A DNA stretch of 64,000 bases. Origin: Candidatus Undinarchaeota archaeon (GTDB lineage Archaea > SpSt-1190 > JASMDC01). The position numbers were made by a program, and so were the translations under genes. This document shows, one piece after another, positions 1-64,000 of this stretch (positions are counted from its first letter, which is position 1; each line of letters opens with the position of its first letter). The stretch covers positions 64,001-128,000 of the forward strand of contig CAZFHY010000010.1 of assembly GCA_964519305.1 (NCBI GenBank), read 5' to 3'. The notes beneath the pieces are model-generated. The model ran no database searches. It had not been told where the DNA came from and saw nothing but the letters and a program-made list of their open reading frames with translations.

Positions 1-2
1 GG

Positions 3-332
3 CCCGATGTGGACATTGTCCTTGGAGAGCGCGCCGACCTCGCCCACTGGGGTGTTGCCGGCAGGGCGGTCCATACCCCGGGCCACACCTCCGGCTCCGT
101 CTCTGTGGTGCTGGACAGCGGTGATGCGATCGTTGGTGACCTCGCGATGAACGGCCTTCCCATGCGGCGGGGGCCTGGCATGCCCGTTTTCGCCGAGGAC
201 GTCGGACAGGTGTATCGTTCATGGGCCCACTTGCTGGACATGCATGCAGAGACCGTCCACCCGGCGCACGGACGACCGTTCCCTGCCTCGGTGCTAGAGC
301 GTGCGCTCGCCGGTCGGGCGCAAGATGTTTAA
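3..332 (+). CDS. MBL-fold metallo-hydrolase, C-terminal part (5' truncated by window edge)
   Basis: HTPGHTSGS, GD and PAHG motifs of the metallo-beta-lactamase fold; the frame is open to the window start. Confidence 0.8.
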   Translation, partial: PDVDIVLGERADLAHWGVAGRAVHTPGHTSGSVSVVLDSGDAIVGDLAMNGLPMRRGPGMPVFAEDVGQVYRSWAHLLDMHAETVHPAHGRPFPASVLERALAGRAQDV

Positions 333-356
333 GCGATGGTCGACCGGTAGCGGACC

Positions 357-1133
357 GTGGAATGCAGGAAGGTCGAGCTCGAGTGTGGTCCGGTCGCCGT
401 GTGGGAACGGTCCGGGCACGGGCTGCCAGTACTCCTTCTCCACGGTCTGGGCGCCGACGCTCAGACCTTCGCCGGCGCCTTCGGGCCCGGAGTGCTGCCT
501 GACAGACACCTCATCGCCCTGGACCTCCCCGGCCATGGTGCTTCGCCCCGCGGCACGTGCACATGCACGGTTGGCGACTACGCAGAGGTGGTGCTTTCCC
601 TCCTGGCGGAGCTGGGCGTGGAGCACTACGACCTGGTGGCCCACTCCATGGGCGGTGCTGTGGGCATCGTGCTCGCCGAGCGATCCGGTGTGACCCGGTT
701 CCTCAACGCCGAGGGAAACCTCACTGGCGAGAACTGCTTCTTCTCGGGGCCTACTGCGGCCATGGAGCGGGACCGGTTCATGCGCGAGGGACGTGTGCAG
801 CTCCTCGGAAAGGTGGGCAGGCTCGCCGCCAGGGGCTCTGCGTGCTGGGAGTACTATGCACGGGCGCTCACCCGGTGCGATCCCGAGGCGCTCCACCGCG
901 CGGCATGCGCGCTGGTGGACGTGTCCAACAACGCCGACCTCCTGGAGCGCTACATCGCCCTCCACAGTTCCACATGCTACGTGGTGGGCACCGAGAACGC
1001 TACCGACTTCCCCGGCAGGGAGCGGTTGTTGGAGGCCGGGTGCGAAGTGCATGCGGTCACTGGCGGTCATTTCATGATGCTCGACGACCCTGATGGTTTC
1101 TACCAGGTGGTCCGTGGGTTCCTCTTCAACTGA
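357..1133 (+). CDS. Alpha/beta hydrolase
   Basis: LLHGLG oxyanion motif, DLPGHG, nucleophile elbow AHSMGG, C-terminal GGHF. Confidence 0.85.
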   Translation: MECRKVELECGPVAVWERSGHGLPVLLLHGLGADAQTFAGAFGPGVLPDRHLIALDLPGHGASPRGTCTCTVGDYAEVVLSLLAELGVEHYDLVAHSMGGAVGIVLAERSGVTRFLNAEGNLTGENCFFSGPTAAMERDRFMREGRVQLLGKVGRLAARGSACWEYYARALTRCDPEALHRAACALVDVSNNADLLERYIALHSSTCYVVGTENATDFPGRERLLEAGCEVHAVTGGHFMMLDDPDGFYQVVRGFLFN

Positions 1134-1173
1134 CCGTGCGGCACGTTCGCAGGGGGCAAGTCCCAACAATAGC

Positions 1174-1180
1174 TTTATAT
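1174..1180 (+). promoter_or_regulatory. Archaeal-type TATA box for the PEPCK-like gene
   Basis: TTTATAT about 32 nt upstream of ATG 1212 in an otherwise GC-rich context. Confidence 0.55.
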
Positions 1181-1211
1181 TGGCCTTTGCCGTCCTCGGA
1201 ATCGAGATACC

Positions 1212-3146
1212 ATGCCGGACGACACCATCCTCATCACACCTGATACCCGCATCCCACTGGCCCGCGTGACCAGGAACCCGGACGATGCGTTCTACCACGA
1301 GTTCCTCAAGGACTACTACGTCATCACGGCCGACGGCCAGTACCTCTTTGGGTCCACCCAACCGGGGCGGCGGCCGGACCGGGCGTTCTTCCTCGTGCCC
1401 GAGGGATACAAGCTCGGTTACAAGCAGCGGTCGTTCGACGATAAGATAGGCAAACGCGTGTACGAGGCGGCCCTTGCGTACCTCGCAGAAGAGAACGTCC
1501 CCATGGTCGTCATGGACGGTATCCAGGGCGAGGCCGGGTACGAGGTGGGGCTGCGGTTCGCTGCGAGCATGAAGAGCCGGCAGTCCGGATACATAACCTG
1601 GTTCGCCAAGCAGATGGTGTTCCCTGCCAAGGAAGGTCAGAGCCCCGACTGCTGGAACGTTATCGTGCCCGAGCGCCTGCCCGACAAGTACGTGGCCATG
1701 ATCCGCGAGGTGTGGCCCGACTACGATCCGAACGTCCCCATCACGCTCTACAACCTTACAGGTATGGACGACAACGTACGGATGGTGCTCTCTCTGGGCG
1801 TCGACTACTTCGGTGGCGACTTCAAGAAACCGAACCTCACCATGGTGTGGAACAAGGCCGAGGGCGAGGGGCTAATCTCCTACCACGCCGGATGTACCAC
1901 CGACCGGGTCCTCAAAGGCCTGTCGGGTACCGGCAAGACCACGCTCACCGTGGGTCCCGATCTGGAACAGGACGACGCCCTGCTGGGCAAGCCCGAGTAC
2001 GATGAGAACGGTAACGTCTCCCGCGTCCAGATCATCGGTCTGGAGGCCGCCTCCTACGCCAAGTCGGAGGGACTGTACGACGGCAGCCCCGAATGGGCAG
2101 GTCTCATGAGGTCCAAGATGGTCAATCCGGACGGCTCACGGCCCGTAGTGCTGTGCCAGAACATGGACTGCGAGAACGTGGAGTACGAGGTGTTCGAGGA
2201 GGGCGGCAAGCCCATCAAGGTACCCCGTGTCCAGCCCGGGAAGCAGCCGGGCCATCTCCTCTGCCAGCAGTACCACCGCTCCGGTACCACCAACGGCAGG
2301 TTCATCTTCCTGTTCACCGAGCTGAACCCCCAGTGGGGTGAGACCCCCTACAAGTACATGAAGACAGAGGCGCTGAGCTTCAAGAAGTTCGACGTGCTCG
2401 AGCCGATGTTCCGGGTGACCGATCCGGTCATGGCCGTGGCCCTCGACTCTGCATGCGAGTCGATCATCACTTCGGCCATCGCCGCCCAGCGGCCTGGCAC
2501 CCGCGTTCGTTCGTACGCCGCCACGGACTTCATGGCCCGGGAGCAGTGCCAGCAGGCCCTGCTCAAGCTCAAGGTGTACAAGGACCAGGGGCTCGGCCTT
2601 GACGGGAAGCTGGTGTTCTTCATCTCCAATGCCGGTTTCGTGGGCGAGTACAACATGGACGGAGAACAGATCAAGCACCTCGACGAGAACGACGAGCCCA
2701 TCCCCAAGATGGACAAGGAGACAGGAAAGCAGATGATCAACGCTGCGGGCGATCCCGTCTGGATCGGCCAGGGCGAGAAGATCGGCGTCCGCGACTCCAA
2801 GGGCCTTATCGACCTGGTCGAGCATCGCAAGATCAAGAGCTGGCTCGAACACCCTGTGTTCGGCTACCTCCTGCCCGATCCCAAGGAGCTTGAGGAGGTC
2901 CACGGGATGAAGGACTTCGGTAAGCGGTTCAATCCGCTCAACTACTACACTCCTGAGGAGTACATCGCCTTTGCTGAGCGGGAGATCCGCGAGCGCACGA
3001 CCTTCCTTGCAGAACTGTTCTCTGGACAGGAGGGGGAGGGCGACCTCCAGGACGTCATCCATGTGTGGGAGAACTGCACCATCCCGTCGAAGGAGGAGCT
3101 GGTCCGCTTCTACACCAAGCACTACGGACCCTGTAAGAAGGCGTAG
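1212..3146 (+). CDS. pckA: Phosphoenolpyruvate carboxykinase (ATP)-like, divergent
   Basis: YFGGDFKK (cf. YxGExKK), YHAGC, P-loop GLSGTGKTTL, QDD metal site, GLEAASYAK (cf. ExGCYAK), TTNGR. Confidence 0.75.
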   Translation: MPDDTILITPDTRIPLARVTRNPDDAFYHEFLKDYYVITADGQYLFGSTQPGRRPDRAFFLVPEGYKLGYKQRSFDDKIGKRVYEAALAYLAEENVPMVVMDGIQGEAGYEVGLRFAASMKSRQSGYITWFAKQMVFPAKEGQSPDCWNVIVPERLPDKYVAMIREVWPDYDPNVPITLYNLTGMDDNVRMVLSLGVDYFGGDFKKPNLTMVWNKAEGEGLISYHAGCTTDRVLKGLSGTGKTTLTVGPDLEQDDALLGKPEYDENGNVSRVQIIGLEAASYAKSEGLYDGSPEWAGLMRSKMVNPDGSRPVVLCQNMDCENVEYEVFEEGGKPIKVPRVQPGKQPGHLLCQQYHRSGTTNGRFIFLFTELNPQWGETPYKYMKTEALSFKKFDVLEPMFRVTDPVMAVALDSACESIITSAIAAQRPGTRVRSYAATDFMAREQCQQALLKLKVYKDQGLGLDGKLVFFISNAGFVGEYNMDGEQIKHLDENDEPIPKMDKETGKQMINAAGDPVWIGQGEKIGVRDSKGLIDLVEHRKIKSWLEHPVFGYLLPDPKELEEVHGMKDFGKRFNPLNYYTPEEYIAFAEREIRERTTFLAELFSGQEGEGDLQDVIHVWENCTIPSKEELVRFYTKHYGPCKKA

Positions 3147-3159
3147 TATCTGAACTACC

Positions 3160-4089
3160 ATGGACGTCCTGACGCACGGGCTCTTCTCCTACGGACTCGC
3201 ACGGCAGGTCATCGCCGAGCATGCCCTCCCCGTAGTGATAGCGGGCATTCTGCCCGACCTTGACTTCATAGCTGTCCTTATCAACCGGAAGACCGGATTA
3301 TTTGCCCACAGGAACAAGACGCACTCCATCCTAGCTACCATCCTTGGCCCCTTCCTAGTTGCAGCGGTCTACCTCGTTTCCTTCGATGTCCATGAACATG
3401 TCGGTGCTATCATCGCATTATCTGTGTTTGCAGGGATAAACCATATCCTTTTCGACATATTGACCTCGACAGCAATCCCGTTCGCATGGCCTTTCTCAGA
3501 AAAAAGGATAAAGTTCGATGTAGACAGGTCAGTAAATCCAATATTATTCGCAATAAGTGCAATATTCATCCTTGTTCTGATGTTTCTTCCCGATGAATCA
3601 CTTCTAATTACCAGAATATACATCGGACTCATTATTTTATCATTCTTCCTCAGGTTCTGCATCAAGCTATACCTTAGGTCGAAACATGGGGACGTCGATC
3701 CCATCCCCTCTTTCGACCCCTTCACCTGGGTTCTCGTGAAAAAAGAGGAAAAAGAAGAAGTACGCACAATATCATGGAGACGTATTTGCCTATATTCTTC
3801 AGAAAGTAAAGAATATTCGAATAAATATTCAATAAAGTCACCAAGATTGCCCCTAAAAAGTCCAGATGATGTCGCCGCACACACTAGAACATTCAGTATC
3901 ATCAAGAAATTCTTTGAAAGATTCAAATATCCGCTATTTGAATGCAGGAAGAATGAAAAAGAACAATGGATCGTCTTCTGGTATCCCCTGGAAATGGTGG
4001 CGTTCCACCGTTCATTCGGTATACAGTTGGTGCTTGACGATTCCTGCGACTGCGAATGGGAGTTCAGCCATCGAAAGGTGAACGCTTAG
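3160..4089 (+). CDS. Membrane-bound metal-dependent hydrolase (YdjM/YfhP-like)
   Basis: MDVLTHG, PDLD, HRxxTHS and HILFD motifs with several hydrophobic helices; the 3' two-thirds are markedly AT-rich. Confidence 0.75.
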   Translation: MDVLTHGLFSYGLARQVIAEHALPVVIAGILPDLDFIAVLINRKTGLFAHRNKTHSILATILGPFLVAAVYLVSFDVHEHVGAIIALSVFAGINHILFDILTSTAIPFAWPFSEKRIKFDVDRSVNPILFAISAIFILVLMFLPDESLLITRIYIGLIILSFFLRFCIKLYLRSKHGDVDPIPSFDPFTWVLVKKEEKEEVRTISWRRICLYSSESKEYSNKYSIKSPRLPLKSPDDVAAHTRTFSIIKKFFERFKYPLFECRKNEKEQWIVFWYPLEMVAFHRSFGIQLVLDDSCDCEWEFSHRKVNA

Positions 4090-4094
4090 AGCGA

Positions 4095-4664
4095 TCATCC
4101 AGGTATCGCATACTCGTGGAAGCGACCGGGCGCATCCCGGTCGTAGTAGCCGACGGGCGGGAGCTCCACGTTAAGTGCATCGAACCGGTCCCTCAGCTCG
4201 ACCAGCTCACCCTCACCGAGCCCCTGTGGGACATAGAGCCTGTTGGGCGCTGCCCCGATGACGGGGAGAATCCCTTCCCAGTCCACTCGACGCGCGTCGT
4301 AGCCAAGGACACCCTTGTCCGCGAAATCGTAGACAGAGTCCAGGTCGTACCGCTCGCCCACCGTGTGCTCCACGGTCTCCCAGAATCCGGGTTCGTCCTC
4401 CGGGCGGCAGGTGGGACATGGGATGAACCCTAGGTCGACCAGCTTCTCCAGCCCTTCGTCACCGACGGCGAGCACGACCTCCGAATAGCCCTTGGGGCCC
4501 CGGTTGCCCGCGGTGCAGTCGGTCCTTCCGAGCAGTCCCGTTGAAAGCCTGGCGGACCAGACGTCGGGCCGTTCCTCCCGCTGTCTGAGGACGCCCACGA
4601 GCTCGCGGGTGCTCATATCCCGGTCAGTACCGTCCAAGTAGACGTGGTACCGTTCTTCGGACAC
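4095..4664 (-). CDS. Hypothetical protein with an Ada-like Zn-binding segment
   Basis: GRTDC...GFIPCPTCRP resembles the Ada metal-binding GFRPCxxCRP motif; TATA-like TATTAATA upstream. Confidence 0.5.
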   Translation of the reverse strand: MSEERYHVYLDGTDRDMSTRELVGVLRQREERPDVWSARLSTGLLGRTDCTAGNRGPKGYSEVVLAVGDEGLEKLVDLGFIPCPTCRPEDEPGFWETVEHTVGERYDLDSVYDFADKGVLGYDARRVDWEGILPVIGAAPNRLYVPQGLGEGELVELRDRFDALNVELPPVGYYDRDAPGRFHEYAIPG

Positions 4665-4762
4665 AGCACCGGCGGCACGGGAACCGGTATTAATACCTTT
4701 CGAAGGTGCTTGGGCCGGACGCTGGCAAACCCTTATAGCTGCCCTCCTATCACACGAATGTC

Positions 4763-5461
4763 TTGGGAAAGACGAGCCGTCAGCGTGAGGTTGCGTCGGA
4801 CACGCTAGTGTTCTTCGTCCGGGGGGAAGCGACGTGCTCCGCCTGTGGGACAGGGATCGCCAATGGTGGCTTCATCACCAAGCAACGGGGCAGGACTCTC
4901 TGCCTGGGCTGCGCCGGCTTGGACGGTCTTACCTACCTCCCCAAAGGTGATGCTACTCTAACTCGTCGCGCGTCGAAGCACTCCCCTGTCACAGTGAAAG
5001 TGGTCACACGGGTCTACCGCAACCGACGCTACAAACGTCACGGCATCCTCGTGGAGCAGAAAGCACTGAAGCAGGCCGAGAAGGAGTGCCGGGCGGATGC
5101 CGAAGAGCGTGCTAGACGGCGGAAAGCGCGGGAGCGGGAACAGGTCTCGCGCTTCGCCCGTGCCGTGCGCCGGCGCTATCCCTCGTGCCCGAAGGGTGCT
5201 GAACGCAAGATCGCCCGCCATGCCTGCGAGACATCGAGCGGCCGCGTCGGACGTACCGCTGAGGCCAAGCGACTGGACGGCAGAGCAGTGGAGCTCGCGA
5301 TGCGGGCCCACATCCGCCACCATCACACAACCTACGACTCACTTATCGATGGAGGCATGGCCAAGGTCAAGGCCCGGGCTGCGGTCGCTCAGAAAGTGGA
5401 GTCCGTGGTCAAGCGGTGGAGCACACCACGTAAGGACAGCAGGGGCCCGGTACGCAGGTGA
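4763..5461 (+). CDS. DUF2293 domain protein with an N-terminal CxxC...CxxC finger
   Basis: IARHAC..SGRVGR, AHIRH..T.YD.L motif of DUF2293; CSAC and CLGC. Confidence 0.75.
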   Translation: MGKTSRQREVASDTLVFFVRGEATCSACGTGIANGGFITKQRGRTLCLGCAGLDGLTYLPKGDATLTRRASKHSPVTVKVVTRVYRNRRYKRHGILVEQKALKQAEKECRADAEERARRRKAREREQVSRFARAVRRRYPSCPKGAERKIARHACETSSGRVGRTAEAKRLDGRAVELAMRAHIRHHHTTYDSLIDGGMAKVKARAAVAQKVESVVKRWSTPRKDSRGPVRR

Positions 5462-5470
5462 TGGGTGAGC

Positions 5471-6391
5471 TCAGGCCTTCTCGGCGTTGGCCTTCTTCTC
5501 GGCCATCTTCTTCTTGACCTCAGCGAGCTTTGCGGCCTTCTCCTTCTCGGCCTTTGCCGCGCGTTCCTTACTTGAGGCCTCGATCTCGTCAGCGGGCCTG
5601 CGGTCATCGATGCACTTCTTCGGGCATTTGTCGGCGCACGCTCCGCACGCGGTGCACTTCTCATAGTCGATGACAGCGAGGTTATCCTCCACGTGGATAG
5701 CGTCAGCAGGGCACACACGCTCGCACATCTTGCAGGCTATACAGCCTACCTTGCACAGCTTGCCCACGACCTTCCCTGGATCGTGGGAGGAGCAGAGCAC
5801 GTGGATCTTAGCTTCCTTGGGCACGAGCTCGAACAGGCCCTTGGGACAGGCCTTGACGCACGCACCGCACGCTACACAGTTGGCCGTGATCACGTGCGGG
5901 ATCCCGCCTTCACCATAGGTGAGCGCGTTGAACTTGCAGGCGTCGACACAGTCGCCCAGCGCGATACACCCGTAGGAACACTTCTTAGGCCCAGTACCTA
6001 CAAGGGCCGCAGCAGAGCAGCACTCGATACCCTCGTACACGCAGTGGAGTCCGCACACGGCCTCGGTACCCCTGCACCGGTTCACGGCGACCTGTGGCTC
6101 TTTATCCTCTACCTCGGCCCCCATGATCTCAGCGATCTTGGCAGCGGCCTCTGCCCCGGCAGGAGTACAACCGTCAGCAGCGGCTTTGCCCTCGACCACG
6201 AGCTCGGCGTAGGCATCGCAGCCGGCCAGGCCGCACGCACCACAGTTGGCACCAGCCAGGAGCTCACGGATCTGGCCCACACGGGGATCTGTCTCCACGT
6301 GGAACGCCTTGGAGGCGAACGAAAGCCCGATGCCGAATATGAAGCCCAGCGCTCCCATGGCGGCCATTGCAGCGACGACCGGCTCTACCAT
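5471..6391 (-). CDS. rnfB: Rnf complex subunit B (polyferredoxin)
   Basis: N-terminal TM, GANCGACGLAGC, several CxxCxxCxxxCP motifs; last gene of the operon. Confidence 0.93.
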   Translation of the reverse strand: MVEPVVAAMAAMGALGFIFGIGLSFASKAFHVETDPRVGQIRELLAGANCGACGLAGCDAYAELVVEGKAAADGCTPAGAEAAAKIAEIMGAEVEDKEPQVAVNRCRGTEAVCGLHCVYEGIECCSAAALVGTGPKKCSYGCIALGDCVDACKFNALTYGEGGIPHVITANCVACGACVKACPKGLFELVPKEAKIHVLCSSHDPGKVVGKLCKVGCIACKMCERVCPADAIHVEDNLAVIDYEKCTACGACADKCPKKCIDDRRPADEIEASSKERAAKAEKEKAAKLAEVKKKMAEKKANAEKA

Positions 6392-6975
6392 CAGAGCATC
6401 CCCCCGAAGCCACTGAAGGCCATGGCCAGGATGCCCGCGGTAATGAGCGCGATCGGAGCGCCCTCCAGGGGCTTGGGTACGTCCGCCAGCTCAAGCCGCT
6501 CACGGATCCCCGACATGATGAGCAGCGCCAGAGTGAACCCGGCGCCCGCACCAAGGGCGAACACAACGGTCCTGATGAGGTCGTTGGCGTCGATGGTGTT
6601 GAGCAGGGTAAGACCCAAGATGGCGCAGTTCGTTGTGATGAGCGGCAGATAGATACCGAACGCCTTGAACAGCGCCTGCTGGTACTTCTTCATGTACATC
6701 TCGATCAGCTGCACCAATGTGGCGATGATGAGGATGTACGAGACTATCTGCAGGAACATCAGCCCGAACGGCTCCAGCACGTAGTTGAAGACCAGCCATG
6801 TGGCCAGGTTGGCCAGCGTCATCACGAAGGTGACGGCCGCGCCCATACCGGCGGCCGACTCGGTCTTCTTGGAGACGCCCAGGAACGGGCAGATCCCCAG
6901 GAACTTGTACAGCACGAAGTTGTTGACCACGGCTGCGCCGAAGAACAGGATGAACAGATCGCGGATCATCGGCAC
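6391..6975 (-). CDS. rnfA: Rnf complex subunit A
   Basis: NNFVLYKFLGICPFLGVSKK and YLPLITTNCAILG signatures. Confidence 0.95.
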   Translation of the reverse strand: MPMIRDLFILFFGAAVVNNFVLYKFLGICPFLGVSKKTESAAGMGAAVTFVMTLANLATWLVFNYVLEPFGLMFLQIVSYILIIATLVQLIEMYMKKYQQALFKAFGIYLPLITTNCAILGLTLLNTIDANDLIRTVVFALGAGAGFTLALLIMSGIRERLELADVPKPLEGAPIALITAGILAMAFSGFGGML

Positions 6976-7607
6976 TCACCTCCGCACTCGGCGCACGACA
7001 GTTTCGCTTGTCGCTGGTCATACCAGTTCATGAACCCGATGAGGAATCCCAGGGTGAGGAACGCCCCCGGCGGGAGCACCATGATGAGCATGGGCTTGAA
7101 ACCTGCCCAGAACACCGCGTAGCCGAAGATCGTGCCGAAGCCCAGCGCCTCGCGGATGCTGGCGAGCACGATGAGGCCGAGAGTGAACCCGAGCCCCGAG
7201 CCCAGCGCGTCCATGAGCGACGGGACGACGCCGTTCTTCGACGCGAACGCCTCGATGCGTCCGAGGATTATGCAGTTCACCACGATGAGGGGAACGAAGA
7301 TCCCCAGGATCTTGTGGATGTCCGGCAGGAACGCTGCGAGCATGTAGTCAGCTATGGTGACGAACGTCGCGACCACCACGATGAAGATCGGGATGCGCAC
7401 CTTCGGTGGGATGAAGCGCTTGAACATCGAGATGAGCACTGACGAGCACACCAGCACGAAGGTAGCGGCGCCGCCCATGACGACGCCATTGATCGCCGTG
7501 TTGGTCACGGCCAGCGTCGGACACATTCCCAGCAGTAGTCGGAGCACGGGGTTCTGCGCCCATACGCCCTTGGAGAATATGGTCCCGAGAGATTCTTCTT
7601 CCGCCAT
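6966..7607 (-). CDS. rnfE: Rnf complex subunit E
   Basis: NPVLRLLLGMCPTLAVT, PLIVVNCIILGR.EAFA and LPPGAF signatures. Confidence 0.95.
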   Translation of the reverse strand: MAEEESLGTIFSKGVWAQNPVLRLLLGMCPTLAVTNTAINGVVMGGAATFVLVCSSVLISMFKRFIPPKVRIPIFIVVVATFVTIADYMLAAFLPDIHKILGIFVPLIVVNCIILGRIEAFASKNGVVPSLMDALGSGLGFTLGLIVLASIREALGFGTIFGYAVFWAGFKPMLIMVLPPGAFLTLGFLIGFMNWYDQRQAKLSCAECGGECR

Positions 7608-8164
7608 TATTTACCTCCCCCCTGTGCATTGAGGCCGTTCACCGAACCGACCACCATATCGACCACTTTGCTCGACGAGATGGTTGCTCCAGTGATCGTG
7701 TCGAACTGGCCCGCCCTCAACGGAGCCTTCTTCCCGGCGAACTGGCCCTTGAAGAAGTCCTCCTTGATACGCTCGCCCAAGCCCGGGGTCTCGAGGTGGT
7801 CGAGCACCTTGATACCGGTGACGGTGGCCTTATTGCCCCTCACATCGACACCGACGAGCAGCTTCATGGAGCCGCCGAATCCGATGCCCTCGACCTTCAT
7901 GGCGTATCCGGCCACCGTGTTGCCGATGTACCCGGCGTATACGGCACGGACACCCTCCTTCTCGGTCGAGATGAGCGCATGATCAGCGAGCTCTTCAAAG
8001 CGTTCCCCGGCAGGGAACACCTCCTTCTGAGCTATCTCGAGGGCCTTGCGCTGGTTCTCCTCGATGTACGGCTTGGTGGTGTCGTACACCATGGCCAGCG
8101 ACATGCCCGAGAGCAGGCACACGACAACCAGCGCTGCTGTCAGCTGTACGGTCTCGCTCACCAT
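7607..8164 (-). CDS. rnfG: Rnf complex subunit G (covalent FMN)
   Basis: N-terminal TM, HLETPGLG, DTITGATISS flavinylation motif. Confidence 0.93.
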   Translation of the reverse strand: MVSETVQLTAALVVVCLLSGMSLAMVYDTTKPYIEENQRKALEIAQKEVFPAGERFEELADHALISTEKEGVRAVYAGYIGNTVAGYAMKVEGIGFGGSMKLLVGVDVRGNKATVTGIKVLDHLETPGLGERIKEDFFKGQFAGKKAPLRAGQFDTITGATISSSKVVDMVVGSVNGLNAQGGGK

Positions 8165-9234
8165 CAGTCATCACCCTCCTTGGTGACGGCCCCGAACGGT
8201 TCGGGTGCTGTGAGTCTGTCGATGAGCGGGGTGAACCCGTTCATGATGAGGATCGAGAACATCACTCCCTCGGGGAGCCCGCCGAACTGGCGGATCACGG
8301 CCGTAAGGAGGCCGCACCCCATGCCGAACACTATGCGTCCGCGCTGGGTGATGGGGCTGGTCACGTAATCGGTGGCCATGAAGAACGCGCCGAGGATGAG
8401 GCCGCCCGCAAGGACGTGGTAGAGGCCCATGAACATGTGAGCGTTGAACGCCATCATGAGCACGAACACCGTGCCCACATAGGAAAACGGGATGCGCCAG
8501 TCGATGATGTCCTTGTAGAATAGGTAGGCGGCACCCAATAGGAGCGCTGCCACCGAGGTCTCGCCGAGCACACCGCCAACGTTCCCCCAGAACGCGTCGG
8601 CGAAGGGCGGGAGGGGTCCTGCCGTGATGAACGGTTCGTGCGAGAAGTACGTTGTAAGGGGGCTTGCCTGCGTCACTGCGTCCGAGGACGCTAAGCGGGC
8701 CGCGGTCTTGAGGTGCGACAACGGTGTCGCCATGGTCACGGCATCGACGCCCACGGGCATCCGGGCCGCCATGAGCACGGGCCAGGAGGCCACGAGGAAC
8801 GCACGACCCGTGAGCGCTGGATTGAATATATTATAGCCCAGCCCGCCGAAGGCGAACTTCGCGACGATGATGGCGAAGGCACTGCCGATCGCGGCCATCC
8901 ACAGCGGGACACCGGAGGAGAGGGTGAGGGCGAGCAGGAGGCCTGTGAGCACTGCTGAACCATCGTTCACGGTGACGGGCTTGCAGAACCACTTCTGGAG
9001 CGCGGCCTCGGTGGCCACGCACGCGACGATGCAAGTAAGGATGACAAGGAGCGCGTCAGCACCGAAGAAGTACACACCGGCAGCGGCGGCCGGTACGAGG
9101 GCCAGTACGACGTCCCACATTATTGAACGGACGGTGTCGGGATTGCGCGCGTGGGGGCTCGTGGACAGGATGTACGGTTCTTCTACCTTCTTCTCGGCCT
9201 TCTTCTCAGTCTTCTTCTCGTCTGCCATCTTCAT
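8164..9234 (-). CDS. rnfD: Rnf complex subunit D
   Basis: SPH, FGGLGYNIFNPAL, DAVTMATPL, GAFFMATDYVTSP; true start probably ATG 9234 (overlapping the rnfC stop) or 9228, not 9768. Confidence 0.93.
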   Translation of the reverse strand: MKMADEKKTEKKAEKKVEEPYILSTSPHARNPDTVRSIMWDVVLALVPAAAAGVYFFGADALLVILTCIVACVATEAALQKWFCKPVTVNDGSAVLTGLLLALTLSSGVPLWMAAIGSAFAIIVAKFAFGGLGYNIFNPALTGRAFLVASWPVLMAARMPVGVDAVTMATPLSHLKTAARLASSDAVTQASPLTTYFSHEPFITAGPLPPFADAFWGNVGGVLGETSVAALLLGAAYLFYKDIIDWRIPFSYVGTVFVLMMAFNAHMFMGLYHVLAGGLILGAFFMATDYVTSPITQRGRIVFGMGCGLLTAVIRQFGGLPEGVMFSILIMNGFTPLIDRLTAPEPFGAVTKEGDD

Positions 9235-10550
9235 CCCCCCTTGCATGTCTTGGTGAACATGTTCTTTGCATGCTTGATCCAGTGCACCAGCGGGATGCGC
9301 GAGGGGCACGAGAAAGCGCACGAACCGCACTCGAAGCAGTCCATTGCATGCGCGTCCGCGGCCTCCTGGAACCGGTCCTTGCGCGCCAGTCGGGCGATGA
9401 GGCTCGGCATAAGGTACATGGGGCATGCGTCGACGCACCGGGCGCACTTGATGCAGGGACGTTCTGGTGAATCGTCGATGTCGGTCTCGATCTGGACGAG
9501 AACACCAGAGGAACCCTTGATGATAGGTATGTCGGTAGTGGTCTGGGCGATGCCCATCATGGGTCCGCCGCTGATGAGCTTCCTGATCGGACCTTTGGCG
9601 CCACCGCAGAGTTCGATGAGCTCTGCTGCCGAGGCACCGATGCGCACCACGATGTTCTTGGGCGTTCCGACAGCCCCGGTCACGGTGACCGCTCGCTCCA
9701 CCAATGGCTTCCCATCGTGGACCGCTTCGTGGATGGCCTTGCATGTGCCCACATTGGACACGACGCATCCCACGTCCATGGGGAGGCCACCGGTCGGTAC
9801 CTTTCGGCCGCTGGCGGCATAGATTAGCATCTTCTCGGCACCCTGGGGATACTTGACATCCATGGGCACGAGTTCGAAACCTGAGTATTCCTTCCGCTCG
9901 AGGAGCTCGGAGAACGCTTCGAGCGCGTCAGGCTTGTTATTCTCGATGCATACGTAGGCCTTATCGGCACCAACGGCGCGCCTGACGATATCGAATCCGG
10001 AGAGCACCTTCTCAACCATCTCGAGCATAAGGCAATGGTCGCAGGTGAGGAACGGTTCGCACTCAGCCCCGTTCAGGAACACCGCGTCGATGGGCTTGTC
10101 CTTTGGCGGGGACAGCTTCACGTGCGTTGGGAAGGCCGCACCTCCCAGACCGACGATTCCGGCGTTCTGGATGATGGACCTGAGCTCCTCGACGGTGAGC
10201 TTCCCGGTCTCCTCCTTGGAGCGTGTCTTAAGCTCCACCCATGTGTCCTCCCCATCGCCCTCGATGACGATTGCCGCGCTCCTTCCCTTGGCAGGATGGG
10301 GGTGATTCGCGATCTCCTTTACCGTACCGCTGATAGTAGCATGGATGGGTACGCTCACGAACCCTCCGGCCTCGGCGATAACCTGACCTACCTTGACTGT
10401 ATCGCCCTTTTCGACGATGGCTTTTGCCGGAGCACCGATGTGCTGGGAGAGCGGGAGCACCACCTGTGCGGGCAGAGGTGCTGTCTCGGCCGGCTTGGAG
10501 GCAGACAGTTTATTGTACCGGGGGTGAACACCGCCGATGAAAGTGGCCAT
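9231..10550 (-). CDS. rnfC: Rnf complex subunit C
   Basis: FIGGVHP, QHIGAP, GLGGAAFPTHVK, NGAECEP, two CxxCxxCxxxCP motifs; start ATG 10550 fits the TATA at about 10575-10583. Confidence 0.95.
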   Translation of the reverse strand: MATFIGGVHPRYNKLSASKPAETAPLPAQVVLPLSQHIGAPAKAIVEKGDTVKVGQVIAEAGGFVSVPIHATISGTVKEIANHPHPAKGRSAAIVIEGDGEDTWVELKTRSKEETGKLTVEELRSIIQNAGIVGLGGAAFPTHVKLSPPKDKPIDAVFLNGAECEPFLTCDHCLMLEMVEKVLSGFDIVRRAVGADKAYVCIENNKPDALEAFSELLERKEYSGFELVPMDVKYPQGAEKMLIYAASGRKVPTGGLPMDVGCVVSNVGTCKAIHEAVHDGKPLVERAVTVTGAVGTPKNIVVRIGASAAELIELCGGAKGPIRKLISGGPMMGIAQTTTDIPIIKGSSGVLVQIETDIDDSPERPCIKCARCVDACPMYLMPSLIARLARKDRFQEAADAHAMDCFECGSCAFSCPSRIPLVHWIKHAKNMFTKTCKGG

Positions 10551-10638
10551 TGCGAGGTTCACAATGATAAGTTGTTATAAAAAGTTACTTTTCTCCCAAG
10601 CACTTCCCGTCGGAGCGGGAACGAAGGAGTGTCTTGTC

Positions 10639-11625
10639 ATGGACCGCAAAGGAATGGTTGTAGCGCTCGTCCTGTCGGTCCTGCTGCTCCATGCCGGTTG
10701 CCAGCAGCCCCCCACCGAGATCGTGCGCAACGAGTCGCTCATGGGAACCATCGTGACCATCAAGGTGGTCCACACCGATGGTCAGGCGGCCAACGCCTCC
10801 ATCGACAAGGCCTTCGCCGAGATGCGGCGGATCGAAGCGCTGCTCACGAACACGGCAACCGATAGCGAGGTGTCCCGCCTTAATACGCAGGGGGAAGTTA
10901 AGCCAGCCAGCCCTGAGCTAATCCAGGTCTTGCGTCTCTCCGTTGAGGCCGGTGAGCTCTCGGGCGGTGCCTTCGACGTGACCGTCCAGCCGCTCCTCGA
11001 CCTCTACACCCACAGCTTCCGTGACCTCAAGCGCCCTCCCACCGGGGAAGAGATCAACACCACCCTCGAGGATGTCGACTACCGGAAGATCGAGGTCCAT
11101 GACGGATGGGCCGCTATTCCCACCAACATGTCGATCACGCTGGGCGGCATCGCGAAAGGATACATCATCGACGTCGCATTCCGTGTGCTCCAGGCCGACG
11201 GTATCGAGAACATCCTCGTCAACGCCGGAGGCGACATCCGGGCTCGGGGCAGCAACGCGCAGAGGCTACCATGGACGCTCGCCCTCCAGAACCCCCGAGA
11301 GGCCACCGATTACATCACGCGCATCCATGCGTCCGATGTTGCAGTGGCAACGAGCGGGGATTACGAGCGGTACTACGATGCTGAGAAGAAGTTCCACCAC
11401 ATCGTGAACCCCACGACCGGCTATTCCGCCCTCGGCCTCATCTCCGTGACCGTCATCGCCGACGAGGCGGTTCGCGCCGACTCCCTGGCAACGTCCGTTT
11501 TCGTGATGGGTAAGGACAAGGGGCTCACCCTCATCGATTCGCTGGAAGGTGTCGAAGCACTGGTCATCACCGAGGAGCGCGATGTGTTCCGCTCGAGCGG
11601 GTTCGCTTCCCACGAGCTGCCGTGA
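10639..11625 (+). CDS. apbE: FAD:protein FMN transferase (ApbE), lipoprotein
   Basis: LHAG-C lipobox, MGT, GAFDVTV, LGGIAKGY, NAGGD, ATSGDYER, HHIVNP; divergent from the rnf operon. Confidence 0.92.
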   Translation: MDRKGMVVALVLSVLLLHAGCQQPPTEIVRNESLMGTIVTIKVVHTDGQAANASIDKAFAEMRRIEALLTNTATDSEVSRLNTQGEVKPASPELIQVLRLSVEAGELSGGAFDVTVQPLLDLYTHSFRDLKRPPTGEEINTTLEDVDYRKIEVHDGWAAIPTNMSITLGGIAKGYIIDVAFRVLQADGIENILVNAGGDIRARGSNAQRLPWTLALQNPREATDYITRIHASDVAVATSGDYERYYDAEKKFHHIVNPTTGYSALGLISVTVIADEAVRADSLATSVFVMGKDKGLTLIDSLEGVEALVITEERDVFRSSGFASHELP

Positions 11626-11629
11626 GCGG

Positions 11630-12052
11630 TCACCAGTTGTACTTGAAATAGTTGATATCCACGTGCAGGTCGCGGTCCTTCGCGTCCACGTGGAGGCCCG
11701 GCGTCTCATGTCCCCAAGGCCCGGGCCAGGACGAAGTGCTCGTCTCCACCATCCCACGTGATGCCAGTTCGTCAACGACCTTCTCTGCCGTCCGGTAGAT
11801 GTCCAGGAAGTGGTACTTCTCACCGTGTACGTACGGACCGAAGGACAGCACGCTCTCCTTGACCTTCTCCTCGAGGTCCACGAGTGTATCGTAGAGCTCT
11901 ATCTCGCTCTTATCTTCCAGATCCACCGTCAATTTGCCGTCTATGGACAGTCTCACATAGTCTTGGGCCAGAGGGTTCATTCTAGTCCGGAACAGCTCAT
12001 CCCACGAGTCGCCGTCGCCATTGGAGGCACTATCTACCGGATCACCATACAT
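11630..12052 (-). CDS. Hypothetical protein, paralogue 3 of a tandem triplet
   Basis: Shares S(E/D)xELYD.L..L, SV, G..Y.F, EL..RG.V, GP(W/Y)G and DRDL.V.I.YF with the two upstream ORFs. Confidence 0.8.
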   Translation of the reverse strand: MYGDPVDSASNGDGDSWDELFRTRMNPLAQDYVRLSIDGKLTVDLEDKSEIELYDTLVDLEEKVKESVLSFGPYVHGEKYHFLDIYRTAEKVVDELASRGMVETSTSSWPGPWGHETPGLHVDAKDRDLHVDINYFKYNW

Positions 12053-12069
12053 GAGTGGAGTGCCCTGGT

Positions 12070-12083
12070 TTAGGCGAGATTAA
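12070..12083. promoter_or_regulatory. DtxR-like operator (TTAGG-CGAG-ATTAA) overlapping a TATA box
   Basis: Degenerate TTAGG-N4-CCTAA 18-31 nt upstream of ATG 12052. Confidence 0.5.
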
Positions 12084-12107
12084 ATACCTGCCCTTGGGAT
12101 TGTCGCC

Positions 12108-12449
12108 TCATCCCAGCGAGTGTACCTCGAACCAGTCCACGACCACATGAAGGTCACGGTCATGGGCATCGACGGCGTACCCGGGGATCGGGACGCCGTA
12201 CGGTCCCTTCCGAGGTGTGGTCTCCACATCGACCAGACCCCGCTCCTCAAGCTCACCGATCACTCGAACGGCCGTCTCGTAGACCTCCTGATATCGGTAC
12301 ACTGCTCCCTCGCACTGGGGCTGGCACCACATCACGCTCCGCTCGACCTTCTCAGAAAGGCCGATGAGCGCGTCATATAGCTGGATGTCTGACATATCTC
12401 CGGGATTCTCCAAATAGGAGCTCTCGAGCGGTACGACCTCTTGGACCAT
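12108..12449 (-). CDS. Hypothetical protein, paralogue 2 of a tandem triplet
   Basis: SDIQLYDAL, GAVYRYQEVY, GPYG, DRDLHV. Confidence 0.8.
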   Translation of the reverse strand: MVQEVVPLESSYLENPGDMSDIQLYDALIGLSEKVERSVMWCQPQCEGAVYRYQEVYETAVRVIGELEERGLVDVETTPRKGPYGVPIPGYAVDAHDRDLHVVVDWFEVHSLG

Positions 12450-12474
12450 GGGTGGACCCTCCCGATCCTACTGC

Positions 12475-12810
12475 CTACGTCCGGTCGGCGAAGTAGTCGA
12501 TGTCCACCGCAAGGTCGCGGTCCTTCGCTTCTACGTGTAGTGCGAAGGTGGTCGAGCCGTACGGTCCGGGTCGCGGGGTGCGCTCAACGTCCACTAGTTC
12601 CCTGGTCTCCAGCTCTCCGACCAGCTTGTTGGTCGCGCCGTAGACCTCCTGGAAGTGGTAGACCGAGCCGCCTGCCCGCGGATTGAGCAGCATCACGCTC
12701 TGCTCCATGATGCCGGGAAGCTCGTTCAACATATCGAAGAGCTCGACGTCGCTGTAGGAGGTAAGATCTCCCGTGTACGCGGCGTCGAGGTGGAGGACCT
12801 CTTGGTACAT
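12475..12810 (-). CDS. Hypothetical protein, paralogue 1 of a tandem triplet
   Basis: SDVELFDML, GSVYHFQEVY, GPYG, DRDLAVDIDYF; TTTATTAA box about 27 nt upstream. Confidence 0.8.
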   Translation of the reverse strand: MYQEVLHLDAAYTGDLTSYSDVELFDMLNELPGIMEQSVMLLNPRAGGSVYHFQEVYGATNKLVGELETRELVDVERTPRPGPYGSTTFALHVEAKDRDLAVDIDYFADRT

Positions 12811-12944
12811 GGATATCCCGCTGCCCCCAGGTCGGTTAATAAACGTTGCCTTTGCGGACGAGCATGATATCTGAGTGCACGGATTGGGAGACGCATGCGT
12901 TTCTTTAAAAGGTTACTACTGACCAATGGTAACGTTTATATATC

Positions 12945-13571
12945 ATGCCCGACTACAATATCACGATGGGGCCGACATTCCTTGATGGTGTGTCCGATGG
13001 CTATAGCGCTGTCAAGGAGAAGGTCGCCGATAACTACCACAATCATCCGGGCACATACAAGGCCGTGGGGACCGTGGCCGCGGGCGTGGGGGCCTACCTC
13101 CTTGCCAAGGAGGGCATGGACGCCATGGGATTCCAGGAGTATCTGGCCAACAGCATGCCCTGGCTCGGCCATTACGCTGATGCTGTCGCCAACGGCACCG
13201 CTGGTGTGCTCGCCGCCCTTGGGGCCAAGGCCCCTGTGGAGAAGACCATAAAGTACCTCGATGGCCAGCGGAAGCACGAGAAGGGCACGTATGCCGCTGA
13301 CGCCAGCGAGAGCGGTGCCAAGGAGGTCGCGGAGGAGATCATCGAGGGGATGGACGGCACGGACCTCGGGTGCGCCGCCCTCGGTATGCCCGTGGGGCTC
13401 ACCGACATGAAAGAGCTCTACGATGGCGTGAAGTCGGACTACCAGAAGAACCACGGCAAGGGTGTCTCGTACAAGGAGAAGGATCCAATCTTCGACGAGA
13501 ATATCCTCGGTGCCAACCCGGCACCGTACCACGTGTTCACAAAGGAGAAGAGCGGGAAGTCCGCACCGTGA
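12945..13571 (+). CDS. Hypothetical protein with Gly/Ala-rich hydrophobic segments
   Basis: Coding-like codon use; AVGTVAAGVGAYLLA and GTAGVLAALGA segments; AT-rich upstream region. Confidence 0.7.
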   Translation: MPDYNITMGPTFLDGVSDGYSAVKEKVADNYHNHPGTYKAVGTVAAGVGAYLLAKEGMDAMGFQEYLANSMPWLGHYADAVANGTAGVLAALGAKAPVEKTIKYLDGQRKHEKGTYAADASESGAKEVAEEIIEGMDGTDLGCAALGMPVGLTDMKELYDGVKSDYQKNHGKGVSYKEKDPIFDENILGANPAPYHVFTKEKSGKSAP

Positions 13572-13580
13572 GCCCGACCA

Positions 13581-14912
13581 CTACTTATCTAGCACCTGCT
13601 CGGCATCGTCCATCATCTCGATGAACCAGAGCACGGCAGGAAGGTTGTTATCGACAACGTCGTCGATCTCATCCTCGTCGGGATTGAACTGGGTGAATGT
13701 GTTGCCCCACCCTCCACCGCCTTCCAGCTCAACGGTGTAGGCGAGCATCCCCTTGGAGTCCGCCCAGTCCGTGTAGGTGCCGCTGGCCAGCGCCGTGCGA
13801 CCACCGTGGAGCACGTCGTAGGCCCGCTCCATGCGCTCGCTCATCCCATTGCCAATAGCGCGGTAGAGCTCCTCGCGTTCGCCATCCTCGGTGGTGTGGT
13901 CGGGAGCGTACTGGTATTCCCCGCCATAGGAGTGGAACGCCAGCGTTCCCTTGAAATCATGCTCGGCCACGAACTCGGCCATGGCCTTGGCCTCAGGCTC
14001 GCTCATGGCCTCGGGGCCACGGTAGGTCTGGTGCCAGTAGTTACCGCTCGCACCCGGTTTGCCCCAGGCCTCCGAGAAGTTGCGATTTAGGTCAACTCCG
14101 TGGAGAGAGGATGATTTCTCGGCCCAGGTCCCCTCCTCGACGAGCTCACTGTGGTCGCGGGCGGTCTTGCGGTGGTCCGAGTCACCGTACCGCCGCACCT
14201 GCTCGGCCACGATCATCCCGCCATCGGGATTGACGCTCGGGATTATCCATGTGTCCCTGCCGTCAACAAGCTGGGTGATGTAGGCGTCCTTACCATAGCC
14301 GTCGACCATCGCCTTCGCCACGTCGAGTGGTACCTCCACAGCGATGGCCTCCCGGGCATGGAACTGTCCTACCAGCAGCACTTCGGTCCGCGACTCGCGG
14401 TCCTTCACACGAGCATCGCTGCCGATTCGTATCGCGTAGATGGGATTGCCGAGCCCGCTCTTTCCGATTATCTCGACATGGGCTAGGTCGGGCGCCTTCT
14501 TCTCGAGGGCGTACAGTTCCTCTGCGACCTCCTCGGGAACGTGGTACTTGCCCAATCCCCCGTCCCTTAGCGGAGAATCGGTGGGTATACGCTGCCAGGA
14601 CCGGACGTACTGTCCCTGTTCGATGTATTTCTCAAGGGCATCGTCACGGTCGTAGGCGCCCCCTTCAGCGGGAAGCACCATCTCCTTGGGAAGCCGTACC
14701 TCGTAATCGCCGACATCGATCCGGTAGTCGTCCCCCAGCTCGTGCTCCAGCAGTTCCTGGTGGGCGGGAGGCGTCGTGGCCGGATGGTCCGCCGCATACG
14801 CTATCGGTGCGAGAGAAGTAATGGCCGTGGCGCCGAGGACGGCATAGGTAGCGGCGCGCTTCACCACACGGGCGAGCACACCCTCACCATCGCCGTCCCC
14901 GGCTTCTTCCAC
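13581..14912 (-). CDS. M14 zinc carboxypeptidase with an acidic extended signal peptide
   Basis: HARE, RKT, GVDLNRNF, FHSYG and TVEL motifs; leader MEEAGDGDGEG..VVKRAATYAVLG..AYA. Confidence 0.9.
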   Translation of the reverse strand: MEEAGDGDGEGVLARVVKRAATYAVLGATAITSLAPIAYAADHPATTPPAHQELLEHELGDDYRIDVGDYEVRLPKEMVLPAEGGAYDRDDALEKYIEQGQYVRSWQRIPTDSPLRDGGLGKYHVPEEVAEELYALEKKAPDLAHVEIIGKSGLGNPIYAIRIGSDARVKDRESRTEVLLVGQFHAREAIAVEVPLDVAKAMVDGYGKDAYITQLVDGRDTWIIPSVNPDGGMIVAEQVRRYGDSDHRKTARDHSELVEEGTWAEKSSSLHGVDLNRNFSEAWGKPGASGNYWHQTYRGPEAMSEPEAKAMAEFVAEHDFKGTLAFHSYGGEYQYAPDHTTEDGEREELYRAIGNGMSERMERAYDVLHGGRTALASGTYTDWADSKGMLAYTVELEGGGGWGNTFTQFNPDEDEIDDVVDNNLPAVLWFIEMMDDAEQVLDK

Positions 14913-14957
14913 GGCCTAAGTCCCCTGTTTCCCTTTATTCCCCTTTCAGATCGGACC

Positions 14958-16658
14958 TTACTCGTCGTCCCAGAAGGTCTCGAGCTCGTCCGTTTTGTTG
15001 GTGACAACCCACTCGTTCGCCGAGACCTCTTCGAGGTGGTACCCGTTCTTGCCGAACCGGGATACCTCCACCTTGTCCTGGCCGTCATCCAGCTTCCAGA
15101 GCTCTTTCTCTCCCATGGCCTTGATGCTCTTGACCACGGGGATGAAGTCCTTGATGCGGCGCTTGTGGGTTAGGTCGACGGTCTCCTCTTCGGAGCCGTT
15201 GTGTTTGATGTACAGATCACCATCGTTGAAGGCGACGGAGTAGTGGTTGTCGTCCTCCCTGACGATCTTACCCTGTTCACCCTTGAACGACACTTCCCAA
15301 CCGGAGTCGAATATGTACCGGTCACCATCATGGATGAAGGCAGTGCCCTCGATGGTGGTCTTGACCTCGGGCTTCTCGTTGTAGAGCGAGAAGAGGAAGT
15401 TGGAACCCACCCAGAGGGCGGCGCCGGCGGCGGCCACAGGCACGCTTGAGACGGGCCAGGCCTTGGTGGCGGCCACAGTGCCCGAATAGGTACCAAGATA
15501 GATGCCGCTGCCGATGGACGACTCTACGCCCATGATCTGCCAGAAGTTCTCCGAGTAGTCGTCGTGCTCATGCTCCTTCTTGTTGATGAGCTGGTCGTGG
15601 ATGGCGATGTTGGCCTTGCCGCTCATGACACCGGAGATAGCGCTGGCCACGGTTGCCGCGCCGTATATACCGATGAACGCATAGCCGGGGTTCTCTCCGA
15701 AGCGCTTGAGGATGTCAGGGTGGAGGGCGAAGTAGCTGGCGCCGGTGACGGTGCCTAGTCCGGCCGTGTAGAGGTTGACCTTCTTTAGCGCCTCCATGGG
15801 CTTTTCGGAGTTGACGGCGTTGTCGACAACACTCCCCAGTACGCTCTCTCCGAGGATACTGAGCGCGGGGCTGCCGATGTTACCGATCGAGGTGATTGTG
15901 CTGGCGATACCGTAGGCGGCGCCCTGCTCCCACAGCTTGGGCGTGATGACGCCCAAGAGCATGGCAGCACCGACGTTCCCCATCAGGTCACCGACCTTCA
16001 GGACGGCGTACTCGGGATCCTCCTTGAACAGTCGGTAGAACACCTTGAACTTGTCCATGAAGGACTTCTCATCCATCTGGTACATCTCAAGGGAGAGGTC
16101 GTCAGGGATGCCAAAGAAGCTCTTGAAGTCCTCGTTGAAACCGAACTCCTCGAACTCCACGGTCTCTTTGAGGTTGAAGCCGTTCTCCTTGAGGTACTCC
16201 TTGAGGCCAGGATCAGCATCATCGGGGACCGGCAGTTTCTTGGTGCCGATCAGCGAGCCGAAGAACTTACCTTCGCCCCGTTCGGTGATGACCTCGGTGC
16301 GGTATGCCATGGCCGGGTGGAAGGCAGGGTCCTTGACGTCGTACGCCGTGAAGACAGCGTCCTTGCCGGCGGCCGCAGCGGCACGGTAGGCGTCCACATG
16401 GATGCCCTCCTCGTCGGTGTGGTACACCACGGAGAACCGCGCGCCATCGTACCCGGCGTTCACCAGATCGATGTACTGCTCCTCAATCCCGAAGTTGGCC
16501 TTCGCGAACTCGATATTGTTCGGGTTCAGTTGGAACTCGTCGTACTGCGTTCCCGCTACGAAGAGCGGGTTCGCATCGAGCTTGCGAGTAAAGATCTCAG
16601 AGGCAGTGTTGTTCTCCTCATGAAAATCCTCTTCGGAGAGGACTGCTGCATCATACAT
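14958..16658 (-). CDS. Unknown protein: soluble N-domain, ~6-TM MFS-half-like core, soluble C-domain
   Basis: Start re-placed at ATG 16658 (MYDAAV) from the TTTTTTAAA box at about 16683-16691; hydrophobic block about 15380-16010 containing GSVVDN. Confidence 0.65.
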   Translation of the reverse strand: MYDAAVLSEEDFHEENNTASEIFTRKLDANPLFVAGTQYDEFQLNPNNIEFAKANFGIEEQYIDLVNAGYDGARFSVVYHTDEEGIHVDAYRAAAAAGKDAVFTAYDVKDPAFHPAMAYRTEVITERGEGKFFGSLIGTKKLPVPDDADPGLKEYLKENGFNLKETVEFEEFGFNEDFKSFFGIPDDLSLEMYQMDEKSFMDKFKVFYRLFKEDPEYAVLKVGDLMGNVGAAMLLGVITPKLWEQGAAYGIASTITSIGNIGSPALSILGESVLGSVVDNAVNSEKPMEALKKVNLYTAGLGTVTGASYFALHPDILKRFGENPGYAFIGIYGAATVASAISGVMSGKANIAIHDQLINKKEHEHDDYSENFWQIMGVESSIGSGIYLGTYSGTVAATKAWPVSSVPVAAAGAALWVGSNFLFSLYNEKPEVKTTIEGTAFIHDGDRYIFDSGWEVSFKGEQGKIVREDDNHYSVAFNDGDLYIKHNGSEEETVDLTHKRRIKDFIPVVKSIKAMGEKELWKLDDGQDKVEVSRFGKNGYHLEEVSANEWVVTNKTDELETFWDDE

Positions 16659-16856
16659 GAAGGCCACGGGCACCATCGACGGTTTAAAAAAGGTTTTCCT
16701 ACGCGAACCGGAAAACTCGTGTGTCACTACCGCAGAGACACACCACAAATCGCGAAAAGGAAAGGCATTATCACCCGGAATAGGGTGGTTCGCGAATGTC
16801 CGGCCAGAACCGGAATAAGGTGTCACCCGCGAGTAGGAACAAAAGGGAGGGGATAT

Positions 16857-19319
16857 CTAGGCGGTCGCCTCAGCGCCCTCAGGCGCTCCCTCGCTCGACG
16901 TCTCATCCTCTTTCTTCGTGATCTGGAAGTGGAAGAGAGACCTCGTCGACTGCCAGCGGATCCCGCTCTGCATCCCCTGGTACATGTTGAACGCCTCGGT
17001 CTGGTACTCGATGAACGGGTCCTTCTGAGCATAGGCCCTAAGGTGTACACCGCGCTTCATCTCATCCATACCCAGGAGGTGGTCCTTCCACGACATGTCA
17101 GCAGAGTGCAGAAGGACCTGTCGCTCCACCTGTCGGATGACATCCGTCCCTATCTCGGCCTCGCGTTCGTGGTAGCGTCGCATGGCCTCGTTCGTGAGGT
17201 TCTCGGTCAGCTCGTCAGCGTTCTTGACCGAGGCCACGTTGAGGTCGGCCACGTCGATGCCGAAGAGCGCCTGACAGTTATACGCGAACTGCTTCTGAAG
17301 GAACTCGTTCTCCCACTGGTGGGGCTTGGGGCCCTCGGCGGCGAACGATTCCACGACCTCCTCTGCCGTCCGCTCGATGACGTTGTACACGTCCTGCTGC
17401 AGGTCAGGCCGCTCGAGGATGACGTTGCGGTCCTCGTAGAAGATCTCCCGCTGCGTGTTCATGACCTCGTCGTACTTCAGCAGGTTCTTGCGCATCTCGA
17501 AGTGCATGCCCTCGACCTTGACTTGGGCTTGTCGGACGACCTTGTCGATGAGCTTGCCCGACAGCGGCTCGTCCTTGTGGGCGCCTGAGAAGTACTTCTC
17601 CATGTTCTCCGGTCCGTAGAACCGTAGAAGTTCGTCCTCAGCGGACAGGTAGAACCGGCAGGAACCAGGATCTCCCTGGCGACCCTCGCGTCCCAGGAGC
17701 TGGTCGTCGATGCGACGCGAGTCGTGGCGCTCGGTGCCGATGACATGGAGACCTCCGATGTCGGCCACGCCTTCTCCGAGCTTGATGTCGGTACCGCGAC
17801 CGGCCATGTTAGTGGCGACGGTCACTGCACCCTTCTGCCCGGCCCGGCCAATTATGTCGGCCTCCTGCTTATGGTGTTTGGCGTGGAGCACCTGGTGGTC
17901 GATGCCGCGGGCGATGAGCATATCGCTCAGGTGCTCGGACACATCGATGGAACGGGTGCCAACGAGCACGGGGCGGCCTGCCTCGTGCTGGGCCACGATG
18001 TCGTCAACGATCGCGTCGTACTTCTCCTCGGCTGTGCGGTACACCAGGTCGGGCTGGATGTCCCGCTGCATGGGCTCGTTCGTCGGTATCTGGGAGACGT
18101 CCATGCCATAGAGGGAGATGAACTCGCCCTCCTCGGTCTTTGCGGTCCCGGTCATGCCCGAGACGCGGTCGTACATCCGGAAGAAGTTGGGGAACGTGAT
18201 GGAAGCGTAGGTCTGGGAAGGCTCGCGGACCTTCATTTCGGTCTTCCCGGTGGCTAGAAGGTCGTTGTTGGCCTCTTTCGCCTCCAGGGCCTCGTGCAGC
18301 CCGGCCTCGTACCGCCTGCCGTGCATGAGGCGACCGGTGAACTCGTCGACGATTAGCAGCTCACCGTCCGAGACTACGTAGTTCTTGTCCTTTGTGAAGA
18401 GCGAGTGGGCGGCGATGCACTGGCGTGCCGAGTGGTAGAGATGCATGGTCCGCTCGTCCGTGGGCGAGTCCACCCCGAGGGCCTTGGCCAGCTTGTCATC
18501 CCCGCGCTCCGTGAAGAATACGATATGGTCCTTCTCGTGCACCTCATAGTCGCGCCCGGGTTCGAAGTCGCGGACGATACGGTCCATGATGAGGTACTCG
18601 CGGGCAGAGGTGCCCGTGCGTCCAGAGATGATGAGAGGAGTTCTCCCCTCGTCGATGAGGATGGAGTCGACCTCGTCGATGATAGCATAATGCATGCCCC
18701 GCATGACCCGGTCCTCGGGCCGGCGGACCATGTTGTCTTTGAGATGGTCGAATCCGAACTCGTTGTTCGTCCCGTAGGTGATGTCCGACTGGTATGCCGC
18801 CCTGCGGTCCTCGGGGGACTGGTCGTGCTGGATGGTACCGACGGACATCCCCATGAACTCGTAGACCGGAGCCATCTCCTCGGCGTCGCGACCGGCCAGA
18901 TAATCGTTGGCGGTGATGACGTGGACGCCCTTTCCTTCCAATGCATGGAGGTACCCGGAGAGGGTCGCCACCAGTGTCTTGCCCTCACCGGTCTGCATCT
19001 CGGCGATGCGGCCCTCGTGGAGGATCACGCCGCCCTTGACCTGGACGTCGTAATGGCGCATCCCGGTCACGCGGCTGCTCGCCTCGCGCACAGCAGCATA
19101 GGCCTCGGGCATGAGGTCGTCCAGGCTCTCGCCCTCCGCGTATCTATCCCGGAACTCGTTGGTCTTGCCTGCGAGCTCCTCGTCCGAGAGTGCCGCCATC
19201 TCGTCAGCGTAACCGTTGACCTCATCGACGATGTCGTCCAGACGCCGCTGCTCGCGATGGCTGTAGGAGAAGAAGGACTTCACGCCGTCGTAGAATCGAT
19301 CGAGCAACCCGTCCTCCAT
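16857..19319 (-). CDS. secA: Preprotein translocase ATPase SecA (no C-terminal Zn-binding tail)
   Basis: EMQTGEGKT, YLAGRDA, IIDEVDSILIDEGRTPLIISG, GMTGTA, ATNMAGRGTDI, RRIDDQL.GR.GRQGDPG, AYAQKDP. Confidence 0.95.
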   Translation of the reverse strand: MEDGLLDRFYDGVKSFFSYSHREQRRLDDIVDEVNGYADEMAALSDEELAGKTNEFRDRYAEGESLDDLMPEAYAAVREASSRVTGMRHYDVQVKGGVILHEGRIAEMQTGEGKTLVATLSGYLHALEGKGVHVITANDYLAGRDAEEMAPVYEFMGMSVGTIQHDQSPEDRRAAYQSDITYGTNNEFGFDHLKDNMVRRPEDRVMRGMHYAIIDEVDSILIDEGRTPLIISGRTGTSAREYLIMDRIVRDFEPGRDYEVHEKDHIVFFTERGDDKLAKALGVDSPTDERTMHLYHSARQCIAAHSLFTKDKNYVVSDGELLIVDEFTGRLMHGRRYEAGLHEALEAKEANNDLLATGKTEMKVREPSQTYASITFPNFFRMYDRVSGMTGTAKTEEGEFISLYGMDVSQIPTNEPMQRDIQPDLVYRTAEEKYDAIVDDIVAQHEAGRPVLVGTRSIDVSEHLSDMLIARGIDHQVLHAKHHKQEADIIGRAGQKGAVTVATNMAGRGTDIKLGEGVADIGGLHVIGTERHDSRRIDDQLLGREGRQGDPGSCRFYLSAEDELLRFYGPENMEKYFSGAHKDEPLSGKLIDKVVRQAQVKVEGMHFEMRKNLLKYDEVMNTQREIFYEDRNVILERPDLQQDVYNVIERTAEEVVESFAAEGPKPHQWENEFLQKQFAYNCQALFGIDVADLNVASVKNADELTENLTNEAMRRYHEREAEIGTDVIRQVERQVLLHSADMSWKDHLLGMDEMKRGVHLRAYAQKDPFIEYQTEAFNMYQGMQSGIRWQSTRSLFHFQITKKEDETSSEGAPEGAEATA

Positions 19320-19345
19320 CAAGTTGGCCTCGGCCCCGTACGGCC

Positions 19346-19360
19346 TTAATAAAGGTTTCT
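19346..19360 (-). promoter_or_regulatory. BRE/TATA promoter of secA
   Basis: Minus strand AGAAACC-TTTATTAA, 27 nt upstream of ATG 19319. Confidence 0.6.
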
Positions 19361-19394
19361 CTGCGGGGGACTGGAAAACGGCATACGTAGGTCC

Positions 19395-20018
19395 TCACCC
19401 CCCCAGAATCGGCTGGACGTCCGACACCTTATCGAACGCGTACCCACCATCCTCGGGGCCCCAGACCTGTTCGTCTCGCTCGTTGTAACCCCGGTCCCAG
19501 GCGTACATCCCGCTCTCGTCGATGACAAGCTCGGTCGTGGCGTACACGGCCCCGCCATAGCTGTTCTCGCACTCCTTGCCCCGGGTACCACCCACGAAGG
19601 CGTCGTTCTCCCGGTGGAGGTAGACGACGTTCCCGCGGAAGCCCTCCAGGTCATCGGTTGTGAGGTCGCGGGCCAGCCTACCGTCCTCCCATGTGCCGAC
19701 GAGCTCCTCGCCGTCCCGGATGCGGTAGATGTGGCTCTCGAGGGTACCGTCATCACCGGAAGTCAGCCGGTACGCCCGCTGACGGTAGGGGGAGCCCTCC
19801 ATTCCGGCCATGGCCTGCTCGACGTAGACCCAGTGGTCACTGTCGCTACCACCCTCTACCTCGATGGGGAGCATCTTGAGGCGGATGTCGTAGTAGCTGG
19901 GGTCCTTTTCGGACTGTCGCTGGCTGGAGAACTCGCCCGTCATCCACGCATGGAGCGTGTCGAGGTCGTTCCTCCCTTCGTTCACTTCAGGCACCATGGT
20001 CCCGATATTCCGTGCCAC
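19395..20018 (-). CDS. CpcT/CpeT lyase-family (lipocalin-like) protein
   Basis: WMTGEFSSQRQ, YVEQA, PYRQR.Y and WDRG...EQVWG signatures. Confidence 0.8.
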   Translation of the reverse strand: MARNIGTMVPEVNEGRNDLDTLHAWMTGEFSSQRQSEKDPSYYDIRLKMLPIEVEGGSDSDHWVYVEQAMAGMEGSPYRQRAYRLTSGDDGTLESHIYRIRDGEELVGTWEDGRLARDLTTDDLEGFRGNVVYLHRENDAFVGGTRGKECENSYGGAVYATTELVIDESGMYAWDRGYNERDEQVWGPEDGGYAFDKVSDVQPILGG

Positions 20019-20022
20019 TCGA

Positions 20023-20403
20023 TCAGAACCTTATCCTGAAGAGCGGGACCGCATGCGGGGCCCGGGGGTCGCTGTCCCACCTGTAGACTTCCAGGTCCAC
20101 GCCGGGCGACTCGCCCCTAGTGATATCGAGGTCCACTCCGATGCCCTCTTGTGGCATGTTGTCCATGTCGATCGTCTCGAGGTCGCTGGCATACACCGGG
20201 GCCTCGGCCTTCTCGACATAGGTGTTCGTCTCTTGCGTCATTACGCTCCCGGCCATGGCACCGACGCCCACCAGGAGACCGGCCGCAAGAGCACCTCCGG
20301 CCAGACCGTAGGTGGAAAGGTCGTCTGCCGCAGTATATCCGTCGGCCATCACCGCCGAGGCGGTTCCGGTCGTCTCAAGTTCTTCCATGTACATCATGAT
20401 CAC
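20023..20403 (-). CDS. Small membrane-anchored protein with an ELET-type acidic leader
   Basis: MYMEELETTG..ADGY..ADDL followed by a Gly/Ala TM; GGAGTGA RBS-like sequence. Confidence 0.7.
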   Translation of the reverse strand: MIMMYMEELETTGTASAVMADGYTAADDLSTYGLAGGALAAGLLVGVGAMAGSVMTQETNTYVEKAEAPVYASDLETIDMDNMPQEGIGVDLDITRGESPGVDLEVYRWDSDPRAPHAVPLFRIRF

Positions 20404-20440
20404 TCCTTTCAGTTCTTACAGTATGATATCGTTCGCGGCC

Positions 20441-20980
20441 TCATCGGATACGGAAGTCGAATCCGGGGATACGGATCCGGATGTCAACATCGCTCTGCTC
20501 GTAGGAGGGGTGGCTGTCAGGGGCCAAAGGGTCCGAACCGAACCCGAGCTCGTCCATGTCGGTGTAGCCGTCGTGATCGGTGTCGAACCAGTTCGGGTCC
20601 GTACCGAGCTCCATGACCTCAACACGGTCACTGATGCCGTCAGCGTCGGAGTCCCATTCCAACGTGCTCGTCCTGTACACACTGAGCTCCTTCGAGTCAG
20701 CGAGGCCGTCGTTGTCCGCGTCGGGTACGCCCCGGGCGTAGTCCATGCTGTCGATGAGCCCATCGCCGTCAGTGTCGGCGCTGAAGGGGTTGTTCCCGGT
20801 GACGATATCCTTGGCGGTCGAGTAGCCATCCTTGTCGAAGTCTACCGCGAGCACACCCGTGAGGGCGCCCACGGCTCCCAGGAGGGCGAGCCCCCGACCG
20901 TCCATATCGTCCGTGCTGCTGTATGCGTCGGCGGCCGATGCGCCGTAGCTTCCGTTCGTCTCAAGCTCGTATGCGATCAT
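20441..20980 (-). CDS. ELET-leader protein with Ca-binding TSP3-like (DxDxDG) repeats
   Basis: Start at ATG 20980 (MIAYELETNG); DTDGDGL, DADNDGL, DSDADGI and DTDHDGY repeats with GxDP. Confidence 0.75.
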   Translation of the reverse strand: MIAYELETNGSYGASAADAYSSTDDMDGRGLALLGAVGALTGVLAVDFDKDGYSTAKDIVTGNNPFSADTDGDGLIDSMDYARGVPDADNDGLADSKELSVYRTSTLEWDSDADGISDRVEVMELGTDPNWFDTDHDGYTDMDELGFGSDPLAPDSHPSYEQSDVDIRIRIPGFDFRIR

Positions 20981-21017
20981 GTCCGGCCCTGCCCCTTGTC
21001 CCCTTTTTATACCTTTC

Positions 21018-21049
21018 TTTGGTATACCTAATATATTGGGACTGCCTAA
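21018..21049. promoter_or_regulatory. Tandem DtxR-like operators
   Basis: TTTGG-TATA-CCTAA (21018-21031) and TTGGG-ACTG-CCTAA (21036-21049), 18 bp period. Confidence 0.6.
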
Positions 21050-21130
21050 TATATAGGGCTCTGAGCACAGCTTACCGACATACACAGTAATGTTAGGGGA
21101 TACGAATACATGCAGAGCCGATGAACGGCA

Positions 21131-22102
21131 TCATGCGTCTTCGGAGAGGGCCCAGCACCGGTCGAAGTACTCGATGAGCACCGGGATCAGAACGTTGCCT
21201 GTGGAGCTATGCCACCAGGGAGCGTCGTCGCCAAGCTCCACATCGATGAACGGCAGGCCCTCGGCCTTGAAGGCCAGATCCCGAACACGCCCTTCGGCCA
21301 TCGAATCGCCTGAGATCACCAGCTCACCATCCCCCCATGAGACAGATGCCCGCTTGACGGGGAAGTCGATCTCAATGAAGGGGAGCACCGGACGCTTCTC
21401 CGCGATGTAATAGGTCGCCGAGGCGGGCTCGTGGATTTCGTTGTCGTATTTCACGTCGAATACCTCGGTCACCCTGCCCTTCGGCCCGCGATACAGGAAC
21501 GACATGGACATGTGCGAGTCGCCATCCCGATCCCTGAATAAGTGATGGAACTCGTGGACCGTGAAGGAACCCTTGGTATAGCTGGTCGCCCGTAGGGGGA
21601 CCGCTGGGTGATTCACCAGGTTCTGGACTAGGGGTACACCCAGAGCAGGATGGCGCTCAAGGCCTCGTGCCACTTTCTCCGGATCACGGAGCCGCCAGCG
21701 CGCATAGGATGGCTGGGCGGCGTGCCGCAGCTTGAATGTGACGTCGTAACCATATATCCCATCGGTCTCGTCGTCCACGGCGACCAGATAGTGATGATAG
21801 GGCGATGGGAACACGGTGCGCTCCTCGACCAGATATGCGTTCTCGATGCCCGCGGCCTTGGCGAGCGAGAGCCAGACCAGGGATTGCTCAAGGCAGTTCC
21901 CCTCGCCTTGGGCAACGCACTCTTCCACTGAGCGGAGCCGGTACGGATCATCTGTCTTCAGCAGCTCCTCGTAGCCGTATTGGACGTTCTCCAAGACCCA
22001 GTCGTAGATGATATCTGCCTTCTCCCCATCGTCCATGTCCTGTGTAACAAGGGATTCGATGATTGGTTTGACTGACTCGGGATCCAGGTACTGTCCGTCC
22101 AA
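21131..22102 (-). CDS. Transglutaminase-like (Cys-His-Asp) protein
   Basis: IYDWV, GEGNCLEQS, HHY and YDVT motifs. Confidence 0.75.
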   Translation of the reverse strand: MDGQYLDPESVKPIIESLVTQDMDDGEKADIIYDWVLENVQYGYEELLKTDDPYRLRSVEECVAQGEGNCLEQSLVWLSLAKAAGIENAYLVEERTVFPSPYHHYLVAVDDETDGIYGYDVTFKLRHAAQPSYARWRLRDPEKVARGLERHPALGVPLVQNLVNHPAVPLRATSYTKGSFTVHEFHHLFRDRDGDSHMSMSFLYRGPKGRVTEVFDVKYDNEIHEPASATYYIAEKRPVLPFIEIDFPVKRASVSWGDGELVISGDSMAEGRVRDLAFKAEGLPFIDVELGDDAPWWHSSTGNVLIPVLIEYFDRCWALSEDA

Positions 22103-22131
22103 GGCGGTCTTAAAAATTTAGGCGTGCTTAA
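22100..22131. promoter_or_regulatory. Tandem DtxR-like operators overlapping the start of the transglutaminase-like gene
   Basis: CAAGG-CGGT-CTTAA (22100-22113) and TTAGG-CGTG-CTTAA (22118-22131), 18 bp period. Confidence 0.55.
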
Positions 22132-22174
22132 TAATATTCCCTTTGGACACGTCGACTGTGTTCTGGTGCTCAAG

Positions 22175-22210
22175 GAAAAGTTTAAGTATGCCTAACTTAG
22201 GTGGCCCTAA
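22175..22210 (+). promoter_or_regulatory. BRE/TATA with tandem DtxR-like operators
   Basis: GAAAAG-TTTAAGTA promoter; TTAAG-TATG-CCTAA (22182-22195) and perfect TTAGG-TGGC-CCTAA (22197-22210). Confidence 0.7.
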
Positions 22211-22259
22211 CTCAAACCGCAAGGAACGCGGACCGGATGATTATCGAAGGTGATCTGAA

Positions 22260-22715
22260 ATGTTCGAAATGGAACTCGAGTCGGAAGGGTACGGTGCTAC
22301 CAACACCACGCAGGCCTATGGACAGGTGGATGACCTGAACCTCAGGGGTGCCGCCGTGGGTGCAGCTATCGGGGGTGCCGTCGGATTTGGCATGGCAGGC
22401 CTCGCCGGTTACGGCCTGGCAAACCACATCAGTGATCACTATCTTCAGGACGTCGGCCCTCTGCCGCAAGTGCTCCTTGAGGTGGACGCTACCATCGCCG
22501 GCCTCTACGTGCTCGGCGTGCCATTCGCTATCGGTGGCGCGCTGACCGCTGGTGCAGCCGGTGCTACCTCCACCCTATTCAGGGGCGAGGAGGAGGCACC
22601 TAACGATGGTGCGGCCTACGACTGGAACGGTGAGCAGGACCTCGACCGTGTCCCCCTCCGGCGCCAGGTACGGTACACGTATCCTCGCAGAGACGCGAAC
22701 GAACTGGACTGGTAA
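22260..22715 (+). CDS. Glycine-zipper membrane protein with an ELES-type acidic leader
   Basis: MFEMELESEG..QAY..DDL, then GAAVGAAIGGAVGFG and a second TM; AAGGTGA RBS. Confidence 0.72.
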   Translation: MFEMELESEGYGATNTTQAYGQVDDLNLRGAAVGAAIGGAVGFGMAGLAGYGLANHISDHYLQDVGPLPQVLLEVDATIAGLYVLGVPFAIGGALTAGAAGATSTLFRGEEEAPNDGAAYDWNGEQDLDRVPLRRQVRYTYPRRDANELDW

Positions 22716-22725
22716 CGGGATACCT

Positions 22726-24279
22726 GTGTACGAGCCCGAAGGGGACGGACAGTTGGAGGAGAGGCCTGAGGACGGAGAGAATCCGGTCGGGCAAGTCCTT
22801 ACCTACCAGAACCCTATCGACTATACGGTCACACATGACCTATTATCGCAGGATCCCGCATACTGTATGATGACGTTCGAGATGTATCGGCCCCTGTCGG
22901 ACGCGCTGGGCTTCCCGATCGCCAGCGATATGACACTCAGTGCCACGTACCATCCTGATCCATATGATCCGCCCCCGGGACAATCCCTTACTTTCGACCG
23001 CGTCACCCTCGCTAAGAAGCCTGGGGCCGCATGGCTCACCCCTGTGGACCTGGACGGTGACGGGTACGACGAACTGGTGCTCTCCACCCTCTTCGAAGGG
23101 CTCGCAGTGGCCATCCCCCCTATCGGGAACGGAGGGGCGTACATACTCTCAAGAGATGGCGGAGCATCGACGGACGACTCCATCGGCCAGTGGTCGGTCG
23201 ATCCGCTCTTCACGCCCAAGGACGGGATCGGCTTCCCGAACAGTCCGGTCCTCATGGATGTGGACAACGACGGTGTGGAGGACATAGTGGTCCCGTGCGG
23301 TTTCCTCCTAAAACCAACCGGTCGGATCGTGTGGATGAAGGGCGAACCGGTCGACGGTCAGCTCACCTACGGCCCACCACAGGACATCCCCATCCCGGAC
23401 AGCTCCCGCTGGTACCATGCCATCGTACCGGCGGACCTCACCGGCAATGGCCGTATGGACTTCGTCACCACCAACCACGACGGAACGCTCCTATCCCCGG
23501 GCACCAGCAAGGTGGAATGGTTCGAGAACGTGGGCGGTCCTGGTGAGGCCAGGTTCGTCCACCACCATATCGCGGATAGGGGCGGATCCCACCTTGCCCT
23601 CTACGATATGACCGGTAATGGTAAACAGGACATCATCCTCCCCCAATACTTCGATGGCCCGTCGCTCATATGGCTCGAACAGCCCGATACTCCCGACAGT
23701 GACTGGAAGGAGCACGTCATCAACGACACCACCGGTAGAGGATTCGGGATCGAGGTCGTCGATATCGATGGTGACGGTAGACCGGAACTTGTCTACGGCA
23801 ACCACAACCACCAAGGTGCAGCCGATCCCGCTCACCGGACCATGGGTGTGTACTGGTTCGATATCCCCGCCCCCTCCGAGGTCCGCGACCTCAATAACTG
23901 GGACGACCATATGCATGTAGTCCATGAGGGTTTCCATGTCCGTGCCCGGGATCCCAATGCCAACGCCGCTCCAGGGGTCGTGCACGTGGGGGACGTCACC
24001 GGGAACGGTAGGATGGACATCACCGTGTCAGGTGACGGGGACGACGGGCTTTACATATTCACACAGCAGGACGACGGCACTTTCGAGAAGGTTGTTGTCG
24101 ATCGTCAGCCCATGTCCGGCGACCATCACCTGATGGACGTCAACGGGGATGGACGGATGGACGTGGTATGGACCGTGTTCGGGGAGGTCGGCCTCCGCGG
24201 CCCGCGTTCAATGGTGTACGCCTACATCCAGAAAGAGAACGGACAAGCAGACAATGAAAAGAGTAGTGACAAGGAGTGA
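22726..24279 (+). CDS. FG-GAP/VCBS repeat beta-propeller protein
   Basis: Seven DxxGxGxxD-type repeats (DLDGDGYDE, DVDNDGVED, DLTGNGRMD, DMTGNGKQD, DIDGDGRPE, DVTGNGRMD, DVNGDGRMD); probable GTG start 22726 (MYEPEGDG). Confidence 0.85.
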   Translation: MYEPEGDGQLEERPEDGENPVGQVLTYQNPIDYTVTHDLLSQDPAYCMMTFEMYRPLSDALGFPIASDMTLSATYHPDPYDPPPGQSLTFDRVTLAKKPGAAWLTPVDLDGDGYDELVLSTLFEGLAVAIPPIGNGGAYILSRDGGASTDDSIGQWSVDPLFTPKDGIGFPNSPVLMDVDNDGVEDIVVPCGFLLKPTGRIVWMKGEPVDGQLTYGPPQDIPIPDSSRWYHAIVPADLTGNGRMDFVTTNHDGTLLSPGTSKVEWFENVGGPGEARFVHHHIADRGGSHLALYDMTGNGKQDIILPQYFDGPSLIWLEQPDTPDSDWKEHVINDTTGRGFGIEVVDIDGDGRPELVYGNHNHQGAADPAHRTMGVYWFDIPAPSEVRDLNNWDDHMHVVHEGFHVRARDPNANAAPGVVHVGDVTGNGRMDITVSGDGDDGLYIFTQQDDGTFEKVVVDRQPMSGDHHLMDVNGDGRMDVVWTVFGEVGLRGPRSMVYAYIQKENGQADNEKSSDKE

Positions 24280-24282
24280 TAC

Positions 24283-25044
24283 ATGATGGAGACCGAAGAC
24301 ATGCTCACTAATGATACGAAAAAGACCGGGATTGACACACAAACGGTGTTGGGGGACCCTCGGGCGGCCAGGTTCGTGGAGGACCTTGTGCTGTACTCGA
24401 AGCACACGTTAGATCCATCATTGCTCGAGTTGGATGGAGGTTCGCGATCAGCAGAGGGCCTCCCGCCGGTCAACGAGAGCAACATCGTAGAGCTCATCGA
24501 GTTCTACCGCATGGACCCAGAGCGGGTTAACGGTTTCTTCGAATCCCTGTACGAGGCCCATGAGGGCGATCCGGATGCCCGGGGTTACCTCCACGCTGCG
24601 TACGGCATCGTGGGCGGGAAGGCCGGGCAGGTCGACCGGATAGAGATGCGGTACAAGGAAGGGGTTGAACAGCTGCTCCGTCAGTATGACAGCGAGCTCA
24701 CCGAGATCATCGACTGGATGGACAACATGGACAGCAGGAGCCCCTATCTCGGCCTGCTGACCGGTGTTAGCGCGAGCACTGTGTTCGGGTACATCACCGA
24801 TCATGGAGCGGGAGTGACCGCTGCCGTTGCCGCAGGTCTGGCCCTTGGAGGAACGCTCCTGGGATACATGATCCCCCACGCTTGGGGCAACCACCGCATA
24901 GCTGTCGGCTGGAAGCGCATCACGTCAGAGACCGAGCGAATCGACGGACAGTTCTGCGAGCGAAGAGAAGAGCTCTACGAGCGTGCCGTAGAGAACATCG
25001 GTCAACTCCGGGGCGAGTACGACCTCGAAGAGATTATCTGCTGA
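24283..25044 (+). CDS. Hypothetical protein with a hydrophobic hairpin flanked by helical/coiled segments
   Basis: GGAGTGA RBS; two adjacent hydrophobic segments around residues 155-200. Confidence 0.7.
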   Translation: MMETEDMLTNDTKKTGIDTQTVLGDPRAARFVEDLVLYSKHTLDPSLLELDGGSRSAEGLPPVNESNIVELIEFYRMDPERVNGFFESLYEAHEGDPDARGYLHAAYGIVGGKAGQVDRIEMRYKEGVEQLLRQYDSELTEIIDWMDNMDSRSPYLGLLTGVSASTVFGYITDHGAGVTAAVAAGLALGGTLLGYMIPHAWGNHRIAVGWKRITSETERIDGQFCERREELYERAVENIGQLRGEYDLEEIIC

Positions 25045-25050
25045 GCCGGC

Positions 25051-25854
25051 CTAGATGCCATCCCCTCTCTCGGCCTCCTTCAGCTTCTTGAAGTAGGTCC
25101 AGCTCGTCTCGTTGGGCGTTGTGAAGGTGTCAGGTGCGTGCTCGAACTTCGGCGCCTGTGCGCGCACTTCGTCCTTTATGCGCTGTGGGAGGTCCTCGAA
25201 GCCACATTCCAGCTTGTGGCCCCGACAGTGGTACACCAGCTGTCCTGGCCGATCGCCCATGCCCATCCAGGGCAGCCACTGTCCCGTCCGCGTCCAGCTG
25301 AACGTCATGGGTACGCTGTCCAAGTCATCGTTCTCCAGCTCGTCCTTTCGCACGATGAAGTTGAACAGCTCGGCCGACTCGTACATGTCGCTCTGGGCGT
25401 TGTCAGGGTACTCGTCGCGGGTGAGGGGCGAGGGATAGCGGAGGAACATCTCCGCATGCCAGGCGACGTCATCCCCCAGGTCTGTGGTGGGCACCTTGAA
25501 GTAGGTCTCTCCAAACTCCATGTTCACGGGATCGTTCCACACATGGACCACGTCCTCCCGCCGGCCGGTGTAGGGATTGCTCCACGTATCAAGGAGCTCA
25601 TCGGTGTGCGGATCGTAGTAGAAGGACACCTCGCGGGTGAGCAGCTGGTAGACGCCGTTCACCTTCTCGACGCGGGCGATGTTGTACCCCTCGAAGTGGA
25701 AGAGACGATCGGCTGTCATGTCAGGACGCTTGGCATAGACCTCACCCGACCAGTAGGTGACGACCTCGCTGCCGTCGAGAGATGCCCGTGTGCGCAGGAA
25801 GTCGTGGAGGTTCCCTGCTGAACCCTCAAGGTCATAGTGGTCCATCGCGTCCAT
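25051..25854 (-). CDS. DUF1838 family protein
   Basis: YWSGEVYA, LF.FEG.N, RE..YYDP.T.E, WSNPYTG, HVWNDPVN, WLPWM.MG. Confidence 0.8.
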   Translation of the reverse strand: MDAMDHYDLEGSAGNLHDFLRTRASLDGSEVVTYWSGEVYAKRPDMTADRLFHFEGYNIARVEKVNGVYQLLTREVSFYYDPHTDELLDTWSNPYTGRREDVVHVWNDPVNMEFGETYFKVPTTDLGDDVAWHAEMFLRYPSPLTRDEYPDNAQSDMYESAELFNFIVRKDELENDDLDSVPMTFSWTRTGQWLPWMGMGDRPGQLVYHCRGHKLECGFEDLPQRIKDEVRAQAPKFEHAPDTFTTPNETSWTYFKKLKEAERGDGI

Positions 25855-25855
25855 C

Positions 25856-26671
25856 TCAGAGCAGTTCCTCGAGCGTTCGCGGCATGTCGTTCAGGAGGTC
25901 GTCCATACTGATGCTCTCCCAGGTCACCCGCTCGGCCACGTAGCCGTAACCGATGCCGTAAGCGTGGTACGACGCGTTCAGGGCCGTTGCGACCGCATCC
26001 ATATCGATCACACCACTGGCCAGCGTCTCGCGTGCGGCCATAAGCTCTCGCACCGCAGGACGTCGATCCCGCTCGCCCCATGCCAGACGCTCCTCGAAGG
26101 CAGTTTCGGCGAACTCGGCCCCTGCGGGTAGCTCCGTGGCGCGCGCCCGGAACATGTTGGTCGCCATGTACTCTGCCTGCCCCTCAAGTGCGGCGAGGAC
26201 AGGTACAGCATCGATGAGGGAGCGGATGTAGTCGCCATGGGTCTCGTCCCGTTGCCGGGCCAGCTCCTTCTGGAGCCCCGCGCCGATGAGCGCGCCGTGG
26301 TTCGCCTGGTAGGCATGGACGAGCTCGTGAGCGAGCACGTACACCAGCTCGCCATCCTGCTCAGGATCAGTGAGGTCCGGTGTTACGACACGGTCCGATA
26401 TGAGCACCCGGTGGTTCAGGTCGTCGTACATACCTTTGTTGCCATGGTAATGTACCGCGGCGTCATGGATGGTCGCCTCATCGGCCTCTACACCCAGGTG
26501 ATCGCAGATATCACGGGCCAATCCTTCATACACGGCAACATCGGCGATGACCACTTCCGGTAGCGGGCCGAAAGCGATCCCGAACTCATCCTCGTAAGCG
26601 GTGACTATGTCATCCATAAGCGAATCGTAGGCATCCACGACAGGACGCCCGTCCCTTTCAATGTCGTACAT
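25856..26671 (-). CDS. Zincin-like metalloprotease
   Basis: VLAHELVHAYQ followed by the EGQAEY third-ligand motif. Confidence 0.72.
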   Translation of the reverse strand: MYDIERDGRPVVDAYDSLMDDIVTAYEDEFGIAFGPLPEVVIADVAVYEGLARDICDHLGVEADEATIHDAAVHYHGNKGMYDDLNHRVLISDRVVTPDLTDPEQDGELVYVLAHELVHAYQANHGALIGAGLQKELARQRDETHGDYIRSLIDAVPVLAALEGQAEYMATNMFRARATELPAGAEFAETAFEERLAWGERDRRPAVRELMAARETLASGVIDMDAVATALNASYHAYGIGYGYVAERVTWESISMDDLLNDMPRTLEELL

Positions 26672-26684
26672 GTCGCAGGTAAAT

Positions 26685-26698
26685 TTAGGCTTACCTTA
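26685..26698. promoter_or_regulatory. DtxR-like operator overlapping a TATA box
   Basis: TTAGG-CTTA-CCTTA 14-27 nt upstream of ATG 26671. Confidence 0.6.
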
Positions 26699-26740
26699 TA
26701 TTCGTTACTATTCTGTACAAGAATCGCTCCGGAAGATCCC

Positions 26741-28564
26741 TCAGCAGCCCTCGATGCGTGTCACGTACTCGTACCCCTTGCTCGTATGCACGGGGATGAG
26801 CGGATACATCTCAACGGGGACGTTCGTATCGCCCCGTACCCGCACGACTATACCGCGCGACCGCACCTTGTAGGCAGGACGATCGGCCGTGTCGGTCGTG
26901 GCGTGGGCAAGGAGAAGGTACGTACCTGCGTCCACCTCGGGGAACTCGTACTTACCCTCCTCGTCGGCGACCACTGTGACAACGGAGCCCGGGTAGCCGT
27001 CCAAGGGTACCATGTGGAGGCGGACGGCACGGGGCGGCACTCCGTCCACGTAGGCCAGCGTGCGCTCGCCCACTGCTTTCGTACGCCGGTCACCTGAGCA
27101 CGATATCCGGTCCTTGACGAACACGCGGCCGTGCACCCTGCCCTTGTTCCCCAGCTCCACGTCCTTTGTGAGATGGCCGGAGAGCTCTACACGCTCGATG
27201 AGACGACCAAGCCCGGGAGGACTGCTTGCCTCAACGACAAGGGTGTGCTCACCACAGGGTACCTTCGTCCGCTCCAGACGGCCTCCCTCGAATGGATGGA
27301 GACAGGTGTCCAGCCATGCCTGACCGTCAACGGGAGCGTTCCCAGGTCCGGTAACGGTGAGCTCCAGCTCGCATCCGCCGCTCCCGCACAGGTCATCCAC
27401 TGCTGGCGGGTGCTCCTGGCCGAACCGGGCATAAGGATCCACACCGGTTAAGTAGGGGTCGAGCACGAAGGCGAACTCAAGCGGTCGTCCCTCTGTCCGG
27501 ACGCCCATAGCCACCGGTCTGAGGTCCCGCAGGACCATCATAACATTGAACTGGGCGGTATAGCTCACGTTGTACCTGCTCAGGCAGATGGGCTCGTCGG
27601 CATCGCGTCGGTCGATGAACGGGAAAGGGACAGGTACGTATTCCACGTGCTTCGTGCTCTCCTGCTGGGTACCAGGATTGGCCGACAGTGTCATATCGAC
27701 ATGCTCTCGTACCATCTCCATGGACCACTCGATGTCAGGCTCGTCCTTTGCAGCGCTACGCTGTCGCTGAAGCTCCTTTGCTACCGACAGCTGTGCGTTC
27801 TCCACGAAGGGCTGGGCCATGTCGCGCTTAGTGGCGATGATACGCTGTTTGTTGCACGCCATGGTCTCGCCGATGCCACCAGGTGGGCTGGGGATACGGT
27901 CGTCGTTGATGATACCGGAAAGGAGGTTGCGTTCCATGTACCGCTCCTTCTCGTACGTCTCAAGATAGGCCTTGGCCCGGGACCAAAGGGTACGCAGACG
28001 CAGGGGAAGGGTGATGGTCATGTCCTCCACCGAACGGATCGCCTTATCGTCCCCCTGGAGGTGGTAGGTGAGCTCGAGCGTCGCCTCAACCCCCTCCTCC
28101 TGTAGCGTCGCTATGATCCGTGGCGCGCCGAAGACGACCTGGGCCTTCTCGCCCGCGCGGATCGCCTCGAGGCGCGGGACCAAGCGTCGGGTGGACTCCT
28201 GAGAGAGGAGACCCTCCATGACCTGCACCGATGGGAAGAGCACCAAACGGCCCTTCTGAAGATAGACGGGGCGTTTGTTCACCACAGGCCCCGGTAACGA
28301 GTTGGACGTGTAGCCACCGCGCCGTCCCAGCTCGTACACGGACTCCTCCACAGAGTCGCGGAGAGCGCTCTCGATGACGTCAGAAAGGTCGCGTAGGCGG
28401 TCCACGGTCGCCTTCACCTCCCCTGCCGCGGTCCGGGCCTCACGCTCGGTCTTGCTACCGCGCAGGACGAAGGAGACGATCACAAGAACGGCAATGGAGA
28501 TAGCTATGAGGCCGATGAGGCTTATCTGGGCACGCGCACGTTCCCGTACGATCCGGCCGCGCAT
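26741..28564 (-). CDS. Large pilin-like protein with a class III signal peptide
   Basis: MRGRIVRERARA-Q-ISLIGLIAISIAVLVIV (basic leader, AQ junction, hydrophobic N-terminus); ELGRRGGY helix; beta-rich C-terminus. Confidence 0.65.
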   Translation of the reverse strand: MRGRIVRERARAQISLIGLIAISIAVLVIVSFVLRGSKTEREARTAAGEVKATVDRLRDLSDVIESALRDSVEESVYELGRRGGYTSNSLPGPVVNKRPVYLQKGRLVLFPSVQVMEGLLSQESTRRLVPRLEAIRAGEKAQVVFGAPRIIATLQEEGVEATLELTYHLQGDDKAIRSVEDMTITLPLRLRTLWSRAKAYLETYEKERYMERNLLSGIINDDRIPSPPGGIGETMACNKQRIIATKRDMAQPFVENAQLSVAKELQRQRSAAKDEPDIEWSMEMVREHVDMTLSANPGTQQESTKHVEYVPVPFPFIDRRDADEPICLSRYNVSYTAQFNVMMVLRDLRPVAMGVRTEGRPLEFAFVLDPYLTGVDPYARFGQEHPPAVDDLCGSGGCELELTVTGPGNAPVDGQAWLDTCLHPFEGGRLERTKVPCGEHTLVVEASSPPGLGRLIERVELSGHLTKDVELGNKGRVHGRVFVKDRISCSGDRRTKAVGERTLAYVDGVPPRAVRLHMVPLDGYPGSVVTVVADEEGKYEFPEVDAGTYLLLAHATTDTADRPAYKVRSRGIVVRVRGDTNVPVEMYPLIPVHTSKGYEYVTRIEGC

Positions 28565-31401
28565 CAGCAAACCACCCCCTCAAGATTGCGCCAGTTACCC
28601 GGATTACCGGAGAGCTGGACCCGTGTCGTGTCCGAGGTCTCGTCCCCGGTGTTATCGCGGACCGTCACCACCACATCGAGCGGCATGGCATGCTCGGGTG
28701 TCGGACAAAGGCGGATGGCTGACAGGTGGAGACGGACTCCGACACTGGTGCGATAAACGAAAGCGACGGTGTCGCTCACGTCATGCGCACCCACCCTGAC
28801 GGAGAAGCTATCCTTGTCGATCGTCTCTCCGCCCTCGAGGTCCATCAGGACGTCCATATCGAACCCGAGCCCCGCCAGGAGCAGGAATAGTGGCCGCTCC
28901 TTGGTCCCCGGCTCCACGCTCAGGATGCGCATGGACAAGGGGACGTGCTCAAGCACTTCCAGCTGGGTCCGGGCCTGACCGGTCCGTCCGAGGTGGTTCA
29001 CCGCAAGTGTCAGGTGGTCCGCCTCCGTGCTCTCCCCATGGAGGTACACGACAACGGTCCAGGTGCCGGTGTGCCGGTCATAGGTGGCCGAGGTCACGTC
29101 CGCCCGAACTGTACTATCGCCACCGCCCAGGTGCGCGGTCATGGCCGAGACGGGTACGTACGGGATATCCTTGTCACCGGTGTCGGTTATGCGCAGACCG
29201 AGACGCACAGTGGCCCCATGCTCCACCGATGCTCGCGATAACCTGCGCGGTGCCACCGAGATCACCTCGATGTCCATCTCGCTCTGCTCCAGGGGGTACC
29301 ATACCTCGAACGGCCTGCGGACGAGGTGCATATCGTCACCGACATTGAGCATGAGGAACGCGTCGTAACGTCCCGGTGCGAGCGTGTGGTTGAAGGCCGT
29401 GGTGAAGGTCCACTCGTTGACGCTTCCGTCGAAGGAGATTCCTGGCGGAGGCCCGCCCGTGCCGCCCAGGAAGCTAGACGCTTCCAGCTCCTCGTGGACG
29501 CGCTTGTCGGCCACGCGATCGTCCATCTTCACGACCCCGGTCCAGGTCAAGGCCACACCATCGCCCATGTCATTGGTGCGCACGTGGATGGGTTTGAAGT
29601 CCTTGACCTCGAAGGTGAAATCCGGTAGCTGGCATCCGGCGAGAGTGCACACCTGACCCGCGGTACATGGGGAGAGCGCCTGGTCCGACGGATCGAGGCA
29701 CACGCACGTGCCTGAGCAGATCTCGCCCACCTCCACGCACGAGAGGGTCTCCACTCCCCGCTTGGCCACGCAGGCACCGCGGGTCCGGACGACCGTGAAC
29801 GGCGATGTCGAGGCAGAGGGGGATGAACATGCAGTGGCGCTCCCTGGCATCGGGAGGCAGGTGTCCTGATATTCGCACACGTCCCGCGGCATACCGTTCT
29901 CATCGAAGCATAGGCAGAGAGGGAAGGCGGAAGACGTGGGATGGCAGGTCATCCGGGGGCCGATGCATGGGATACTGGTGTCGAGCACGGGAAGGGAGCC
30001 TCCGAAGCAAAGGTCGGAGTGCACGGAATCCTGCCTAGGTCGCCAATCCACAATCTCGAACGTCTTGATACCGGTGGCGACCTTCTCACCACCCTGGTAG
30101 ACCTCCATCTCGACCTCGTACATCCCAGGATCTAGCTCCTCCTCAAGTTCGAGGTCGGCGGGCTCGCAGCCGCCGGAGCTCGTCCGGGTCACGATGTTGC
30201 CATCGCTGTCGGTGATAGTGACTTCGCACAGCTCACCTTCTCCGGTGGGGAACACGGCGAGGTTCTCTCCCGGCGAGTACACATCCTTGTCCGTCGTGAT
30301 CTCGACAGTCCCCTCTCCCGTCTCGGCGAAGGTGAACGTTGCTGTACCCGTGCTCGTCGAATCGCCCCGGGTGGCACGTGCGCGGACCAGGTAGTCGCCG
30401 GGGACCAGCCCGGCCGTGCCCAACCGGACATTGTCGCACGAGGCGAGGTCGAGCTCATCCCATCGATGCCCCTCCAGGTCGAGCACGGTAACCTCGCACC
30501 GGTCTACATCACCATCGACGGACAGGTCGACCTCGAAGGACGAACCGGTGACCGTGGTACTGCCGACGTCCACTGAGACCGTCAGGTCCGCACGGGTGGA
30601 TTCCAGAGGTGTGCGCGCGGTGGATATCCGGGGCAGGTCGCCCCATGTGTCAATCGCGATCAATACCAGCTCGGCCCCTTCCTCGACAAGGAGCCCTGTC
30701 GTCGGGAGCACGAAGGGATCACAGGCCGGTGAGACCGCGCTCAGCGCAGGGCGCGCCTCTCCCGATTGCATGATGGCGGCGATGCAGAGCGATCCCTGGA
30801 GACGGGGGATGTTGAACGCGTCGCCGATGACGAGCGCACCAGCGAGCTCCTTTACTGAGGAAGGGATGTCCAGCGGGTTGTTCTTGCCTGATACAGTGAA
30901 GGTGGAGAGGGTGGGCGAATCGCGCACGTCCTCGACGACCGCGCGGTAGGCCGGATAGCGGATCGAGAGCTCGCGTTTCTGAGCAAGCATCCCGGGAGCG
31001 AGGGTGAACTGTCGGGACCGGTACTCGTGGGAGAGCCGGACGCGGACACCATCTTCGCCCCATACGTCCTCCCAGCCGATCTCCTCGATGCCGAAGGCTG
31101 GCTCATCGTTCACCGTGAAGATGATCCTGCCCGTTGAAGTATCACGCCAGGGTTTGCAGTCCGCAGCCGGAGCAGCGATACGGCACCGCGTCTGCAGGTC
31201 GGCGTCCGTCAGTGCAGCAGCTGCGGTCGGCTCGAGGTTGAAGGTGATGATGGCGGTCTGTCCATCGAGCGACGCGAAGTCCACTTCCTCCGTCACCGAT
31301 GAGGAGATGATGGCCATCACAGGCACGGATACGAGCAGGAGCGTAACGAGCAGTGGAAGGAAAGGGAAATTCATCCGGTCCTTCTTCGCAGGAGGCACCA
31401 T
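28564..31401 (-). CDS. Large secreted Ig-like / Cys-rich protein
   Basis: Start ATG 31401 fits the TTTTATAA box at about 31427-31434; Sec-type signal; TTDKDVYSPGE Ig-like motif; central Cys-rich block. Confidence 0.75.
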   Translation of the reverse strand: MVPPAKKDRMNFPFLPLLVTLLLVSVPVMAIISSSVTEEVDFASLDGQTAIITFNLEPTAAAALTDADLQTRCRIAAPAADCKPWRDTSTGRIIFTVNDEPAFGIEEIGWEDVWGEDGVRVRLSHEYRSRQFTLAPGMLAQKRELSIRYPAYRAVVEDVRDSPTLSTFTVSGKNNPLDIPSSVKELAGALVIGDAFNIPRLQGSLCIAAIMQSGEARPALSAVSPACDPFVLPTTGLLVEEGAELVLIAIDTWGDLPRISTARTPLESTRADLTVSVDVGSTTVTGSSFEVDLSVDGDVDRCEVTVLDLEGHRWDELDLASCDNVRLGTAGLVPGDYLVRARATRGDSTSTGTATFTFAETGEGTVEITTDKDVYSPGENLAVFPTGEGELCEVTITDSDGNIVTRTSSGGCEPADLELEEELDPGMYEVEMEVYQGGEKVATGIKTFEIVDWRPRQDSVHSDLCFGGSLPVLDTSIPCIGPRMTCHPTSSAFPLCLCFDENGMPRDVCEYQDTCLPMPGSATACSSPSASTSPFTVVRTRGACVAKRGVETLSCVEVGEICSGTCVCLDPSDQALSPCTAGQVCTLAGCQLPDFTFEVKDFKPIHVRTNDMGDGVALTWTGVVKMDDRVADKRVHEELEASSFLGGTGGPPPGISFDGSVNEWTFTTAFNHTLAPGRYDAFLMLNVGDDMHLVRRPFEVWYPLEQSEMDIEVISVAPRRLSRASVEHGATVRLGLRITDTGDKDIPYVPVSAMTAHLGGGDSTVRADVTSATYDRHTGTWTVVVYLHGESTEADHLTLAVNHLGRTGQARTQLEVLEHVPLSMRILSVEPGTKERPLFLLLAGLGFDMDVLMDLEGGETIDKDSFSVRVGAHDVSDTVAFVYRTSVGVRLHLSAIRLCPTPEHAMPLDVVVTVRDNTGDETSDTTRVQLSGNPGNWRNLEGVVC

Positions 31402-31500
31402 CCGCCCATCACCACCGCGCATTCCTTTATAAAACGAAGGAGAGAGAACGCACGTCGGCCCCCCCTCTCCGTGTCCCCCTTCATCGTTAACCATTCATCA

Positions 31501-34500
31501 TTACCTCCGTGTTGTGCATGTGCACTCGCACTTGTCGGTCACGAGAGTGCAGCTCTCGGGCTCGATGGTGAGCGTACAGGTCGGCAGACAGGCGTCGCAC
31601 GATACCTCCAGGTAGCAGTCGCCCACGGTGAAGGACGCGTCGATGGGCTGGCGCGGACCCTCGCCCTCCCAGACACCTTCTTCGAGCTCCAGGCGGGAGT
31701 AAGGATGGGCCGTCGAGTCCATATCCTCATCCAGCCAGGTCGTGCCGTCCCTATCACGGACAATGACGTGGAGGCCCATGGTGCTGCCACCGGGCGGATC
31801 GTTGAACGCTCCGAAGACCGGGCCCTGGAGGGCGAAGACATCGTTGTGCTCAAGGCCGGTGACGTCCTGCGTGACACGGGAATTGGTGACCTCACGCCCG
31901 TCGGCCAGCTGCGCCCATGCCTCGATCGTGCCCGCGAACATCGTACTCGCGGAATTCTCCACGGTCACCTCGAACGTGACGGGCTCACGGACAGCGGCAG
32001 CGTCCATGGCCATACCATCGCTGTCCAGGAACGCGGCCTTGGTCACCCTGGCCCGTCCCTCCTTGACCTCGATGTGTCCCTGTGGGAACTCGGGAACTGC
32101 CCGTTCCCGCTCATACAGACACCCGGCCGTCATCTCCGGACCCGTGCAGCTGTCATGATCGAATCCCTTCTCGGGCAGGACCATGTCCAGGACCGGCTGG
32201 CCATCGCTGTCGAGCAGACGGACGCCGATCTGGAGCGGCCAGCCAAGATGGTCTTCTGTCAGGGCGACCGGCTCGGTCATGAGCTCGATGTGCTCACCGG
32301 TCCCGTTGAGTACGGTCACGGTCCTGCTCCCGGCGAGCTCCTGCCCTGCTCCGAGCACTGCGTAGACCTCTGCCGTAACGGGCGCCTTTGTGTTGGAGAT
32401 ACGGACTCGACCTGCCACCTCCATCCCGGGGTTGCCCTCAGAGATAGGGGTCCCGAGTTCAGCATCCACGAACGAGCCATGGACGACCGCTGCGTCACCG
32501 ATCTCGACAATATGAGATAGCACCCCGTCGGCCCAGGCCACGCCCTCACCTTCGGTGTCCAGGACGTCGATCTCGAGCTGGATTGTAGTGCCTGACAGCC
32601 CGTGTTCGAGCGTGAACGGGTCAGAGAGGTAGTCCCAGGACTCACCGGGTGGTAGCAGTGGCATGCGGATAGCGCCTAGTTCGATGAATCCCTCCTCGCA
32701 CGTACAGGGGCAGGAACCGCCCCCGGTGCAAGCAGAGCAGTCGCACTCCCCAATGACGCGGAGCCGTGCGTTCGCACGGCCTAGTTCGAAGGTGCCATCG
32801 CCAGTGTTCTCCACCTCTGCGTACACTCGGACGAGGTCTCCTGCATGGAAGGTGCGGACCGCGGTCGGGTTCACCCGGAGTATGTTGAGGGTGGGTATCT
32901 TGAGCCACGATGGGACCATCTTCCGTATGAATTCCATTGGCCTCGGGGCGGGTCTGTTACGGGGGGCCGTACTGCTGCCCGGGGAGCTGTCGGGCTTCGT
33001 ACCACCACCCGAGCTCCCACTGCTGGACGACGAGGGCCTCCCCCCCCTACGGTATTGCCTCCTACGGTCACCCACCCCTCGTGGCGTTGAGTACCGGAAG
33101 CACTGGTCCATGTTCAAGAACAGCTTGTTAGGATCCAGTCGGGCAAGGTTGCCCAGTGCCATCCGTTGCCCCTTGGCCCAGGTGTCGGTCTCCCGGACCT
33201 GGAGCTGTGCACCACCCTTCAGTTCGGACTCGCACCGGCCCGGAGGTTTCCCGCATCCGGCCTTCGGTGCGTCCTTGACGATCCTCTGGACGGTCTGCTT
33301 GACCTGCTGGGGGGACTTGCCTCCACTGCTGCTGCCTGCCTGCTTGTCCTTCCCCTCGTCCTTGAGGTTGAACCTGCCGCAGTACTTGGACCACTCCTTG
33401 TCACCCCGGTAACCAACCGTGGCGACCATCAGGCCACGGGCCTTGCGCACGTGTTCAGCGGCCTGGTCCAGGGTGGCCGCATGGGCAGGGGCCATGCCGA
33501 GCCGCTTCTGGAGCCAGCCGCCAGCGGCCTGCATGCGCTGTCCCCAGCCGCCTCCACCGATGCCCCCGCCCACGTCGCGTGCCATGGGACCCTTGGTGAG
33601 GGTCACCAGCTTGGTTATGTCGGTCTGGAACGCGGCGAGCCCGGCACCGTCCTTGGCGTTCGCCGAGGCCGTGTTCACCAGGGCGTCGATGCGGCTCTGA
33701 GCCCCGGCCACGGGTTGCCCTGTCCGCATGGCCGTCCCGACGTCGCCGGCCACGCCCCTGAGCCCGGAGCTCACTGGACCGAGGTTCCCGGTGAGCCCGT
33801 CGAGCTTCCCGCGGTCAGAGGACACACGCTGCTGGAGGCTGCAGGGATCGAGGGTGGCGCCACCCAGGGAGGCGGACCCGTCCACGGTGCAGGCGTCCTT
33901 GACGTCGGCGAGCGCCTGCTGGCAGGCCGCGAGCATTGCAGGGACGGTGATGACCGTGCGCGAGGGCGCGGTGACCAGCGTCGCCTTGGGCTGACTGCAC
34001 GACTTGTCCTTCCCGCGTCCTGCCTTGCACGTGTGGACGCCATCCTTTCGCTCGACCTTCGTGACCTCGCCGCAGCCCTTGGAGGCGTCGCACTTCTCGC
34101 CCGAGGAGGACGGCCCCCCGACCTCGCACGCGTCGGCATAAGCGCACGGCACGACCGCGCAGAGCGGGCACTTCGCCGCGTTCTTCTCGGCCTCCCCCGG
34201 CGGTGGCGGGGTGGCCGCAGACGAGCCTGTGTCGCTCGGATATGACCCTTTCCCGGCCGTCATCGGATTGGGCTTCCCGCCCATCTCGCGGCAGGCGCGT
34301 TCGAGCCGTTCCGCGATGAGCTCGGGGTAGCGCGGGCCCATCCCTTTCTTCCTGCAATAGTAGTTGGCGTTGTTCCACCTAGTGCCGGGGCCGTAGTAGT
34401 GGACGCACGACGCCATCATGGCATCGTACAGCCCCATGCCACGCTTCCGGTTACTGATGGCCCGGGTCATGGCGCTGCCCCCGCGGTTGAACCCGAACTC

Positions 34501-35457
34501 CACGAGGGCCAGCGCCTCGCTGGGTGACGCGCCGAGCTTCTGGGCCTTGTCCAGCTGGTGCCGCAACTCCTTCATCCCGAGGTCGATGCCGATCCTTGCG
34601 TTCCCCTTGCACTTGCAGTACAGCGGATGGCCCTTCTGCACCCGACACGGGTAGTCCACCTGCATGATGCCACCGCAGTTCGCACTGGGATTGCACGTCG
34701 ACTCCTGCATCATGAGCGCGGTCGCCTGGAGGGGGTCGACGCGCCCTGCGAGGCCGTGCTTGGCCAGATGCTCCTTGACGAGCCCGAGGTACGGTGCACA
34801 CCTCCCAAGGCTGGTCTGGGGCAGCTTGCTCAGGTCGCCGCCCTCGCAGCTAGGAAGCTCGCCCTTGCCCTCATTCTGATCTCCCCCCTCGTCCTTCTTC
34901 TCGTCACCCTTGCACGTCTTGAGATCCTTGCGCTCGCACGTCTGCTTGACAGCGCGGTCGCACACGGTAGGACCGAACCCCGTATCCGCGGCCACCTTGG
35001 CTGCCGTGAGACCGGCGAGGGCCGGGTCACAGCCATCGAGCCCCAGCGCCTTCACCTTCTGGAGGGCGGCCTGGCATCCCTGGCACTGCTTGGCGAACCC
35101 CGCCTCTATCAGAGCGAGGTTGCCTGAGAGCGCTTTATAGTGCCCCGCCATCTTGTCGATCGCCCCTGCCATGTCATTGAGGTATCCGGGCATGTTCCGG
35201 TAGGTCCGCCCGCACTGGACGTTCAGGTCAGAGACGGACATTGGGCCCGGGCCGGCACCAGGGTCACCGGGCGCTTTCCCGGAAACATCGGCGCGTGTGA
35301 ACTCCCCGCTCCCACTGTCGGCATTCTTCAACGAGCCCTGCTCGTGGCCGTCAGTGATATCCTTGCGCGTCTGGCCGGCCGCTGTGACGAACGGTAGGAG
35401 CGCGATGACAAGTAGGAGCGTCAGGAGCACTGCTGCGCGACGCTCGCGGACCGCCAT
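31501..35457 (-). CDS. Giant secreted Cys-rich protein with a lytic transglycosylase (SLT-like) domain and a C-terminal Ig/CARDB-like region
   Basis: Signal peptide; ALMMQES..N..CGGIMQV..FGFNRG; paralogous to 35461-41103. Confidence 0.78.
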   Translation of the reverse strand: MAVRERRAAVLLTLLLVIALLPFVTAAGQTRKDITDGHEQGSLKNADSGSGEFTRADVSGKAPGDPGAGPGPMSVSDLNVQCGRTYRNMPGYLNDMAGAIDKMAGHYKALSGNLALIEAGFAKQCQGCQAALQKVKALGLDGCDPALAGLTAAKVAADTGFGPTVCDRAVKQTCERKDLKTCKGDEKKDEGGDQNEGKGELPSCEGGDLSKLPQTSLGRCAPYLGLVKEHLAKHGLAGRVDPLQATALMMQESTCNPSANCGGIMQVDYPCRVQKGHPLYCKCKGNARIGIDLGMKELRHQLDKAQKLGASPSEALALVEFGFNRGGSAMTRAISNRKRGMGLYDAMMASCVHYYGPGTRWNNANYYCRKKGMGPRYPELIAERLERACREMGGKPNPMTAGKGSYPSDTGSSAATPPPPGEAEKNAAKCPLCAVVPCAYADACEVGGPSSSGEKCDASKGCGEVTKVERKDGVHTCKAGRGKDKSCSQPKATLVTAPSRTVITVPAMLAACQQALADVKDACTVDGSASLGGATLDPCSLQQRVSSDRGKLDGLTGNLGPVSSGLRGVAGDVGTAMRTGQPVAGAQSRIDALVNTASANAKDGAGLAAFQTDITKLVTLTKGPMARDVGGGIGGGGWGQRMQAAGGWLQKRLGMAPAHAATLDQAAEHVRKARGLMVATVGYRGDKEWSKYCGRFNLKDEGKDKQAGSSSGGKSPQQVKQTVQRIVKDAPKAGCGKPPGRCESELKGGAQLQVRETDTWAKGQRMALGNLARLDPNKLFLNMDQCFRYSTPRGVGDRRRQYRRGGRPSSSSSGSSGGGTKPDSSPGSSTAPRNRPAPRPMEFIRKMVPSWLKIPTLNILRVNPTAVRTFHAGDLVRVYAEVENTGDGTFELGRANARLRVIGECDCSACTGGGSCPCTCEEGFIELGAIRMPLLPPGESWDYLSDPFTLEHGLSGTTIQLEIDVLDTEGEGVAWADGVLSHIVEIGDAAVVHGSFVDAELGTPISEGNPGMEVAGRVRISNTKAPVTAEVYAVLGAGQELAGSRTVTVLNGTGEHIELMTEPVALTEDHLGWPLQIGVRLLDSDGQPVLDMVLPEKGFDHDSCTGPEMTAGCLYERERAVPEFPQGHIEVKEGRARVTKAAFLDSDGMAMDAAAVREPVTFEVTVENSASTMFAGTIEAWAQLADGREVTNSRVTQDVTGLEHNDVFALQGPVFGAFNDPPGGSTMGLHVIVRDRDGTTWLDEDMDSTAHPYSRLELEEGVWEGEGPRQPIDASFTVGDCYLEVSCDACLPTCTLTIEPESCTLVTDKCECTCTTRR

Positions 35458-35460
35458 CGA

Positions 35461-38400
35461 TCATCCTCTCCGTGGTGCACAAGTGCATCCGCACGAACGT
35501 GTCTCGATAGTACAATCGTCGTTGTCGATATGGAGCTCGCAGGTGGGAAGACAGCCCTCGCACACGACCTCGATCCGGCATCCGCCCATGTCGAACGTGG
35601 CGTCTATGGTCTGACGCGCAGCGTCCTCGAGCTCGATCTTCTCTCCCATAGTGACCCAGGCATTAGGGTAGAGCGAGGGATCTGCATCATCGTCGAGCCA
35701 TAGGGCGCCGTCCCCGTCCGTGGCGGTGACGTGCAGCCCCATCGCGTTACCTCTTCCGGTATCCCCGAACGCGCCGAACACCGACGAGCGGAGCTTGATG
35801 GTACCCCCTCGTTCCAGCTCAGTGACGTCCTCTCGCACGTGTCCGCCGACGACGTTCATGCCATACTCGAGCCGTGAGGCTGCCTCGATGCTCCCGGAGA
35901 ACGGGACGTGGGCGAGGTTCCTGACATCGATCTCGAACGACACGGGCTGGCGCAGTACCGCCGTGGTGATGGGCTGGCCGTCAGCGTCGCGGTACACCGC
36001 TTCGGCGATCCTCAGACGGGGCCGCTTCACCTCGAGGTAGGCCAGGGGATAGCCGAGCTTGACGCGGGAGCGCTCCTGGACGCACCAAGAGGTCATGAGG
36101 CGTCCTGTGCACCTCTCCGGATCGAATCCCTGCTCGTCTAAGATCATGTCCAGGAGTAGGTCGCCGGCCCCGTCGGTGACACGGACGCCTATATGGAGGA
36201 CCCAGCCGAGCTGGTCTTCCATTAGCTGGAACGGCGCGGTCTCCACCACTAGTTCCTCACCAGGTGCATCGATCGTCCTTGTCGCGTGCGTTCCCGCCAG
36301 CTCCTGTGATGCACCGATGACCGCGTATGTTTCCACCGATATCGGGAACACCTTGGTCGTCACGACCAGTCGGCCGACGACCTGCATCCCGGGATTGCCG
36401 TCGGTCACCTCCTCGTCACGGTCCGTGGCCACGAATGCACCATGGGTGATGCTCACCTCGCCCATTTCGACTACGTGCGTCAGCGGTCCGGCGGCAGTGG
36501 CGACACCCTCGCCCTCATCATCGAACACTTCCAGCTGGAGCTGTACGGTGGCGTTGGCCATCCCCGGATCTAGGAGGATGGGATCGGAGATATACGCCCA
36601 TGAGTCACCAGGGGCCAGCGGACGGATGGGGATGTCCCGCAGCTCGATGATCTGCTCCTCGCACTCGCATCCGCACTCGTACGACTCGGGGCATGTCGGA
36701 CAGTCGCACTCACCGATGATCCTGAGCTGTGCCTTCGCGCGTCCCGTGAAGGGATAATCTCCGGTGTTGTTGACCACAGCACGGATCCTGACGCTCTCGT
36801 TGGCATAGAAGGTCAGGGACTCCTCGTCGTCGCGGAGGAGAGCGACGTCTGACACGACGACCTCGGAAGCAGTGGCCTTGCAGAGCTTAGCGCACTCCTT
36901 CTCGTTCCCGCCCGAGCTCGTGCAGTTTTCCATGCACGCGATGGTGGCGTTGGCCGGATCGCATCCCTTGAAGCAACGATCACGGCCGTCCCTGTCGTTC
37001 GGGAATCGCACGTTGCAGTCGGTCACGCACGCAGGATCCCTCCCGCACTCGACGAGGCAGTCATGCTGGATATCTAGGTCGTCCTCGCCCAGGCATCGCT
37101 CCTCGCAGGCGACCTGCACCTCGTCGCACTTCCGCATACATGTCCGTGCGTCGCCCGAGCTGGTCCCGAACTTGATGATGCACCCCTCCTCGCAGACTAT
37201 GTCAGCCCCTCCGTCACCAAGGCCCACGCACGCTTCCAGACAGGGGCGGAGAAGGACAGGATCAGGCCGCTCTCGTGCGCACGTGTCCTCACACGTCGAG
37301 TTGCTGGGATCACATTCGCGCATGCAGTCAAGGGCCACACTGACATCGTTCTCGGAAAGGCAGTCCTGTTTGCACTCGATACTATCGTTGAGCTCCTCCT
37401 CGGGCTCGGGTGTCGGTGTCGGCATCACCGAGGGCGAGGGGGAAGGTGTGACCGTAGCGTTGGGTGTCGGGCTGGGAGTGACCGTGGCGTTGGGTGTAGG
37501 CGAGGGTGTCGGGGACGGCGTTGGTGTGGGGGTTGCCGTGACGTTCCCCATGTTGCACTTCTTGATGCACTCACGTGCTGCTGTGCTGTTATCCTTGTGC
37601 TGGTCCAGACACGCCTCATCGCACGGCACCTCACGCGGCTCGCACTCGATCTTGCCCACAGGACGCTCGGCAAGCCCCTCAAGGCAGCATAGTCCGGTTT
37701 CGGACGTCCTCCCGACGCAAACGTCGTAGGTCATGCCCGCGGCCCTTATAGGCGTCTGACAAACGCTCGCTCCGCTCGTGGGCCCGGAGGGGGCATTATA
37801 GGATGGCGGCGGGAGCGTTCCTGTCCCAGGCTGGCCTGCAGCACCTCCCATCCCCTCCGGTGCACAGCACTCCCTGGCCAGCTCAAGCGCCTCCTGTCCC
37901 CAGTTTATTGGACAGTTCATGTCGATGGGGTGGTGACCGCTCCCGGTATGGCAAACGCACAGGCTGAGCTCGGGGTGACAGTGGGAGCCTTTCGCTCCGA
38001 AACATAGCTGGCACGCCTCCTGACACTGTCCCGGGGACAGCTGTGATTCATCCGGAGGTGTCGGCGGGCGATGGGTCTTGTATCTGAAGCAGTCCTGCAT
38101 GTCCATGAAGAGCGTGTCCGGGTCCAGGCGGGCAAGGTTCCGGAGCGCTGCGACGTGCCCGGACGGCCACGAGTCGACGTTCAGGTCCAGCAGCTCCGCA
38201 CCGTCCACCAGCTCGGACTCGCACCGGCCCGGTGCTTGGCCGTACCCGGCGACAGGTGCATCGCTGGTGATACGTCGTGACAGCTGGCGGAGTTCGGGTA
38301 CCTGCTTGCTCCCACCGGACGATGTGGACGTACCGCCGCTCGCTCGCTCCTTCGCCACAGCGGTCCGGTTCTTGACGCTGTACCGCCCGCAGAAGCCGTC

Positions 38401-41103
38401 CCATGGACCTGACCCACGGTAACCCATCCGCGCGCTCTGGAGCTCACTCTTGACGACTATCCCGATGTCCTCGCGTGACGCATCCTGGCCGGTCGTACTG
38501 TCGCTGACATCGTACCGTCGCCACGAGCTGGAAACCGGGGATGAGCTGCCGGTCGTGGGGCCTGCGTTGGCGTCAGTGTACCCTATCGCATCGCTGTTAC
38601 CTGGTGTCCTAGGACTGGCAACGTCGCGGATGATTGGGTCCCCGGTGAGGGTGACGAGGGTGGTGAGCTCGTACTGGAACGTTGTGACCGGCGTGTTGGC
38701 GCCCGCTTCCAGCGTCCCGACCAGGTCGTTCACGTGCTGCTCGAGCTCGGGCGGCGGGGCACCGGTCCGCATGGAACCGCGCACGTCGCTGGCGAGCGTG
38801 CGCAGTTGTCGTGCGAGCACCGTCATCATCTGCGTCCGCTGGTCGAGGGCCGCCATGTTCTTACCAATAATCTCTGCCAGCGAGCAGGGATCGAGCACAC
38901 GCTCCCCGATGACGTCGGACCCTCCGGCGGAGCACGCGTCATGGAGGTCCGCCATGGCACGCTGACATGCCACGAGCACGGACGGTAGGGTGATGGTCGC
39001 CCGGGAGGAGAGGGTGCGCAGGGTCGCGTTCGCGATGTCGCAGTCGCCCTTGCACTTCGAGGGGCAGGTCGCATCCTTGCGGATGCAGCAGTCGCCCTGC
39101 TCCCCGGGCTTGACGACGCACTTGTAGTTGCCTGTTTTGTCGTCCTTCTCCGCCCGCAGGACCTCACCGCACGTGTCCTTCGTGTCGAGGGTCCCGCCCT
39201 CCCCGGGATTGCCGATCCTGCATTCCATCCCGTACGAGCAGGGCACCGCCGCGCAGAGCGGGCACGTCACCGACTCGTCGACGCTCTTGGCCTTTGTTAT
39301 CTTGTGGACAGGACCGCTCGTGCCATGGGTCGCCGGGCCGCCATGAGCTGGTGTCCCCCCTATCTGCCGGCAGGCCTCTTCGAACCGCTCCTGGATGATC
39401 TCCGGGTAGCGGGGACCGTGACCCTTCTTCCGACAGTAGTAGTCGGCATCGTTCCACTTGGTTCCCGGGCCGTAGTACTTCTCGCAGGACCGCATCATGG
39501 CGTCGTAGGTCGACGCACCGCCCTTGCTGTACCCGATGGCGCTCTCCATGGCGCCCATGCCGCGATTGTACCCGAACTGGACGAATGTGAGCGCATCCGA
39601 CTGGGACGCTCCCATCGACTGTGCCTTGTTGAGGTTGGCCGCCAGCTCCTTGAGCCCCAGGTCGATGCCCAGGTCCGCGTTGCCCTTGCACGCGCAGTAT
39701 AGCGGTGACGATTTTTCCACCCGGCACGGGTAGTCCACCTGCATGATGCCACCGCAGTTCACGCTCGGGTTGCAGCTGGACTCCTGCATCATCAATGCGG
39801 CTACCTGGAGCGGGTCGATGCGACCGTGGAGGCCGTGCTTGCCCATGTACTTGTCGACGATGTCCATATAGGGAGCGCAGGCCCCGAGGCTGGTCGAACC
39901 GAGCTTGCTCATGTCACCGCCCTGACATCCATAGGCACCACTGGCCTCTTCCGAGCCGTCGTCACCAGTACTTTCACCCGAACTATCCGCGCCTCCACTG
40001 AAGAACATGTCCCTGATCTCCAATGGGTCCATGTACTGCCCGGGCCCCTGGGGACGGGCTATGAGGATGCCGAAGTGTAGGTGAGGGACCTTGTTGCCCA
40101 GACCGACGGTCCCCACGTTCGTCCCCTTTGTGACATGCCTGCCACCGCTCCCATCGGGGACGTGGAACGCCAGGCTCTTCATATGGGTGTACCATGCGAA
40201 ATAGTACGTCTTCCCCTTGTTCTTGATGGGCTTGTCGAACTTGAGGAGGATGCTGTTGGGCGTGTCCGGGGGCGTGGTCCATGTCGTATGGCCGCGCTCG
40301 CTGTAGATGAGCGTACCATCAGCGACGGCATAGGCGGGGGTGCCTGCATGGACGTGGATGTCGATGCCCCGATGCGCCCCTGGGGCACCGTACGTCTTCC
40401 ACTGGGATTGGCTCGTCCCCTTTATGGGCATATGGAGGTCGCCACTTGAGCCCTGGCCGCCTGAGGGTGACTGCTGCTCGCTCCCGGTGGTGTCACTTCC
40501 ACTTCCATCGCCATCACCCTCGCTCGCGCTATCGTCCTCCTCGATCTCCCGCTCGTCGTCAGGACGGCACTCCTTGAGCCCCTTCACCTCGCACTTGGCC
40601 TGCGTCACCATATGGCAGAGCGCAGGGCCGACCCCCTCGCCCGCGACCTGTGCGGCAGTGAGCCCCTCGCCACCAAGACGCGGATCGCACTCACCAAGCC
40701 CGAGCCCCTTCACCTGCTGGATCGCCTTCTGGCACACGAGGCACTGCTGGACGAACCCGTCCTGGGCGATGAGCATGTTAGTTGAAATCGTCCTGTAATG
40801 CCAGGCCATCTGCTCGTACGCGGACGCCATGGCATCAAGGTAATCGGCCATGTTATCGAACACTTGGCCCGTACAGGGGATTGCGAGGTTGGAGATTGGC
40901 GGACCGGCGGCCCCGGAGCCGCCGATGCCATCGAGGTTGAGGCCGCCGATCTCGCTGGTGGAAACCTCCTCGTTACCCGCCGTGACGTTCGTGAGCTCCC
41001 CCTGCTCATGTCCGTCCTCTACCTCGAGGCTCGTGACCGAAAGGGCGGGTGTGATGAGTAGGAGGACTATAATGAACGCATACAGTGCCTTTGTTTCACC
41101 CAT
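35461..41103 (-). CDS. Giant secreted protein with M23 peptidase, SLT-like domain, PT linker, CxxxC repeats and Ig/CARDB-like C-terminus
   Basis: Signal peptide; M23 HRGID..GTPAYAVADG..YTHM..HLHFG; ALMMQES..GIMQV..YNRG; start ATG 41103 or GTG 41112. Confidence 0.82.
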   Translation of the reverse strand: MGETKALYAFIIVLLLITPALSVTSLEVEDGHEQGELTNVTAGNEEVSTSEIGGLNLDGIGGSGAAGPPISNLAIPCTGQVFDNMADYLDAMASAYEQMAWHYRTISTNMLIAQDGFVQQCLVCQKAIQQVKGLGLGECDPRLGGEGLTAAQVAGEGVGPALCHMVTQAKCEVKGLKECRPDDEREIEEDDSASEGDGDGSGSDTTGSEQQSPSGGQGSSGDLHMPIKGTSQSQWKTYGAPGAHRGIDIHVHAGTPAYAVADGTLIYSERGHTTWTTPPDTPNSILLKFDKPIKNKGKTYYFAWYTHMKSLAFHVPDGSGGRHVTKGTNVGTVGLGNKVPHLHFGILIARPQGPGQYMDPLEIRDMFFSGGADSSGESTGDDGSEEASGAYGCQGGDMSKLGSTSLGACAPYMDIVDKYMGKHGLHGRIDPLQVAALMMQESSCNPSVNCGGIMQVDYPCRVEKSSPLYCACKGNADLGIDLGLKELAANLNKAQSMGASQSDALTFVQFGYNRGMGAMESAIGYSKGGASTYDAMMRSCEKYYGPGTKWNDADYYCRKKGHGPRYPEIIQERFEEACRQIGGTPAHGGPATHGTSGPVHKITKAKSVDESVTCPLCAAVPCSYGMECRIGNPGEGGTLDTKDTCGEVLRAEKDDKTGNYKCVVKPGEQGDCCIRKDATCPSKCKGDCDIANATLRTLSSRATITLPSVLVACQRAMADLHDACSAGGSDVIGERVLDPCSLAEIIGKNMAALDQRTQMMTVLARQLRTLASDVRGSMRTGAPPPELEQHVNDLVGTLEAGANTPVTTFQYELTTLVTLTGDPIIRDVASPRTPGNSDAIGYTDANAGPTTGSSSPVSSSWRRYDVSDSTTGQDASREDIGIVVKSELQSARMGYRGSGPWDGFCGRYSVKNRTAVAKERASGGTSTSSGGSKQVPELRQLSRRITSDAPVAGYGQAPGRCESELVDGAELLDLNVDSWPSGHVAALRNLARLDPDTLFMDMQDCFRYKTHRPPTPPDESQLSPGQCQEACQLCFGAKGSHCHPELSLCVCHTGSGHHPIDMNCPINWGQEALELARECCAPEGMGGAAGQPGTGTLPPPSYNAPSGPTSGASVCQTPIRAAGMTYDVCVGRTSETGLCCLEGLAERPVGKIECEPREVPCDEACLDQHKDNSTAARECIKKCNMGNVTATPTPTPSPTPSPTPNATVTPSPTPNATVTPSPSPSVMPTPTPEPEEELNDSIECKQDCLSENDVSVALDCMRECDPSNSTCEDTCARERPDPVLLRPCLEACVGLGDGGADIVCEEGCIIKFGTSSGDARTCMRKCDEVQVACEERCLGEDDLDIQHDCLVECGRDPACVTDCNVRFPNDRDGRDRCFKGCDPANATIACMENCTSSGGNEKECAKLCKATASEVVVSDVALLRDDEESLTFYANESVRIRAVVNNTGDYPFTGRAKAQLRIIGECDCPTCPESYECGCECEEQIIELRDIPIRPLAPGDSWAYISDPILLDPGMANATVQLQLEVFDDEGEGVATAAGPLTHVVEMGEVSITHGAFVATDRDEEVTDGNPGMQVVGRLVVTTKVFPISVETYAVIGASQELAGTHATRTIDAPGEELVVETAPFQLMEDQLGWVLHIGVRVTDGAGDLLLDMILDEQGFDPERCTGRLMTSWCVQERSRVKLGYPLAYLEVKRPRLRIAEAVYRDADGQPITTAVLRQPVSFEIDVRNLAHVPFSGSIEAASRLEYGMNVVGGHVREDVTELERGGTIKLRSSVFGAFGDTGRGNAMGLHVTATDGDGALWLDDDADPSLYPNAWVTMGEKIELEDAARQTIDATFDMGGCRIEVVCEGCLPTCELHIDNDDCTIETRSCGCTCAPRRG
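36880..37630 (-). repeat. Tandem C-x3-C-x(8-12)-C-x3-C repeats and a Pro/Thr linker in the 1883-aa protein
   Basis: About 8 units (CDEAC..CIKKC, CKQDC..CMREC, CEDTC..CLEAC, etc.); TPTPSPTPNAT repeats at about 37400-37545. Confidence 0.8.
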
Positions 41104-41128
41104 TTTCACCACGCTTCCAGTACACTAT

Positions 41129-41147
41129 GTCACTACTTACTAGTGAC
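41129..41147. promoter_or_regulatory. Inverted repeat GTCACTA-N5-TAGTGAC, candidate operator
   Basis: Perfect 7-bp arms between the TATATATA box (41173-41180) and the giant gene start; near-copy at 56111-56129. Confidence 0.5.
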
Positions 41148-41298
41148 TGTTACTATATTATCTGTCGTTTCCTATATATACGGCTTTCGGTACCGTCATG
41201 TTCGAACAGGTGATCAGTCCCCGTACTACACCTATTCCTATCACTTGACAGCCCATAACCGGGCTATCTTTAAACACCTACTGCGTCGGGCCAAGGCC

Positions 41299-42813
41299 TC
41301 ACTGTGATGGTGGAGAGACACCGTTCATCAGGTAGAAGAACAGGAGCATCTCATAGAGCGCCTGGTTCTCAGTGCTCGAGGGATGGTTCTCATCGGCCAT
41401 GGTGTCGTGGAACTCGTCCCAGCGGGTGTCGCGGGCAAAGGGCGTCGCCTTGTATGCCGATGTGGCCTTATCGAACTCCTCCTGCATCCTTGGCAGGTAG
41501 ATGTGGAGCCCGTGGGCGCGCTCGTGGAACTCGCTGTTCCTGTTGTCGAGAACAGCATCCTCAACGGTGGTGAGCACGTCCTTGGCGGTCGCTCGTACGG
41601 CACCTTCGATGTTACCGTTGGCCACGATCTTGTGTGCGAGATCATAGACGTCGACCATGGAAGTGCCGCCGAAGTACGTGTTCGTCAGCTGGTGTGTAGC
41701 GAAGAATACTTCCTTGAGCTCGGTGTACGGCGTATCGTACTCGATGATGGCCCCTGCCATCCGGTCGATGGCCTCGGCCACGGCGGGCATCTTCTCGATG
41801 TCGATTGCCGACATGGTACTGACACCGTCCTTCTCCGATGCGACCTCGTCCACTACGAGAAGGGCCATCTGACGGGGCGTGAGCTCCGTTCCAGCGGTTT
41901 GCTTCTCCATCATGATGAGTGACGCCTCGTTGAGCAGGCCCTCGTAGTCCCAACCCCCTGCATTGATGACCGACTCACTGGCGACCATGTAGCGAGCCAC
42001 ACCGCGGACGGCGTAGGCGCCTTCCGTGGAGGCCATGAGGCATGCATCGAAGCCCAGAACGTCGATCTTCTCGCCCGTGGTCCGCTGGACGGAGGTGAGC
42101 GCTTGTCGGATGCCCTCCCAGCTCAGGGGTCCTGAATCCGCCGACTGGTCGTCAATGACACCCAACCATCCTGCACCATGGTCGGCGATGATGAGCATGT
42201 AGTTCTCGGCAGGGTAGTTCTTCACACCCCAGGAGACGAAGTCATAGAGGGTCTTCGGGCTGGCCATGTCGACCTGTCCGAGCTCGCCCAGCACCGGCGA
42301 TGTGACGATATCATCCTTACCCTCCTTCTGGATGAGGTAGCGTCGGGCCCCGCTCCAGGAGTCGCCTTCGTTCGTGGTGATGTTGTTGCCACGGTCGTAC
42401 TGTACAACGACGTTCATCTGGTCCGTGGAACCGACGGCCTCCATCTCGTCGATGTTCTGATACATATGGGTCGAGAGGTTGTTGTCGGCGGCGGAGTAGA
42501 CGAGGACCGTCCACGGCTTCTCTTGGGCGATGCGCTCGCGCTGCCCAGGAACACCCGCCATCTCGGTCGGCAGGGATACCTGATAGCCGTCGATGTTGAA
42601 CTGTGAACCTTGCTCCAGGGAGGTGTACGAGCCCTGCTCGAGCACGTAGGCGGGCCGTTCGGACATCCTGCCTGATGTAATGAGATCATCGATGGCCCCC
42701 GTAGGTGGTGCTATATCTGATGCAAGACCCATGCCTCCGTAGAGGAGGCCGAGCCCCAAGCTAGCGACCCTTTGTGCCGTCCGTCCGATATCATGATTAG
42801 CATCGTTCTCCAT
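41299..42813 (-). CDS. Clostripain-family (C11) cysteine peptidase 1
   Basis: WTVLVYSAADNNL, DHGAGW (His), GFDACLM (Cys), VASE; start ATG 42813 after an AAGGTGA RBS. Confidence 0.9.
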   Translation of the reverse strand: MENDANHDIGRTAQRVASLGLGLLYGGMGLASDIAPPTGAIDDLITSGRMSERPAYVLEQGSYTSLEQGSQFNIDGYQVSLPTEMAGVPGQRERIAQEKPWTVLVYSAADNNLSTHMYQNIDEMEAVGSTDQMNVVVQYDRGNNITTNEGDSWSGARRYLIQKEGKDDIVTSPVLGELGQVDMASPKTLYDFVSWGVKNYPAENYMLIIADHGAGWLGVIDDQSADSGPLSWEGIRQALTSVQRTTGEKIDVLGFDACLMASTEGAYAVRGVARYMVASESVINAGGWDYEGLLNEASLIMMEKQTAGTELTPRQMALLVVDEVASEKDGVSTMSAIDIEKMPAVAEAIDRMAGAIIEYDTPYTELKEVFFATHQLTNTYFGGTSMVDVYDLAHKIVANGNIEGAVRATAKDVLTTVEDAVLDNRNSEFHERAHGLHIYLPRMQEEFDKATSAYKATPFARDTRWDEFHDTMADENHPSSTENQALYEMLLFFYLMNGVSPPSQ

Positions 42814-42979
42814 GGTTGTCACCTTCAGTTCTTGTTCACGTTCAGCAAGTTCTCTACGAACCGTGCTGCCTCTGAAACGGCAGCGATACCGCTGTAGAGA
42901 ATACCTAGCCCGATAATCTTGGAGCGTCGCCCCGTCAACTTTGGACAATACATTTCTACGCGCTTCATGGCCGTCACCT

Positions 42980-44092
42980 TCACCTCTCGTTCACGTCCAG
43001 CAGATGATCCACGAACCGCGCCACCGCAGCGTCCATGGCGACCCTGCGGGTGCCGGTGTCACCTGACATGGGATCGGTGGGGTCGAGCAGGTGATGGCCC
43101 CCAGGGACGAGCAAGAGCTCAGCATGTCCTCCGGAGGCCTGATGGATCGACTCTGCGTTGTACATGGGCACCACGTCGTCATCAGTGCCGTGAATGATCG
43201 TGTACGGGACCTTGATATCTGCTGCCATCTCCTTGAGGTTTGGTTGTGCCGGGTCCATAATCTCGTTCACAAGGCACCCGACGGAGTCCACCTGGATGAA
43301 CTCCTTTCCGAAGGGGATGTGTAGGATACGAGAGAGACCGGATTGGTACAGGAAGCGGGAGAGCTTGCCGTCCGGGTGGTCCATGGTGGAATCGCGCATG
43401 CTGGTGGGCGCGCCCCAGGTCACTAGGACCTCGGGATCGGCACCCTCGGCAACGCTGCGTGCCGTCAGGTAGCCGCCCATGCTGTGACCGAATAGCCCGA
43501 CCTTGCCACCGCCGAGCTGTTCGCGCAGGTAGTCCACGGCGAAGTCAGCGTCATTGGCCATGCTCTGGAGGTGGAAGTCGTCCGTTGATGTGGCGTGTGC
43601 CCGCTGGTCGTAGAGGAGGACGGTGAACCCCTCGTCGTAGAGCATCTGTGCGAGGTCGTAGTGGTTCGCGCGTGTTCCATTGTAGCCATGGGCGATCACG
43701 ACACCAGCACCATTAGCGTTCGGCGGGGACCAGACCTCGCCGTGGATTGTGACGCCGTTCGCATCGAGGTGCACCTGCTCGACCATGTAACCGGCCGGGA
43801 CGGCCAGGGGATCGGCCTGCTGGTGCTCGACCTGTGCGACCGCCTCTGGCAGGTTGACCGTGTATCCGTCGACGGTAAGCTCCTGTCCGGCCTGGACGTC
43901 CGGGTGCTCTACTATATAGGCAGGTGTCTCGGCGTACATACCGTCATGTCCAGGGACCATCGGTCCGGGCTCTGTCACCATCGACCCAGCGCATGACGCG
44001 GCCATGAGCGCTGCCATCCCCGCTCCGAGATACCGCCTGAACTGCGGGCGGTTCTCCCCCGCGTCATCCTGGTACGATACGCCTTCAACCAT
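42980..44092 (-). CDS. Alpha/beta hydrolase with an acidic leader and PAY..YxVxLP module
   Basis: IAHG, GHSMGG, HGTDDDVVP and GGHH motifs. Confidence 0.87.
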   Translation of the reverse strand: MVEGVSYQDDAGENRPQFRRYLGAGMAALMAASCAGSMVTEPGPMVPGHDGMYAETPAYIVEHPDVQAGQELTVDGYTVNLPEAVAQVEHQQADPLAVPAGYMVEQVHLDANGVTIHGEVWSPPNANGAGVVIAHGYNGTRANHYDLAQMLYDEGFTVLLYDQRAHATSTDDFHLQSMANDADFAVDYLREQLGGGKVGLFGHSMGGYLTARSVAEGADPEVLVTWGAPTSMRDSTMDHPDGKLSRFLYQSGLSRILHIPFGKEFIQVDSVGCLVNEIMDPAQPNLKEMAADIKVPYTIIHGTDDDVVPMYNAESIHQASGGHAELLLVPGGHHLLDPTDPMSGDTGTRRVAMDAAVARFVDHLLDVNER

Positions 44093-44122
44093 TAGGTCTG
44101 CCTAAGCTTAAGGGTCACCTAA
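44092..44122. promoter_or_regulatory. Tandem DtxR-like operators
   Basis: Perfect TTAGG-TCTG-CCTAA (44092-44105) and TAAGG-GTCA-CCTAA (44109-44122), spanning from the start codon to the TATA. Confidence 0.72.
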
Positions 44123-44310
44123 TAAATGTTTCCTTTCTCCCAAGAGAAGCTACCATTAAAGCTAACAGGTGACCAAATTGTGGCCTGGGGCGGCGGCCGG
44201 GCATGGCATGCCCAGGTGACGTGGTGGCCACCGGCCCCAGACCTATGGTGTCCCCCATGGGGACAATCCCCTATCCTGTTCTCCTTTCTACTGTTCCTGA
44301 CTGTAGCGAT

Positions 44311-45093
44311 TCACGCCACGAGGGCCTTCTCGAGATCGTCGATGATGGCCTCTTTCCTTTCCCGTTCGCGCCAGAGACTGTTGAGCTGTCGTTCGCGGGC
44401 CGCTTCGCCCACGACGGGCAGCTTGGTGAGCGTGGATTCATCGATGCGCTCACGGGTTTCGGTCATCGTGTCGTCGAGCTTGGATCGCAGCGCCGTATAG
44501 GTGTCTGCACTGGTGAGGTCGAACACATCCGTGGTGTTCCCCCTCCTGTTAGCATAACCCTCAAGATGGTCGATGAGGTCGAAGAGGACCTGTTCCTGAC
44601 CGGCGAACTGGAGAGCAAGCCGTACGCGTTCCGTGTGCGCAAGACCATCGAGGGTCTCGGTGATGGTCTCGGGGAGCGCACCGTACTCGGCTACGTTGAA
44701 CGAGTGGTCGTCCGTGTAACGCGTCCCGATGTAGTGGTCTGTGCTGACGTCCTTGGTCACCAGGTTCCGCGTCTCGATGACCTCGTACCGCGAACATAGT
44801 AGTCCGCTCACGAGATCACTGTCGAACCGGGCTTGGAGCCCCAGCTCGGCGGCCCGCTCCTCGACCTCGACCAACGTCCGCTCAGCATCGTCCTTGGTCT
44901 GACCATAGACGTGGACCTCTTCACAATAGCTCCCGTCGCTCCACAGCTCGTGGATCTCGGTGAAGTGGTAGTTAGTCCTCAGACGGTTCTCGTACGCGAC
45001 CTCGGCACCGACGGCGCCAAGGAACTCGCAGGTCCCGGGGCTCACTTGCCCTTCGTAGGGCATGGTCACCCTCTCTTCGTTCTCGATTATCAT
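44311..45093 (-). CDS. Hypothetical acidic protein with a C-terminal coiled coil
   Basis: Own TATA plus operators; coding-like codon use; no family recognised. Confidence 0.7.
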   Translation of the reverse strand: MIIENEERVTMPYEGQVSPGTCEFLGAVGAEVAYENRLRTNYHFTEIHELWSDGSYCEEVHVYGQTKDDAERTLVEVEERAAELGLQARFDSDLVSGLLCSRYEVIETRNLVTKDVSTDHYIGTRYTDDHSFNVAEYGALPETITETLDGLAHTERVRLALQFAGQEQVLFDLIDHLEGYANRRGNTTDVFDLTSADTYTALRSKLDDTMTETRERIDESTLTKLPVVGEAARERQLNSLWRERERKEAIIDDLEKALVA

Positions 45094-45094
45094 T

Positions 45095-45126
45095 TTAGAC
45101 GCGCCTAAACGTTTAGGTCGTCCTTA
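45095..45126. promoter_or_regulatory. Tandem DtxR-like operators
   Basis: TTAGA-CGCG-CCTAA (45095-45108) and TTAGG-TCGT-CCTTA (45113-45126), 18 bp period, between the start and the TATA. Confidence 0.7.
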
Positions 45127-45182
45127 AATAAGTTCCCTTGGTTACTGAGCGAACTATATTATTGGGGGGAATTGACCCTTTC

Positions 45183-46481
45183 TCACACGTCCTTGAGCCG
45201 TGCCGAGAAGGAGGAGTCCTCGCCCGAGATGTTAGTGACCACCAGCCAGAGGACCCCGTCCTCGGCGATGTCGATGTCCGTCACACCACCATCGAAGGAG
45301 TCGGCCACGAGGGTTGGCCCCGAAGGCGCCACGACGCCAGCGCGCAACCGGAGCCTTCCGGGGGCAGGGCTCTCCACCCGCACCGTGTCCCCCGCAGTGA
45401 CGCTGGTCTTCATGAACGACATCCCACCACGACCGGACACGTCGACATAGGTACTCGCAGAGAGCCCGGTCGCCGTCACCTCGCCGAGATTGAGCCGCTC
45501 GAACCCGTACACGCCTCCATCGAACGAGGTGTCGTTCACCGCGATGGCCAAGCCCAGGTCAGCGTACACGGTGTCGAGGTCGAGCGTAGGATCGATATCC
45601 CCGAGACGTGCGTCCAGCGAATCCTTCCCATGCAGCGGATCGGCCGTGATCTCCTTGACGAAGCCGTTCCCGAACCGCTCCCAGAGGTAGTCGCCGAAGA
45701 GCATATAGAGACCGTAGTGCCCCTGCCCGATTTGATCGGGGATGAGCGGATGGGACGGGTCGCGCAACCATGCGTCGACCCACTTCTCGTCCGCACCATA
45801 CCCGGTGACCACCATCGCCACCTCGCTCATGGCCTCGTTTAGCCAGCTCTCCTCCTCCGCGTCGTGGCCCCAGTGGATGAGGTGCTGTAGCTCATGGGCC
45901 TGTACTGAGAGCATGTAGTCCGAGTCGGGAGCGTAATGGAGCGTGTTGATATGGAGGGTCTCGTGACGGTTGGACACGGGGACGTCGAGCTGGTCCTCGA
46001 CCTTGAAGTAGCCGTCGAACCCGTGCCCGTTGTACGATCCCATCTCGTACAGGAACAGGTATACCTTCGGATCGTTGTCGAACTCATCCGGTGGATCCCC
46101 GAACAGTCCGGTGACCTGGTCGTAGATACCACGCTCGGGATCAGAGGGCGTTCCCTCGTCCCATGCCTTGATGAGATTGTCCACCGTTCTCTCATCGACG
46201 GAGTGGCCCCAGGCCGCGTCCTCGACGACGACGTAGACGTTCCTCCCCTCACCGCGGACGCTGGCCGCGATCTGCTTGTCCCGGGGAGGCATCACCGAGA
46301 GGTCCCACACCCACCACATATCGTTGGCAGGAGCGTACGGTCCAGAAGGTGTCACACCGCGGTCATCATAGGCCGGAGGGTACTGACAGAAGGGCCGGTG
46401 GGCCGCTCCATATTCCGGGATCGGGTCCCCTGGCTCTGGAACGTACTCCACGACCTCGTCAACGGGACCTGTGTCCTCCAT
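45183..46481 (-). CDS. Zinc metalloprotease (M30/M6-like)
   Basis: FGDPP.FDND.KV, GYF, AHELQHLIH and WLNEAMSE; start ATG 46481 or GTG 46493. Confidence 0.78.
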   Translation of the reverse strand: MEDTGPVDEVVEYVPEPGDPIPEYGAAHRPFCQYPPAYDDRGVTPSGPYAPANDMWWVWDLSVMPPRDKQIAASVRGEGRNVYVVVEDAAWGHSVDERTVDNLIKAWDEGTPSDPERGIYDQVTGLFGDPPDEFDNDPKVYLFLYEMGSYNGHGFDGYFKVEDQLDVPVSNRHETLHINTLHYAPDSDYMLSVQAHELQHLIHWGHDAEEESWLNEAMSEVAMVVTGYGADEKWVDAWLRDPSHPLIPDQIGQGHYGLYMLFGDYLWERFGNGFVKEITADPLHGKDSLDARLGDIDPTLDLDTVYADLGLAIAVNDTSFDGGVYGFERLNLGEVTATGLSASTYVDVSGRGGMSFMKTSVTAGDTVRVESPAPGRLRLRAGVVAPSGPTLVADSFDGGVTDIDIAEDGVLWLVVTNISGEDSSFSARLKDV

Positions 46482-46489
46482 CGGACCGC

Positions 46490-48037
46490 TCACTGGTTGC
46501 CCTGCTGCGACTGCAGGTAGATCTGGAGCCACAGAGGGATCTCGAAGGCCTCCTCGATGGTGGGGTTCCGCTTCTGCATGAGCTCATCCCACGAGGTGTC
46601 CTCAGCGAATCCTGTCTTCTCATACAGCTCCTTGTAGTGATCGTACTCCCGCTGCACGCTGGGGACGTAGATGTGGAGCCCCGTCGCAGTCCCATGGGAC
46701 TGGGCGTTGTGCTGCTCGGCGACGACCACCTGTCCGATGGACTCGAGCACCTTGTTGGCAGCATCGCGCACCGCGGGTTCGTACTTCTCGTTAGCAGCGA
46801 GCCGCTCGGCCAGGTCACCCAGGTCCACTAGAGGCTCCGGGAAACCGAGAAGAGGATGGGTACCGAAATGGAGGCTGGCGTCGTTGGCCTTGTTGAACTC
46901 CTCCATGGGGACCTTGGATTCGAGAAGAGCATCGGCCAGTCCGTCCACGGCCTCGGCCACCTTGGGCATCTTGCCCACTTCGGTGGCGGAAAGGGTCCTG
47001 AGGTTCTGCTGGTCGTTCTCGGCCTCCTTTACTATAAGGTAGCTCATCAGCTTGGGCGAGAGCTCGGGGCGCTGCCCGTCCTTGAACGCCTTGGAGTACT
47101 TCTCCATGACCACGAGCGCACGGTTGCCCATGATACCCTCGTAGGGCCAGCCTTCGGCGCCCTCCAGCTCCTCGCTGGCCACCAGGAAGTCGGTGACGCT
47201 CCGTACCTGGTAGGCACCCTCGGTTGAGGCCATCAGGCACGCATCGTACCCGAGCACGTCGATCTTGACGCCCGTCTTCTGCTTGACCTTGCCCAGGGCC
47301 TCCTGGACCTGTGCCCAGGTCATGGAATCGCTACCCGCAGAGTCGTCGGTGATGGAGCCTGTCCAGCCCATACCGTGGTCCGAGATGACGACCATGTAGT
47401 TCTTCGCGGGGAAGTTCTGGACGCCCCACTCCACGAAGTCCTGAAGGTTGGCGGGATCGGCCATGTCGATCTGACCTAGCTCGCCCAGAACTGGGGAGTT
47501 GAGCTCGCCCTTCGTAGCATCCTTCTGGAGGTGGTAGCGCCGGGCGCCGGTCCAAGCCCGCTTCGCCATGTCCGTCTTGCCCTCGGCCTTCTCGCCGCGG
47601 TCGAGCTGAACGACCACGTCCGCGTTGTCGGTGGAACCGATCTTCTCCATATCGTCCACGTCGGCGACCTGATAGGCCTCGAGGTTGTTGTCGGCAGCGG
47701 AGTAGACCAGGATGGTCCATTCCTTGCCTTCGGCCTGGTCGTCCTGGGCAGCATAATTGAGCGGGATGGAGGACGGGAGGGTGACCTGGTAATCGCCCAT
47801 ATCGATGACGTTGCCCTGCTTGGTCTGCTCGGTCTCGATGACGTACGCCGGCTGGGGGTCCGTGCCGGGAGGCGGGAGCGTGTTGGGGAGCATGCCGCCA
47901 CCGATGCCGACAATAGCACCACCGATGGTGGCTACAAGTCCAAGTCCTGCGGCGGCGTAGGTGGCCACCTGCTTGGTAGTAAGCCCCTCTTCCTTCTCGT
48001 TCGCTTCCGGTTCAGGTTCCTGCTCGACGTACATCAT
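46490..48037 (-). CDS. Clostripain-family (C11) cysteine peptidase 2
   Basis: WTILVYSAADNNL, SDHGMGW, GYDACLM; GGAGG RBS. Confidence 0.9.
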   Translation of the reverse strand: MMYVEQEPEPEANEKEEGLTTKQVATYAAAGLGLVATIGGAIVGIGGGMLPNTLPPPGTDPQPAYVIETEQTKQGNVIDMGDYQVTLPSSIPLNYAAQDDQAEGKEWTILVYSAADNNLEAYQVADVDDMEKIGSTDNADVVVQLDRGEKAEGKTDMAKRAWTGARRYHLQKDATKGELNSPVLGELGQIDMADPANLQDFVEWGVQNFPAKNYMVVISDHGMGWTGSITDDSAGSDSMTWAQVQEALGKVKQKTGVKIDVLGYDACLMASTEGAYQVRSVTDFLVASEELEGAEGWPYEGIMGNRALVVMEKYSKAFKDGQRPELSPKLMSYLIVKEAENDQQNLRTLSATEVGKMPKVAEAVDGLADALLESKVPMEEFNKANDASLHFGTHPLLGFPEPLVDLGDLAERLAANEKYEPAVRDAANKVLESIGQVVVAEQHNAQSHGTATGLHIYVPSVQREYDHYKELYEKTGFAEDTSWDELMQKRNPTIEEAFEIPLWLQIYLQSQQGNQ

Positions 48038-48045
48038 TATCCCTC

Positions 48046-49527
48046 CTACTGGTCTCCCTTACTCTGATTCGCCCGCTCCTGGAGGAACTCGTCCCACTGG
48101 GTGTCCTCTGCGAAGTCGAGCTCACCGTACCTCTCACCCTCGAAGGAGTACTTGCCCTCGAAGGGCACGTAGATGTGCAGACCATGGGCGTTGGGATGAG
48201 TGGCCTCGTTGTTCTGCTCGGCGACGACGACCTGGTCAACGGCCTCGATGACCTTTGCCGCGGCCTCGCGCACATCAGCGCCGTAGGCGTCATTGGCAGA
48301 TACCTTCTCGGCCAGTTCTACTGCGTCCACGAGCGGCTCCACGGACCACCACTGCCTCCCGAAGTGGAAGGATTCCTCGGCGATCTGGTTGAACTCGCTT
48401 ATTGGTACCTTGGACCCTCGCAGGGCCTCGGCGAACCCGTCCATGGCCTCGGCGACCTTGGGCATCTTCTCGACCTCGACGGCAGAGAGGGTGGGTAGGT
48501 TCCGCTGGTCGTTCTCGGCCTCCTTGACGATGAGGAAGCTCATCAGCTTGGGTGTGAGCTCTGGGCGCTTTCCATCCTTGAAGGCCGTAGAGAACTTCTC
48601 CATGACCACAAGGGCGCGGTTGCCCATGATGCCCTCGTATGGCCAGCCCTCGGCGCCCTCAAGCTCCTGGCTCGCCACCAGGTAGTCCGTCACGGACCGG
48701 ACCTGGTAGGCGCCCTCGGCAGATGCCATGAGGCATGCATCGTACCCGAGAACGTCGATCTTCGCACCGGTCTTCTGCATGACCTTGCCCAGGGCTTCCT
48801 GGACCTCGACCCATGTCATCTCGTGGTCCCCGGAGGAGTCGTCCCCGATGGCACCAGTCCATCCGGCGCCGTGGTCCGAGATGACGAGCATGTAGTTCTT
48901 GGCCGGGTAGTTCTGGACACCCCACTCGAGGAAGTCCGCCAGCACATCGGGATCGGCCATGTTGACCTGCCCGAGCTCGCCCATCATGGGGGAGTTGAGC
49001 TTCCCTTTCTCGGCGTCCTTCTGGAGGTGGTAGCGCCGGGCACCGGTCCAGGCCCTCTCTCCCGAGTCGACCTGACCCTCGGCGACCGTGCCGCGGTCGA
49101 CCTGGACCACGACGTCCACGTACTTGTCCGAACCGACCGTCTCCATGTCGTCGTTGTCGGCCATGAGATAGGGCTCGAGGTTGTTGTCGGCGGCCGAGTA
49201 GACGAGGATGGTCCACTCCTTGCCCTGTGTTCGGGCGTCCTCTGCCGCGTAGTTCAGCGGGATGGACGAGGGGAGGGTGACTGAGTAGTTACCCATGTCG
49301 ATGACGTTCCCCTGTGTGCTCTGCTCGGTCTCGGTCACATAGGCCGGTCTCGGGGTCGTGCCCGGGGGCGGCTGGAACGGAGGTAGGATATTTATGGCGC
49401 CACCGATGGCGGCCACGAGGCCCAGGCCCACAGCGCTGTAGGTAGCTACCTGCTTGAGCGTGAGCCCTTCCTCTTCTTCTCGTTCCGGTACTTCATCATT
49501 CTCGTTCTCGATGTACATCATGATCAC
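48046..49527 (-). CDS. Clostripain-family (C11) cysteine peptidase 3
   Basis: SDHGAGW and GYDACLM; close paralogue of peptidase 2 in the catalytic domain. Confidence 0.9.
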   Translation of the reverse strand: MIMMYIENENDEVPEREEEEGLTLKQVATYSAVGLGLVAAIGGAINILPPFQPPPGTTPRPAYVTETEQSTQGNVIDMGNYSVTLPSSIPLNYAAEDARTQGKEWTILVYSAADNNLEPYLMADNDDMETVGSDKYVDVVVQVDRGTVAEGQVDSGERAWTGARRYHLQKDAEKGKLNSPMMGELGQVNMADPDVLADFLEWGVQNYPAKNYMLVISDHGAGWTGAIGDDSSGDHEMTWVEVQEALGKVMQKTGAKIDVLGYDACLMASAEGAYQVRSVTDYLVASQELEGAEGWPYEGIMGNRALVVMEKFSTAFKDGKRPELTPKLMSFLIVKEAENDQRNLPTLSAVEVEKMPKVAEAMDGFAEALRGSKVPISEFNQIAEESFHFGRQWWSVEPLVDAVELAEKVSANDAYGADVREAAAKVIEAVDQVVVAEQNNEATHPNAHGLHIYVPFEGKYSFEGERYGELDFAEDTQWDEFLQERANQSKGDQ

Positions 49528-50787
49528 CTATTGAACATCACTGACCCGACGGGGTCTGCTTCATCTTCTCTGCTCGGTCCTTGAGCCACTCGTCCCACTG
49601 GGTGTCCTCGGCGAACTCCATCTGCTCGTACGCCTCACCGTCGTAGGATCCTGCCCACCAGCTCGACGGTACGTAGATGTGCAGCCCGTGGGAACCGGGA
49701 TGGCTCGAGTTGTGGTGCTCGGCCACGATCGCCTGGTCAACGGCCTCGATGACCTTGTTGGCAGCGAGCTTCACGTCCTTGCCGTACTGCTCGTTGGCAG
49801 CAAGGTTCTTTGCCAGGTCGACCACGTCCACCAGGGGCGATCCCCAGCCGTAATCCTGGCTGTTGCCCTCCACGGTGTTGAACTCGGTAACGGGTACCTC
49901 GGACGCGCGCAGCGCCTCGGCCAGCCCGTTCACGGCTGATGCCACCTTGGGCATCTTCTCGAGCTCTGTTGAGGAGAGCGTGTCGAAAGTGGCGGTATCG
50001 TTAGCGCCTTCCTTGACTATTAGATAGGAGTAGAGCTTGGGCGAGAGCGCGGGGCGGTCAGCGTCCTTGAAGGAGCGGTTGAACTTCTCCATGACGTCCA
50101 GGGCCCGCTGGCTGATGATGCCCTCGAAGGGCCAGCCCTCGACGCCCTCCAGCTCCTCGCTGGCCACCAGGAACCCGGCCGCGTCGCGGACCTGGTAGGC
50201 TACCTCGGTCGAGCCCATGAGGCACGCGTCGAAGCCGAGGATGTCGATCTGTGCGCCGGTGCGCTCCTTGACCTGCTCGAGCGCCTGGTCGAGCTCCGGC
50301 GTGGACATCTGTCCTGCGTGGTGTGAGCTGTCGTCGATGAAGCCCTCCCAGCCCGAACCATGGTCGGCGATGATGAGCATGTAGTGCTTGGCAGGGAAGT
50401 TGTTGACGGTGAACTCCACGAACTCCGCCAGTGTCTCAGGAGCGGCCATGTCCACCTGTCCGAGCTCCTCCAGCACCGGTGAGTTGTAGTTGATAGGGTC
50501 CGTGTCCTTCTGGATGTGATAGCGCCGGGCACCGGTCCAGTCACCGCCTTGCGGTGTGTCGGCGGTGTAACCGCGGTCCACCTGGACCACGATGTCCATG
50601 TAGTCGTTGGACCCCAGCTTCTCCATGTCGTTGATGTCGGTGAGCTGGTCGTTCTCGAGGTTGTTGTCAGAGGCGGAGTAGATCATGACGGTCCATTCCT
50701 TGGCCTCGGAGGGAACCCGGGCATCCTCGCCATACACAAGGGGGATGTCCTCGGGCAGGGTGACCTGGTATTCGCCCATGTCGATGG
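49215..50787. repeat. Copy 1 of a ~1.57 kb direct duplication
   Basis: Matches about 52130-53700 at an offset of 2913 bp across most of its length, including the intergenic CTATTGAACA (49528/52441). Confidence 0.85.
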
Positions 50788-50956
50788 CATCGGGACCGGT
50801 GACGGTCCCCTGCTGGTGGACGTAGGCGGGCTGCACCGGCGCGGCGCCCATGACTGGCGCCATCACGCCGCCGACGGCCGAGAGCACGCCCGCTGCAAGA
50901 GCGGCGTAGCCCGCGACCTTCCCGACAGGTGCTCCGTCACCGTCGGCCTCCTCCAT
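49538..50956 (-). CDS. Clostripain-family (C11) cysteine peptidase 4
   Basis: ADHGSGW and GFDACLM; start ATG 50956 (MEEADGDG) next to the upstream stop. Confidence 0.9.
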   Translation of the reverse strand: MEEADGDGAPVGKVAGYAALAAGVLSAVGGVMAPVMGAAPVQPAYVHQQGTVTGPDAIDMGEYQVTLPEDIPLVYGEDARVPSEAKEWTVMIYSASDNNLENDQLTDINDMEKLGSNDYMDIVVQVDRGYTADTPQGGDWTGARRYHIQKDTDPINYNSPVLEELGQVDMAAPETLAEFVEFTVNNFPAKHYMLIIADHGSGWEGFIDDSSHHAGQMSTPELDQALEQVKERTGAQIDILGFDACLMGSTEVAYQVRDAAGFLVASEELEGVEGWPFEGIISQRALDVMEKFNRSFKDADRPALSPKLYSYLIVKEGANDTATFDTLSSTELEKMPKVASAVNGLAEALRASEVPVTEFNTVEGNSQDYGWGSPLVDVVDLAKNLAANEQYGKDVKLAANKVIEAVDQAIVAEHHNSSHPGSHGLHIYVPSSWWAGSYDGEAYEQMEFAEDTQWDEWLKDRAEKMKQTPSGQ

Positions 50957-50957
50957 C

Positions 50958-52430
50958 CTAGGTACCCCCGTCCCGCTCGTTGGTCTCGGCCACCGCCCGC
51001 TCCACGAGCTCGTCCCAGTGGGTGTCCCGGGCGAACGCAGTGGCGCGGTACTCGTCACCATACTTCCCGAACACCCGATCGTCGAACGTGAGGAACACCT
51101 GCAGCCCGTGCGCGTCCCGGTTCTCCTCGTTGTGCTGCTCCGCGACGACCGTCTTCGCGAGTGCGTCGAGCACGCCCCGGGCAGCGTCCCGGACCACCTC
51201 GTCGCCGGCGTACGCGTCGCTTGCGAGAATCCTCTCAGCGAGGTCGCCCGTGTCCACGACCACGCCGTTGGCGTACCACCATAAGGTGTTGTCCCCCACC
51301 TCCTCGAACGTGCTCATGGACACGCCCGATGCATCGAGCGCCCTGGCGAGCGAGTCCATCGCCTCGACCACGTCGGGCATCCCGGACAGCTCGACCGCGG
51401 ACAGTGTCTCGATCACGTCCTGATGACGCTCGGCCTCGCTCACGATGAGGTACGACATGATCCGTGGTGTGAGCTCGGGCCGCTCGCCGTCCTTGAACGC
51501 ATCGGTGAACCTCTTGCCGACCCCCACGGCGGCTCTTCCAAGGAACCCGTCGTAGGACCAGCCGTCCGCCCACTCGACCGCCTCGCTGGCCACCATGTAG
51601 TCTGCCGAGCCACGCAGCCGGTACGCGACCTCGGTGGAGGCCATGAGGCACATGTCGAACCCGAGGACGTCGATTTTCACGCCCGTCCTCTCCTTCACCA
51701 CCGCCAGTGCTTCCTGCATCTGCGCCGGCGTCATCAGGGTCGACCCGCTGGCCGAGTAGTCCACTATGGCACCGTGCCAGCCGAGGCCGTGGTCGTGGAT
51801 GACGAGCAGGTAGTGCTCGGCGGGGAAGCTCGAGAGGCCCCAGGTGACGAAGTCCGCGAGCGTCGCCGGGTCGGCCATATCGACCTGCCCGAGCTCGGCC
51901 AGCACCGGCGACGTGATACCCACCTCGCCGTCGTCCCTCTGGAGGCGGTACCGCCGGGCGCCGGTCCACTCGCCGTGCCCCTCGGCCACAGCATCGGCCT
52001 CCACGCCCCGGTCCATCTGGACGACGACGTCCATGTACTCGCTGGAGCCCACGCTCTCCATCTCGTCGATGTTGTCCATCAGGTAGTGCTCCAGATCGTT
52101 GTCTCCTGCGGCGTAGACGAGCACGGTCCACTCCTTGCCCTCGGCCCTTTCGCCGTCTGCTTCATAGTTCAGCGGGATGGACGAGGGGAGGGTGACAGAA
52201 TAGTTGCCCATGTCGATGACGTTCCCCTGGGTGCTCTGCTCGACCTCAGTCACATAGGCCGGCTGCGGGGTAGTGCCCGGGGGCGGCTGTACTGGCGGGA
52301 GGATGCTTAAGGCGCCGCCGATGGCGGCCACAAGTCCTAGGCCAGCTGCACCGTAGGTCGCGACCTGTTTGAGCGTGAGTCCTTCCTCTTCTCGTTCCGG
52401 CGTTTCATCCTGCTCGTTCTCGATATACAG
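50958..52430 (-). CDS. Clostripain-family (C11) cysteine peptidase 5 (CTG start or start-proximal frameshift)
   Basis: HDHGLGW and GFDMCLM; the frame is open to CTG 52430 (LYIENEQDE..), while ATG 52434 is out of frame. Confidence 0.82.
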   Translation of the reverse strand: MYIENEQDETPEREEEGLTLKQVATYGAAGLGLVAAIGGALSILPPVQPPPGTTPQPAYVTEVEQSTQGNVIDMGNYSVTLPSSIPLNYEADGERAEGKEWTVLVYAAGDNDLEHYLMDNIDEMESVGSSEYMDVVVQMDRGVEADAVAEGHGEWTGARRYRLQRDDGEVGITSPVLAELGQVDMADPATLADFVTWGLSSFPAEHYLLVIHDHGLGWHGAIVDYSASGSTLMTPAQMQEALAVVKERTGVKIDVLGFDMCLMASTEVAYRLRGSADYMVASEAVEWADGWSYDGFLGRAAVGVGKRFTDAFKDGERPELTPRIMSYLIVSEAERHQDVIETLSAVELSGMPDVVEAMDSLARALDASGVSMSTFEEVGDNTLWWYANGVVVDTGDLAERILASDAYAGDEVVRDAARGVLDALAKTVVAEQHNEENRDAHGLQVFLTFDDRVFGKYGDEYRATAFARDTHWDELVERAVAETNERDGGT

Positions 52431-53700
52431 TCATAATCACCTATTGAACATCACTGACCCGACGGGGTCTGCTTCATCTTCTCTACTCGGTCCTTGAGCC
52501 ACTCGTCCCACTGGGTGTCCTCGGCGAACTCCATCTGCTCGTACGCCTCGCCGTCGTAGGACCCTGCCCAATAGCTCGACGGGACGTAGATGTGCAGCCC
52601 ATGGGAACCGGGATGGCTCGAGTTGTGGTGCTCGGCCACGATCGCCTGGTCTACGGCCTCGATCACCTTGTTGGCCGCGAGCTTCACGTCCTTACCGTAC
52701 TGCTCGTTGGCAGCAAGGTTCTTTGCCAGGTCCACCACGTCCACCAGGGGCGAGCCCCAGCCGTAGTCCTGGCTGTTGCCCTCCACTGTGTTGAACTCGG
52801 TGACGGGTACCTCGGACGCACGCAGCGCCTCGGCTAGCCCGTTCACGGCTGATGCCACCTTGGGCATCTTCTCAAGTTCAGTGGAGGAAAGGGTGTCGAA
52901 GGTGGCGGTATCGTTGGCGCCCTCCTTGACGATTAAGTAGGAGTATAGCTTGGGCGTGAGCGCGGGACGGTCGGCGTCCTTGAACGATTGGTTGAACTTC
53001 TCCATGACGTCCAGGGCCCGCTGGCTGATGATGCCCTCGAAGGGCCAGCCCTCGACGCCCTCCAGCTCCTCGCTGGCCACCAGGAACCCGGCCGCGTCGC
53101 GGACCTGGTAGGCTACCTCGGTCGAGCCCATGAGGCACGCGTCGAAGCCGAGGATGTCGATCTGTGCGCCGGTGCGCTCCTTGACCTGCTCGAGCGCCTG
53201 GTCGAGCTCCGGCGTGGACATCTGTCCTGCGTGGTGTGAGCTGTCGTCGATGAAGCCCTCCCAGCCCGAACCATGGTCGGCGATGATGAGCATGTAGTGC
53301 TTGGCAGGGAAGTTGTTGACGGTGAACTCCACGAACTCCGCCAGTGTCTCCGGGGCGGCCATGTCCACCTGTCCCAGTTCCGCCAGGATTGGTGAGTTGT
53401 AGTTGATGGGATCCGTGTCCTTCTGGATCAGATAGCGTCGGGCGCCGGTCCAGTCGCCGCCCTGAGGCGTGTCAGCGGTGTAGCCGCGGTCCACCTGGAC
53501 CACTATGTCCATGTAGTCGTTGGATCCCAGTTTCTCCATGTCGTTGATATCGGTGAGCTGGTCGTTCTCGAGGTTGTTGTCCGACGCGGAGTAGATCATG
53601 ATGGTCCATTCCTTGGCCTCGGAGGGCACGCGGGCATCCTCGCCGTAAACGAGGGGGATGTCCTCGGGCAGGGTGACCTGGTATTCGCCCATGTCGATGG
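52130..53700. repeat. Copy 2 of the ~1.57 kb direct duplication
   Basis: See 49215-50787. Confidence 0.85.
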
Positions 53701-53923
53701 TACGGGACTTGACGACATCCTGGGCCTCCGTGATGAAGGCGGGCCTGTGAGGCCCGGTCCCCGGAGCGGGCGCGGTATCGCCGGGACCCGCGGTGACGCC
53801 GATGGCGCCGCCCACGGCTGCAGCGAGGCCGAGGCCCAGTGCGACATACCCGCCGACCTTCTTGAGGGTGAGCCCTTCCTTCTCGTTCTCCAAGTCAGTT
53901 TCGTACTCTACGTCCATGATCAT
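52451..53923 (-). CDS. Clostripain-family (C11) cysteine peptidase 6
   Basis: Near-identical to peptidase 4 from IDMGEYQ onward; start overlaps the upstream stop (TGATG). Confidence 0.9.
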   Translation of the reverse strand: MIMDVEYETDLENEKEGLTLKKVGGYVALGLGLAAAVGGAIGVTAGPGDTAPAPGTGPHRPAFITEAQDVVKSRTIDMGEYQVTLPEDIPLVYGEDARVPSEAKEWTIMIYSASDNNLENDQLTDINDMEKLGSNDYMDIVVQVDRGYTADTPQGGDWTGARRYLIQKDTDPINYNSPILAELGQVDMAAPETLAEFVEFTVNNFPAKHYMLIIADHGSGWEGFIDDSSHHAGQMSTPELDQALEQVKERTGAQIDILGFDACLMGSTEVAYQVRDAAGFLVASEELEGVEGWPFEGIISQRALDVMEKFNQSFKDADRPALTPKLYSYLIVKEGANDTATFDTLSSTELEKMPKVASAVNGLAEALRASEVPVTEFNTVEGNSQDYGWGSPLVDVVDLAKNLAANEQYGKDVKLAANKVIEAVDQAIVAEHHNSSHPGSHGLHIYVPSSYWAGSYDGEAYEQMEFAEDTQWDEWLKDRVEKMKQTPSGQ

Positions 53924-54981
53924 CACTCCCACTCTACCCAGTCAGGGTTGTAGGTGCCCAGGGGCAGGTCGTCCCCGAACATCGATTGTGGTGAATATCC
54001 TAGTTGAGAATAAGCGACATCCCGGGGGATGAGCAGGTCGCGAACGTTGTTATCGGTGAGATAGGCCTTGCCGTCGATGATGGTCTCGGTCCAGGCATGA
54101 CCTCCGCCCTTCATCGTCCCGAGCACGACCACCGAATCGTATCCCTTGGCCTCGAGCAGTGAGTTCGATGCGAGCGCGTAGTCCTCGCAGTCGCCCCGGG
54201 AGAGGCCTGTGAGGAAGTGATCAGGGTTCTGCCAGTAATCGGTGTGACCTAGATGATCGGCGTCGAAGAAGTACTTCCCCATGAGCGGATTGCCGTCGGC
54301 GAACCGCATGAACTTGATACCGGATATGTTGTTCCCACCGATGTTGATCGCGGCGGGATAGTCGCGGACCTCGAGGTTGTTGGCGAAACCCTGGACCACC
54401 TCGTTGTCCGGTGTGATGTAGGACGAGGGATTATTGGGCATGTAGAAGCCCCGCTGCTCGCCGATCTCCTGGTGCCGGAGCGAGGGGAAGCCGTCGGGGA
54501 TCCCGTCGCTGTTGGCGTCGGGATTATCAGGGTGAAGGTCGTAGCCGTCAGCGAGCCCGTCGCCGTCCCGATCGAGGACCATGAAGTCGGGATCCTTGCC
54601 GTCGATGATACCGTCAGCGTCCACGTCGGGATTGGACCAGTCCCAGTCCCTACCGTCGAGGATACCGTCCCCGTCGATGTCGGGATTACCGGGATGAGGG
54701 TCGATGGAATCGTAGAGGTGGTCGCCGTCAGCGTCCGCCATGGCCTGCTCGGGGGAGAGCGTGGGAACGCTGTCGTCGCCCAGCACACGGGCCTTGGGCG
54801 GACCGGGTTCGGCCTCTTTGCCGAGCAGTGCACCGAGGACGAGCCCACCGGTGATTGTGAGTCCGACCGCGATGAAGCCCTTGGCCACCGACTCGGCGTT
54901 CAGGTCCTCGGTGACCATGTAGCCGTCGGCCGCCGTGGCGGTCCCGGCATCATCGGTCTCGAGGTCGATGTCCATAGCCAT
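53923..54981 (-). CDS. DLET-leader protein with TSP3-like Ca-binding repeats and a C-terminal transglutaminase-like Cys peptidase
   Basis: DADGD, DIDGDG, DVDADG and DRDGDG repeats; WQNP..RGDCEDYA, GHAW, D. Confidence 0.8.
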   Translation of the reverse strand: MAMDIDLETDDAGTATAADGYMVTEDLNAESVAKGFIAVGLTITGGLVLGALLGKEAEPGPPKARVLGDDSVPTLSPEQAMADADGDHLYDSIDPHPGNPDIDGDGILDGRDWDWSNPDVDADGIIDGKDPDFMVLDRDGDGLADGYDLHPDNPDANSDGIPDGFPSLRHQEIGEQRGFYMPNNPSSYITPDNEVVQGFANNLEVRDYPAAINIGGNNISGIKFMRFADGNPLMGKYFFDADHLGHTDYWQNPDHFLTGLSRGDCEDYALASNSLLEAKGYDSVVVLGTMKGGGHAWTETIIDGKAYLTDNNVRDLLIPRDVAYSQLGYSPQSMFGDDLPLGTYNPDWVEWE

Positions 54982-55961
54982 CAGTTCCCCTCCCTGACTT
55001 CAAGCTCGTAGCCACCGTTATCGATGTCGTACACCTGGACACCGTACACGTCCTCGAACGAGGGGATGATGTGCATGTCCTGGCCCTGACCCCGCATGTG
55101 GAGCGAGGCCTCGAAATCCTCGATGACCTTTGAAGGATCGTTCTGGATATCCTGGTAGAACTGCTGGGCGGCCTTCTTGAGCTCGCCCTTGAAGTAGGGG
55201 ACTCGGTCGCGTTCGAAGGTCTTGACCGCCTCCTCGCCCCCGAAAGCAGCAAGTGTGGCCTCGTCCTTGTACTGTTTCTGTACGGGTTCGAGGTACTCGT
55301 TCAGCGTCGCCTGGACAACCTGGGCACCCACGTACTCGAGCGTTGTCTTCAGTGCCCCCTCGCGTGAGGAGAACTGCATCCAGATGGCGTCCTTCTCCTG
55401 CTCGGAGAGCGGGCCGTTGCCACCGTTGATCCGGGCGGTCTCGATGGTCTCGATGAGGTTGTGATAGTCGGTCCGGGCATCGAACTGCGCCAGGTTCTCT
55501 ACGCTGTAGGACACCTGGCCATGGATGAAGACATCCTTGGCGGCGTCTGCCTTCTGGCCGGTGTAGGTGGCGAGCTGCCCGACGGGGATGTCGATGTCGA
55601 CCGTCTGCCGCTCAAGGGACACCTCCTCGTAGCTGGAGAAGGGGACAGGGAGACGAAGGACGAACTTGCTCCCATCGGTCTCGTTCTCGATGTAGCGGGT
55701 ACCACCTTCGAAGTCGAGGATGCCTCGTTCATCGAGCTGGACGGACTCGTGGATGATGGCGCCGGTGTTGGGGGGGACGATACCGACCGTGGACACCATA
55801 CCGAAACCGACACCGAGGGAGGCGAGACCGAGGCCGATGTACTTGCCGACGGTCATGGCCTGCGCGCCCAGCGGCAGGTCCGAGAACTTAGTTGCTTCCT
55901 CCTCACGGTTGTCCGGTTGTAGGTCTTCCTCTTTGAGCTTCTCGTCCTCAATGTCCCTCAT
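54981..55961 (-). CDS. SPFH/Band-7-like membrane protein, divergent
   Basis: Acidic N-terminus, one TM, then IVPP..GAI, PVPF..V.L..Q, V.Y.V.N and YGVQV.DI patterns; probable start ATG 55961. Confidence 0.5.
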   Translation of the reverse strand: MRDIEDEKLKEEDLQPDNREEEATKFSDLPLGAQAMTVGKYIGLGLASLGVGFGMVSTVGIVPPNTGAIIHESVQLDERGILDFEGGTRYIENETDGSKFVLRLPVPFSSYEEVSLERQTVDIDIPVGQLATYTGQKADAAKDVFIHGQVSYSVENLAQFDARTDYHNLIETIETARINGGNGPLSEQEKDAIWMQFSSREGALKTTLEYVGAQVVQATLNEYLEPVQKQYKDEATLAAFGGEEAVKTFERDRVPYFKGELKKAAQQFYQDIQNDPSKVIEDFEASLHMRGQGQDMHIIPSFEDVYGVQVYDIDNGGYELEVREGN

Positions 55962-56110
55962 ATCGGTTACCCCCAATGTTTCATACGTCCGTCCCCGTAG
56001 CCACGGCTGCGGCATGCCATACTGTACCGTGGCGTCCGGACCTAAATCGCCACCCTCCCGCCCTTATATAGGTTGTTCCTCCATATATCGGAAAAACTTA
56101 CGAGAAACGC

Positions 56111-56129
56111 ATCACTACGGCTTAGTTAC
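56111..56129. promoter_or_regulatory. Inverted repeat ATCACTA-N5-TAGTTAC, candidate operator
   Basis: Two mismatches to the 41129 palindrome; upstream of the TATATAA box at about 56064-56070. Confidence 0.4.
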
Positions 56130-56181
56130 AACTCCGAAGTACGGCGGAAAAATACACATTTCAAGTGGGGATCTTCAGTCC

Positions 56182-56973
56182 CTACACGGGCTTCCCGAGC
56201 GAGTCCCAGTAGGTATCGAAGATGCCACAGAACAGGGAGACGAAGTCTGCGTTCTTGGAGAAGAGCACGATATCCTCTCCCTTGCTTATAGTGAGGCTGT
56301 CACGTGTTGTCCGCAGGAGCATGGCCATCTCGGACTTGTCGACGATCACGATGCGGGGGAGCGGGGCGTCGAGCATCCGCACCTCAGCGAACCGCTTCGC
56401 ACGCTCCAGCTGCTCTGGATGCGTGATGTCGAACACCAGCATCCTGATCTTCTTCCCCTCGTCGCGGAGGCGCTGGTGGACGCTGCTCTTCGACTCGTAG
56501 AGCAGCATCTTCCCCAGACCCGCCTCGTTGACGGTGATGCGCACCTCGTTCTCGGTGGTGTTCATCATCTTGTCGATGCGCAGGTACTTCTTGGACCTGC
56601 CATGGATGAACCAGAACTCGGGGATACTGGCCGACTCATCGCTCTTCGCAGCGAAGGACGCGAGCTGGGCGCGAGCGGTCTCGTGGCTCTGCTCCAGCGC
56701 GTCTATCATCGAGCGCGTGTGCTCCTTGAGCGCGATGTCGGGCTCCACGGCGATGTAGCGGATGGGCTTGATATCCTGCTTGTAGATGAACCCGCGCTTC
56801 TCGAGCATGTCGAGCGCCTCGTAGATGCGGGCCTTTGGGATCTTGAGCATGTCGTAGAGGTCCGAAACGGTGGCGCTCTCCCTCATCAGGAGATGGGGGT
56901 ACACGAGCACCTCGTACCGTCCAAGGCCGAGGTTGGTCATAGCGTTCAATAGGCGCTCACTGATCTTGAGCAT
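56182..56973 (-). CDS. TrmB-family transcriptional regulator
   Basis: LGL..YE..VY..LL, IP.ARIYEAL..LE.RGF, P.RY.AV.P winged HTH; IVIVD effector domain. Confidence 0.88.
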   Translation of the reverse strand: MLKISERLLNAMTNLGLGRYEVLVYPHLLMRESATVSDLYDMLKIPKARIYEALDMLEKRGFIYKQDIKPIRYIAVEPDIALKEHTRSMIDALEQSHETARAQLASFAAKSDESASIPEFWFIHGRSKKYLRIDKMMNTTENEVRITVNEAGLGKMLLYESKSSVHQRLRDEGKKIRMLVFDITHPEQLERAKRFAEVRMLDAPLPRIVIVDKSEMAMLLRTTRDSLTISKGEDIVLFSKNADFVSLFCGIFDTYWDSLGKPV

Positions 56974-57031
56974 CTAAGTGACAGTATGCTGCATCACTCT
57001 TTTATTCTTTAGGCCGAGCCGGCCGGTCCCG

Positions 57032-57979
57032 CTACTGCTGGGCCAGCATCCGTTCGACGTACGAGCGGACGTGTGGTGTGTTGTTCACGGCCTGCTCGAC
57101 GAGATCAGGGTTCCGATCTGAGAACTCCTGGATTATGTCACCGTGCATCCCCAAACCCTCCAGGCCCACCGACGCGCGCACGCTCTCCTCGAACTCGGCC
57201 CCTGCCACGATGAGGGAGAACTGGAAGTCCGAGATGTCCACGTCCACCTTGGATAGGCCCTTAGGTGTGAGCTTGGCGACCCGCATGGAGTTCAGCCGCT
57301 TGTGTCCTTCACCTGTCCCAATCTTCTCTACGAACTCGCCCACGTTGACGCCCTCCGGTGCATAGCCCTGCCTGAGCAACGCCTTGAACGAGATGGGTGA
57401 CGTCGCGTCAGCGAAGGTCTTCTCAAGTCCGAGCTCCTCTGCGTACGTGTCGAGCAGGGCGATGGCCTTCCCGCCGATGTGGCTCCCCTGGTACTCCTTC
57501 TTGATGGCGAACCGCGCCATCTCACCGGAGAGGTCGTCGCTATGGACGTTGATCGCGAAGGAGCCGACCATCTCGGCGTACTCGCCGGGAGCGGTCTCCT
57601 TCTCCACGACGAACCAGAGGTCGAAGTTAGGGATTTGCCCGCCGCCCTTGGTGAGGTAGTCCGAGCCGTAGAAGGACATGGTCTTGTGGTCCTTCTGGAA
57701 CCTCTCGGCCTTGAATATCGATTTATCGCAGTGCTCCTGGTTGGAGTACACGTTGTTGTAGACCTCGGCCAGGCCGTCCGCGTCGTCGGCCTCCCAGAGG
57801 CGCATCCGGTAGGTCTCGCCCAGGTCGTTGGAGAACGTATGGGTCTCCATTGAGGCCAGGTTGACCAGGATCGTCTCCTGGGCGGATGGTATGTGCAGGG
57901 TGTAGGACTCCTTCACGGAGGAGTCGTACGGTTCAAGAATGACCGCTTCAACAGCCCCGGCAACGTAATTCATGTCCAT
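57032..57979 (-). CDS. GNAT-family acetyltransferase
   Basis: GEMARFAIKKEYQGSHIGGK acetyl-CoA motif. Confidence 0.7.
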   Translation of the reverse strand: MDMNYVAGAVEAVILEPYDSSVKESYTLHIPSAQETILVNLASMETHTFSNDLGETYRMRLWEADDADGLAEVYNNVYSNQEHCDKSIFKAERFQKDHKTMSFYGSDYLTKGGGQIPNFDLWFVVEKETAPGEYAEMVGSFAINVHSDDLSGEMARFAIKKEYQGSHIGGKAIALLDTYAEELGLEKTFADATSPISFKALLRQGYAPEGVNVGEFVEKIGTGEGHKRLNSMRVAKLTPKGLSKVDVDISDFQFSLIVAGAEFEESVRASVGLEGLGMHGDIIQEFSDRNPDLVEQAVNNTPHVRSYVERMLAQQ

Positions 57980-58117
57980 CCAGCCCCCCACAGGGAACGC
58001 CCCTGCGATGGTAACACATCGGGCGGCCCCGTGGCCGCTATATAAGCCTTTTGATTTTCCTCCGGTCGCCGGTGGAACGAGCTTTATAAACCGGGTAATA
58101 TTAGACCGGTACGGGAC

Positions 58118-58747
58118 ATGGAAGGGGAAGACATCCTAGATACGTGCATCGACGGCCTCTACGCCCGTCGCTCCTTGGAGCTCGATGTGTACGCCGAGGG
58201 TGTTTTCCTAGGTGACTACATGGCAGATCTTGCCCGGAAGCTCAGTGAGGAGGGGAAAAGGCAGCTCCCGGACCTTCTCAATGGTAAGATCGACGAAGAC
58301 GAGGCCTATGAACGCACTATCTCGTCCTTCATTGGTCTGTACGAGCACTGCGGAGAAACGTTACTGGAACAGATGGTCTCATACATCAAGCCCCATGTCC
58401 ACAATCCAGCGGTCAAGGCATTCGCTCAGGCCGAGCTCAAGCTCAACACATACGTCATCCGCACCTACGAGCGGGCCCTTGACGCCCAGCCCGAAGCGGC
58501 CTGCGACGACCTCTTCCTTGACGATGACATCTACTGCTCCGTCATGGCCTTCGAAGGTGATGTCGATACGTACGAGTCGTTGGTCGAGCGACGGGACAAG
58601 GCCTCACAAGGGTTCGTTGACATGGTTGTCGATGAGGCTGGGTACTTCCGAGGACGCATCATCAAGGGGCCGCTCACGACCATTCTCGTCGACCGTCCCG
58701 GTGAGCGTGAGAGGGAGCTCGTGCAGCGGATGCGGTCGAGCGACTAG
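58118..58747 (+). CDS. Hypothetical helical protein
   Basis: TTTATAAA at 58083-58090 ahead of the ATG; coding-like codon use. Confidence 0.7.
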   Translation: MEGEDILDTCIDGLYARRSLELDVYAEGVFLGDYMADLARKLSEEGKRQLPDLLNGKIDEDEAYERTISSFIGLYEHCGETLLEQMVSYIKPHVHNPAVKAFAQAELKLNTYVIRTYERALDAQPEAACDDLFLDDDIYCSVMAFEGDVDTYESLVERRDKASQGFVDMVVDEAGYFRGRIIKGPLTTILVDRPGERERELVQRMRSSD

Positions 58748-59346
58748 TCCTCAAGGGGCCTTGTACTATCCTCGATGGTGAGGACCTCGATGTTGTTCCG
58801 CACTAGAAGGGCTGCGGCCACGCCCCGGCCCGGGACCACTTTTCCCTTGAACGTGCCATCGTGGACGTTCTTCGGTCCACATGCGGGGCTCCGATCCATG
58901 AGGACCGCGGTCCTCGCCCCCACTGCCTTGGCCAACGCGAGCGTCTGCAGGGAACCAAGCAGATAGGGTTCAGTCACGTCGTCCCCGAGCTTCGTGAGCA
59001 CCTGTGCGACGCCTCCTACCACGTGATCCCCGTTCCTGCCCGGCTCGATCTCTGCGGGTGCATGGGGAACGGGCAGCCCGCCCAGGGACTCGGGGCAGGC
59101 GAACACCAGAGCGTACCGCCGGGCGAGGCGGGCGATGGCAGGATCGTACCGAGCGGTGCCATCATAGCGTGTCGGGCACCCGCCCAGGCATGCGCTCACA
59201 AGCACGACCTCCTTCTCGGCCGGGCCTGTCAGTCCCTTCCACGCTACGAGGTCGATTTTGTGCGTGAATTTGGGCCCGGCCTCGTACACTGGGATGAGCC
59301 GATCATTCCCCGCATACCAGTGACCGAGGACCTCCCGTGTCGTCAC
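58744..59346 (-). CDS. DUF523 (2-thiouracil desulfurase-like) protein
   Basis: VSACLGG..RYDG, CPE.LGGL.VP and RSPACG; GTG start overlaps the ogg stop. Confidence 0.85.
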   Translation of the reverse strand: MTTREVLGHWYAGNDRLIPVYEAGPKFTHKIDLVAWKGLTGPAEKEVVLVSACLGGCPTRYDGTARYDPAIARLARRYALVFACPESLGGLPVPHAPAEIEPGRNGDHVVGGVAQVLTKLGDDVTEPYLLGSLQTLALAKAVGARTAVLMDRSPACGPKNVHDGTFKGKVVPGRGVAAALLVRNNIEVLTIEDSTRPLED

Positions 59347-59993
59347 TTGAACACCTCGCCCGTGGCCCGTGCCCAGAACACCAGGTCCAGATGGTCGAGC
59401 GGGATGCCCTCGCGTTCGGCGAAAGCGGCCATGTCCCGCTCGATGTCGAGGTACCTGCGGCGCGTGACGCTCTTGGGCACCTCTGGGATTACCTCTAGCT
59501 CCTTGAGGCAGCGGAGGATGTGGCGGTCGAGGATCGCTAGGTCCGATCCCATGCCCAGGTTGCGCAGGAGGTGACCCGCTTCCTTGTACCCGAGACCGTT
59601 CACGTGCTCGACCAGCCACTCCCGTGCCTTCTTGGGGGCCTTGAACTGGCCGAGCACGGTGCGGACGGACGGCCTACCCTCCGGTGCGAAGAGCAGGCGG
59701 GCGGCCACCACCCGGCGTGCCTTGGTATGGTGGAACCGCACACCAGTGCTCGCCAGTGCCGCGGCCACTTCCTCCGCGGTACCTGTTAGGAGCAGGCCCA
59801 CGTCATCTAGGCCACAGGCTGCGTCCCAGCATGCCCGACCCTTCGACTGAGGGGTGAGCAGGCAGAACACTACCTCGCGGAACAGCTCCTCCTCGGAGGC
59901 GCTCTCCCATTGTTCGCGGAATCCCTGCAGGCGCTCCTCGATGATCGGGCGGAGGGTGCGGTGGAGCTCGTGAAGGTCGGTCAAGGAGACCAC
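59343..59993 (-). CDS. ogg: N-glycosylase/DNA lyase (8-oxoguanine glycosylase, Ogg2 type)
   Basis: LF.E..FCLLTPQS, GVRF, GLGYKEA.H.LRN.G, AILDRHI, DLVFW and terminal K. Confidence 0.88.
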   Translation of the reverse strand: MVSLTDLHELHRTLRPIIEERLQGFREQWESASEEELFREVVFCLLTPQSKGRACWDAACGLDDVGLLLTGTAEEVAAALASTGVRFHHTKARRVVAARLLFAPEGRPSVRTVLGQFKAPKKAREWLVEHVNGLGYKEAGHLLRNLGMGSDLAILDRHILRCLKELEVIPEVPKSVTRRRYLDIERDMAAFAEREGIPLDHLDLVFWARATGEVFK

Positions 59994-60875
59994 CTATCGG
60001 TCGACCGGAAGGATGTCGGTCCGCACGGCATCGAGCCGCTCCCGGTTCTCTCCCTCCCAGGGCACACGTATGCCCAGCTCGTCGAGCACGGCATCGATCA
60101 GCACCAGATGATGGGCGAAACCGACCGGCTCCTTCGCGAGCTGCGAGACCGGTACGACCAGGGCGTGGGACGCGTCGTCGCCGGGCGAGATCCGGGCGGC
60201 CAGCCGCTCGGACGGGCCGTCCAGCTCCAGCATGAAGAGGGACGTGCGCACGGCCCCGCGCGGGAACCGTGGGTCGTCCCAGCCGTCAATGACCCGCTCC
60301 AGGTAGATGGCCCCTACGACGGGGCCGTCGGGCTTGAGCGACACCTCCTGTTCGATGGAACCGAAGGTGGCGGACCGGCGGGCGAGCTCGTCCAGGGAGA
60401 GCAGGGAGAGCTCACGGTCGCGAGGGTAGAGCAGGAGCCCGGTCTCCTCGGCGAGCTCCCGTACAGCTGCCCCCTGGGGGGGCTCACGGTACTCGACGAA
60501 GCCACCGGGAAGGGCCAGCATCCCCTCGTACGGTGGGCGTCCGCGCCGGATGAGGAGAACCGCTGGTTCCTCGCCATAGCACTTGGTGAGCACGAGGACG
60601 TCCACGGTCTCGGCGTTCCTGCGGAACTCAAGGGCCACTGGGAGGACCGGACAGCGCCCGTCCACCCGCTCGCCCAGGGAGACGAACTTGCATCCTGCAG
60701 GCAGGGCCGCAGCAACGTCCCGGGCAAGGTCCGCGTCCCCATCGCACCGGACCACGAGGGGAGGTCCTGAGGCAACCGCCCGCTTCCCGGACGGGACGGT
60801 CACGGATTCGAGCGCTGGCCCCTCGTCCCCCATCACCACGCGGAGGACATGGAGCTCGACGCCCTCAGAATCCAT
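59994..60875 (-). CDS. Nudix hydrolase
   Basis: VLLIRR..PY.G..ALPGGFVE...AAVRELAEETGL, DPR, GDDA. Confidence 0.85.
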   Translation of the reverse strand: MDSEGVELHVLRVVMGDEGPALESVTVPSGKRAVASGPPLVVRCDGDADLARDVAAALPAGCKFVSLGERVDGRCPVLPVALEFRRNAETVDVLVLTKCYGEEPAVLLIRRGRPPYEGMLALPGGFVEYREPPQGAAVRELAEETGLLLYPRDRELSLLSLDELARRSATFGSIEQEVSLKPDGPVVGAIYLERVIDGWDDPRFPRGAVRTSLFMLELDGPSERLAARISPGDDASHALVVPVSQLAKEPVGFAHHLVLIDAVLDELGIRVPWEGENRERLDAVRTDILPVDR

Positions 60876-60919
60876 GGACCGGCAGGTATGTCGAAGGTTT
60901 TTATACTTGCGCACGCCAC

Positions 60920-61543
60920 ATGGTGATGATGGGCCGGAAATCGGAACTCGGGCAAGCCGTCCTCTCCGACTTCGGCCGGGCCATCGTCGTGTTCTTCCTC
61001 GCGGGTATGTTCGCAGAGAGCATGCTTGCCGACATCCTCGTCATCTCTATGTTCTACTACGTGCTCCGGGGGGTGTTCCGTTCGTTCCTGCTGGCGGTCA
61101 GCATGCTCACCGACGAGGGAGAGAGCCCATTGGACAGCTTCATCCCTTCAGTGGAAGGACAGAACGATATCGAGGGTCTCGCCAAGGCCCTGATGCGCGA
61201 GGGGGAGTATGAGGAAGCGCTCGACTTCCTGGACAAGGCGCTCGAGGCGGATCCCACCGACGCCAGACGCTACCTCCTGCGCGGCTTGGTACTGCGACAT
61301 TTGGCCGAGGATGGCGGTTCGGACGAGCTTGTGCGCAGCGCCATCCGTGACCTCCAGTCCGCCATGGTGCTATCCCGCACCATCGCTGCCATCCCGCAGA
61401 CTGACCTGCTCGTCGGCAGGCTGTTCACCAGGCTGGGGGAGAAGGAGAAGGCACGGCGTCATCTCCAGCGGGTACTGGCCCACAACGATGCGCCGGACCA
61501 CGTTCTAGAAGAGGCGAAGCGCATGACAGCGTCGCTTTCATAG
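60920..61543 (+). CDS. Membrane-anchored TPR protein
   Basis: Two N-terminal hydrophobic helices; GEYEEAL..L.KAL..DP and G....LGE..KA...L..VL TPR patterns. Confidence 0.72.
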   Translation: MVMMGRKSELGQAVLSDFGRAIVVFFLAGMFAESMLADILVISMFYYVLRGVFRSFLLAVSMLTDEGESPLDSFIPSVEGQNDIEGLAKALMREGEYEEALDFLDKALEADPTDARRYLLRGLVLRHLAEDGGSDELVRSAIRDLQSAMVLSRTIAAIPQTDLLVGRLFTRLGEKEKARRHLQRVLAHNDAPDHVLEEAKRMTASLS

Positions 61544-61557
61544 GAACCTGTGCGGGT

Positions 61558-62577
61558 TCACTGGCCGTTGGGGCGCACCATGACCTTCATCACACCCTTC
61601 TTCCCGGACTCGATGAGTCCGATGCCGCGCTCGAGCTCCTCCAAAGGGATCCTGTGGGAGATCAGATCGTCCACACGCACCCTCCCTGCCCGGAGAAGCG
61701 CCACCGCCTGGAGCGAGTTCCTCACCGAGGTAAAGGACGAGAGCAGGATCAGTCCTTTGTGAAAGAGCACGAAGGGGTCCAGCGCTATGGTCTGATCCAC
61801 GGGCGGGACTCCGAACAGAAGGACAGTCCCCCCTCTGCGAGCAAGCGTGGGTGCCCGCTCCATCACCGGGACGGCCCCGGTGGCGTCCACCACAGCGTCG
61901 TAGGCGTCCTCGGGCAGGTCGGCAACGTCCTCCACCACCGTATCCGCTCCGGCCCTCTTGGCGAAGGCTGCTCGGTCCGGGATGCGCTCGGCCATGTCCA
62001 CGGCCGCCGCTCCCCGCGCCAGCATCGTCCGCATGAGCAGGATACCGATCGGCCCTGCGCCCAGAACCGCCACACGGTCGCCAAGTGCGATCCCCGCCCG
62101 CTCCACGCCGTGGAGCACACAGGAAAGTGGTTCGACAAACGCCCCATGCTCGAAAGGGATGTCACCAATGGGGAACACAGCGTTCTCAGGCGCCACAACG
62201 TACTGTGCCATCCCCCCGGACAGGGTCACACCGAGGGCCTGCCAGTTCTCGCAGAAGTTCTGGTGGTTGCTCAGGCACGCAGGGCAGTCATCGCAGGCAA
62301 TGTTGGGCTCGACGGTCACCCGACCCTCCAGGTCGATGCGGCGAACACCGGGACCCACCGCCGCTACTTCCCCTGCAAGTTCGTGGCCGGGTACGACGGG
62401 GTAGGTGCCCATATATCGGCCACGGAATATGTGGACATCGGTCCCGCAGATACCGCATGCCATGACCCGGATGAGCACTTCGCCCTTCTCAGGCCTGGGC
62501 ACGGGACGCTCCCGTACCTCGAACCTGCCAGGCGCCACCACCGTGGCGGCATGCATCCGCTCGGCTATACGGTTCAT
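61558..62577 (-). CDS. Zn-dependent alcohol dehydrogenase (MDR, polyol type)
   Basis: CGICGTD, GHE, CxxCxxC..C, EPLSC and GAGPIG. Confidence 0.92.
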   Translation of the reverse strand: MNRIAERMHAATVVAPGRFEVRERPVPRPEKGEVLIRVMACGICGTDVHIFRGRYMGTYPVVPGHELAGEVAAVGPGVRRIDLEGRVTVEPNIACDDCPACLSNHQNFCENWQALGVTLSGGMAQYVVAPENAVFPIGDIPFEHGAFVEPLSCVLHGVERAGIALGDRVAVLGAGPIGILLMRTMLARGAAAVDMAERIPDRAAFAKRAGADTVVEDVADLPEDAYDAVVDATGAVPVMERAPTLARRGGTVLLFGVPPVDQTIALDPFVLFHKGLILLSSFTSVRNSLQAVALLRAGRVRVDDLISHRIPLEELERGIGLIESGKKGVMKVMVRPNGQ

Positions 62578-63998
62578 CCCTTCTCGACCTGCAGGACCAT
62601 GACCTCGTCGGGCTCTAGCTCGACGCTCAGAGCCCCGTTGTCGAGGGCGACCACATCGCCGGACTCCAGGTCGTAAGCGGCTGTGACTGTGTCAGAGATC
62701 GCGACGGCCGCGGACCGCCGCTCGCTTGTGAGGTTGCGAAGGAACACGACATCACGGTCACCGTCCCGGTGCTCCCAGTGCGCCACGTCCACGAACCGGT
62801 CATCGCAACGGTAGGCAGGGGTGATGCCCGCCAGCTCGGCGGCGTGCTGGTAGAGGGTATATGCCTCGTCCGTGGCAAAGGCGTTGGGCACCTGGCTGAC
62901 GTGGTACTCGACGGGAGCGGTGACCAGCATTGTATGTCCCCGTCCGTGATCGTTCACCACCACGGCGGGATTCCCGTCAGCGTCCCGGCCGAGCGCCCGA
63001 CCGGTGGTCGCCTCCACGATGCCTACCTTGGCCCGCCGGTCCCGCTCCAGGCCGTCATATGCCATGGTCATGGGCCCCTTGCCGAGGTCGACGTCGAGGG
63101 AAATGGGCCTGATGTCCAGCCGCTCGTACCCCACCTGCACCCCGAACATCTCGTTCACCTTCGGGGCACCGGGATTGCCCCAGGAGAGGTAGAGGCTGCC
63201 ACCGTCCTTGACGAACGCGTCCAGCCGATCCCAGGCGACGGTCGACACGACCCCGGTGTTCTTGAGGATGGGTGAGGGCAGGAGCACCAGGCGGTACTCG
63301 TCCAGCGCACCCTCCTCTTCGATGTCCTCCTCGTCCACGAGGGCCACGTCGATACCGGCCATCCGCGCCATGCAGAATGCATTGTAGAGGACGGGGGCCA
63401 TGGTGTCCACGTTCTCGTAGTAGAACCGGGGCACGACGATGGCCGCTTCAGGCGCAGGTCGCCGGTACTCGCCAGGACTGCCCAAGGCGTCGGTAAGCTG
63501 TCGGGCCCGTCGGACCTCGTCGACCACCGGCCGATCCCGCTCGTTCCCGTCCGCATCCACGGCGATGAGGCCGAACTCCAGCTCAAAGGGCTCCTTGCGG
63601 TAGGGGAGCCGGTCCCTGATGGGTGTGAAATCCTTGGCGCACCAGGACCATGCGCTGGCTGCGCCGTACATCAGGGCCGAGGTCACGGTCTGGCGATAGA
63701 GCACCGCCTGGAAGCGCTCGTCCGTGGTCGCGAGGGTGGTACCGAACTCCTCAAGGTGGACGGGCGCGTCCCCCTTGGACGCCATGGCGATGGAGAAGGC
63801 GGCCAGGTACTTGTGCCTGGTGGCCGGCGTCCAGGCGTCGTCGAGCATGGTGTTCTCGTCGTAGATGGTGTAGAAGTGGGTGGTGAGCGCGTCGAGCATG
63901 CCACCGTACTCGCGCTGGTGGAAGTTGACCTCTTTGAGCATGCAGGGATTGTCCAGTCCGTGGACCACCAGGTGGTTGGGATCGCTGCGCCGGACGGC
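62574..63998 (-). CDS. Clan-A glycoside hydrolase (GH5/GH42-like) with a trimerisation-like C-domain, 5' truncated
   Basis: THFY, LEEFG nucleophile, WCAKD, EFGL; DEY.LVLLP and FV..GG.L; frame open to the window end. Confidence 0.78.
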   Translation of the reverse strand, partial: AVRRSDPNHLVVHGLDNPCMLKEVNFHQREYGGMLDALTTHFYTIYDENTMLDDAWTPATRHKYLAAFSIAMASKGDAPVHLEEFGTTLATTDERFQAVLYRQTVTSALMYGAASAWSWCAKDFTPIRDRLPYRKEPFELEFGLIAVDADGNERDRPVVDEVRRARQLTDALGSPGEYRRPAPEAAIVVPRFYYENVDTMAPVLYNAFCMARMAGIDVALVDEEDIEEEGALDEYRLVLLPSPILKNTGVVSTVAWDRLDAFVKDGGSLYLSWGNPGAPKVNEMFGVQVGYERLDIRPISLDVDLGKGPMTMAYDGLERDRRAKVGIVEATTGRALGRDADGNPAVVVNDHGRGHTMLVTAPVEYHVSQVPNAFATDEAYTLYQHAAELAGITPAYRCDDRFVDVAHWEHRDGDRDVVFLRNLTSERRSAAVAISDTVTAAYDLESGDVVALDNGALSVELEPDEVMVLQVEKG

Positions 63999-64000
63999 CG

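What the first reader, a model, noticed from the sequence alone, without database searches (positions are those of the whole stretch)
16857..19360. Intact bacterial-type SecA behind an archaeal-style promoter, embedded among putative cargo genes
All SecA ATPase motifs are present, the C-terminal Zn-binding tail is absent, and motif VI reads GREGRQGDPG. A TTTATTAA box lies 27 nt upstream and no secY or secE is adjacent. Archaea normally use SecYE-beta without SecA. Accessory SecA2 proteins in bacteria also often lack the tail and sit by their substrates, which can have long atypical signal peptides. Two inferences are possible: a dedicated motor for the acidic-leader proteins, or a SecA delivered to work with a bacterial host translocon.
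Basis: partly seen in the sequence, partly recalled or inferred. Interest (0 to 1): 0.85.

Follow-up and report, generated by a model that had tools for sequence, protein, structure and literature searches.

The report
Bacterial-type SecA domesticated in an archaeon
An uncultured archaeon with an ordinary archaeal protein-export channel also carries two well-kept copies of SecA, the ATP-driven export motor that textbooks say only bacteria and chloroplasts have.

Summary
Window 16857-19319 (minus strand) encodes an intact 820-aa SecA: it passes NCBIfam's SecA cut-off, has all four SecA Pfam domains and every ATPase motif, lacks the Zn tail, and reads GREGRQGDPG in motif VI. TTTATTAA lies at 19353-19346.

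The host is an archaeon. Its rRNA operon and its only SecY are archaeal. MCM, topoisomerase VI and Trm1 lie on the same 136-kb contig. No sigma-70 gene was found.

The gene is not a contaminant or a recent passenger:
- A second copy (63% identity) lies on contig C36.
- A sister species has a syntenic orthologue with dN/dS 0.076.
- Codon usage matches the genome.
- The promoter is conserved.

The archaeal SecAs form one clade on a long stem (0.7 changes/site). They share an 11-residue insert found in no bacterial sequence compared. The donor is unresolved.

Elsewhere, 3 of 799 other archaeal genomes reached the SecA_SW cut-off. Two matches were on contigs of 2.4 kb or less; one was unrelated.

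Most likely this is an ATP motor working on the archaeal SecY channel, but that step is inferred. A role dedicated to neighbouring cargo is possible and untested. Delivery to a bacterial host has no support. Read coverage and expression could not be checked.

The parts
16857..19319 (-). secA coding sequence (820 aa from ATG 19319; stop codon 16857-16859; an in-frame TTG at 19322 is an alternative start)
   Evidence: ORF list and translation. Pfam four-domain SecA architecture. NCBIfam SecA equivalog above its cut-off. AlphaFold2 model with mean pLDDT 86.5, closest to B. subtilis SecA.
19346..19363 (-). Archaeal promoter: purine-rich BRE-like CAGAGAAACC (19363-19354) followed by the TATA box TTTATTAA (19353-19346)
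   Evidence: Sequence. Genome-wide, TTTAWW starts pile up 28-32 nt before candidate start codons: 309 in 5 bins against about 19 per background bin. The motif here starts 31 nt before the TTG. About 80 nt upstream of secA are 95% identical to the sister species. No sigma-70-like site in 14500-19600.
18975..18998 (-). Walker A motif, MQTGEGKT (residues 108-115)
   Evidence: Invariant columns G111 E112 G113 K114 T115 in 42 SecAs.
18666..18677 (-). Walker B / DEAD-like motif, DEVD (residues 215-218)
   Evidence: Invariant D215 E216 D218.
18282..18605 (-). Preprotein cross-linking domain (PPXD, residues 239-346)
   Evidence: PF01043, 1.3e-31. dN/dS 0.026 between orthologues, but only 56% identity between paralogues.
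18237..18269 (-). Clade-specific 11-residue insert NNDLLATGKTE (residues 351-361), after the last PPXD helix and before the strand that returns to NBD1
   Evidence: Present in both paralogues and the orthologues; absent from the bacterial SecAs compared. The model shows a longer helix (341-357) followed by a loop.
17664..17705 (-). Motif VI region DQLLGREGRQGDPG (residues 539-552). The Glu between the two Arg is unusual, as is Leu where bacteria mostly have Arg.
   Evidence: Of 339 sequences matching the motif pattern, that position is S in 246, A in 83, C in 4, T in 2 and E in 4. The 4 E rows are 3 distinct archaeal orthologues, because one protein entered twice. DQLL occurs only in the archaeal clade. 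All 7 orthologue variants keep E; the C36 copy has A.
17016..17042 (-). Tip of the two-helix finger, LRAYAQKDP (residues 760-768), with the aromatic Tyr763
   Evidence: Alignment. The tip residue is Y in 218 of 261 matched sequences. The IRA1/two-helix-finger segment has dN/dS 0.007 between orthologues.
16923..17567 (-). Helical scaffold and wing domains (SecA_SW, residues 585-799). The protein ends 21 residues later with no Zn-finger tail.
   Evidence: PF07516, 3.3e-57. No PF02810 match. Alignment of the C-terminal ends.
14958..16658 (-). Conserved downstream neighbour: a Gly-rich membrane protein of unknown family. It probably starts at ATG 16658 behind its own TATA box, not at GTG 16826.
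   Evidence: Syntenic with secA in the sister species. TTTAAA starts 30 nt before the ATG at codon 56. No Pfam hit. No useful Atlas hit.

Best explanation
This is a real archaeal chromosomal gene. An ancestor of this genus acquired a bacterial secA once. The gene then duplicated, took on the genome's codon usage and came under an archaeal leaderless BRE/TATA promoter. It has been kept under strong purifying selection since.

Most likely the protein still does what SecA does: it binds unfolded secretory or signal-anchored proteins and uses ATP to push them through the membrane channel. In this cell that channel can only be the resident archaeal (Sec61-type) SecY complex.

What is shown: the archaeal host, gene integrity, single origin, duplication, selection and the promoter.

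What is inferred: SecA docking on the archaeal SecY, ATP-driven translocation, and which proteins are its clients.
For: Host is archaeal, and secA lies on an archaeal contig:
- SSU rRNA scores 1508 bits on the archaeal model against 1157 on the bacterial one.
- The single SecY is the archaeal type, flanked by archaeal uL30 and L34e.
- MCM, topoisomerase VI A and B, and Trm1 lie on the same N-free 136-kb contig.
- There are 4 TFB genes and no sigma-70 region 2 match.
- Tetranucleotide composition of C10 and C36 falls within the main cloud of the genome.

The assembly is reproducible:
- The sister species G001 has the same order, 609-aa gene, secA, downstream gene, at 89% nucleotide identity.
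- The exact window protein is recorded on 13 contigs, the longest 257,738 bp.

The gene is functional and long resident:
- dN/dS is 0.076 with dS 0.49 against G001.
- Constraint is strongest in the translocation-specific parts: PPXD 0.026 and the two-helix finger 0.007.
- 149 of 173 columns that are at least 90% conserved in bacteria are kept in all three archaeal sequences.
- RSCU correlation with the genome is 0.94, the 75th percentile.
- The promoter is 95% conserved.

Single origin:
- The 4 archaeal sequences form one clade with support 100 and a stem of 0.70-0.78, in FastTree (92 rows) and IQ-TREE LG+G4 (45 rows).
- They share the 11-residue insert, DQLL and the missing tail.

Only an archaeal channel is available:
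- One SecY was found.
- No bacterial SecG match over the cut-off.
- No SecB.

Fold: AlphaFold2 pLDDT is 86.5. The best TM-score, 0.85/0.91, is to SecA in a substrate-engaged SecA-SecY complex, 6itc_A.
Against: Nothing here shows binding to the archaeal SecY, ATPase activity or expression.

The cytosolic loops 6/7 and 8/9 of this SecY look like those of other archaea. Only two lineage-specific changes fall in them, R261K and G446N. So there is no strong mark of co-adaptation.

No other SecA partner (SecG, SecB) was found.

The N-terminal helix, which in bacteria binds acidic lipids through basic residues (recalled), is acidic here.

G001's assembly shows only one copy, so the second copy is not shown to be universal in the genus.

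The trees used site-homogeneous models on a long branch. The mixture-model run did not finish.
Confidence: 0.55

Rival explanations
1. One or both SecA copies act like the accessory SecA2 of Gram-positive bacteria. They would export a special client set, either the acidic-leader signal-anchored proteases or the giant surface proteins. This is a refinement of the best explanation rather than a contradiction.
For: There are two paralogues. They have diverged most in PPXD (56% identity), scaffold/wing (47%) and two-helix finger (47%), against 73-75% in the motor domains.

In the sister species, secA directly follows a cassette of a giant protein, a 976-aa protein and a 609-aa protein.

The clostripain paralogues and other proteins carry an acidic leader followed by a Gly-rich hydrophobic stretch. 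Gly-rich signal cores route substrates to accessory Sec systems in streptococci (recalled).
Against: All five SecA2 NCBIfam models score below their cut-offs, while two SecA equivalogs pass.

There is no SecY2: one SecY only, and the SecY2 model scores 21.5 bits.

The cassette has at least 8 other copies with no secA beside them.

The 36 candidate acidic-leader proteins lie on 16 contigs.

secA has its own promoter.
Confidence: 0.2
2. The protein is kept for a role that does not use SecY, for example as a cytosolic chaperone or holdase, a nucleic-acid or ribosome-associated ATPase, or a partner of another membrane machine.
For: No evidence of docking on the archaeal SecY was obtained. No strong co-adaptation of the SecY cytosolic loops was seen. 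The N-terminal lipid-binding helix is acidic.
Against: The domains that matter only for preprotein clamping and insertion into the channel are the most constrained of all: PPXD has dN/dS 0.026 and the two-helix finger, with its aromatic tip, 0.007. The full SecA architecture is retained.
Confidence: 0.17
3. The gene is a bacterial contaminant in the bin, or sits on a chimeric contig.
For: CheckM-type contamination is 4.29%. The second copy lies on a short 8-kb contig bounded by repeats. Read coverage could not be inspected.
Against: Archaeal hallmark genes lie on the same contig.

No sigma-70 was found, and there is only one SecY and one rRNA operon, all archaeal.

An archaeal promoter is conserved between species.

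The sister species has the same gene order.

The exact protein is on contigs of up to 257,738 bp in other assemblies.

The closest bacterial SecA found in 5.8 and 1.84 billion proteins is only 49-53% identical.

C36 shares paralogous genes with other contigs, and its first 55 nt match the end of C30 exactly.
Confidence: 0.03
4. The gene is a recent horizontal passenger with no function, or a SecA exported to act on a bacterial host's translocon.
For: The genome's class-mates are 0.6-1.2 Mb, the size of host-dependent archaea.
Against: The stem of the clade is long and codon usage is fully ameliorated. dN/dS is 0.076. Seven orthologue variants of 92-100% identity all keep the signature residues. 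The genome is 3.6 Mb and 99.8% complete. SecA has no signal peptide.
Confidence: 0.03

Closest known systems
Housekeeping bacterial SecA, for example Bacillus subtilis SecA (PDB 1m6n, 1tf2, 3jv2; in complex 6itc, 3dl8)
   Same: It aligns colinearly over residues 16-797 at 762 bits, with 46% identity and TM-score 0.79-0.85. It has the same four-domain architecture, all ATPase motifs and the aromatic tip of the two-helix finger.
   Different: The host is an archaeon with a Sec61-type SecY and no SecG or SecB. The protein has no Zn-finger tail, carries an 11-residue insert after the PPXD, and reads DQLLGREGRQG in motif VI. The N-terminal helix is acidic. Expression is from a BRE/TATA promoter.
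Accessory SecA2 of Gram-positive bacteria (C. difficile 6sxh; mycobacterial, listerial and streptococcal SecA2)
   Same: It is a second SecA paralogue in one genome that lacks the C-terminal tail. Some neighbours have unusual signal sequences. C. difficile SecA2 is a close structural match, with TM 0.75 and 45% identity.
   Different: Every SecA2 model is below its cut-off. There is no SecY2 and no Asp genes. Both paralogues descend from one import and are each other's closest relatives, so neither is a bacterial SecA1 or SecA2 orthologue.
Chloroplast cpSecA (recalled, not tested here)
   Same: It is the known case of SecA working outside a bacterial cell after transfer to another lineage.
   Different: cpSecA came with its own bacterial-type cpSecY/E through endosymbiosis. 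Here only the motor was imported, and the channel is archaeal.
Sporadic 'SecA' entries in archaeal databases (Harris and Goldman 2021, PMC7987157, passages read)
   Same: That paper noted a few SecA-like hits among archaeal UniProt entries and read them as rare horizontal transfers. A 90%-identical protein is already labelled SecA in NCBI MAG records.
   Different: Those hits were not analysed further. Here the gene is shown to be archaeal-encoded, duplicated, vertically inherited and under selection. In my own samples, the 3 other hits over the cut-off among 799 other archaeal genomes were on contigs of 2.4 kb or less, or were an unrelated 28%-GC sequence.

Membership tests
SecA (preprotein translocase ATPase; NCBIfam NF009538 / TIGR00963) | Whole-protein score above the curated equivalog cut-off | tested here: met
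   NF009538 scores 1000.7 bits against 814. TIGR00963 scores 932.5 against 800. The C36 copy scores 977.2 and 920.4.
SecA (preprotein translocase ATPase; NCBIfam NF009538 / TIGR00963) | Domain architecture: NBD1 with the PPXD inserted in it, then NBD2, then helical scaffold, wing and two-helix finger | tested here: met
   Pfam PF07517, PF01043, PF21090 and PF07516 occur in the right order. The AlphaFold2 model has pLDDT 86.5 and TM 0.79-0.85 to solved SecAs.
SecA (preprotein translocase ATPase; NCBIfam NF009538 / TIGR00963) | Superfamily-2 ATPase motifs (Walker A, DEVD, TGT, motif V, motif VI arginines) | tested here: met
   All lie in invariant columns of a 42-sequence alignment. Motif VI keeps both Arg but has Glu between them.
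SecA (preprotein translocase ATPase; NCBIfam NF009538 / TIGR00963) | C-terminal Zn-binding SEC-C tail (common in the family, not universal) | tested here: not met
   No PF02810 match. The alignment ends before the CxCxSGxKxKxCC block. By a rough pattern, 127 of 354 compared sequences have such a tail.
SecA (preprotein translocase ATPase; NCBIfam NF009538 / TIGR00963) | Works with a bacterial-type SecYEG channel | tested here: not met
   The only SecY is the archaeal type, NF006341 at 342.8 bits, inside an archaeal ribosomal gene cluster. No SecG match over the cut-off.
SecA (preprotein translocase ATPase; NCBIfam NF009538 / TIGR00963) | ATP-driven translocation of preproteins | not testable with these tools
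   This needs biochemistry. Purifying selection on the PPXD and two-helix finger is only indirect support.
Accessory SecA2 (TIGR03714, TIGR04221, TIGR04397, NF012136) | Score above the curated SecA2 cut-offs | tested here: not met
   Scores against cut-offs are 764.6 vs 930, 579.4 vs 725, 854.6 vs 1085 and 647.7 vs 1100.
Accessory SecA2 (TIGR03714, TIGR04221, TIGR04397, NF012136) | A second secA beside a housekeeping one, in some systems with SecY2 and Asp genes | tested here: inconclusive
   Two paralogues exist. There is no SecY2, and neither copy can be called housekeeping.
Archaeal leaderless BRE/TATA promoter | A TATA box about 26 nt upstream of the transcription start, with the same spacing used genome-wide | tested here: met
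   TTTATTAA is at 19353-19346, starting 31 nt before the TTG. The genome-wide peak is at 28-32 nt, with 309 hits against about 19 per background bin. C10 has 12 hits in the peak bins against about 2.4 expected. The promoter is conserved in the sister species. The transcription start itself was not measured.

The most novel reading that the evidence does not exclude
A lineage of large-genome archaea allied to the small-genome DPANN groups has built a natural hybrid translocon. An imported bacterial SecA motor, remodelled by the PPXD insert, the altered motif VI and the lost tail, drives post-translational export through a Sec61-type archaeal SecYE-beta channel. After duplication, the two motors split the client pool. 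One serves the acidic-leader, Gly-rich signal-anchored exoproteins. This would be the first ATP-driven post-translational Sec motor known in Archaea.
Probability: 0.35. Interest if true: 0.85.

Novelty: new variant of a known kind. Interest (0 to 1): 0.62.

Why it matters
Reviews still state that Archaea have no SecA homologue (FEMS Microbiol Rev 2026, PMC13673990, passage read). What powers post-translational export through the archaeal SecY channel is still an open question.

Here a SecA is fixed, duplicated and under selection in an archaeon that has only an archaeal-type channel. This offers a natural experiment on two points. Can the bacterial motor dock on a Sec61-type channel? Which changes in motor or channel does that need?

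It also gives a concrete, expressible pair of proteins for testing. In addition, it marks this genus as an unusually large-genome relative of small-genome archaea that has taken up core bacterial machinery.

Tried and rejected
**Complex prediction.** Complex prediction with SecA residues 225-806 and SecY residues 215-529 (cut to fit the 1000-residue limit) returned 'no answer', with ipSAE 0.01 in both runs and no controls run. It counts neither for nor against binding.

**Sequencing runs.** The look-up of sequencing runs was unreachable at all nine tries. Read laying was therefore never run, and coverage and expression remain unchecked.

**Mixture-model tree.** The LG+C20 PMSF tree of 92 rows did not finish in two 300-s calls. 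I fell back on FastTree and LG+G4.

**Downstream gene.** The Atlas search gave only scores of 0.82 or less, which is uninformative.

**Metagenome scan.** It returned one close locus, L134. This proved 100% identical to G001's contig, so it is not an independent assembly.

**SecY insert.** I first thought the roughly 80-residue SecY insert (326-405) might be a SecA docking site. It maps instead to the external loop between TM7 and TM8, between M. jannaschii SecY residues 308 and 312. Class-mates have shorter versions of it. I dropped the idea.

**Extreme halophily.** I rejected it as a cause of the long branch. Proteome median pI is 5.55 and (D+E)/(K+R) is 1.29 on crude ORFs.

**Segmental duplication.** I checked whether the second secA lies beside the 61-63% identical cassette on C19. 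It does not.

**Outer membrane or bacterial lipoprotein machinery.** No Omp85, no LspA and no PF10502 signal peptidase match was found.
Full report
**1. The observation**

The minus strand of the window carries an ORF at 16857..19322. It begins with TTG, followed at once by ATG at 19319, and gives 820 aa from the ATG.
- Pfam finds the four SecA domains in order: SecA_DEAD at 15-400 with SecA_PP_bind at 239-346 inside it, then P-loop_SecA, then SecA_SW at 585-799.
- NCBIfam's SecA equivalogs pass their curated cut-offs: NF009538 scores 1000.7 against 814, and TIGR00963 scores 932.5 against 800. All SecA2 models fall short.
- Walker A, DEVD, TGT, motif V and both arginines of motif VI lie in columns invariant across 42 SecAs.
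- Motif VI reads GREGRQGDPG.
- There is no SEC-C zinc tail, although the nearest bacterial hits have one.
- TTTATTAA is at 19353-19346, which is 23 nt before the TTG and 26 nt before the ATG.
- An AlphaFold2 model built on 42 sequences is confident (mean pLDDT 86.5, pTM 0.79). It matches B. subtilis SecA at 46% identity. Its best TM-score, 0.85/0.91, is to SecA in the substrate-engaged SecA-SecY complex 6itc.

So the description is correct.

**2. The host is an archaeon and the gene belongs to it**

The window is G000:C10:64001-128000. The assembly is 3.63 Mb in 42 contigs, 99.83% complete with 4.29% contamination.

Evidence that the genome is archaeal:
- Its one rRNA operon scores 1508 bits on the archaeal SSU model, against 1157 on the bacterial one, and it has an archaeal LSU.
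- The single SecY in the genome is the archaeal type. It sits between archaeal uL30 and L34e.
- Four TFB genes are present.
- No sigma-70 region 2 match exists.

Evidence that contig C10 itself is archaeal:
- C10 has no N.
- It also encodes MCM, topoisomerase VI subunits B and A, and Trm1.
- Tetranucleotide composition puts C10 and C36 inside the main cloud of the genome.

Evidence from promoter spacing:
- Genome-wide, TTTAWW motifs pile up 28-32 nt upstream of candidate ATG or GTG starts. There are 309 in those five bins, against about 19 per bin at 36-60 nt.
- This is the mark of leaderless archaeal transcripts.
- C10 shares the pattern, with 12 hits against about 2.4 expected.
- The secA motif starts 31 nt before its TTG.

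**3. Neither a contaminant nor a recent passenger**

*Reproducibility across assemblies.*
- A same-genus genome, G001 (3.8 Mb), has a 93% identical orthologue.
- Its contig is collinear with the window downstream of secA. Upstream, it joins directly to the gene at 26741-28570.
- So two assemblies that differ by 11% in nucleotide sequence place secA in the same spot.
- A metagenome contig found later, L134, is identical to G001's and is therefore not a third witness.
- The protein collection holds seven distinct orthologue variants of 92-100% identity.
- The exact window protein occurs on 13 contigs, the longest 257,738 bp. G001's occurs on 14 contigs, the longest 202,227 bp.

*Selection, promoter and codon usage.*
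- Between G000 and G001, dN/dS is 0.076 at dS 0.49.
- The roughly 80 nt upstream, including a purine-rich BRE-like stretch and the TATA box, are 95% identical.
- No sigma-70-like promoter is found in 14500-19600.
- Codon usage correlates with the genome at 0.94, the 75th percentile of long genes. GC3 is 0.845.

**4. A second copy and a single origin**

Contig C36 carries a second full-length SecA of 815-824 aa, 63% identical to the first. It also passes the SecA cut-offs and also sits behind a TATA-like TTAAAAAA. C36 belongs to this genome. It shares paralogous genes with C1, C4, C17 and C37, and its first 55 nt equal the end of C30.

The nearest bacterial SecAs are far away:
- 50-53% identical in a 5.8-billion-protein search;
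- 49% at best among 1.84 billion representatives;
- 42-50% in 80 named bacterial genomes.

In trees of 92 rows (FastTree) and 45 rows (IQ-TREE, LG+G4):
- The four archaeal sequences form one clade with support 100.
- Its stem is 0.70-0.78 changes per site, against a median end branch of 0.33-0.39.
- The C36 copy is sister to the three orthologues.
- The clade attaches in the unresolved region near Bacillota and an Eremiobacterota sequence, without support.

A site-heterogeneous run did not finish, so the donor stays open.

Shared derived characters back the single origin:
- an 11-residue insert (351-361) after the last PPXD helix;
- DQLL in place of the usual NQLR before motif VI;
- loss of the tail.

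The Glu in motif VI is specific to the window-type orthologues. At that position, 339 matched sequences have S in 246, A in 83, C in 4, T in 2 and E in 4. The 4 E rows are 3 distinct archaeal orthologues, because one protein entered twice. All 7 orthologue variants checked later also have E.

**5. How rare it is**

With the SecA-specific SecA_SW model:
- Only G000 and G001 passed the cut-off among 401 archaeal genomes of 268 genera.
- In 400 genomes of another archaeal phylum, 3 passed. Two were on contigs of 2.4 kb or less. One is a 28%-GC sequence, 40% identical to bacterial SecAs and unrelated to this clade.
- These are samples, not a census.

In the literature:
- A 2026 review states that no archaeal SecA homologue exists (PMC13673990, passage read).
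- Harris and Goldman 2021 noted a few SecA-like hits in archaeal UniProt entries and set them aside as rare transfers (PMC7987157, passages read).
- Four full-text searches found no paper that analyses an archaeal SecA. The two listed papers on Undinarchaeota do not contain the word SecA, judged from the search listing.
- Database records already name a 90%-identical protein SecA, under the labels 'Methanopyri archaeon' and 'Candidatus Undinarchaeales archaeon'.

**6. What it most likely does**

Constraint between orthologues is strongest in the parts that matter only for moving a polypeptide into a channel:

| Segment | dN/dS, G000 vs G001 |
|---|---|
| PPXD | 0.026 |
| IRA1 / two-helix finger | 0.007 |
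| Motor domains | 0.065-0.08 |

- The finger tip keeps its aromatic residue: Tyr here and Phe in the C36 copy.
- Of 173 columns that are at least 90% conserved in 39 bacterial SecAs, 149 are unchanged in all three archaeal sequences.
- The genome offers only an archaeal SecY. It has SecDF, no bacterial SecG over the cut-off and no SecB.

The simplest reading is that SecA works as an ATP motor on the archaeal SecY. That step is inferred.

The SecY cytosolic loops 6/7 and 8/9 are ordinary for archaea. Six positions that are at least 85% conserved elsewhere are changed in G000, G001 and a 68%-identical relative (P0272). Two of them, R261K and G446N, lie in these loops. This is a weak hint at most.

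The paralogues differ most in PPXD, scaffold/wing and finger (47-56% identity, against 73-75% in the motor domains). That fits a division of clients or of partners.

**7. The neighbourhood and the 'cargo' idea**

- The downstream gene (14958-16658) is a Gly-rich membrane protein of no known family, and it is syntenic in G001. It probably has its own TATA box.
- Upstream, window 19398-26737 is missing in G001. So those genes (CpeT-like, TSP3, transglutaminase-like, FG-GAP, DUF1838) are not conserved neighbours.
- In G001, secA follows a cassette of a giant protein, a 976-aa protein and a 609-aa protein. That cassette has at least 8 other copies in G000 with no secA beside them.
- The 'acidic leaders' are real. 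Clostripain paralogues begin with about 20 acidic residues, then Lys, then a Gly-rich hydrophobic stretch. A related leader occurs on proteins on several contigs.
- These look like signal anchors with acidic cytoplasmic tails. Their link to SecA is untested.

**8. Verdict**

The finding is real and unusual. A canonical SecA pair has been domesticated by an archaeal genus that has only an archaeal channel. It is a new variant of a known system. Function at the archaeal SecY is the best-supported reading but remains unproven.

Noticed in passing
window 19398-26737: About 7.3 kb is present in G000 but absent between secA and the 609-aa gene in the sister species (G001, identical to L134). It holds CpeT-like, TSP3-repeat, transglutaminase-like, FG-GAP and DUF1838 genes. 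It is an insertion or deletion right at the secA promoter boundary. L134 also lacks the 1318-aa gene at 31501-35457.
   Followed up: partly
window 41299-53932 (minus strand): Six clostripain (peptidase C11) paralogues lie here, five of them in a tandem run at 46490-53932. Three of them begin with an acidic stretch of about 20 residues, then Lys, then a Gly-rich hydrophobic segment (KQVATYAAAGLGLVATIGGAI-like).
   Followed up: partly
G000 contigs C3, C9, C10, C12, C14, C20; window 20441-21085 and 53923-54981: A recurring N-terminal leader has the form [DE]GY..[ST][DE]DL..[KR], followed by a Gly/Ala-rich hydrophobic stretch. It occurs on at least 9 otherwise different proteins. It may be a lineage-specific sorting signal or signal anchor.
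   Followed up: partly
window 26741-41112 (minus strand); paralogues on C1, C2, C3, C4, C7, C9, C19: A cassette of a giant secreted protein (1883 aa), a 976-aa protein and a 609-aa protein recurs at least 8 times in the genome. The C19 copy is 61-63% identical. The 609-aa protein begins RARAQISLIGLI..., which looks like a pilin-type signal (judged by eye). No Pfam family was found for the 976-aa protein.
   Followed up: no
G000:C25:29880-31466 (L003:1297-2886): SecY is 529 aa. About 80 residues (326-405) form an enlarged external loop between TM7 and TM8. G001 and a 68%-identical relative (P0272) share it; class-mates have shorter versions. Six lineage-specific substitutions fall at conserved positions, including G76S in the otherwise invariant GIGPIVT.
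   Followed up: partly
whole genome G000: G000 is 3.6 Mb and its sister species 3.8 Mb, while the 15 class-mates sampled are 0.6-1.2 Mb. The nearest named SecY hits, at about 50% identity, are labelled Woesearchaeota or Nanoarchaeota. This is a large-genome lineage among small-genome archaea.
   Followed up: no
window 5471-11625: An Rnf/Nqr-type cluster (RnfB-like Fe-S protein, RnfD/NqrB-family subunit) lies here together with an ApbE flavin transferase.
   Followed up: no
window 14958-16826: The 622-aa ORF downstream of secA probably starts at the ATG at codon 56 (16658), because TTTAAA begins 30 nt upstream of that ATG. If so, it is not in one transcript with secA.
   Followed up: partly
L179 (G628:C263:10153-13767): A bin from another archaeal phylum holds a SecA-like ORF at 28% GC. 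It is about 40% identical to bacterial SecAs and unrelated to the clade studied here. It is probably foreign DNA in that bin.
   Followed up: partly

Follow-up and report, generated by a model that had tools for sequence, protein, structure and literature searches.

Bacteria sort subsets of their surface proteins by conserved motifs in the N-part of the signal peptide, among them the ESPR, the YSIRK motif and the accessory-Sec motif. The ESPR is not acidic, and the YSIRK-G/S signals of Gram-positive species carry a conserved N-part motif that marks a surface-protein subset for a particular secretion site. To our knowledge, no signal-peptide motif of this kind has been described for archaea, and we found no acidic N-part signal motif in the literature that we searched on archaeal signal-peptide extensions. 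The ESPR of autotransporters and two-partner secretion proteins of diderm bacteria is a conserved N-terminal extension of about 25 residues that stands ahead of a signal peptide complete in itself, in proteins with diverse passengers (PMC2805444), and in this it is like the archaeal leader described here. The accessory-Sec signals of serine-rich adhesins (GspB type) are like it in joining a long conserved N-region to a glycine-containing hydrophobic core, which in GspB decides the export route (PMC5578698).

The window, the whole 64,000-nucleotide stretch of DNA that we analysed, contains exactly four genes with this leader, and a fifth lies on the same contig just beyond the window end. A preliminary description had singled out four similar N-termini at these positions, where we also find them. 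The coding sequences and their parts are as follows:

20023..20397, minus strand: probable coding sequence of member 1, 124 aa, ATG at 20397; leader, one Gly/Ala helix and a tail of about 70 aa, with an R-rich beta-like motif at the C-terminus
20317..20397, minus strand: member 1 leader, residues 1–27; no K/R, six D/E
20233..20316, minus strand: member 1 hydrophobic helix, Gly/Ala-rich, residues 28–55
20441..20980, minus strand: probable coding sequence of member 2, 179 aa; leader, helix, bacterial-type TSP3 calcium-binding repeats and an R-rich C-terminal motif
20903..20980, minus strand: member 2 leader, residues 1–26; no K/R, five D/E
20843..20893, minus strand: member 2 hydrophobic helix, residues 30–46, with G-R-G just ahead
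22260..22715, plus strand: probable coding sequence of member 3, 151 aa; leader, helix 1, short loop, helix 2 and an R-rich C-terminal tail
22260..22337, plus strand: member 3 leader, residues 1–26; no K/R, six D/E
22347..22433, plus strand: member 3 Gly/Ala helix 1, residues 30–58; G+A 0.59
22488..22580, plus strand: member 3 second hydrophobic segment, residues 77–107, followed by a six-Arg tail
53923..54981, minus strand: probable coding sequence of member 4, 352 aa; leader, helix, Asp-rich TSP3-like repeats and a transglutaminase-like cysteine-protease core
54901..54981, minus strand: member 4 leader, residues 1–27; no K/R, eight D/E
54820..54879, minus strand: member 4 hydrophobic helix, residues 35–54, with K-G just ahead (29–53 in the AlphaFold2 model)

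Member 2 matched Pfam TSP3_bac (2.4e-8) and member 4 matched Pfam Transglut_core over the cut-off (3.9e-5); no Pfam or NCBIfam family matched member 1. The start of member 4 overlaps the stop of the upstream gene (54981–56015). The spacing from LE(T/S) through Y to DL, reported earlier as identical in the four proteins, is so: their 23-residue segments align without gaps, and L, Y and D-[LM] each keep to one column.

A profile of these four segments, searched against the 51,117 six-frame ORFs of the genome, identified 11 ORFs at E<1e-3 and none in each of three residue-shuffled copies. Of 13 matches in a regex scan, 12 lay at the N-terminus of an ORF. Iterated profiles converged on 34 ORFs (E from 1e-18 to 2.4e-9), 30 more than the original four, and the next match (1.2e-4) covers the hydrophobic part only. 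One sister species has 28 ORFs with the leader. The preliminary description would have counted its claim as refuted if a profile recovered nothing else and the four alignments did not exceed composition-matched shuffles; because further members appear both here and in the sister species, that outcome did not arise, and its claim of a distinct conserved N-terminal leader on otherwise unrelated proteins holds. The motif lies at the extreme N-terminus in all members of both species; the start codons of the 34 are ATG in 30, GTG in three and TTG in one, and the genome has nine tandem clusters of two to three member genes.

The leader module is restricted to one genus. Among 1.84 billion protein representatives, the profile returned 38 matches, of which three were repeat-protein artefacts and 35 were N-terminal, and every N-terminal match that we inspected resembles this genus. 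Pfam had no family at E≤0.01 on any leader of the 34 members, an NCBIfam scan of 15 of them left the N-termini unmatched, a PDB profile search gave no match at E≤1 and a search of the ESM Atlas for look-alikes gave no usable match. By eye, the DNA upstream of members has ordinary TATA-like boxes and no shared additional motif. No RNA dataset is listed as containing the stretch, which is found in eight DNA runs from two studies, perhaps the runs from which it was assembled. The host is an uncultured marine archaeon with a 3.6-Mb genome; other sampled genomes of its phylum are 0.6–1.2 Mb.

The leader is 25–34 residues long and contains 5–10 Asp/Glu, with K/R absent from 22 of the 34 and present in 12; many members have K/R in the short linker just ahead of the helix. 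An acidic region in this place is the opposite of a basic Sec n-region, as had been pointed out from the first four. The consensus, at fixed spacing, is roughly M-Y-D-[ILM]-D-L-E-T-x-G-Y-x2-A-x2-A-D-G-Y-x3-D-D-L. The conserved L stands exactly 19 residues ahead of the invariant D in 32 of 34 members and a Y stands five residues ahead of it in 28. That L falls at residue 5–9 in 31 of 34, which locks the motif to the initiator Met. Across 62 leaders, the conserved columns hold D (62/62), L (61/62), L or M (61/62), Y (53/62) and D/E (61/62), whereas the columns adjoining them vary freely; those after D-D-L carry about 1 bit, and the residue ahead of the helix is not conserved. Paralogues share no more than about 27% to 40% identity. 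When orthologues from the two species are compared, the leader (80.3% identity) is under no extra constraint relative to the helix (81.5%) or the rest of the protein (80.9%). AlphaFold2, run on the 62-row alignment, gave residues 1–28 no secondary structure (pLDDT about 60), followed by a helix at 29–53. The leader is thus predicted to be an unstructured peptide, which fits a linear motif rather than a domain.

The Gly/Ala-rich helix starts 1–9 residues after the leader, and in all 34 members an uncharged segment with a score of at least 0.9 begins at residue 27–39. Its G+A content averages 0.45, compared with 0.23–0.27 in 602 other N-terminal hydrophobic segments taken from a crude gene set. 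Its best 12-residue hydrophobicity is 2.09, against 2.79 in the other N-terminal segments of the genome, a comparison that captured 21 of the 34 members and whose p value (5e-8) is overstated because paralogues are not independent. We rejected a general rule that couples an acidic N-tail to a Gly/Ala helix: G+A in non-members is 0.27 with acidic and 0.24 with the most basic upstream regions. The same genome has at least two other families that join an N-tail to a Gly/Ala helix, clostripain paralogues and a third family.

Measured against the tripartite n-h-c organization of Sec signals, all 34 members have an h-region within their first 60 or so residues and lack the positively charged n-region. 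The leader has no sequence relation to the ESPR, and Pfam scans of the 34 members matched nothing on it; moreover, the ESPR is bacterial and precedes a basic n-region, whereas the archaeal leader replaces that region and many members seem to be uncleaved. The accessory-Sec motif KxYKxGKxW is basic and is absent here, judged by NCBIfam in 15 of the 34 members and by inspection of the alignment, and instead of a dedicated SecA2/SecY2 pair there is one SecY per genome. YSIRK-G/S signals, as they are generally described, differ in sequence, charge and domain of life. A double-glycine or bacteriocin-type leader was rejected, with the C39 peptidase PF03412 in neither of the two genomes, as was a Tat signal, with R-R before the helix in one member only (TatC is present in one copy).

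We tentatively favour, at slightly less than even confidence, a two-part, genus-restricted module made of a cytoplasmic acidic recognition tag and an N-in helix, with the passenger outside and the module removed in a subset of members. The module would stand in for the short basic n-region and the h-region that ordinary signal peptides and signal anchors have: the leader would remain in the cytoplasm, the helix would cross the membrane N-in and the variable passenger would be placed outside. The conserved L, Y, Y and D-D-L in an otherwise free acidic peptide would most likely form a linear recognition tag that a cytoplasmic factor reads before or during membrane insertion, choosing the route, time or place. 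Near-invariant positions at fixed spacing, together with the lock to the initiator Met, are what one would expect of a sequence with a dedicated reader. We infer that 'recognition leader' describes it best. In a search for a recurrent neighbour that might act as reader, no gene family occurred in more than three of 19 member neighbourhoods. In a subset, the entire module may be removed after the helix, at lipobox or small-x-small sites; in the remaining members it may be kept as an anchor.

Topology and any processing we infer from the parts that follow the leader. The passengers are mutually unrelated (TSP3, Transglut_core, LOR/Scramblase-like, DUF4347, helical repeats or none) and include numerous small domains; the usual location of TSP3 repeats and LapG/BTLCP-like proteases is outside the cytoplasm. 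By a fixed rule, two or more K/R occur within 12 residues after the last hydrophobic segment in six of the 34 members, and three additional members have such a basic tail by eye. Under the positive-inside rule, basic tails after the last helix would put both termini in the cytoplasm, and six members or more have the look of uncleaved membrane hairpins. A lipobox ends the helix in two families, one kept in both species and the other present only in the sister species, and several members have small-x-small motifs after the helix, of a kind that chance alone would often give in sequence so rich in Gly/Ala. The only cleavage-type signatures that we saw, lipobox and small-x-small, come after the hydrophobic helix; none supports a cut after DDL, where the preliminary description would look for processing. 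Because of the second helices with basic C-tails, the two lipobox families and the usually extracytoplasmic passenger types, the leader is probably cytoplasmic; only a minority of members have a lipobox or a basic-tailed second helix to mark their topology, and this reading is weakened because the positive-inside rule predicts that an N-tail devoid of positive charge is translocated. Lgt and LspA (PF01790 and PF01252) were found in neither of the two genomes, and other archaea likewise lack them; lipobox processing here would be carried out by another, archaeal enzyme. The window also encodes a canonical lipoprotein, ApbE, with an ordinary basic lipobox signal.

An unlikely alternative is that the module is an inherited anchor cassette with no dedicated reader, spread within the lineage by gene duplication and passenger-domain shuffling, with the conserved residues serving the anchor itself, for example in helix packing, glycine-zipper oligomerization or charge balance against the basic C-tails. 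Frequent tandem arrangement in the nine clusters of two to three genes, limitation to one genus, a leader that evolves no slower than the rest between orthologues, the lack of a recurring partner gene and the two or more other N-tail and Gly/Ala-helix families of the genome are all consistent with such a history. It accounts less well for near-invariant, fixed-spacing leader positions amid free neighbours in paralogues that have diverged so far, or for the lock to the initiator Met.

It is rather improbable that the acidic leader is instead translocated as a short extracellular peptide, perhaps cation-binding, which would leave the remainder of single-helix members in the cytoplasm. Small YidC-type substrates such as the Pf3 coat protein do have translocated acidic N-tails. 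Charge alone makes the N-end the more translocatable side: every leader is rich in D/E and most lack K/R, and one to three K/R occur within 15 residues after helix 1 in 21 of the 28 members with an identified first helix, among the 30 of 34 covered by this count. With the N-end outside, however, the basic tails after second helices would also lie outside, the lipoboxes that follow helix 1 would be on the cytoplasmic side and the TSP3 and LapG/BTLCP-like passengers would be cytoplasmic; furthermore, 12 of the 34 leaders do contain K/R, as does the pre-helix linker of many members.

More doubtful still is a prepilin-like (class III) signal, in which an A24 peptidase would cut on the cytoplasmic side, after D-D-L and ahead of the helix, so that the mature protein begins with the helix. 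Archaeal class III signals also place an N-terminal leader directly before a hydrophobic helix, and candidate enzymes are present: each genome has four Peptidase_A24 matches that exceed the cut-off. In several members, K/R-G or x-G comes right before the helix (R-G in members 2 and 3; K-G and then F in member 4), and the window has an ordinary class III-like signal on a 609-aa protein. Yet class III leaders of archaea are short and basic, not acidic and 25–34 residues long, no −1/−2 site is conserved here, chance would be expected to put a G ahead of the helix at such glycine content and the passengers, which comprise enzymes, repeats and membrane hairpins, are not pilin-like domains.

Bacterial-type SecA adjoins leader genes in this genome, which has two SecA copies (62% identical), compared with one in the sister species, and SecY is single in each. 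Residues of the hydrophobic domain that destabilize the helix favour post-translational targeting, and archaea are not known to use SecA (PMC6098224). If the leader and its low-hydrophobicity helix were the address label of a lineage-specific post-translational route driven by a bacterial-type SecA gained through horizontal transfer, proteins with the tag would bypass SRP and go to SecA, and the archaeon would have built anew a SecA pathway in the bacterial style, using a signal of its own whose charge is inverted. A conserved linkage was rejected, as the SecA of the sister species is followed by a 609/951/1840-aa cluster and not by leader genes; a basic shift in SecA was rejected too, since single columns at about residues 200–300 hinted at basic gains and domain-wise charge shows none (the preprotein-binding region, 226–375, has a net charge of −5 to −7, and the mean in bacteria is −4.5). 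The link to the adjacent SecA is attractive, finds no support in these comparisons and is very improbable.

The reading that we favour, a cytoplasmic recognition tag ahead of an N-in helix, bears on about thirty proteins per genome, each bearing a tag of the kind known from bacteria with its charge inverted. The leader looks like a private address label of surface proteins. If the tag is read by a machine, the full substrate list of that machine would be defined from sequence alone, and archaeal post-translational export would become open to direct test. As no more than an inherited anchor, it would still be a clean marker of a lineage-specific surface proteome.

Four proteins encoded in the window begin alike: their first ~27 residues form a gap-free alignment, the acidic leader, which is followed by an uncharged Gly/Ala-rich segment. 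The parts beyond, which we call passengers, are unrelated to each other:

20023-20397, reverse strand: member 1, leader, Gly/Ala-rich uncharged segment, short tail
20441-20980, reverse strand: member 2, leader, Gly/Ala-rich uncharged segment, bacterial-type TSP3 repeats
22260-22715, forward strand: member 3, leader, Gly/Ala-rich uncharged segment, second helix, Arg-rich tail
53923-54981, reverse strand: member 4, leader, Gly/Ala-rich uncharged segment, Asp-rich repeats, transglutaminase-like core

A profile built from the four 23-residue segments alone found 11 ORFs at E<1e-3 among the 51,117 six-frame ORFs of the genome, and 0 matches in three shuffled copies. When iterated, the profile settled at 34 genome ORFs with E-values from 1e-18 to 2.4e-9, clearly separated from the next match. 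All of these matches lie at the ORF start, with a start codon a few codons upstream (ATG in 30, GTG in 3 and TTG in 1). Whole-genome searches found 28 further copies in the sister species, which is the one other member of the genus; the phylum's 15 other genomes and 24 additional archaea had none. The distinct leader proposed in the preliminary description is real, and it defines a sizeable family confined to one lineage. When 1.84 billion representatives were searched with a profile, 38 proteins matched, three of them falsely through internal repeats and 35 at the N-terminus; the 19 of these 35 that were examined proved to be orthologous or closely related to members of the present family. 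Pfam, NCBIfam, PDB and the ESM Atlas hold no entry for the leader, and we found no published account of it in the literature searched.

The host genome is archaeal (L15e present, bacterial L20 absent, one SecY). At 3.63 Mb (42 contigs, 99.8% complete), it compares with 0.6-1.2 Mb in the 15 other sampled species of the phylum. Its lineage may be the phylum-level group with ~4-Mb MAGs described in passages of a preprint on oxygen-deficient-zone DPANN, passages that do not mention signals (PMC10634959). The L15e match contains one in-frame TGA in both genomes (source genome C11:122485-123036, reverse; sister species C33:49338-49889, forward), which could reflect alignment overrun, recoding or interruption.

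Across 62 leaders of both species, conservation is strong at L (61/62), D (62/62), L or M (61/62), Y (53/62) and D/E (61/62), and weaker at the opening M-Y-D and at T/S, G-Y and A-D-G. The equal spacing noted for the first four proteins extends to the family, as the conserved L and the invariant D are 19 residues apart in 32 of 34 members, and so does the acidity, with 5-10 D/E in each leader (25-34 residues long) and no K/R in 22 of 34. The TSP3-bearing members also share a motif at the extreme C-terminus, in which Arg and hydrophobic residues alternate around P-G; its strict pattern matches just three ORFs of the genome, and the C-terminus of member 1 is a looser form:

20441-20485, reverse strand: C-terminal Arg/hydrophobic motif
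20023-20050, reverse strand: C-terminal Arg/hydrophobic motif
Source genome contig C12, 69367-70809: C-terminal Arg/hydrophobic motif

Because AlphaFold2 (62-row alignment) left residues 1-28 without secondary structure (pLDDT ~60) and placed a helix at 29-53, the leader looks like a disordered linear motif. Several observations speak for a leader that has no dedicated reader: no gene family recurs in more than 3 of 19 member neighbourhoods, a C39 transporter is absent from both genomes searched, and orthologue identity shows no extra conservation of the leader (80.3%, versus 81.5% for the helix and 80.9% for the rest).

From charge alone, the leader would be expected to be translocated, as its absence of positive charge is the expectation for a translocated tail. 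Three features of the proteins suggest instead that it is probably cytoplasmic (N-in): basic-tailed further helices, lipoboxes at the helix end and passengers of extracytoplasmic type. A further hydrophobic segment is present in 13 of 34 members, and in six of the 34 the last such segment is followed by at least two K/R within 12 residues, the fixed rule we used for a basic tail; three more are evident by eye. K/R-rich flanks stay cytoplasmic under the positive-inside rule, and a last helix followed by a K/R tail therefore places both ends inside and the middle outside. A lipobox ends the helix in one family that both species share and in a second that occurs in the sister species; the window lipoprotein ApbE carries an ordinary, basic signal with a lipobox. 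Those passengers that can be recognised, TSP3 repeats and LapG/BTLCP-like or transglutaminase-like proteases, are extracytoplasmic elsewhere.

A prepilin-like cut before the helix is possible, as each genome has four A24 peptidase matches over the cut-off, more than is known from most archaea. The site preceding the helix, however, shows no conservation across the 62 leaders, and the passengers do not resemble pilins. The matches in the source genome are:

C2:158777, A24 prepilin peptidase
C15:21050, A24 prepilin peptidase
C5:36048, A24 prepilin peptidase
C5:1472, A24 prepilin peptidase

The helix itself is unusual in composition. Mean G+A is 0.45 in the leader family, 0.23-0.27 in 602 other N-terminal hydrophobic segments (crude gene set) and 0.04-0.29 in five of six ordinary signal peptides of the window. 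The best 12-residue hydrophobicity is 2.09 in members versus 2.79 for other N-terminal segments of the genome, with 21 of 34 members captured and paralogues not independent. Comparison of other N-terminal segments ruled out the Gly/Ala helix as a general trait of acidic N-tails in the genome. It does occur in at least two other local families, six clostripain paralogues adjoining member 4 and a third group:

41299-53932, reverse strand: six tandem clostripain (Peptidase_C11) paralogues
54981-56015, reverse strand: 344-aa gene upstream of the clostripain array, similar acidic tail and Gly/Ala helix
12945-13571, forward strand: third small family, N-terminal G-G-Y ... K-x-K ... H-Y ... Y, then Gly/Ala helix
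Source genome C16 48492-49199 and C29 857-1591: third small family

At least three of the six clostripain paralogues carry an acidic tail with E-G-L-T-x-K-[QK], then the helix and a Pro-rich linker, and a single long array on one strand takes in the paralogues, the 344-aa gene and member 4. The clostripain group is probably the first leader family to which the preliminary description's 'second' refers.

Bacterial proteins whose cores are weakly hydrophobic or helix-breaking are directed to post-translational, SecA-dependent export (PMC6098224), and core glycines of GspB select the accessory Sec route (PMC5578698). Two SecA copies are present in the source genome:

16857-19322, reverse strand: full-length bacterial-type SecA, all four SecA Pfam domains (SecA_DEAD 7e-120)
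Source genome contig C36 (small), 3038-5539, forward strand: second copy, 62% identical to the window copy

The window copy lies directly downstream of members 2 and 1, past a CpeT-like gene. The sister species has one copy, and in the phylum's 15 other genomes the search gave nothing better than weak helicase-type matches; according to a 2018 review, archaea have no known SecA substitute. The closest relatives are 92% identical (from a MAG labelled archaeal), then 63%, then bacterial SecAs at 53% or less, and the SEC-C zinc motif is absent from the domain lists of the two closest and from the Pfam matches of the window SecA. The boldest reading, that the leader serves a SecA-driven route, is improbable: the link is co-occurrence only, in a lineage with thousands of private genes, the sister species does not retain the gene adjacency, and the preprotein-binding domain has no compensating charge shift. 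Four large exported proteins (609, 976, 1318 and 1883 aa) are encoded at 26741-41112 on the reverse strand, the 609-aa protein with a class III-like signal and the 1883-aa protein with a Peptidase_M23 domain; in the sister species, counterparts similar in size to the 609-, 976- and 1883-aa genes lie immediately beside SecA, and their order is the same.

The leader has functional analogues in the conserved extensions known from bacterial signal peptides, although these are unrelated in sequence and opposite in charge. We infer that the leader and helix form a module that would take the place of the n- and h-regions in a signal peptide or anchor, with the leader serving as a routing tag that would be recognised on the cytoplasmic side.

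Follow-up and report, generated by a model that had tools for sequence, protein, structure and literature searches.

The window analysed here is a 64,000-nucleotide stretch from a 3.6 Mb Undinarchaeales (DPANN) genome, G000, which is 99.8% complete. The host archaeon is marine. Two long paralogous ORFs, A and B, are followed on the minus strand by two partner genes, X and Y (Table 1). A bacterial-type SecA is also encoded in the window, yet it is conserved in the relative. The original prediction described two giant paralogues, and both ORFs were recovered where it had placed them. BLASTP between A and B returned three collinear blocks: an N-terminal one (39%, E 1e-30), a second (44%, E 2e-154) and a C-terminal one (44%, E 1e-124). 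The predicted length of A holds for the ORF but not for the start, which is probably the ATG at 41103, giving 1880 aa.

Table 1. Positions in the window of the two scaffold genes, their parts and the partner genes
Feature	Position	Strand	Remarks
Scaffold protein A	35461..41112	minus	1883 aa from GTG
Scaffold protein B	31501..35457	minus	1318 aa; SLT sole cassette, no central cysteine-rich stalk
First helical block, scaffold core	A 40564..40899; B 34909-35244	minus	
M23 metallopeptidase cassette of A	40000..40440	minus	Pfam PF01551
SLT/GH23 cassette of A	39343..39936	minus	candidate catalytic E444 (39781-39783); 10 Cys
SLT/GH23 cassette of B	34264..34857	minus	candidate catalytic E252 (34702-34704)
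CPLC, second helical and LDP blocks	A 38077..39279; B 33082-34185	minus	
Cysteine mini-domains (SHCH, SETG), Pro/Thr repeat, cysteine-rich helical repeats	36871..38025	minus	A only
Three Ig-like (CARDB-like) domains	A 35638..36882; B 31675-32925	minus	model of paralogue C9 and fold search
Terminal 8-cysteine beta domain	A 35464..35634; B 31504-31671	minus	
AT-rich intergenic stretch	41113..41298	minus	TATA-like box, identified by eye, at about 41172-41180
Partner X	28564..31494	minus	976 aa ORF; probable start near 31371-31398
Partner Y	26741..28570	minus	609 aa; R[GA]/Q class III (type IV pilin-type) signal

A misassembled duplication was rejected as the source of the pair: the two copies share 44% identity and their fourfold sites are saturated, and the orthologue in the congeneric genome G001 matches A collinearly at 76% identity. 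No counterpart of B was found in G001. Contigs from 4/4 runs covered all 30 bins with no differences listed; the A/B junction was bridged by one contig in three runs and the B/X junction by one. Since these runs may be the source of the DNA, they do not constitute independent assembly evidence.

A consists of a signal peptide, a helical core, the M23 and SLT cassettes, cysteine mini-domains, a Pro/Thr stalk, three Ig-like domains and a terminal domain with eight cysteines. All of the motifs named in the original prediction are present (A/B: DGHEQG 41016/35352, CPLCA 39264/34170, RCESEL 38226/33237, L[RG]NLARLDP 38145/33156, CLPTC 35553/31590; A only: HRGID 40374, HLHF 40083). It correctly gave B an SLT cassette only, but M23 is not the sole difference, as about 570 aa of A, comprising cysteine, Pro/Thr and helical repeats, are missing from B as well. 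The linkers around the cassettes, described as Gly/Ser, do contain 24-57% Gly+Ser, but Asp+Glu can also reach 41%, or Pro+Thr 30%. As modelled for a paralogue, the first helical block combines with the CPLC, second helical and LDP blocks into the helical core. Within the whole-protein model, residues 30-381 matched generic four-helix bundles only (Z-score 9.7 and lower), in searches that were dominated by the Ig domains and do not show novelty of the core fold. The ESM Atlas gave no usable match; one search of it returned only SLT-type leads, under 0.9. The Ig-like domains of A and B had no match in Pfam, CARDB (PF07705) included; the paralogue model aligned with the CARDB structure 3idu (Z-score 9.5, rmsd 2.6 Å, 96 aligned residues), among many equal Ig matches. 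The AT-rich stretch upstream of A is probably the promoter of A-B-X-Y, judging by its sequence.

The SLT cassettes of A and B are 66% identical, and QES (39786 in A, 34707 in B, as predicted), GGIMQV, FG[YF]NRG and YPE occur in both. Family 1 of SLT/GH23 is marked by ES, GLMQ, an AYNAG-like motif and a terminal Tyr, and both cassettes carry this set. The candidate catalytic Glu was invariant in 5/5 aligned copies. In a fold search with the SLT model (pLDDT 93), the top ten matches were transglycosylases or a g-type lysozyme (Z-scores 13.5-9.6); the best were CwlT-type hydrolases (PDB 4hpe, 4fdy), MltE and MltC of E. coli and MltF of P. aeruginosa, with 4hpe first (Z-score 13.5, rmsd 3.5 Å, 151 residues) and MltE at 12.2. 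Foldseek assigned probability 1.0 with a best E of 0.017, no match reaching E<=0.001. Against Pfam PF01464 (cut-off 21.3 bits), A scored 16.6 and B was not listed, having no Pfam match of any kind, while the paralogue C19 (27.2) and the G001 orthologue of A (21.9) passed. The model lets us assign the segment with confidence to the lysozyme/GH23 fold, SLT/g-type class, the fold on which the original prediction had staked itself. GH23 members of the muramidase and chitinase types are among the best matches, and the fold is compatible with lyase and hydrolase alike. The cassette differs from the CwlT and Mlt proteins in its low identity to them (15-20%), its ten cysteines and its membership of a DPANN-wide subfamily. 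Relatives of this type are labelled Woesearchaeota, Pacearchaeota, Diapherotrites and Micrarchaeota, and elsewhere in DPANN it forms fusions with amidase, GH73 or NlpC/P60 domains. CwlT joins a glycosidase and a peptidase in one chain, and A resembles it in this predicted combination.

The M23 cassette of A mapped exactly where it had been predicted and exceeded the cut-off of its Pfam family (42 bits against 28.7, E 1.1e-10); LytM matches in the PDB were weak. As described in the available text of PMC9662197, the M23 zinc signature comprises H(x)nD and HxH with an extra His some 30 residues before HxH. A has the complete HxxxD + HxH (H247, 40372-40374; D251, 40360-40362; H344, 40081-40083; H346, 40075-40077) and the additional His, in a WYTH motif. 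In the closest relatives of this domain, Asp replaces the first zinc His. The M23 of A is predicted from these residues to be a peptidase acting on peptidoglycan peptides. The original prediction that an endopeptidase and a glycan lyase would cut "both" bond types of peptidoglycan left out the amide bond.

A and B are not a lone pair, as had been assumed, but two of 27 copies in the genome of a secreted, cysteine-rich scaffold, here called Z. The idea of a conserved Cys scaffold with variable hydrolase cassettes was borne out, since different cassettes, placed elsewhere in the chain, occur on homologous scaffolds, and the proposed survey of inserts turned up NlpC/P60, GH73-like, lectin, FG-GAP and other modules; family size, archaeal host and the linked X-Y pair had been missed. 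Peptidoglycan-hydrolase-type domains (M23, SLT, NlpC/P60 and GH73-like) were found on 7/26 scanned Z proteins. These seven hold 13/14 of such domains found in the genome: M23 4/5, NlpC/P60 4/4, SLT type 4/4 and GH73-like 1/1, the last below the Pfam cut-off. The cassettes occupy six different insertion slots. The scaffold tolerates inserts even within an Ig domain. AU tests rejected a single clade both for the scaffolds carrying NlpC/P60 (p 4e-66) and for those carrying SLT (p 0.007), which rules out a single origin of either set and indicates that the cassettes have moved. The GH73-like block, present in one G000 copy, is missing from the G001 orthologue. Dating of recent cassette transfer by synonymous sites was uninformative, all comparisons being near saturation. 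A metagenome scan yielded two loci, both near-identical to those of G001.

Four unrelated wall-hydrolase folds, whose common known substrate is peptidoglycan, thus converge on one scaffold family. This argues against other substrates, a reading in which GH23 would cut chitin or some glycan of archaeal origin and the peptidases would remodel the cell's own surface proteins. A Ralstonia chitinase (Z-score 8.9) and a GH124 cellulase (9.0) do appear in the SLT fold list, and P0025, a distant homologue of Z, has a C39-like peptidase occupying the same slot. The chitinase and cellulase, however, rank below ten transglycosylase or lysozyme entries, and elsewhere in DPANN this SLT type occurs in fusions with amidases; we consider this reading improbable.

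Most Z proteins have non-enzymatic or unknown inserts (lectin, FG-GAP, TSP3). With hydrolases on only seven of the 26 scanned, the scaffold appears to be a general display device. Such cargo would also suit an adhesin or coat system, in which the hydrolase folds mainly bind peptidoglycan or nick it locally and the bacterial partner stays unharmed. Compatible with this are the one NlpC/P60 of four that has lost its catalytic Cys, the M23 subtype with an altered first ligand and the use of degenerate M23 folds as binding hubs, described in the available text of PMC9662197. We nevertheless regard it as distinctly unlikely. The M23 of A keeps its full zinc motif, the SLT Glu does not vary, 3/4 NlpC/P60 copies in the genome retain Cys and His, and glycan- and peptide-cutting domains in one chain exceed the needs of binding.

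X is secreted and Ig-rich, with one cysteine block, and has 22 copies in the genome, while Y has 21 full copies. The R[GA]/Q signal followed by a hydrophobic stretch was found in 19/21 Y proteins (a pattern match only), as in the other class III proteins of the genome. Seventeen of the 27 Z genes, A and B among them, either belong to a Z/X/Y gene run or are no more than about 2 kb away from one. The three genes were duplicated together: identities between the window and the C19 locus were 61% for X, 63% for Y and 42-51% for Z. Six type IV filament ATPases exceeded the cut-off in the genome, with no assembly genes in this window. A T2SSF pair lies about 8 kb from one X-Y pair, and an X-Y pair is preceded by a type IV filament ATPase and a membrane gene that has no Pfam match and was labelled TadC-like from a reading of its sequence. 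A homology search with X found only six close relatives among 7,990 scored candidates, which is weak evidence on its range.

An N-terminal hydrophobic segment was present in 27/27 Z proteins and a C-terminal one in 0/27. They have no membrane anchor of their own, so X and the pilin-like Y, encoded alongside, most likely hold them. The same combination of signal peptide and missing anchor would be expected if Z were released into the medium or onto particles, digesting wall debris or killing neighbours remotely, with X-Y reflecting shared regulation or export help. Ten of the 27 Z genes, including 4/7 hydrolase carriers, have no adjacent X-Y, and the available text of PMC12352652 describes archaeal hydrolases that are secreted and kill bacteria. 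Release is still unlikely in our judgement: disulfide-rich carriers of 1,300-2,800 residues would be costly to lose by diffusion, they have no wall-binding domain to retain them on the substrate, and the joint duplication and near-equal copy numbers (27, 22, 21) of Z, X and Y also speak against it.

Bacterial contamination or phage origin was rejected on several grounds. The class- and domain-level neighbours of the genome are small archaeal-type genomes, syntenic DNA exists in Ca. Undinarchaeales, scaffold paralogues are spread over 13 contigs, and TrmB-type and archaeal N-glycosylase matches occur among the genes of the window. Moreover, no relative of the SLT type was found among 145 candidate stretches in viral contigs. 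Neither G000 nor G001 yielded a Mur ligase domain, so murein or pseudomurein of the archaeon's own is not expected. Amidase, the salvage enzyme AnmK, LysM and PG_binding_1 were likewise not found in either genome, and thus feeding on the products is supported neither by a known wall-binding module nor by a salvage step for anhydro-muropeptides.

The reading that we prefer, with the chances about evenly balanced for and against it, is that A and B are surface-displayed, probably pilus-anchored Z carriers for attacking or attaching to bacteria. Z would be a lineage-specific family of secreted carriers showing cargo at the cell surface. Its constant part comprises the helical core, the spacers rich in disulfides, the three Ig-like domains and the cysteine domain at the end; loops of the scaffold take up modules for catalysis or binding, which copies gain and lose and which also move from one copy to another. 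Z is most likely carried on a type IV pilus or a pseudopilus. Upon meeting of the cell with a bacterium, SLT would cut the glycan strand and M23, or NlpC/P60 in other copies, the peptide cross-links, and the opened wall would let the archaeon attach, feed or kill. Copies whose inserts are lectin, FG-GAP or of unknown kind would recognise targets.

Wall hydrolases of archaea and, in DPANN, large transglycosylase proteins are already known; no published description of the Z scaffold was found in a search of freely accessible articles. The large secreted DPANN SLT proteins proposed to act on bacterial walls share SLT, size and secretion with Z. The DPANN relatives of the SLT type named above have no Z scaffold block; here SLT is one of several mobile cassettes, in a family with 27 copies, X-Y linkage and a 3.6-Mb genome. 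Modular archaeal peptidoglycan hydrolases with zoocin A-like M23 domains kill bacteria and, according to the available text, have in common with Z a secreted archaeal M23, catalytic-domain replacement and patchy distribution (PMC12352652). The definition used in that survey, as given there, combines a catalytic with a known wall-binding domain, and Pfam scans of A and B found none of the latter. Z is also far larger than the proteins described there, has several catalytic folds and is a lineage-specific carrier. In the Myxococcus Kil Tad pilus, minor-pilin Tips are interchangeable (PMC12075869, available text). The Tips offer a works-like model of paralogous pilin-linked complexes with variable domains facing bacterial prey, with no sequence or fold kinship seen. 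The N-terminus of Z is Sec-type rather than pilin-type, its pilus association is suggested by Y, and variants number 21-27 here against the four given for Kil. The Archaeovorins, giant predation proteins of Omnitrophota, are proposed to act in prey attachment and wall digestion (bioRxiv 10.1101/2023.11.21.568195, available text). Like Z they are very large, with occasional SLT/C39 domains and type II/IV secretion genes nearby. As described there, they are bacterial, membrane-associated single chains of at least 10,000 residues, whereas Z is archaeal, a multigene family whose members have 1-3 thousand residues, and the proposed direction of attack is reversed.

The available text of PMC8204110 calls it an open question whether any member of DPANN lives on bacteria, and our data suggest that this one attacks or feeds on them. 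Rather unlikely, and offered tentatively, is the fuller picture of a large-genome DPANN archaeon as a contact-dependent bacterial predator or parasite. About 7% of its genome would encode a pilus-tip arsenal (Y as anchor, X as adaptor, Z as carrier), and a new helical-core scaffold with at least six loop slots would have its modules shuffled among some 27 copies to match different walls. As B has no Pfam match, surveys that require a wall-binding domain or Pfam SLT would miss such proteins. The cassettes are small expressible modules (150-200 residues) suited to direct assay, and the scaffold amounts to a natural chassis for displaying domains. That nearly all wall-cutting-type domains of the genome reside on one secreted family gives reason to seek bacterial hosts or prey of this archaeon.

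The pair of giant cysteine-scaffold proteins, A and B, is real and part of something bigger than first seen. All motifs listed in the original prediction were present, at positions correct to within a few bases. The two reading frames were separated by 3 nt, and the proteins aligned in three collinear blocks with 39-44% identity. B had been described as the scaffold without M23, which held, but B also lacked about 570 residues of the cysteine-rich stalk in the middle of A. The start of A is probably the ATG at 41103; the sequence before it is AT-rich and contains a TATA-like box, identified by eye. Another TATA-like sequence, TTTTATAAA, was found between B and the next gene, X (window about 31375-31500). 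It was missing in the congeneric relative (G001), where A abuts X, and in the window X may have its own promoter at this site. Contigs from four marine runs, which may be the source of the window DNA, covered the A-B region without listed differences and spanned both gene junctions. Assembly contigs were interrupted only at a 36-base repeat common to both SLT regions. This near-identical stretch, in the SLT active-site region (34646-34681 and about 39725-39760), sits within a 211-base repeat of 76% identity and is a possible recombination point.

Positions and hydrolase cargo of A, B, the neighbouring genes X and Y, and the other cargo-carrying paralogues (named by contig)
Protein	Window position	Strand	Type	Cargo	Basis of cargo	Full copies
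A	35461-41112	minus	ORF	M23+SLT	Pfam and SLT comparison	
B	31501-35457	minus	ORF	SLT	SLT comparison	
X	28564-31494		next gene after B			22
Y	26741-28570		gene after X			21
C19				M23+SLT		
C12				SLT+M23+NlpC/P60		
C6 and C10a				NlpC/P60		
C10b				GH73-like+M23+degenerate NlpC/P60		

Searches with tblastn and profiles recovered 20 and then 22 full scaffold paralogues. With divergent members added, the family comprised 27 ORFs, 26 of which were recovered by an iterated helical profile, and its conserved blocks followed a single fixed order. The fold was modelled on C9, at 1037 residues the shortest of the full paralogues (37 sequences), a proxy that is neither A nor B. The model (pLDDT 78, pTM 0.38) predicted a helical bundle at the N-terminus and a beta domain at the other end, together with small disulfide domains and three beta sandwiches. 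The sandwiches matched generic Ig folds, CARDB included, in a search that was dominated by sandwiches and barely probed the helical core. A 960-position profile run against 1.84 billion representatives gave 43 matches (35 at E<=1e-10), the majority being paralogues from the same lineage. A few distant homologues were 23-34% identical (P0039, P0042-P0045, P0052), and several weak rows were unrelated CARDB proteins. Among 401 archaeal genomes searched, only the host and its relative were matched. One member (L012:49-7965, C1:22048) had an internal Y-like domain at residues 357-737, kept in the relative. A minimal trio (L055:5774-10921) consisted of Y, a shortened X and a 433-residue scaffold protein with the helical core only.

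Wall-hydrolase-type domains were found in 7 of the 26 members scanned with Pfam (C11 was left out, and one sequence was 49 residues short). The idea of variable cassettes on homologous scaffolds was thereby borne out, the seven carrying differing hydrolase sets at six slots. The remaining scanned members had FG-GAP, C-type lectin or TSP3 repeats, or long matchless inserts. The seven carriers held four of the genome's five M23 domains, all four NlpC/P60, all four SLT of this type and the single GH73-like match, whose score was under the cut-off. Two of the slots flanked the first helical block, the one behind it being used by A and B. Two others were internal to the second helical block and to the LDP block, one preceded the SETG block, and one lay within the second Ig domain, where C19 has its SLT. 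Two outside homologues had cargo, P0006 (SLT+NlpC/P60) and P0025 (M23+C39-like peptidase). The contig recorded for each is 12,107 bases long, and the two are probably the same A/B-like pair.

The SLT of C12 was 53-56% identical to those of other carriers, versus 22-34% for scaffold blocks, and three NlpC/P60 domains in three different slots were 56% identical. Trees were built from the last 470 residues (31 rows, and 16 rows with C19 and others left out), and A, B, C19, P0006 and P0025 formed one clade (100/100). AU tests, run after the first tree was inspected on groups defined by cargo and with C12 a long branch, rejected a single clade both for the carriers of NlpC/P60 (p 4e-66) and for those of SLT (p 0.007). 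In the relative, A's orthologue was followed directly by X and B was absent, and the orthologue of C10b lacked the GH73-like block. Since B was equally distant from A and from A's orthologue in the relative, the A/B duplication is old and B was probably lost there.

The Pfam SLT match of A was under the cut-off and that of B was unlisted, while C19 and A's orthologue in the relative were over it. A model built from five sequences (pLDDT 93) matched transglycosylases and g-type lysozymes in Foldseek with probability about 1.0, none at E<=0.001. The top match of a wide structural search was 4hpe (Z 13.5, rmsd 3.5 A, 151 aligned), consistent with the lysozyme-like fold originally predicted. MltF, LtgA, MltE, MltC and Slt70 came next, followed by a cellulase (Z 9.0) and a chitinase (Z 8.9). 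Action of the cassettes on a substrate other than peptidoglycan seems to us very unlikely. The Glu of the QES motif was invariant in 5/5 aligned copies. A search with the SLT alignment found 24 longer proteins, several also with amidase, GH73 or NlpC/P60 domains. All seven organism-labelled ones were archaeal and only five (P0001-P0004, P0006) had scaffold blocks, so that the SLT is a DPANN-wide subfamily. In the SLT tree (26 rows) the scaffold-borne copies appeared as one branch within it (99/95). In another archaeon (G030, L026:1-6554) the same SLT type was fused to what we take to be a two-helix membrane segment and to NlpC/P60, next to three proteins sharing that segment, one with a presumed 3D-like domain. 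A small-genome class member (G005, L044:4915-8523) had a 1203-residue frame that matched M23 and, weakly, SLT, scaffold blocks being absent.

The M23 of A was over the Pfam cut-off and had the residues by which active M23 enzymes are defined (PMC9662197): H247/D251, H344/H346 and an additional His. Its relatives were few (nine matches, five on scaffolds and four small unlabelled proteins), and the first zinc His was Asp in all except A's orthologues. C19 (L024:2210-2650) and P0025-P0029 shared an M23 subtype with D-[ST]-G-x-D versus H-R-G-I-D in A. The NlpC/P60 of C10b (L020:9218-15265) had Gly for the catalytic Cys and Asn for the second His.

The host genome (3.63 Mb, 42 contigs, 99.8% complete) and its relative (3.8 Mb) were larger than the remaining 15 class members (0.6-1.2 Mb). 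A syntenic sequence from a Candidatus Undinarchaeales archaeon, a DPANN lineage, had an SLT domain 83% identical. The window DNA was present in marine or seawater metagenomes (8/8 listed runs from two studies, all possible sources). Oxygen-deficient-zone DPANN with 4-Mb genomes, which may be free-living, are described in PMC10936187, with murein transglycosylase in three MAGs, and we infer that the host belongs to this group. The genome had 118 open frames of at least 1,000 residues, many cysteine-rich, the largest of 8,378. The window also contained a complete Rnf-type operon with ApbE (5471-11625) and a bacterial-type SecA over the TIGR00963 cut-off (16857-19322), also conserved in the archaeal relative, where it lies two genes from Y. 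Immediately upstream of A (41299-42948 and 46490-53932) lay six protease paralogues of the clostripain family (C11), 40-44% identical, which are possible maturation proteases for the secreted giants.

X and Y copies were nearly always adjacent, and Y was matched in 2 of the 17 genomes of the class. Scaffold genes lay in or beside X-Y loci in 17/27 cases and elsewhere in 10/27, including four of the seven hydrolase carriers; together the three families made up 7.1% of the genome. In 19/21 copies the N-terminus of Y had R[GA]/Q followed by a hydrophobic segment, as in the other pilin-like proteins of the genome. In one run (L050:1045-10170) a type IV filament ATPase and a TadC-like membrane protein were followed by X and Y. 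In the window, Y was followed by a zinc-metalloprotease-like gene (four genome copies) and a DUF1838 gene (25051-26671); in the relative it was followed directly by SecA.

We suggest, with about an even chance of being right, that the scaffold proteins are displayed at the surface. They would be exported, folded with many disulfides and held there through X and pilin-like Y, so that modules cutting glycan and peptide meet a bacterial wall and serve attachment, feeding or killing; the modules presented by other copies would be binding ones. A single N-terminal hydrophobic segment was found in 27/27 members and a C-terminal one in 0/27; release into the medium is a tentative alternative that we consider somewhat unlikely. 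Neither genome had a Mur ligase domain (positive controls matched), so no own-wall substrate is expected for A/B-type enzymes. Against surface attack, most copies lack a known hydrolase, some cassettes look degenerate, and searches of the two genomes yielded no wall-binding domain, amidase or AnmK. Adhesion without lysis is improbable in our view.

Literature searches, with supplementary tables outside their scope, found no published description of the scaffold. Large DPANN transglycosylase proteins have been proposed as a mark of episymbionts of bacteria (PMC8204110). Archaeal M23 proteins that kill bacteria were surveyed among proteins with a known binding domain (PMC12352652); in contrast, no such domain was found in A or B. 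Also described are interchangeable pilus tips in Myxococcus predation (PMC12075869) and giant Omnitrophota proteins with SLT and C39 domains (bioRxiv 2023.11.21.568195). By analogy, the scaffold system would work like a blend of these four while belonging to none, and the finding is directly testable.
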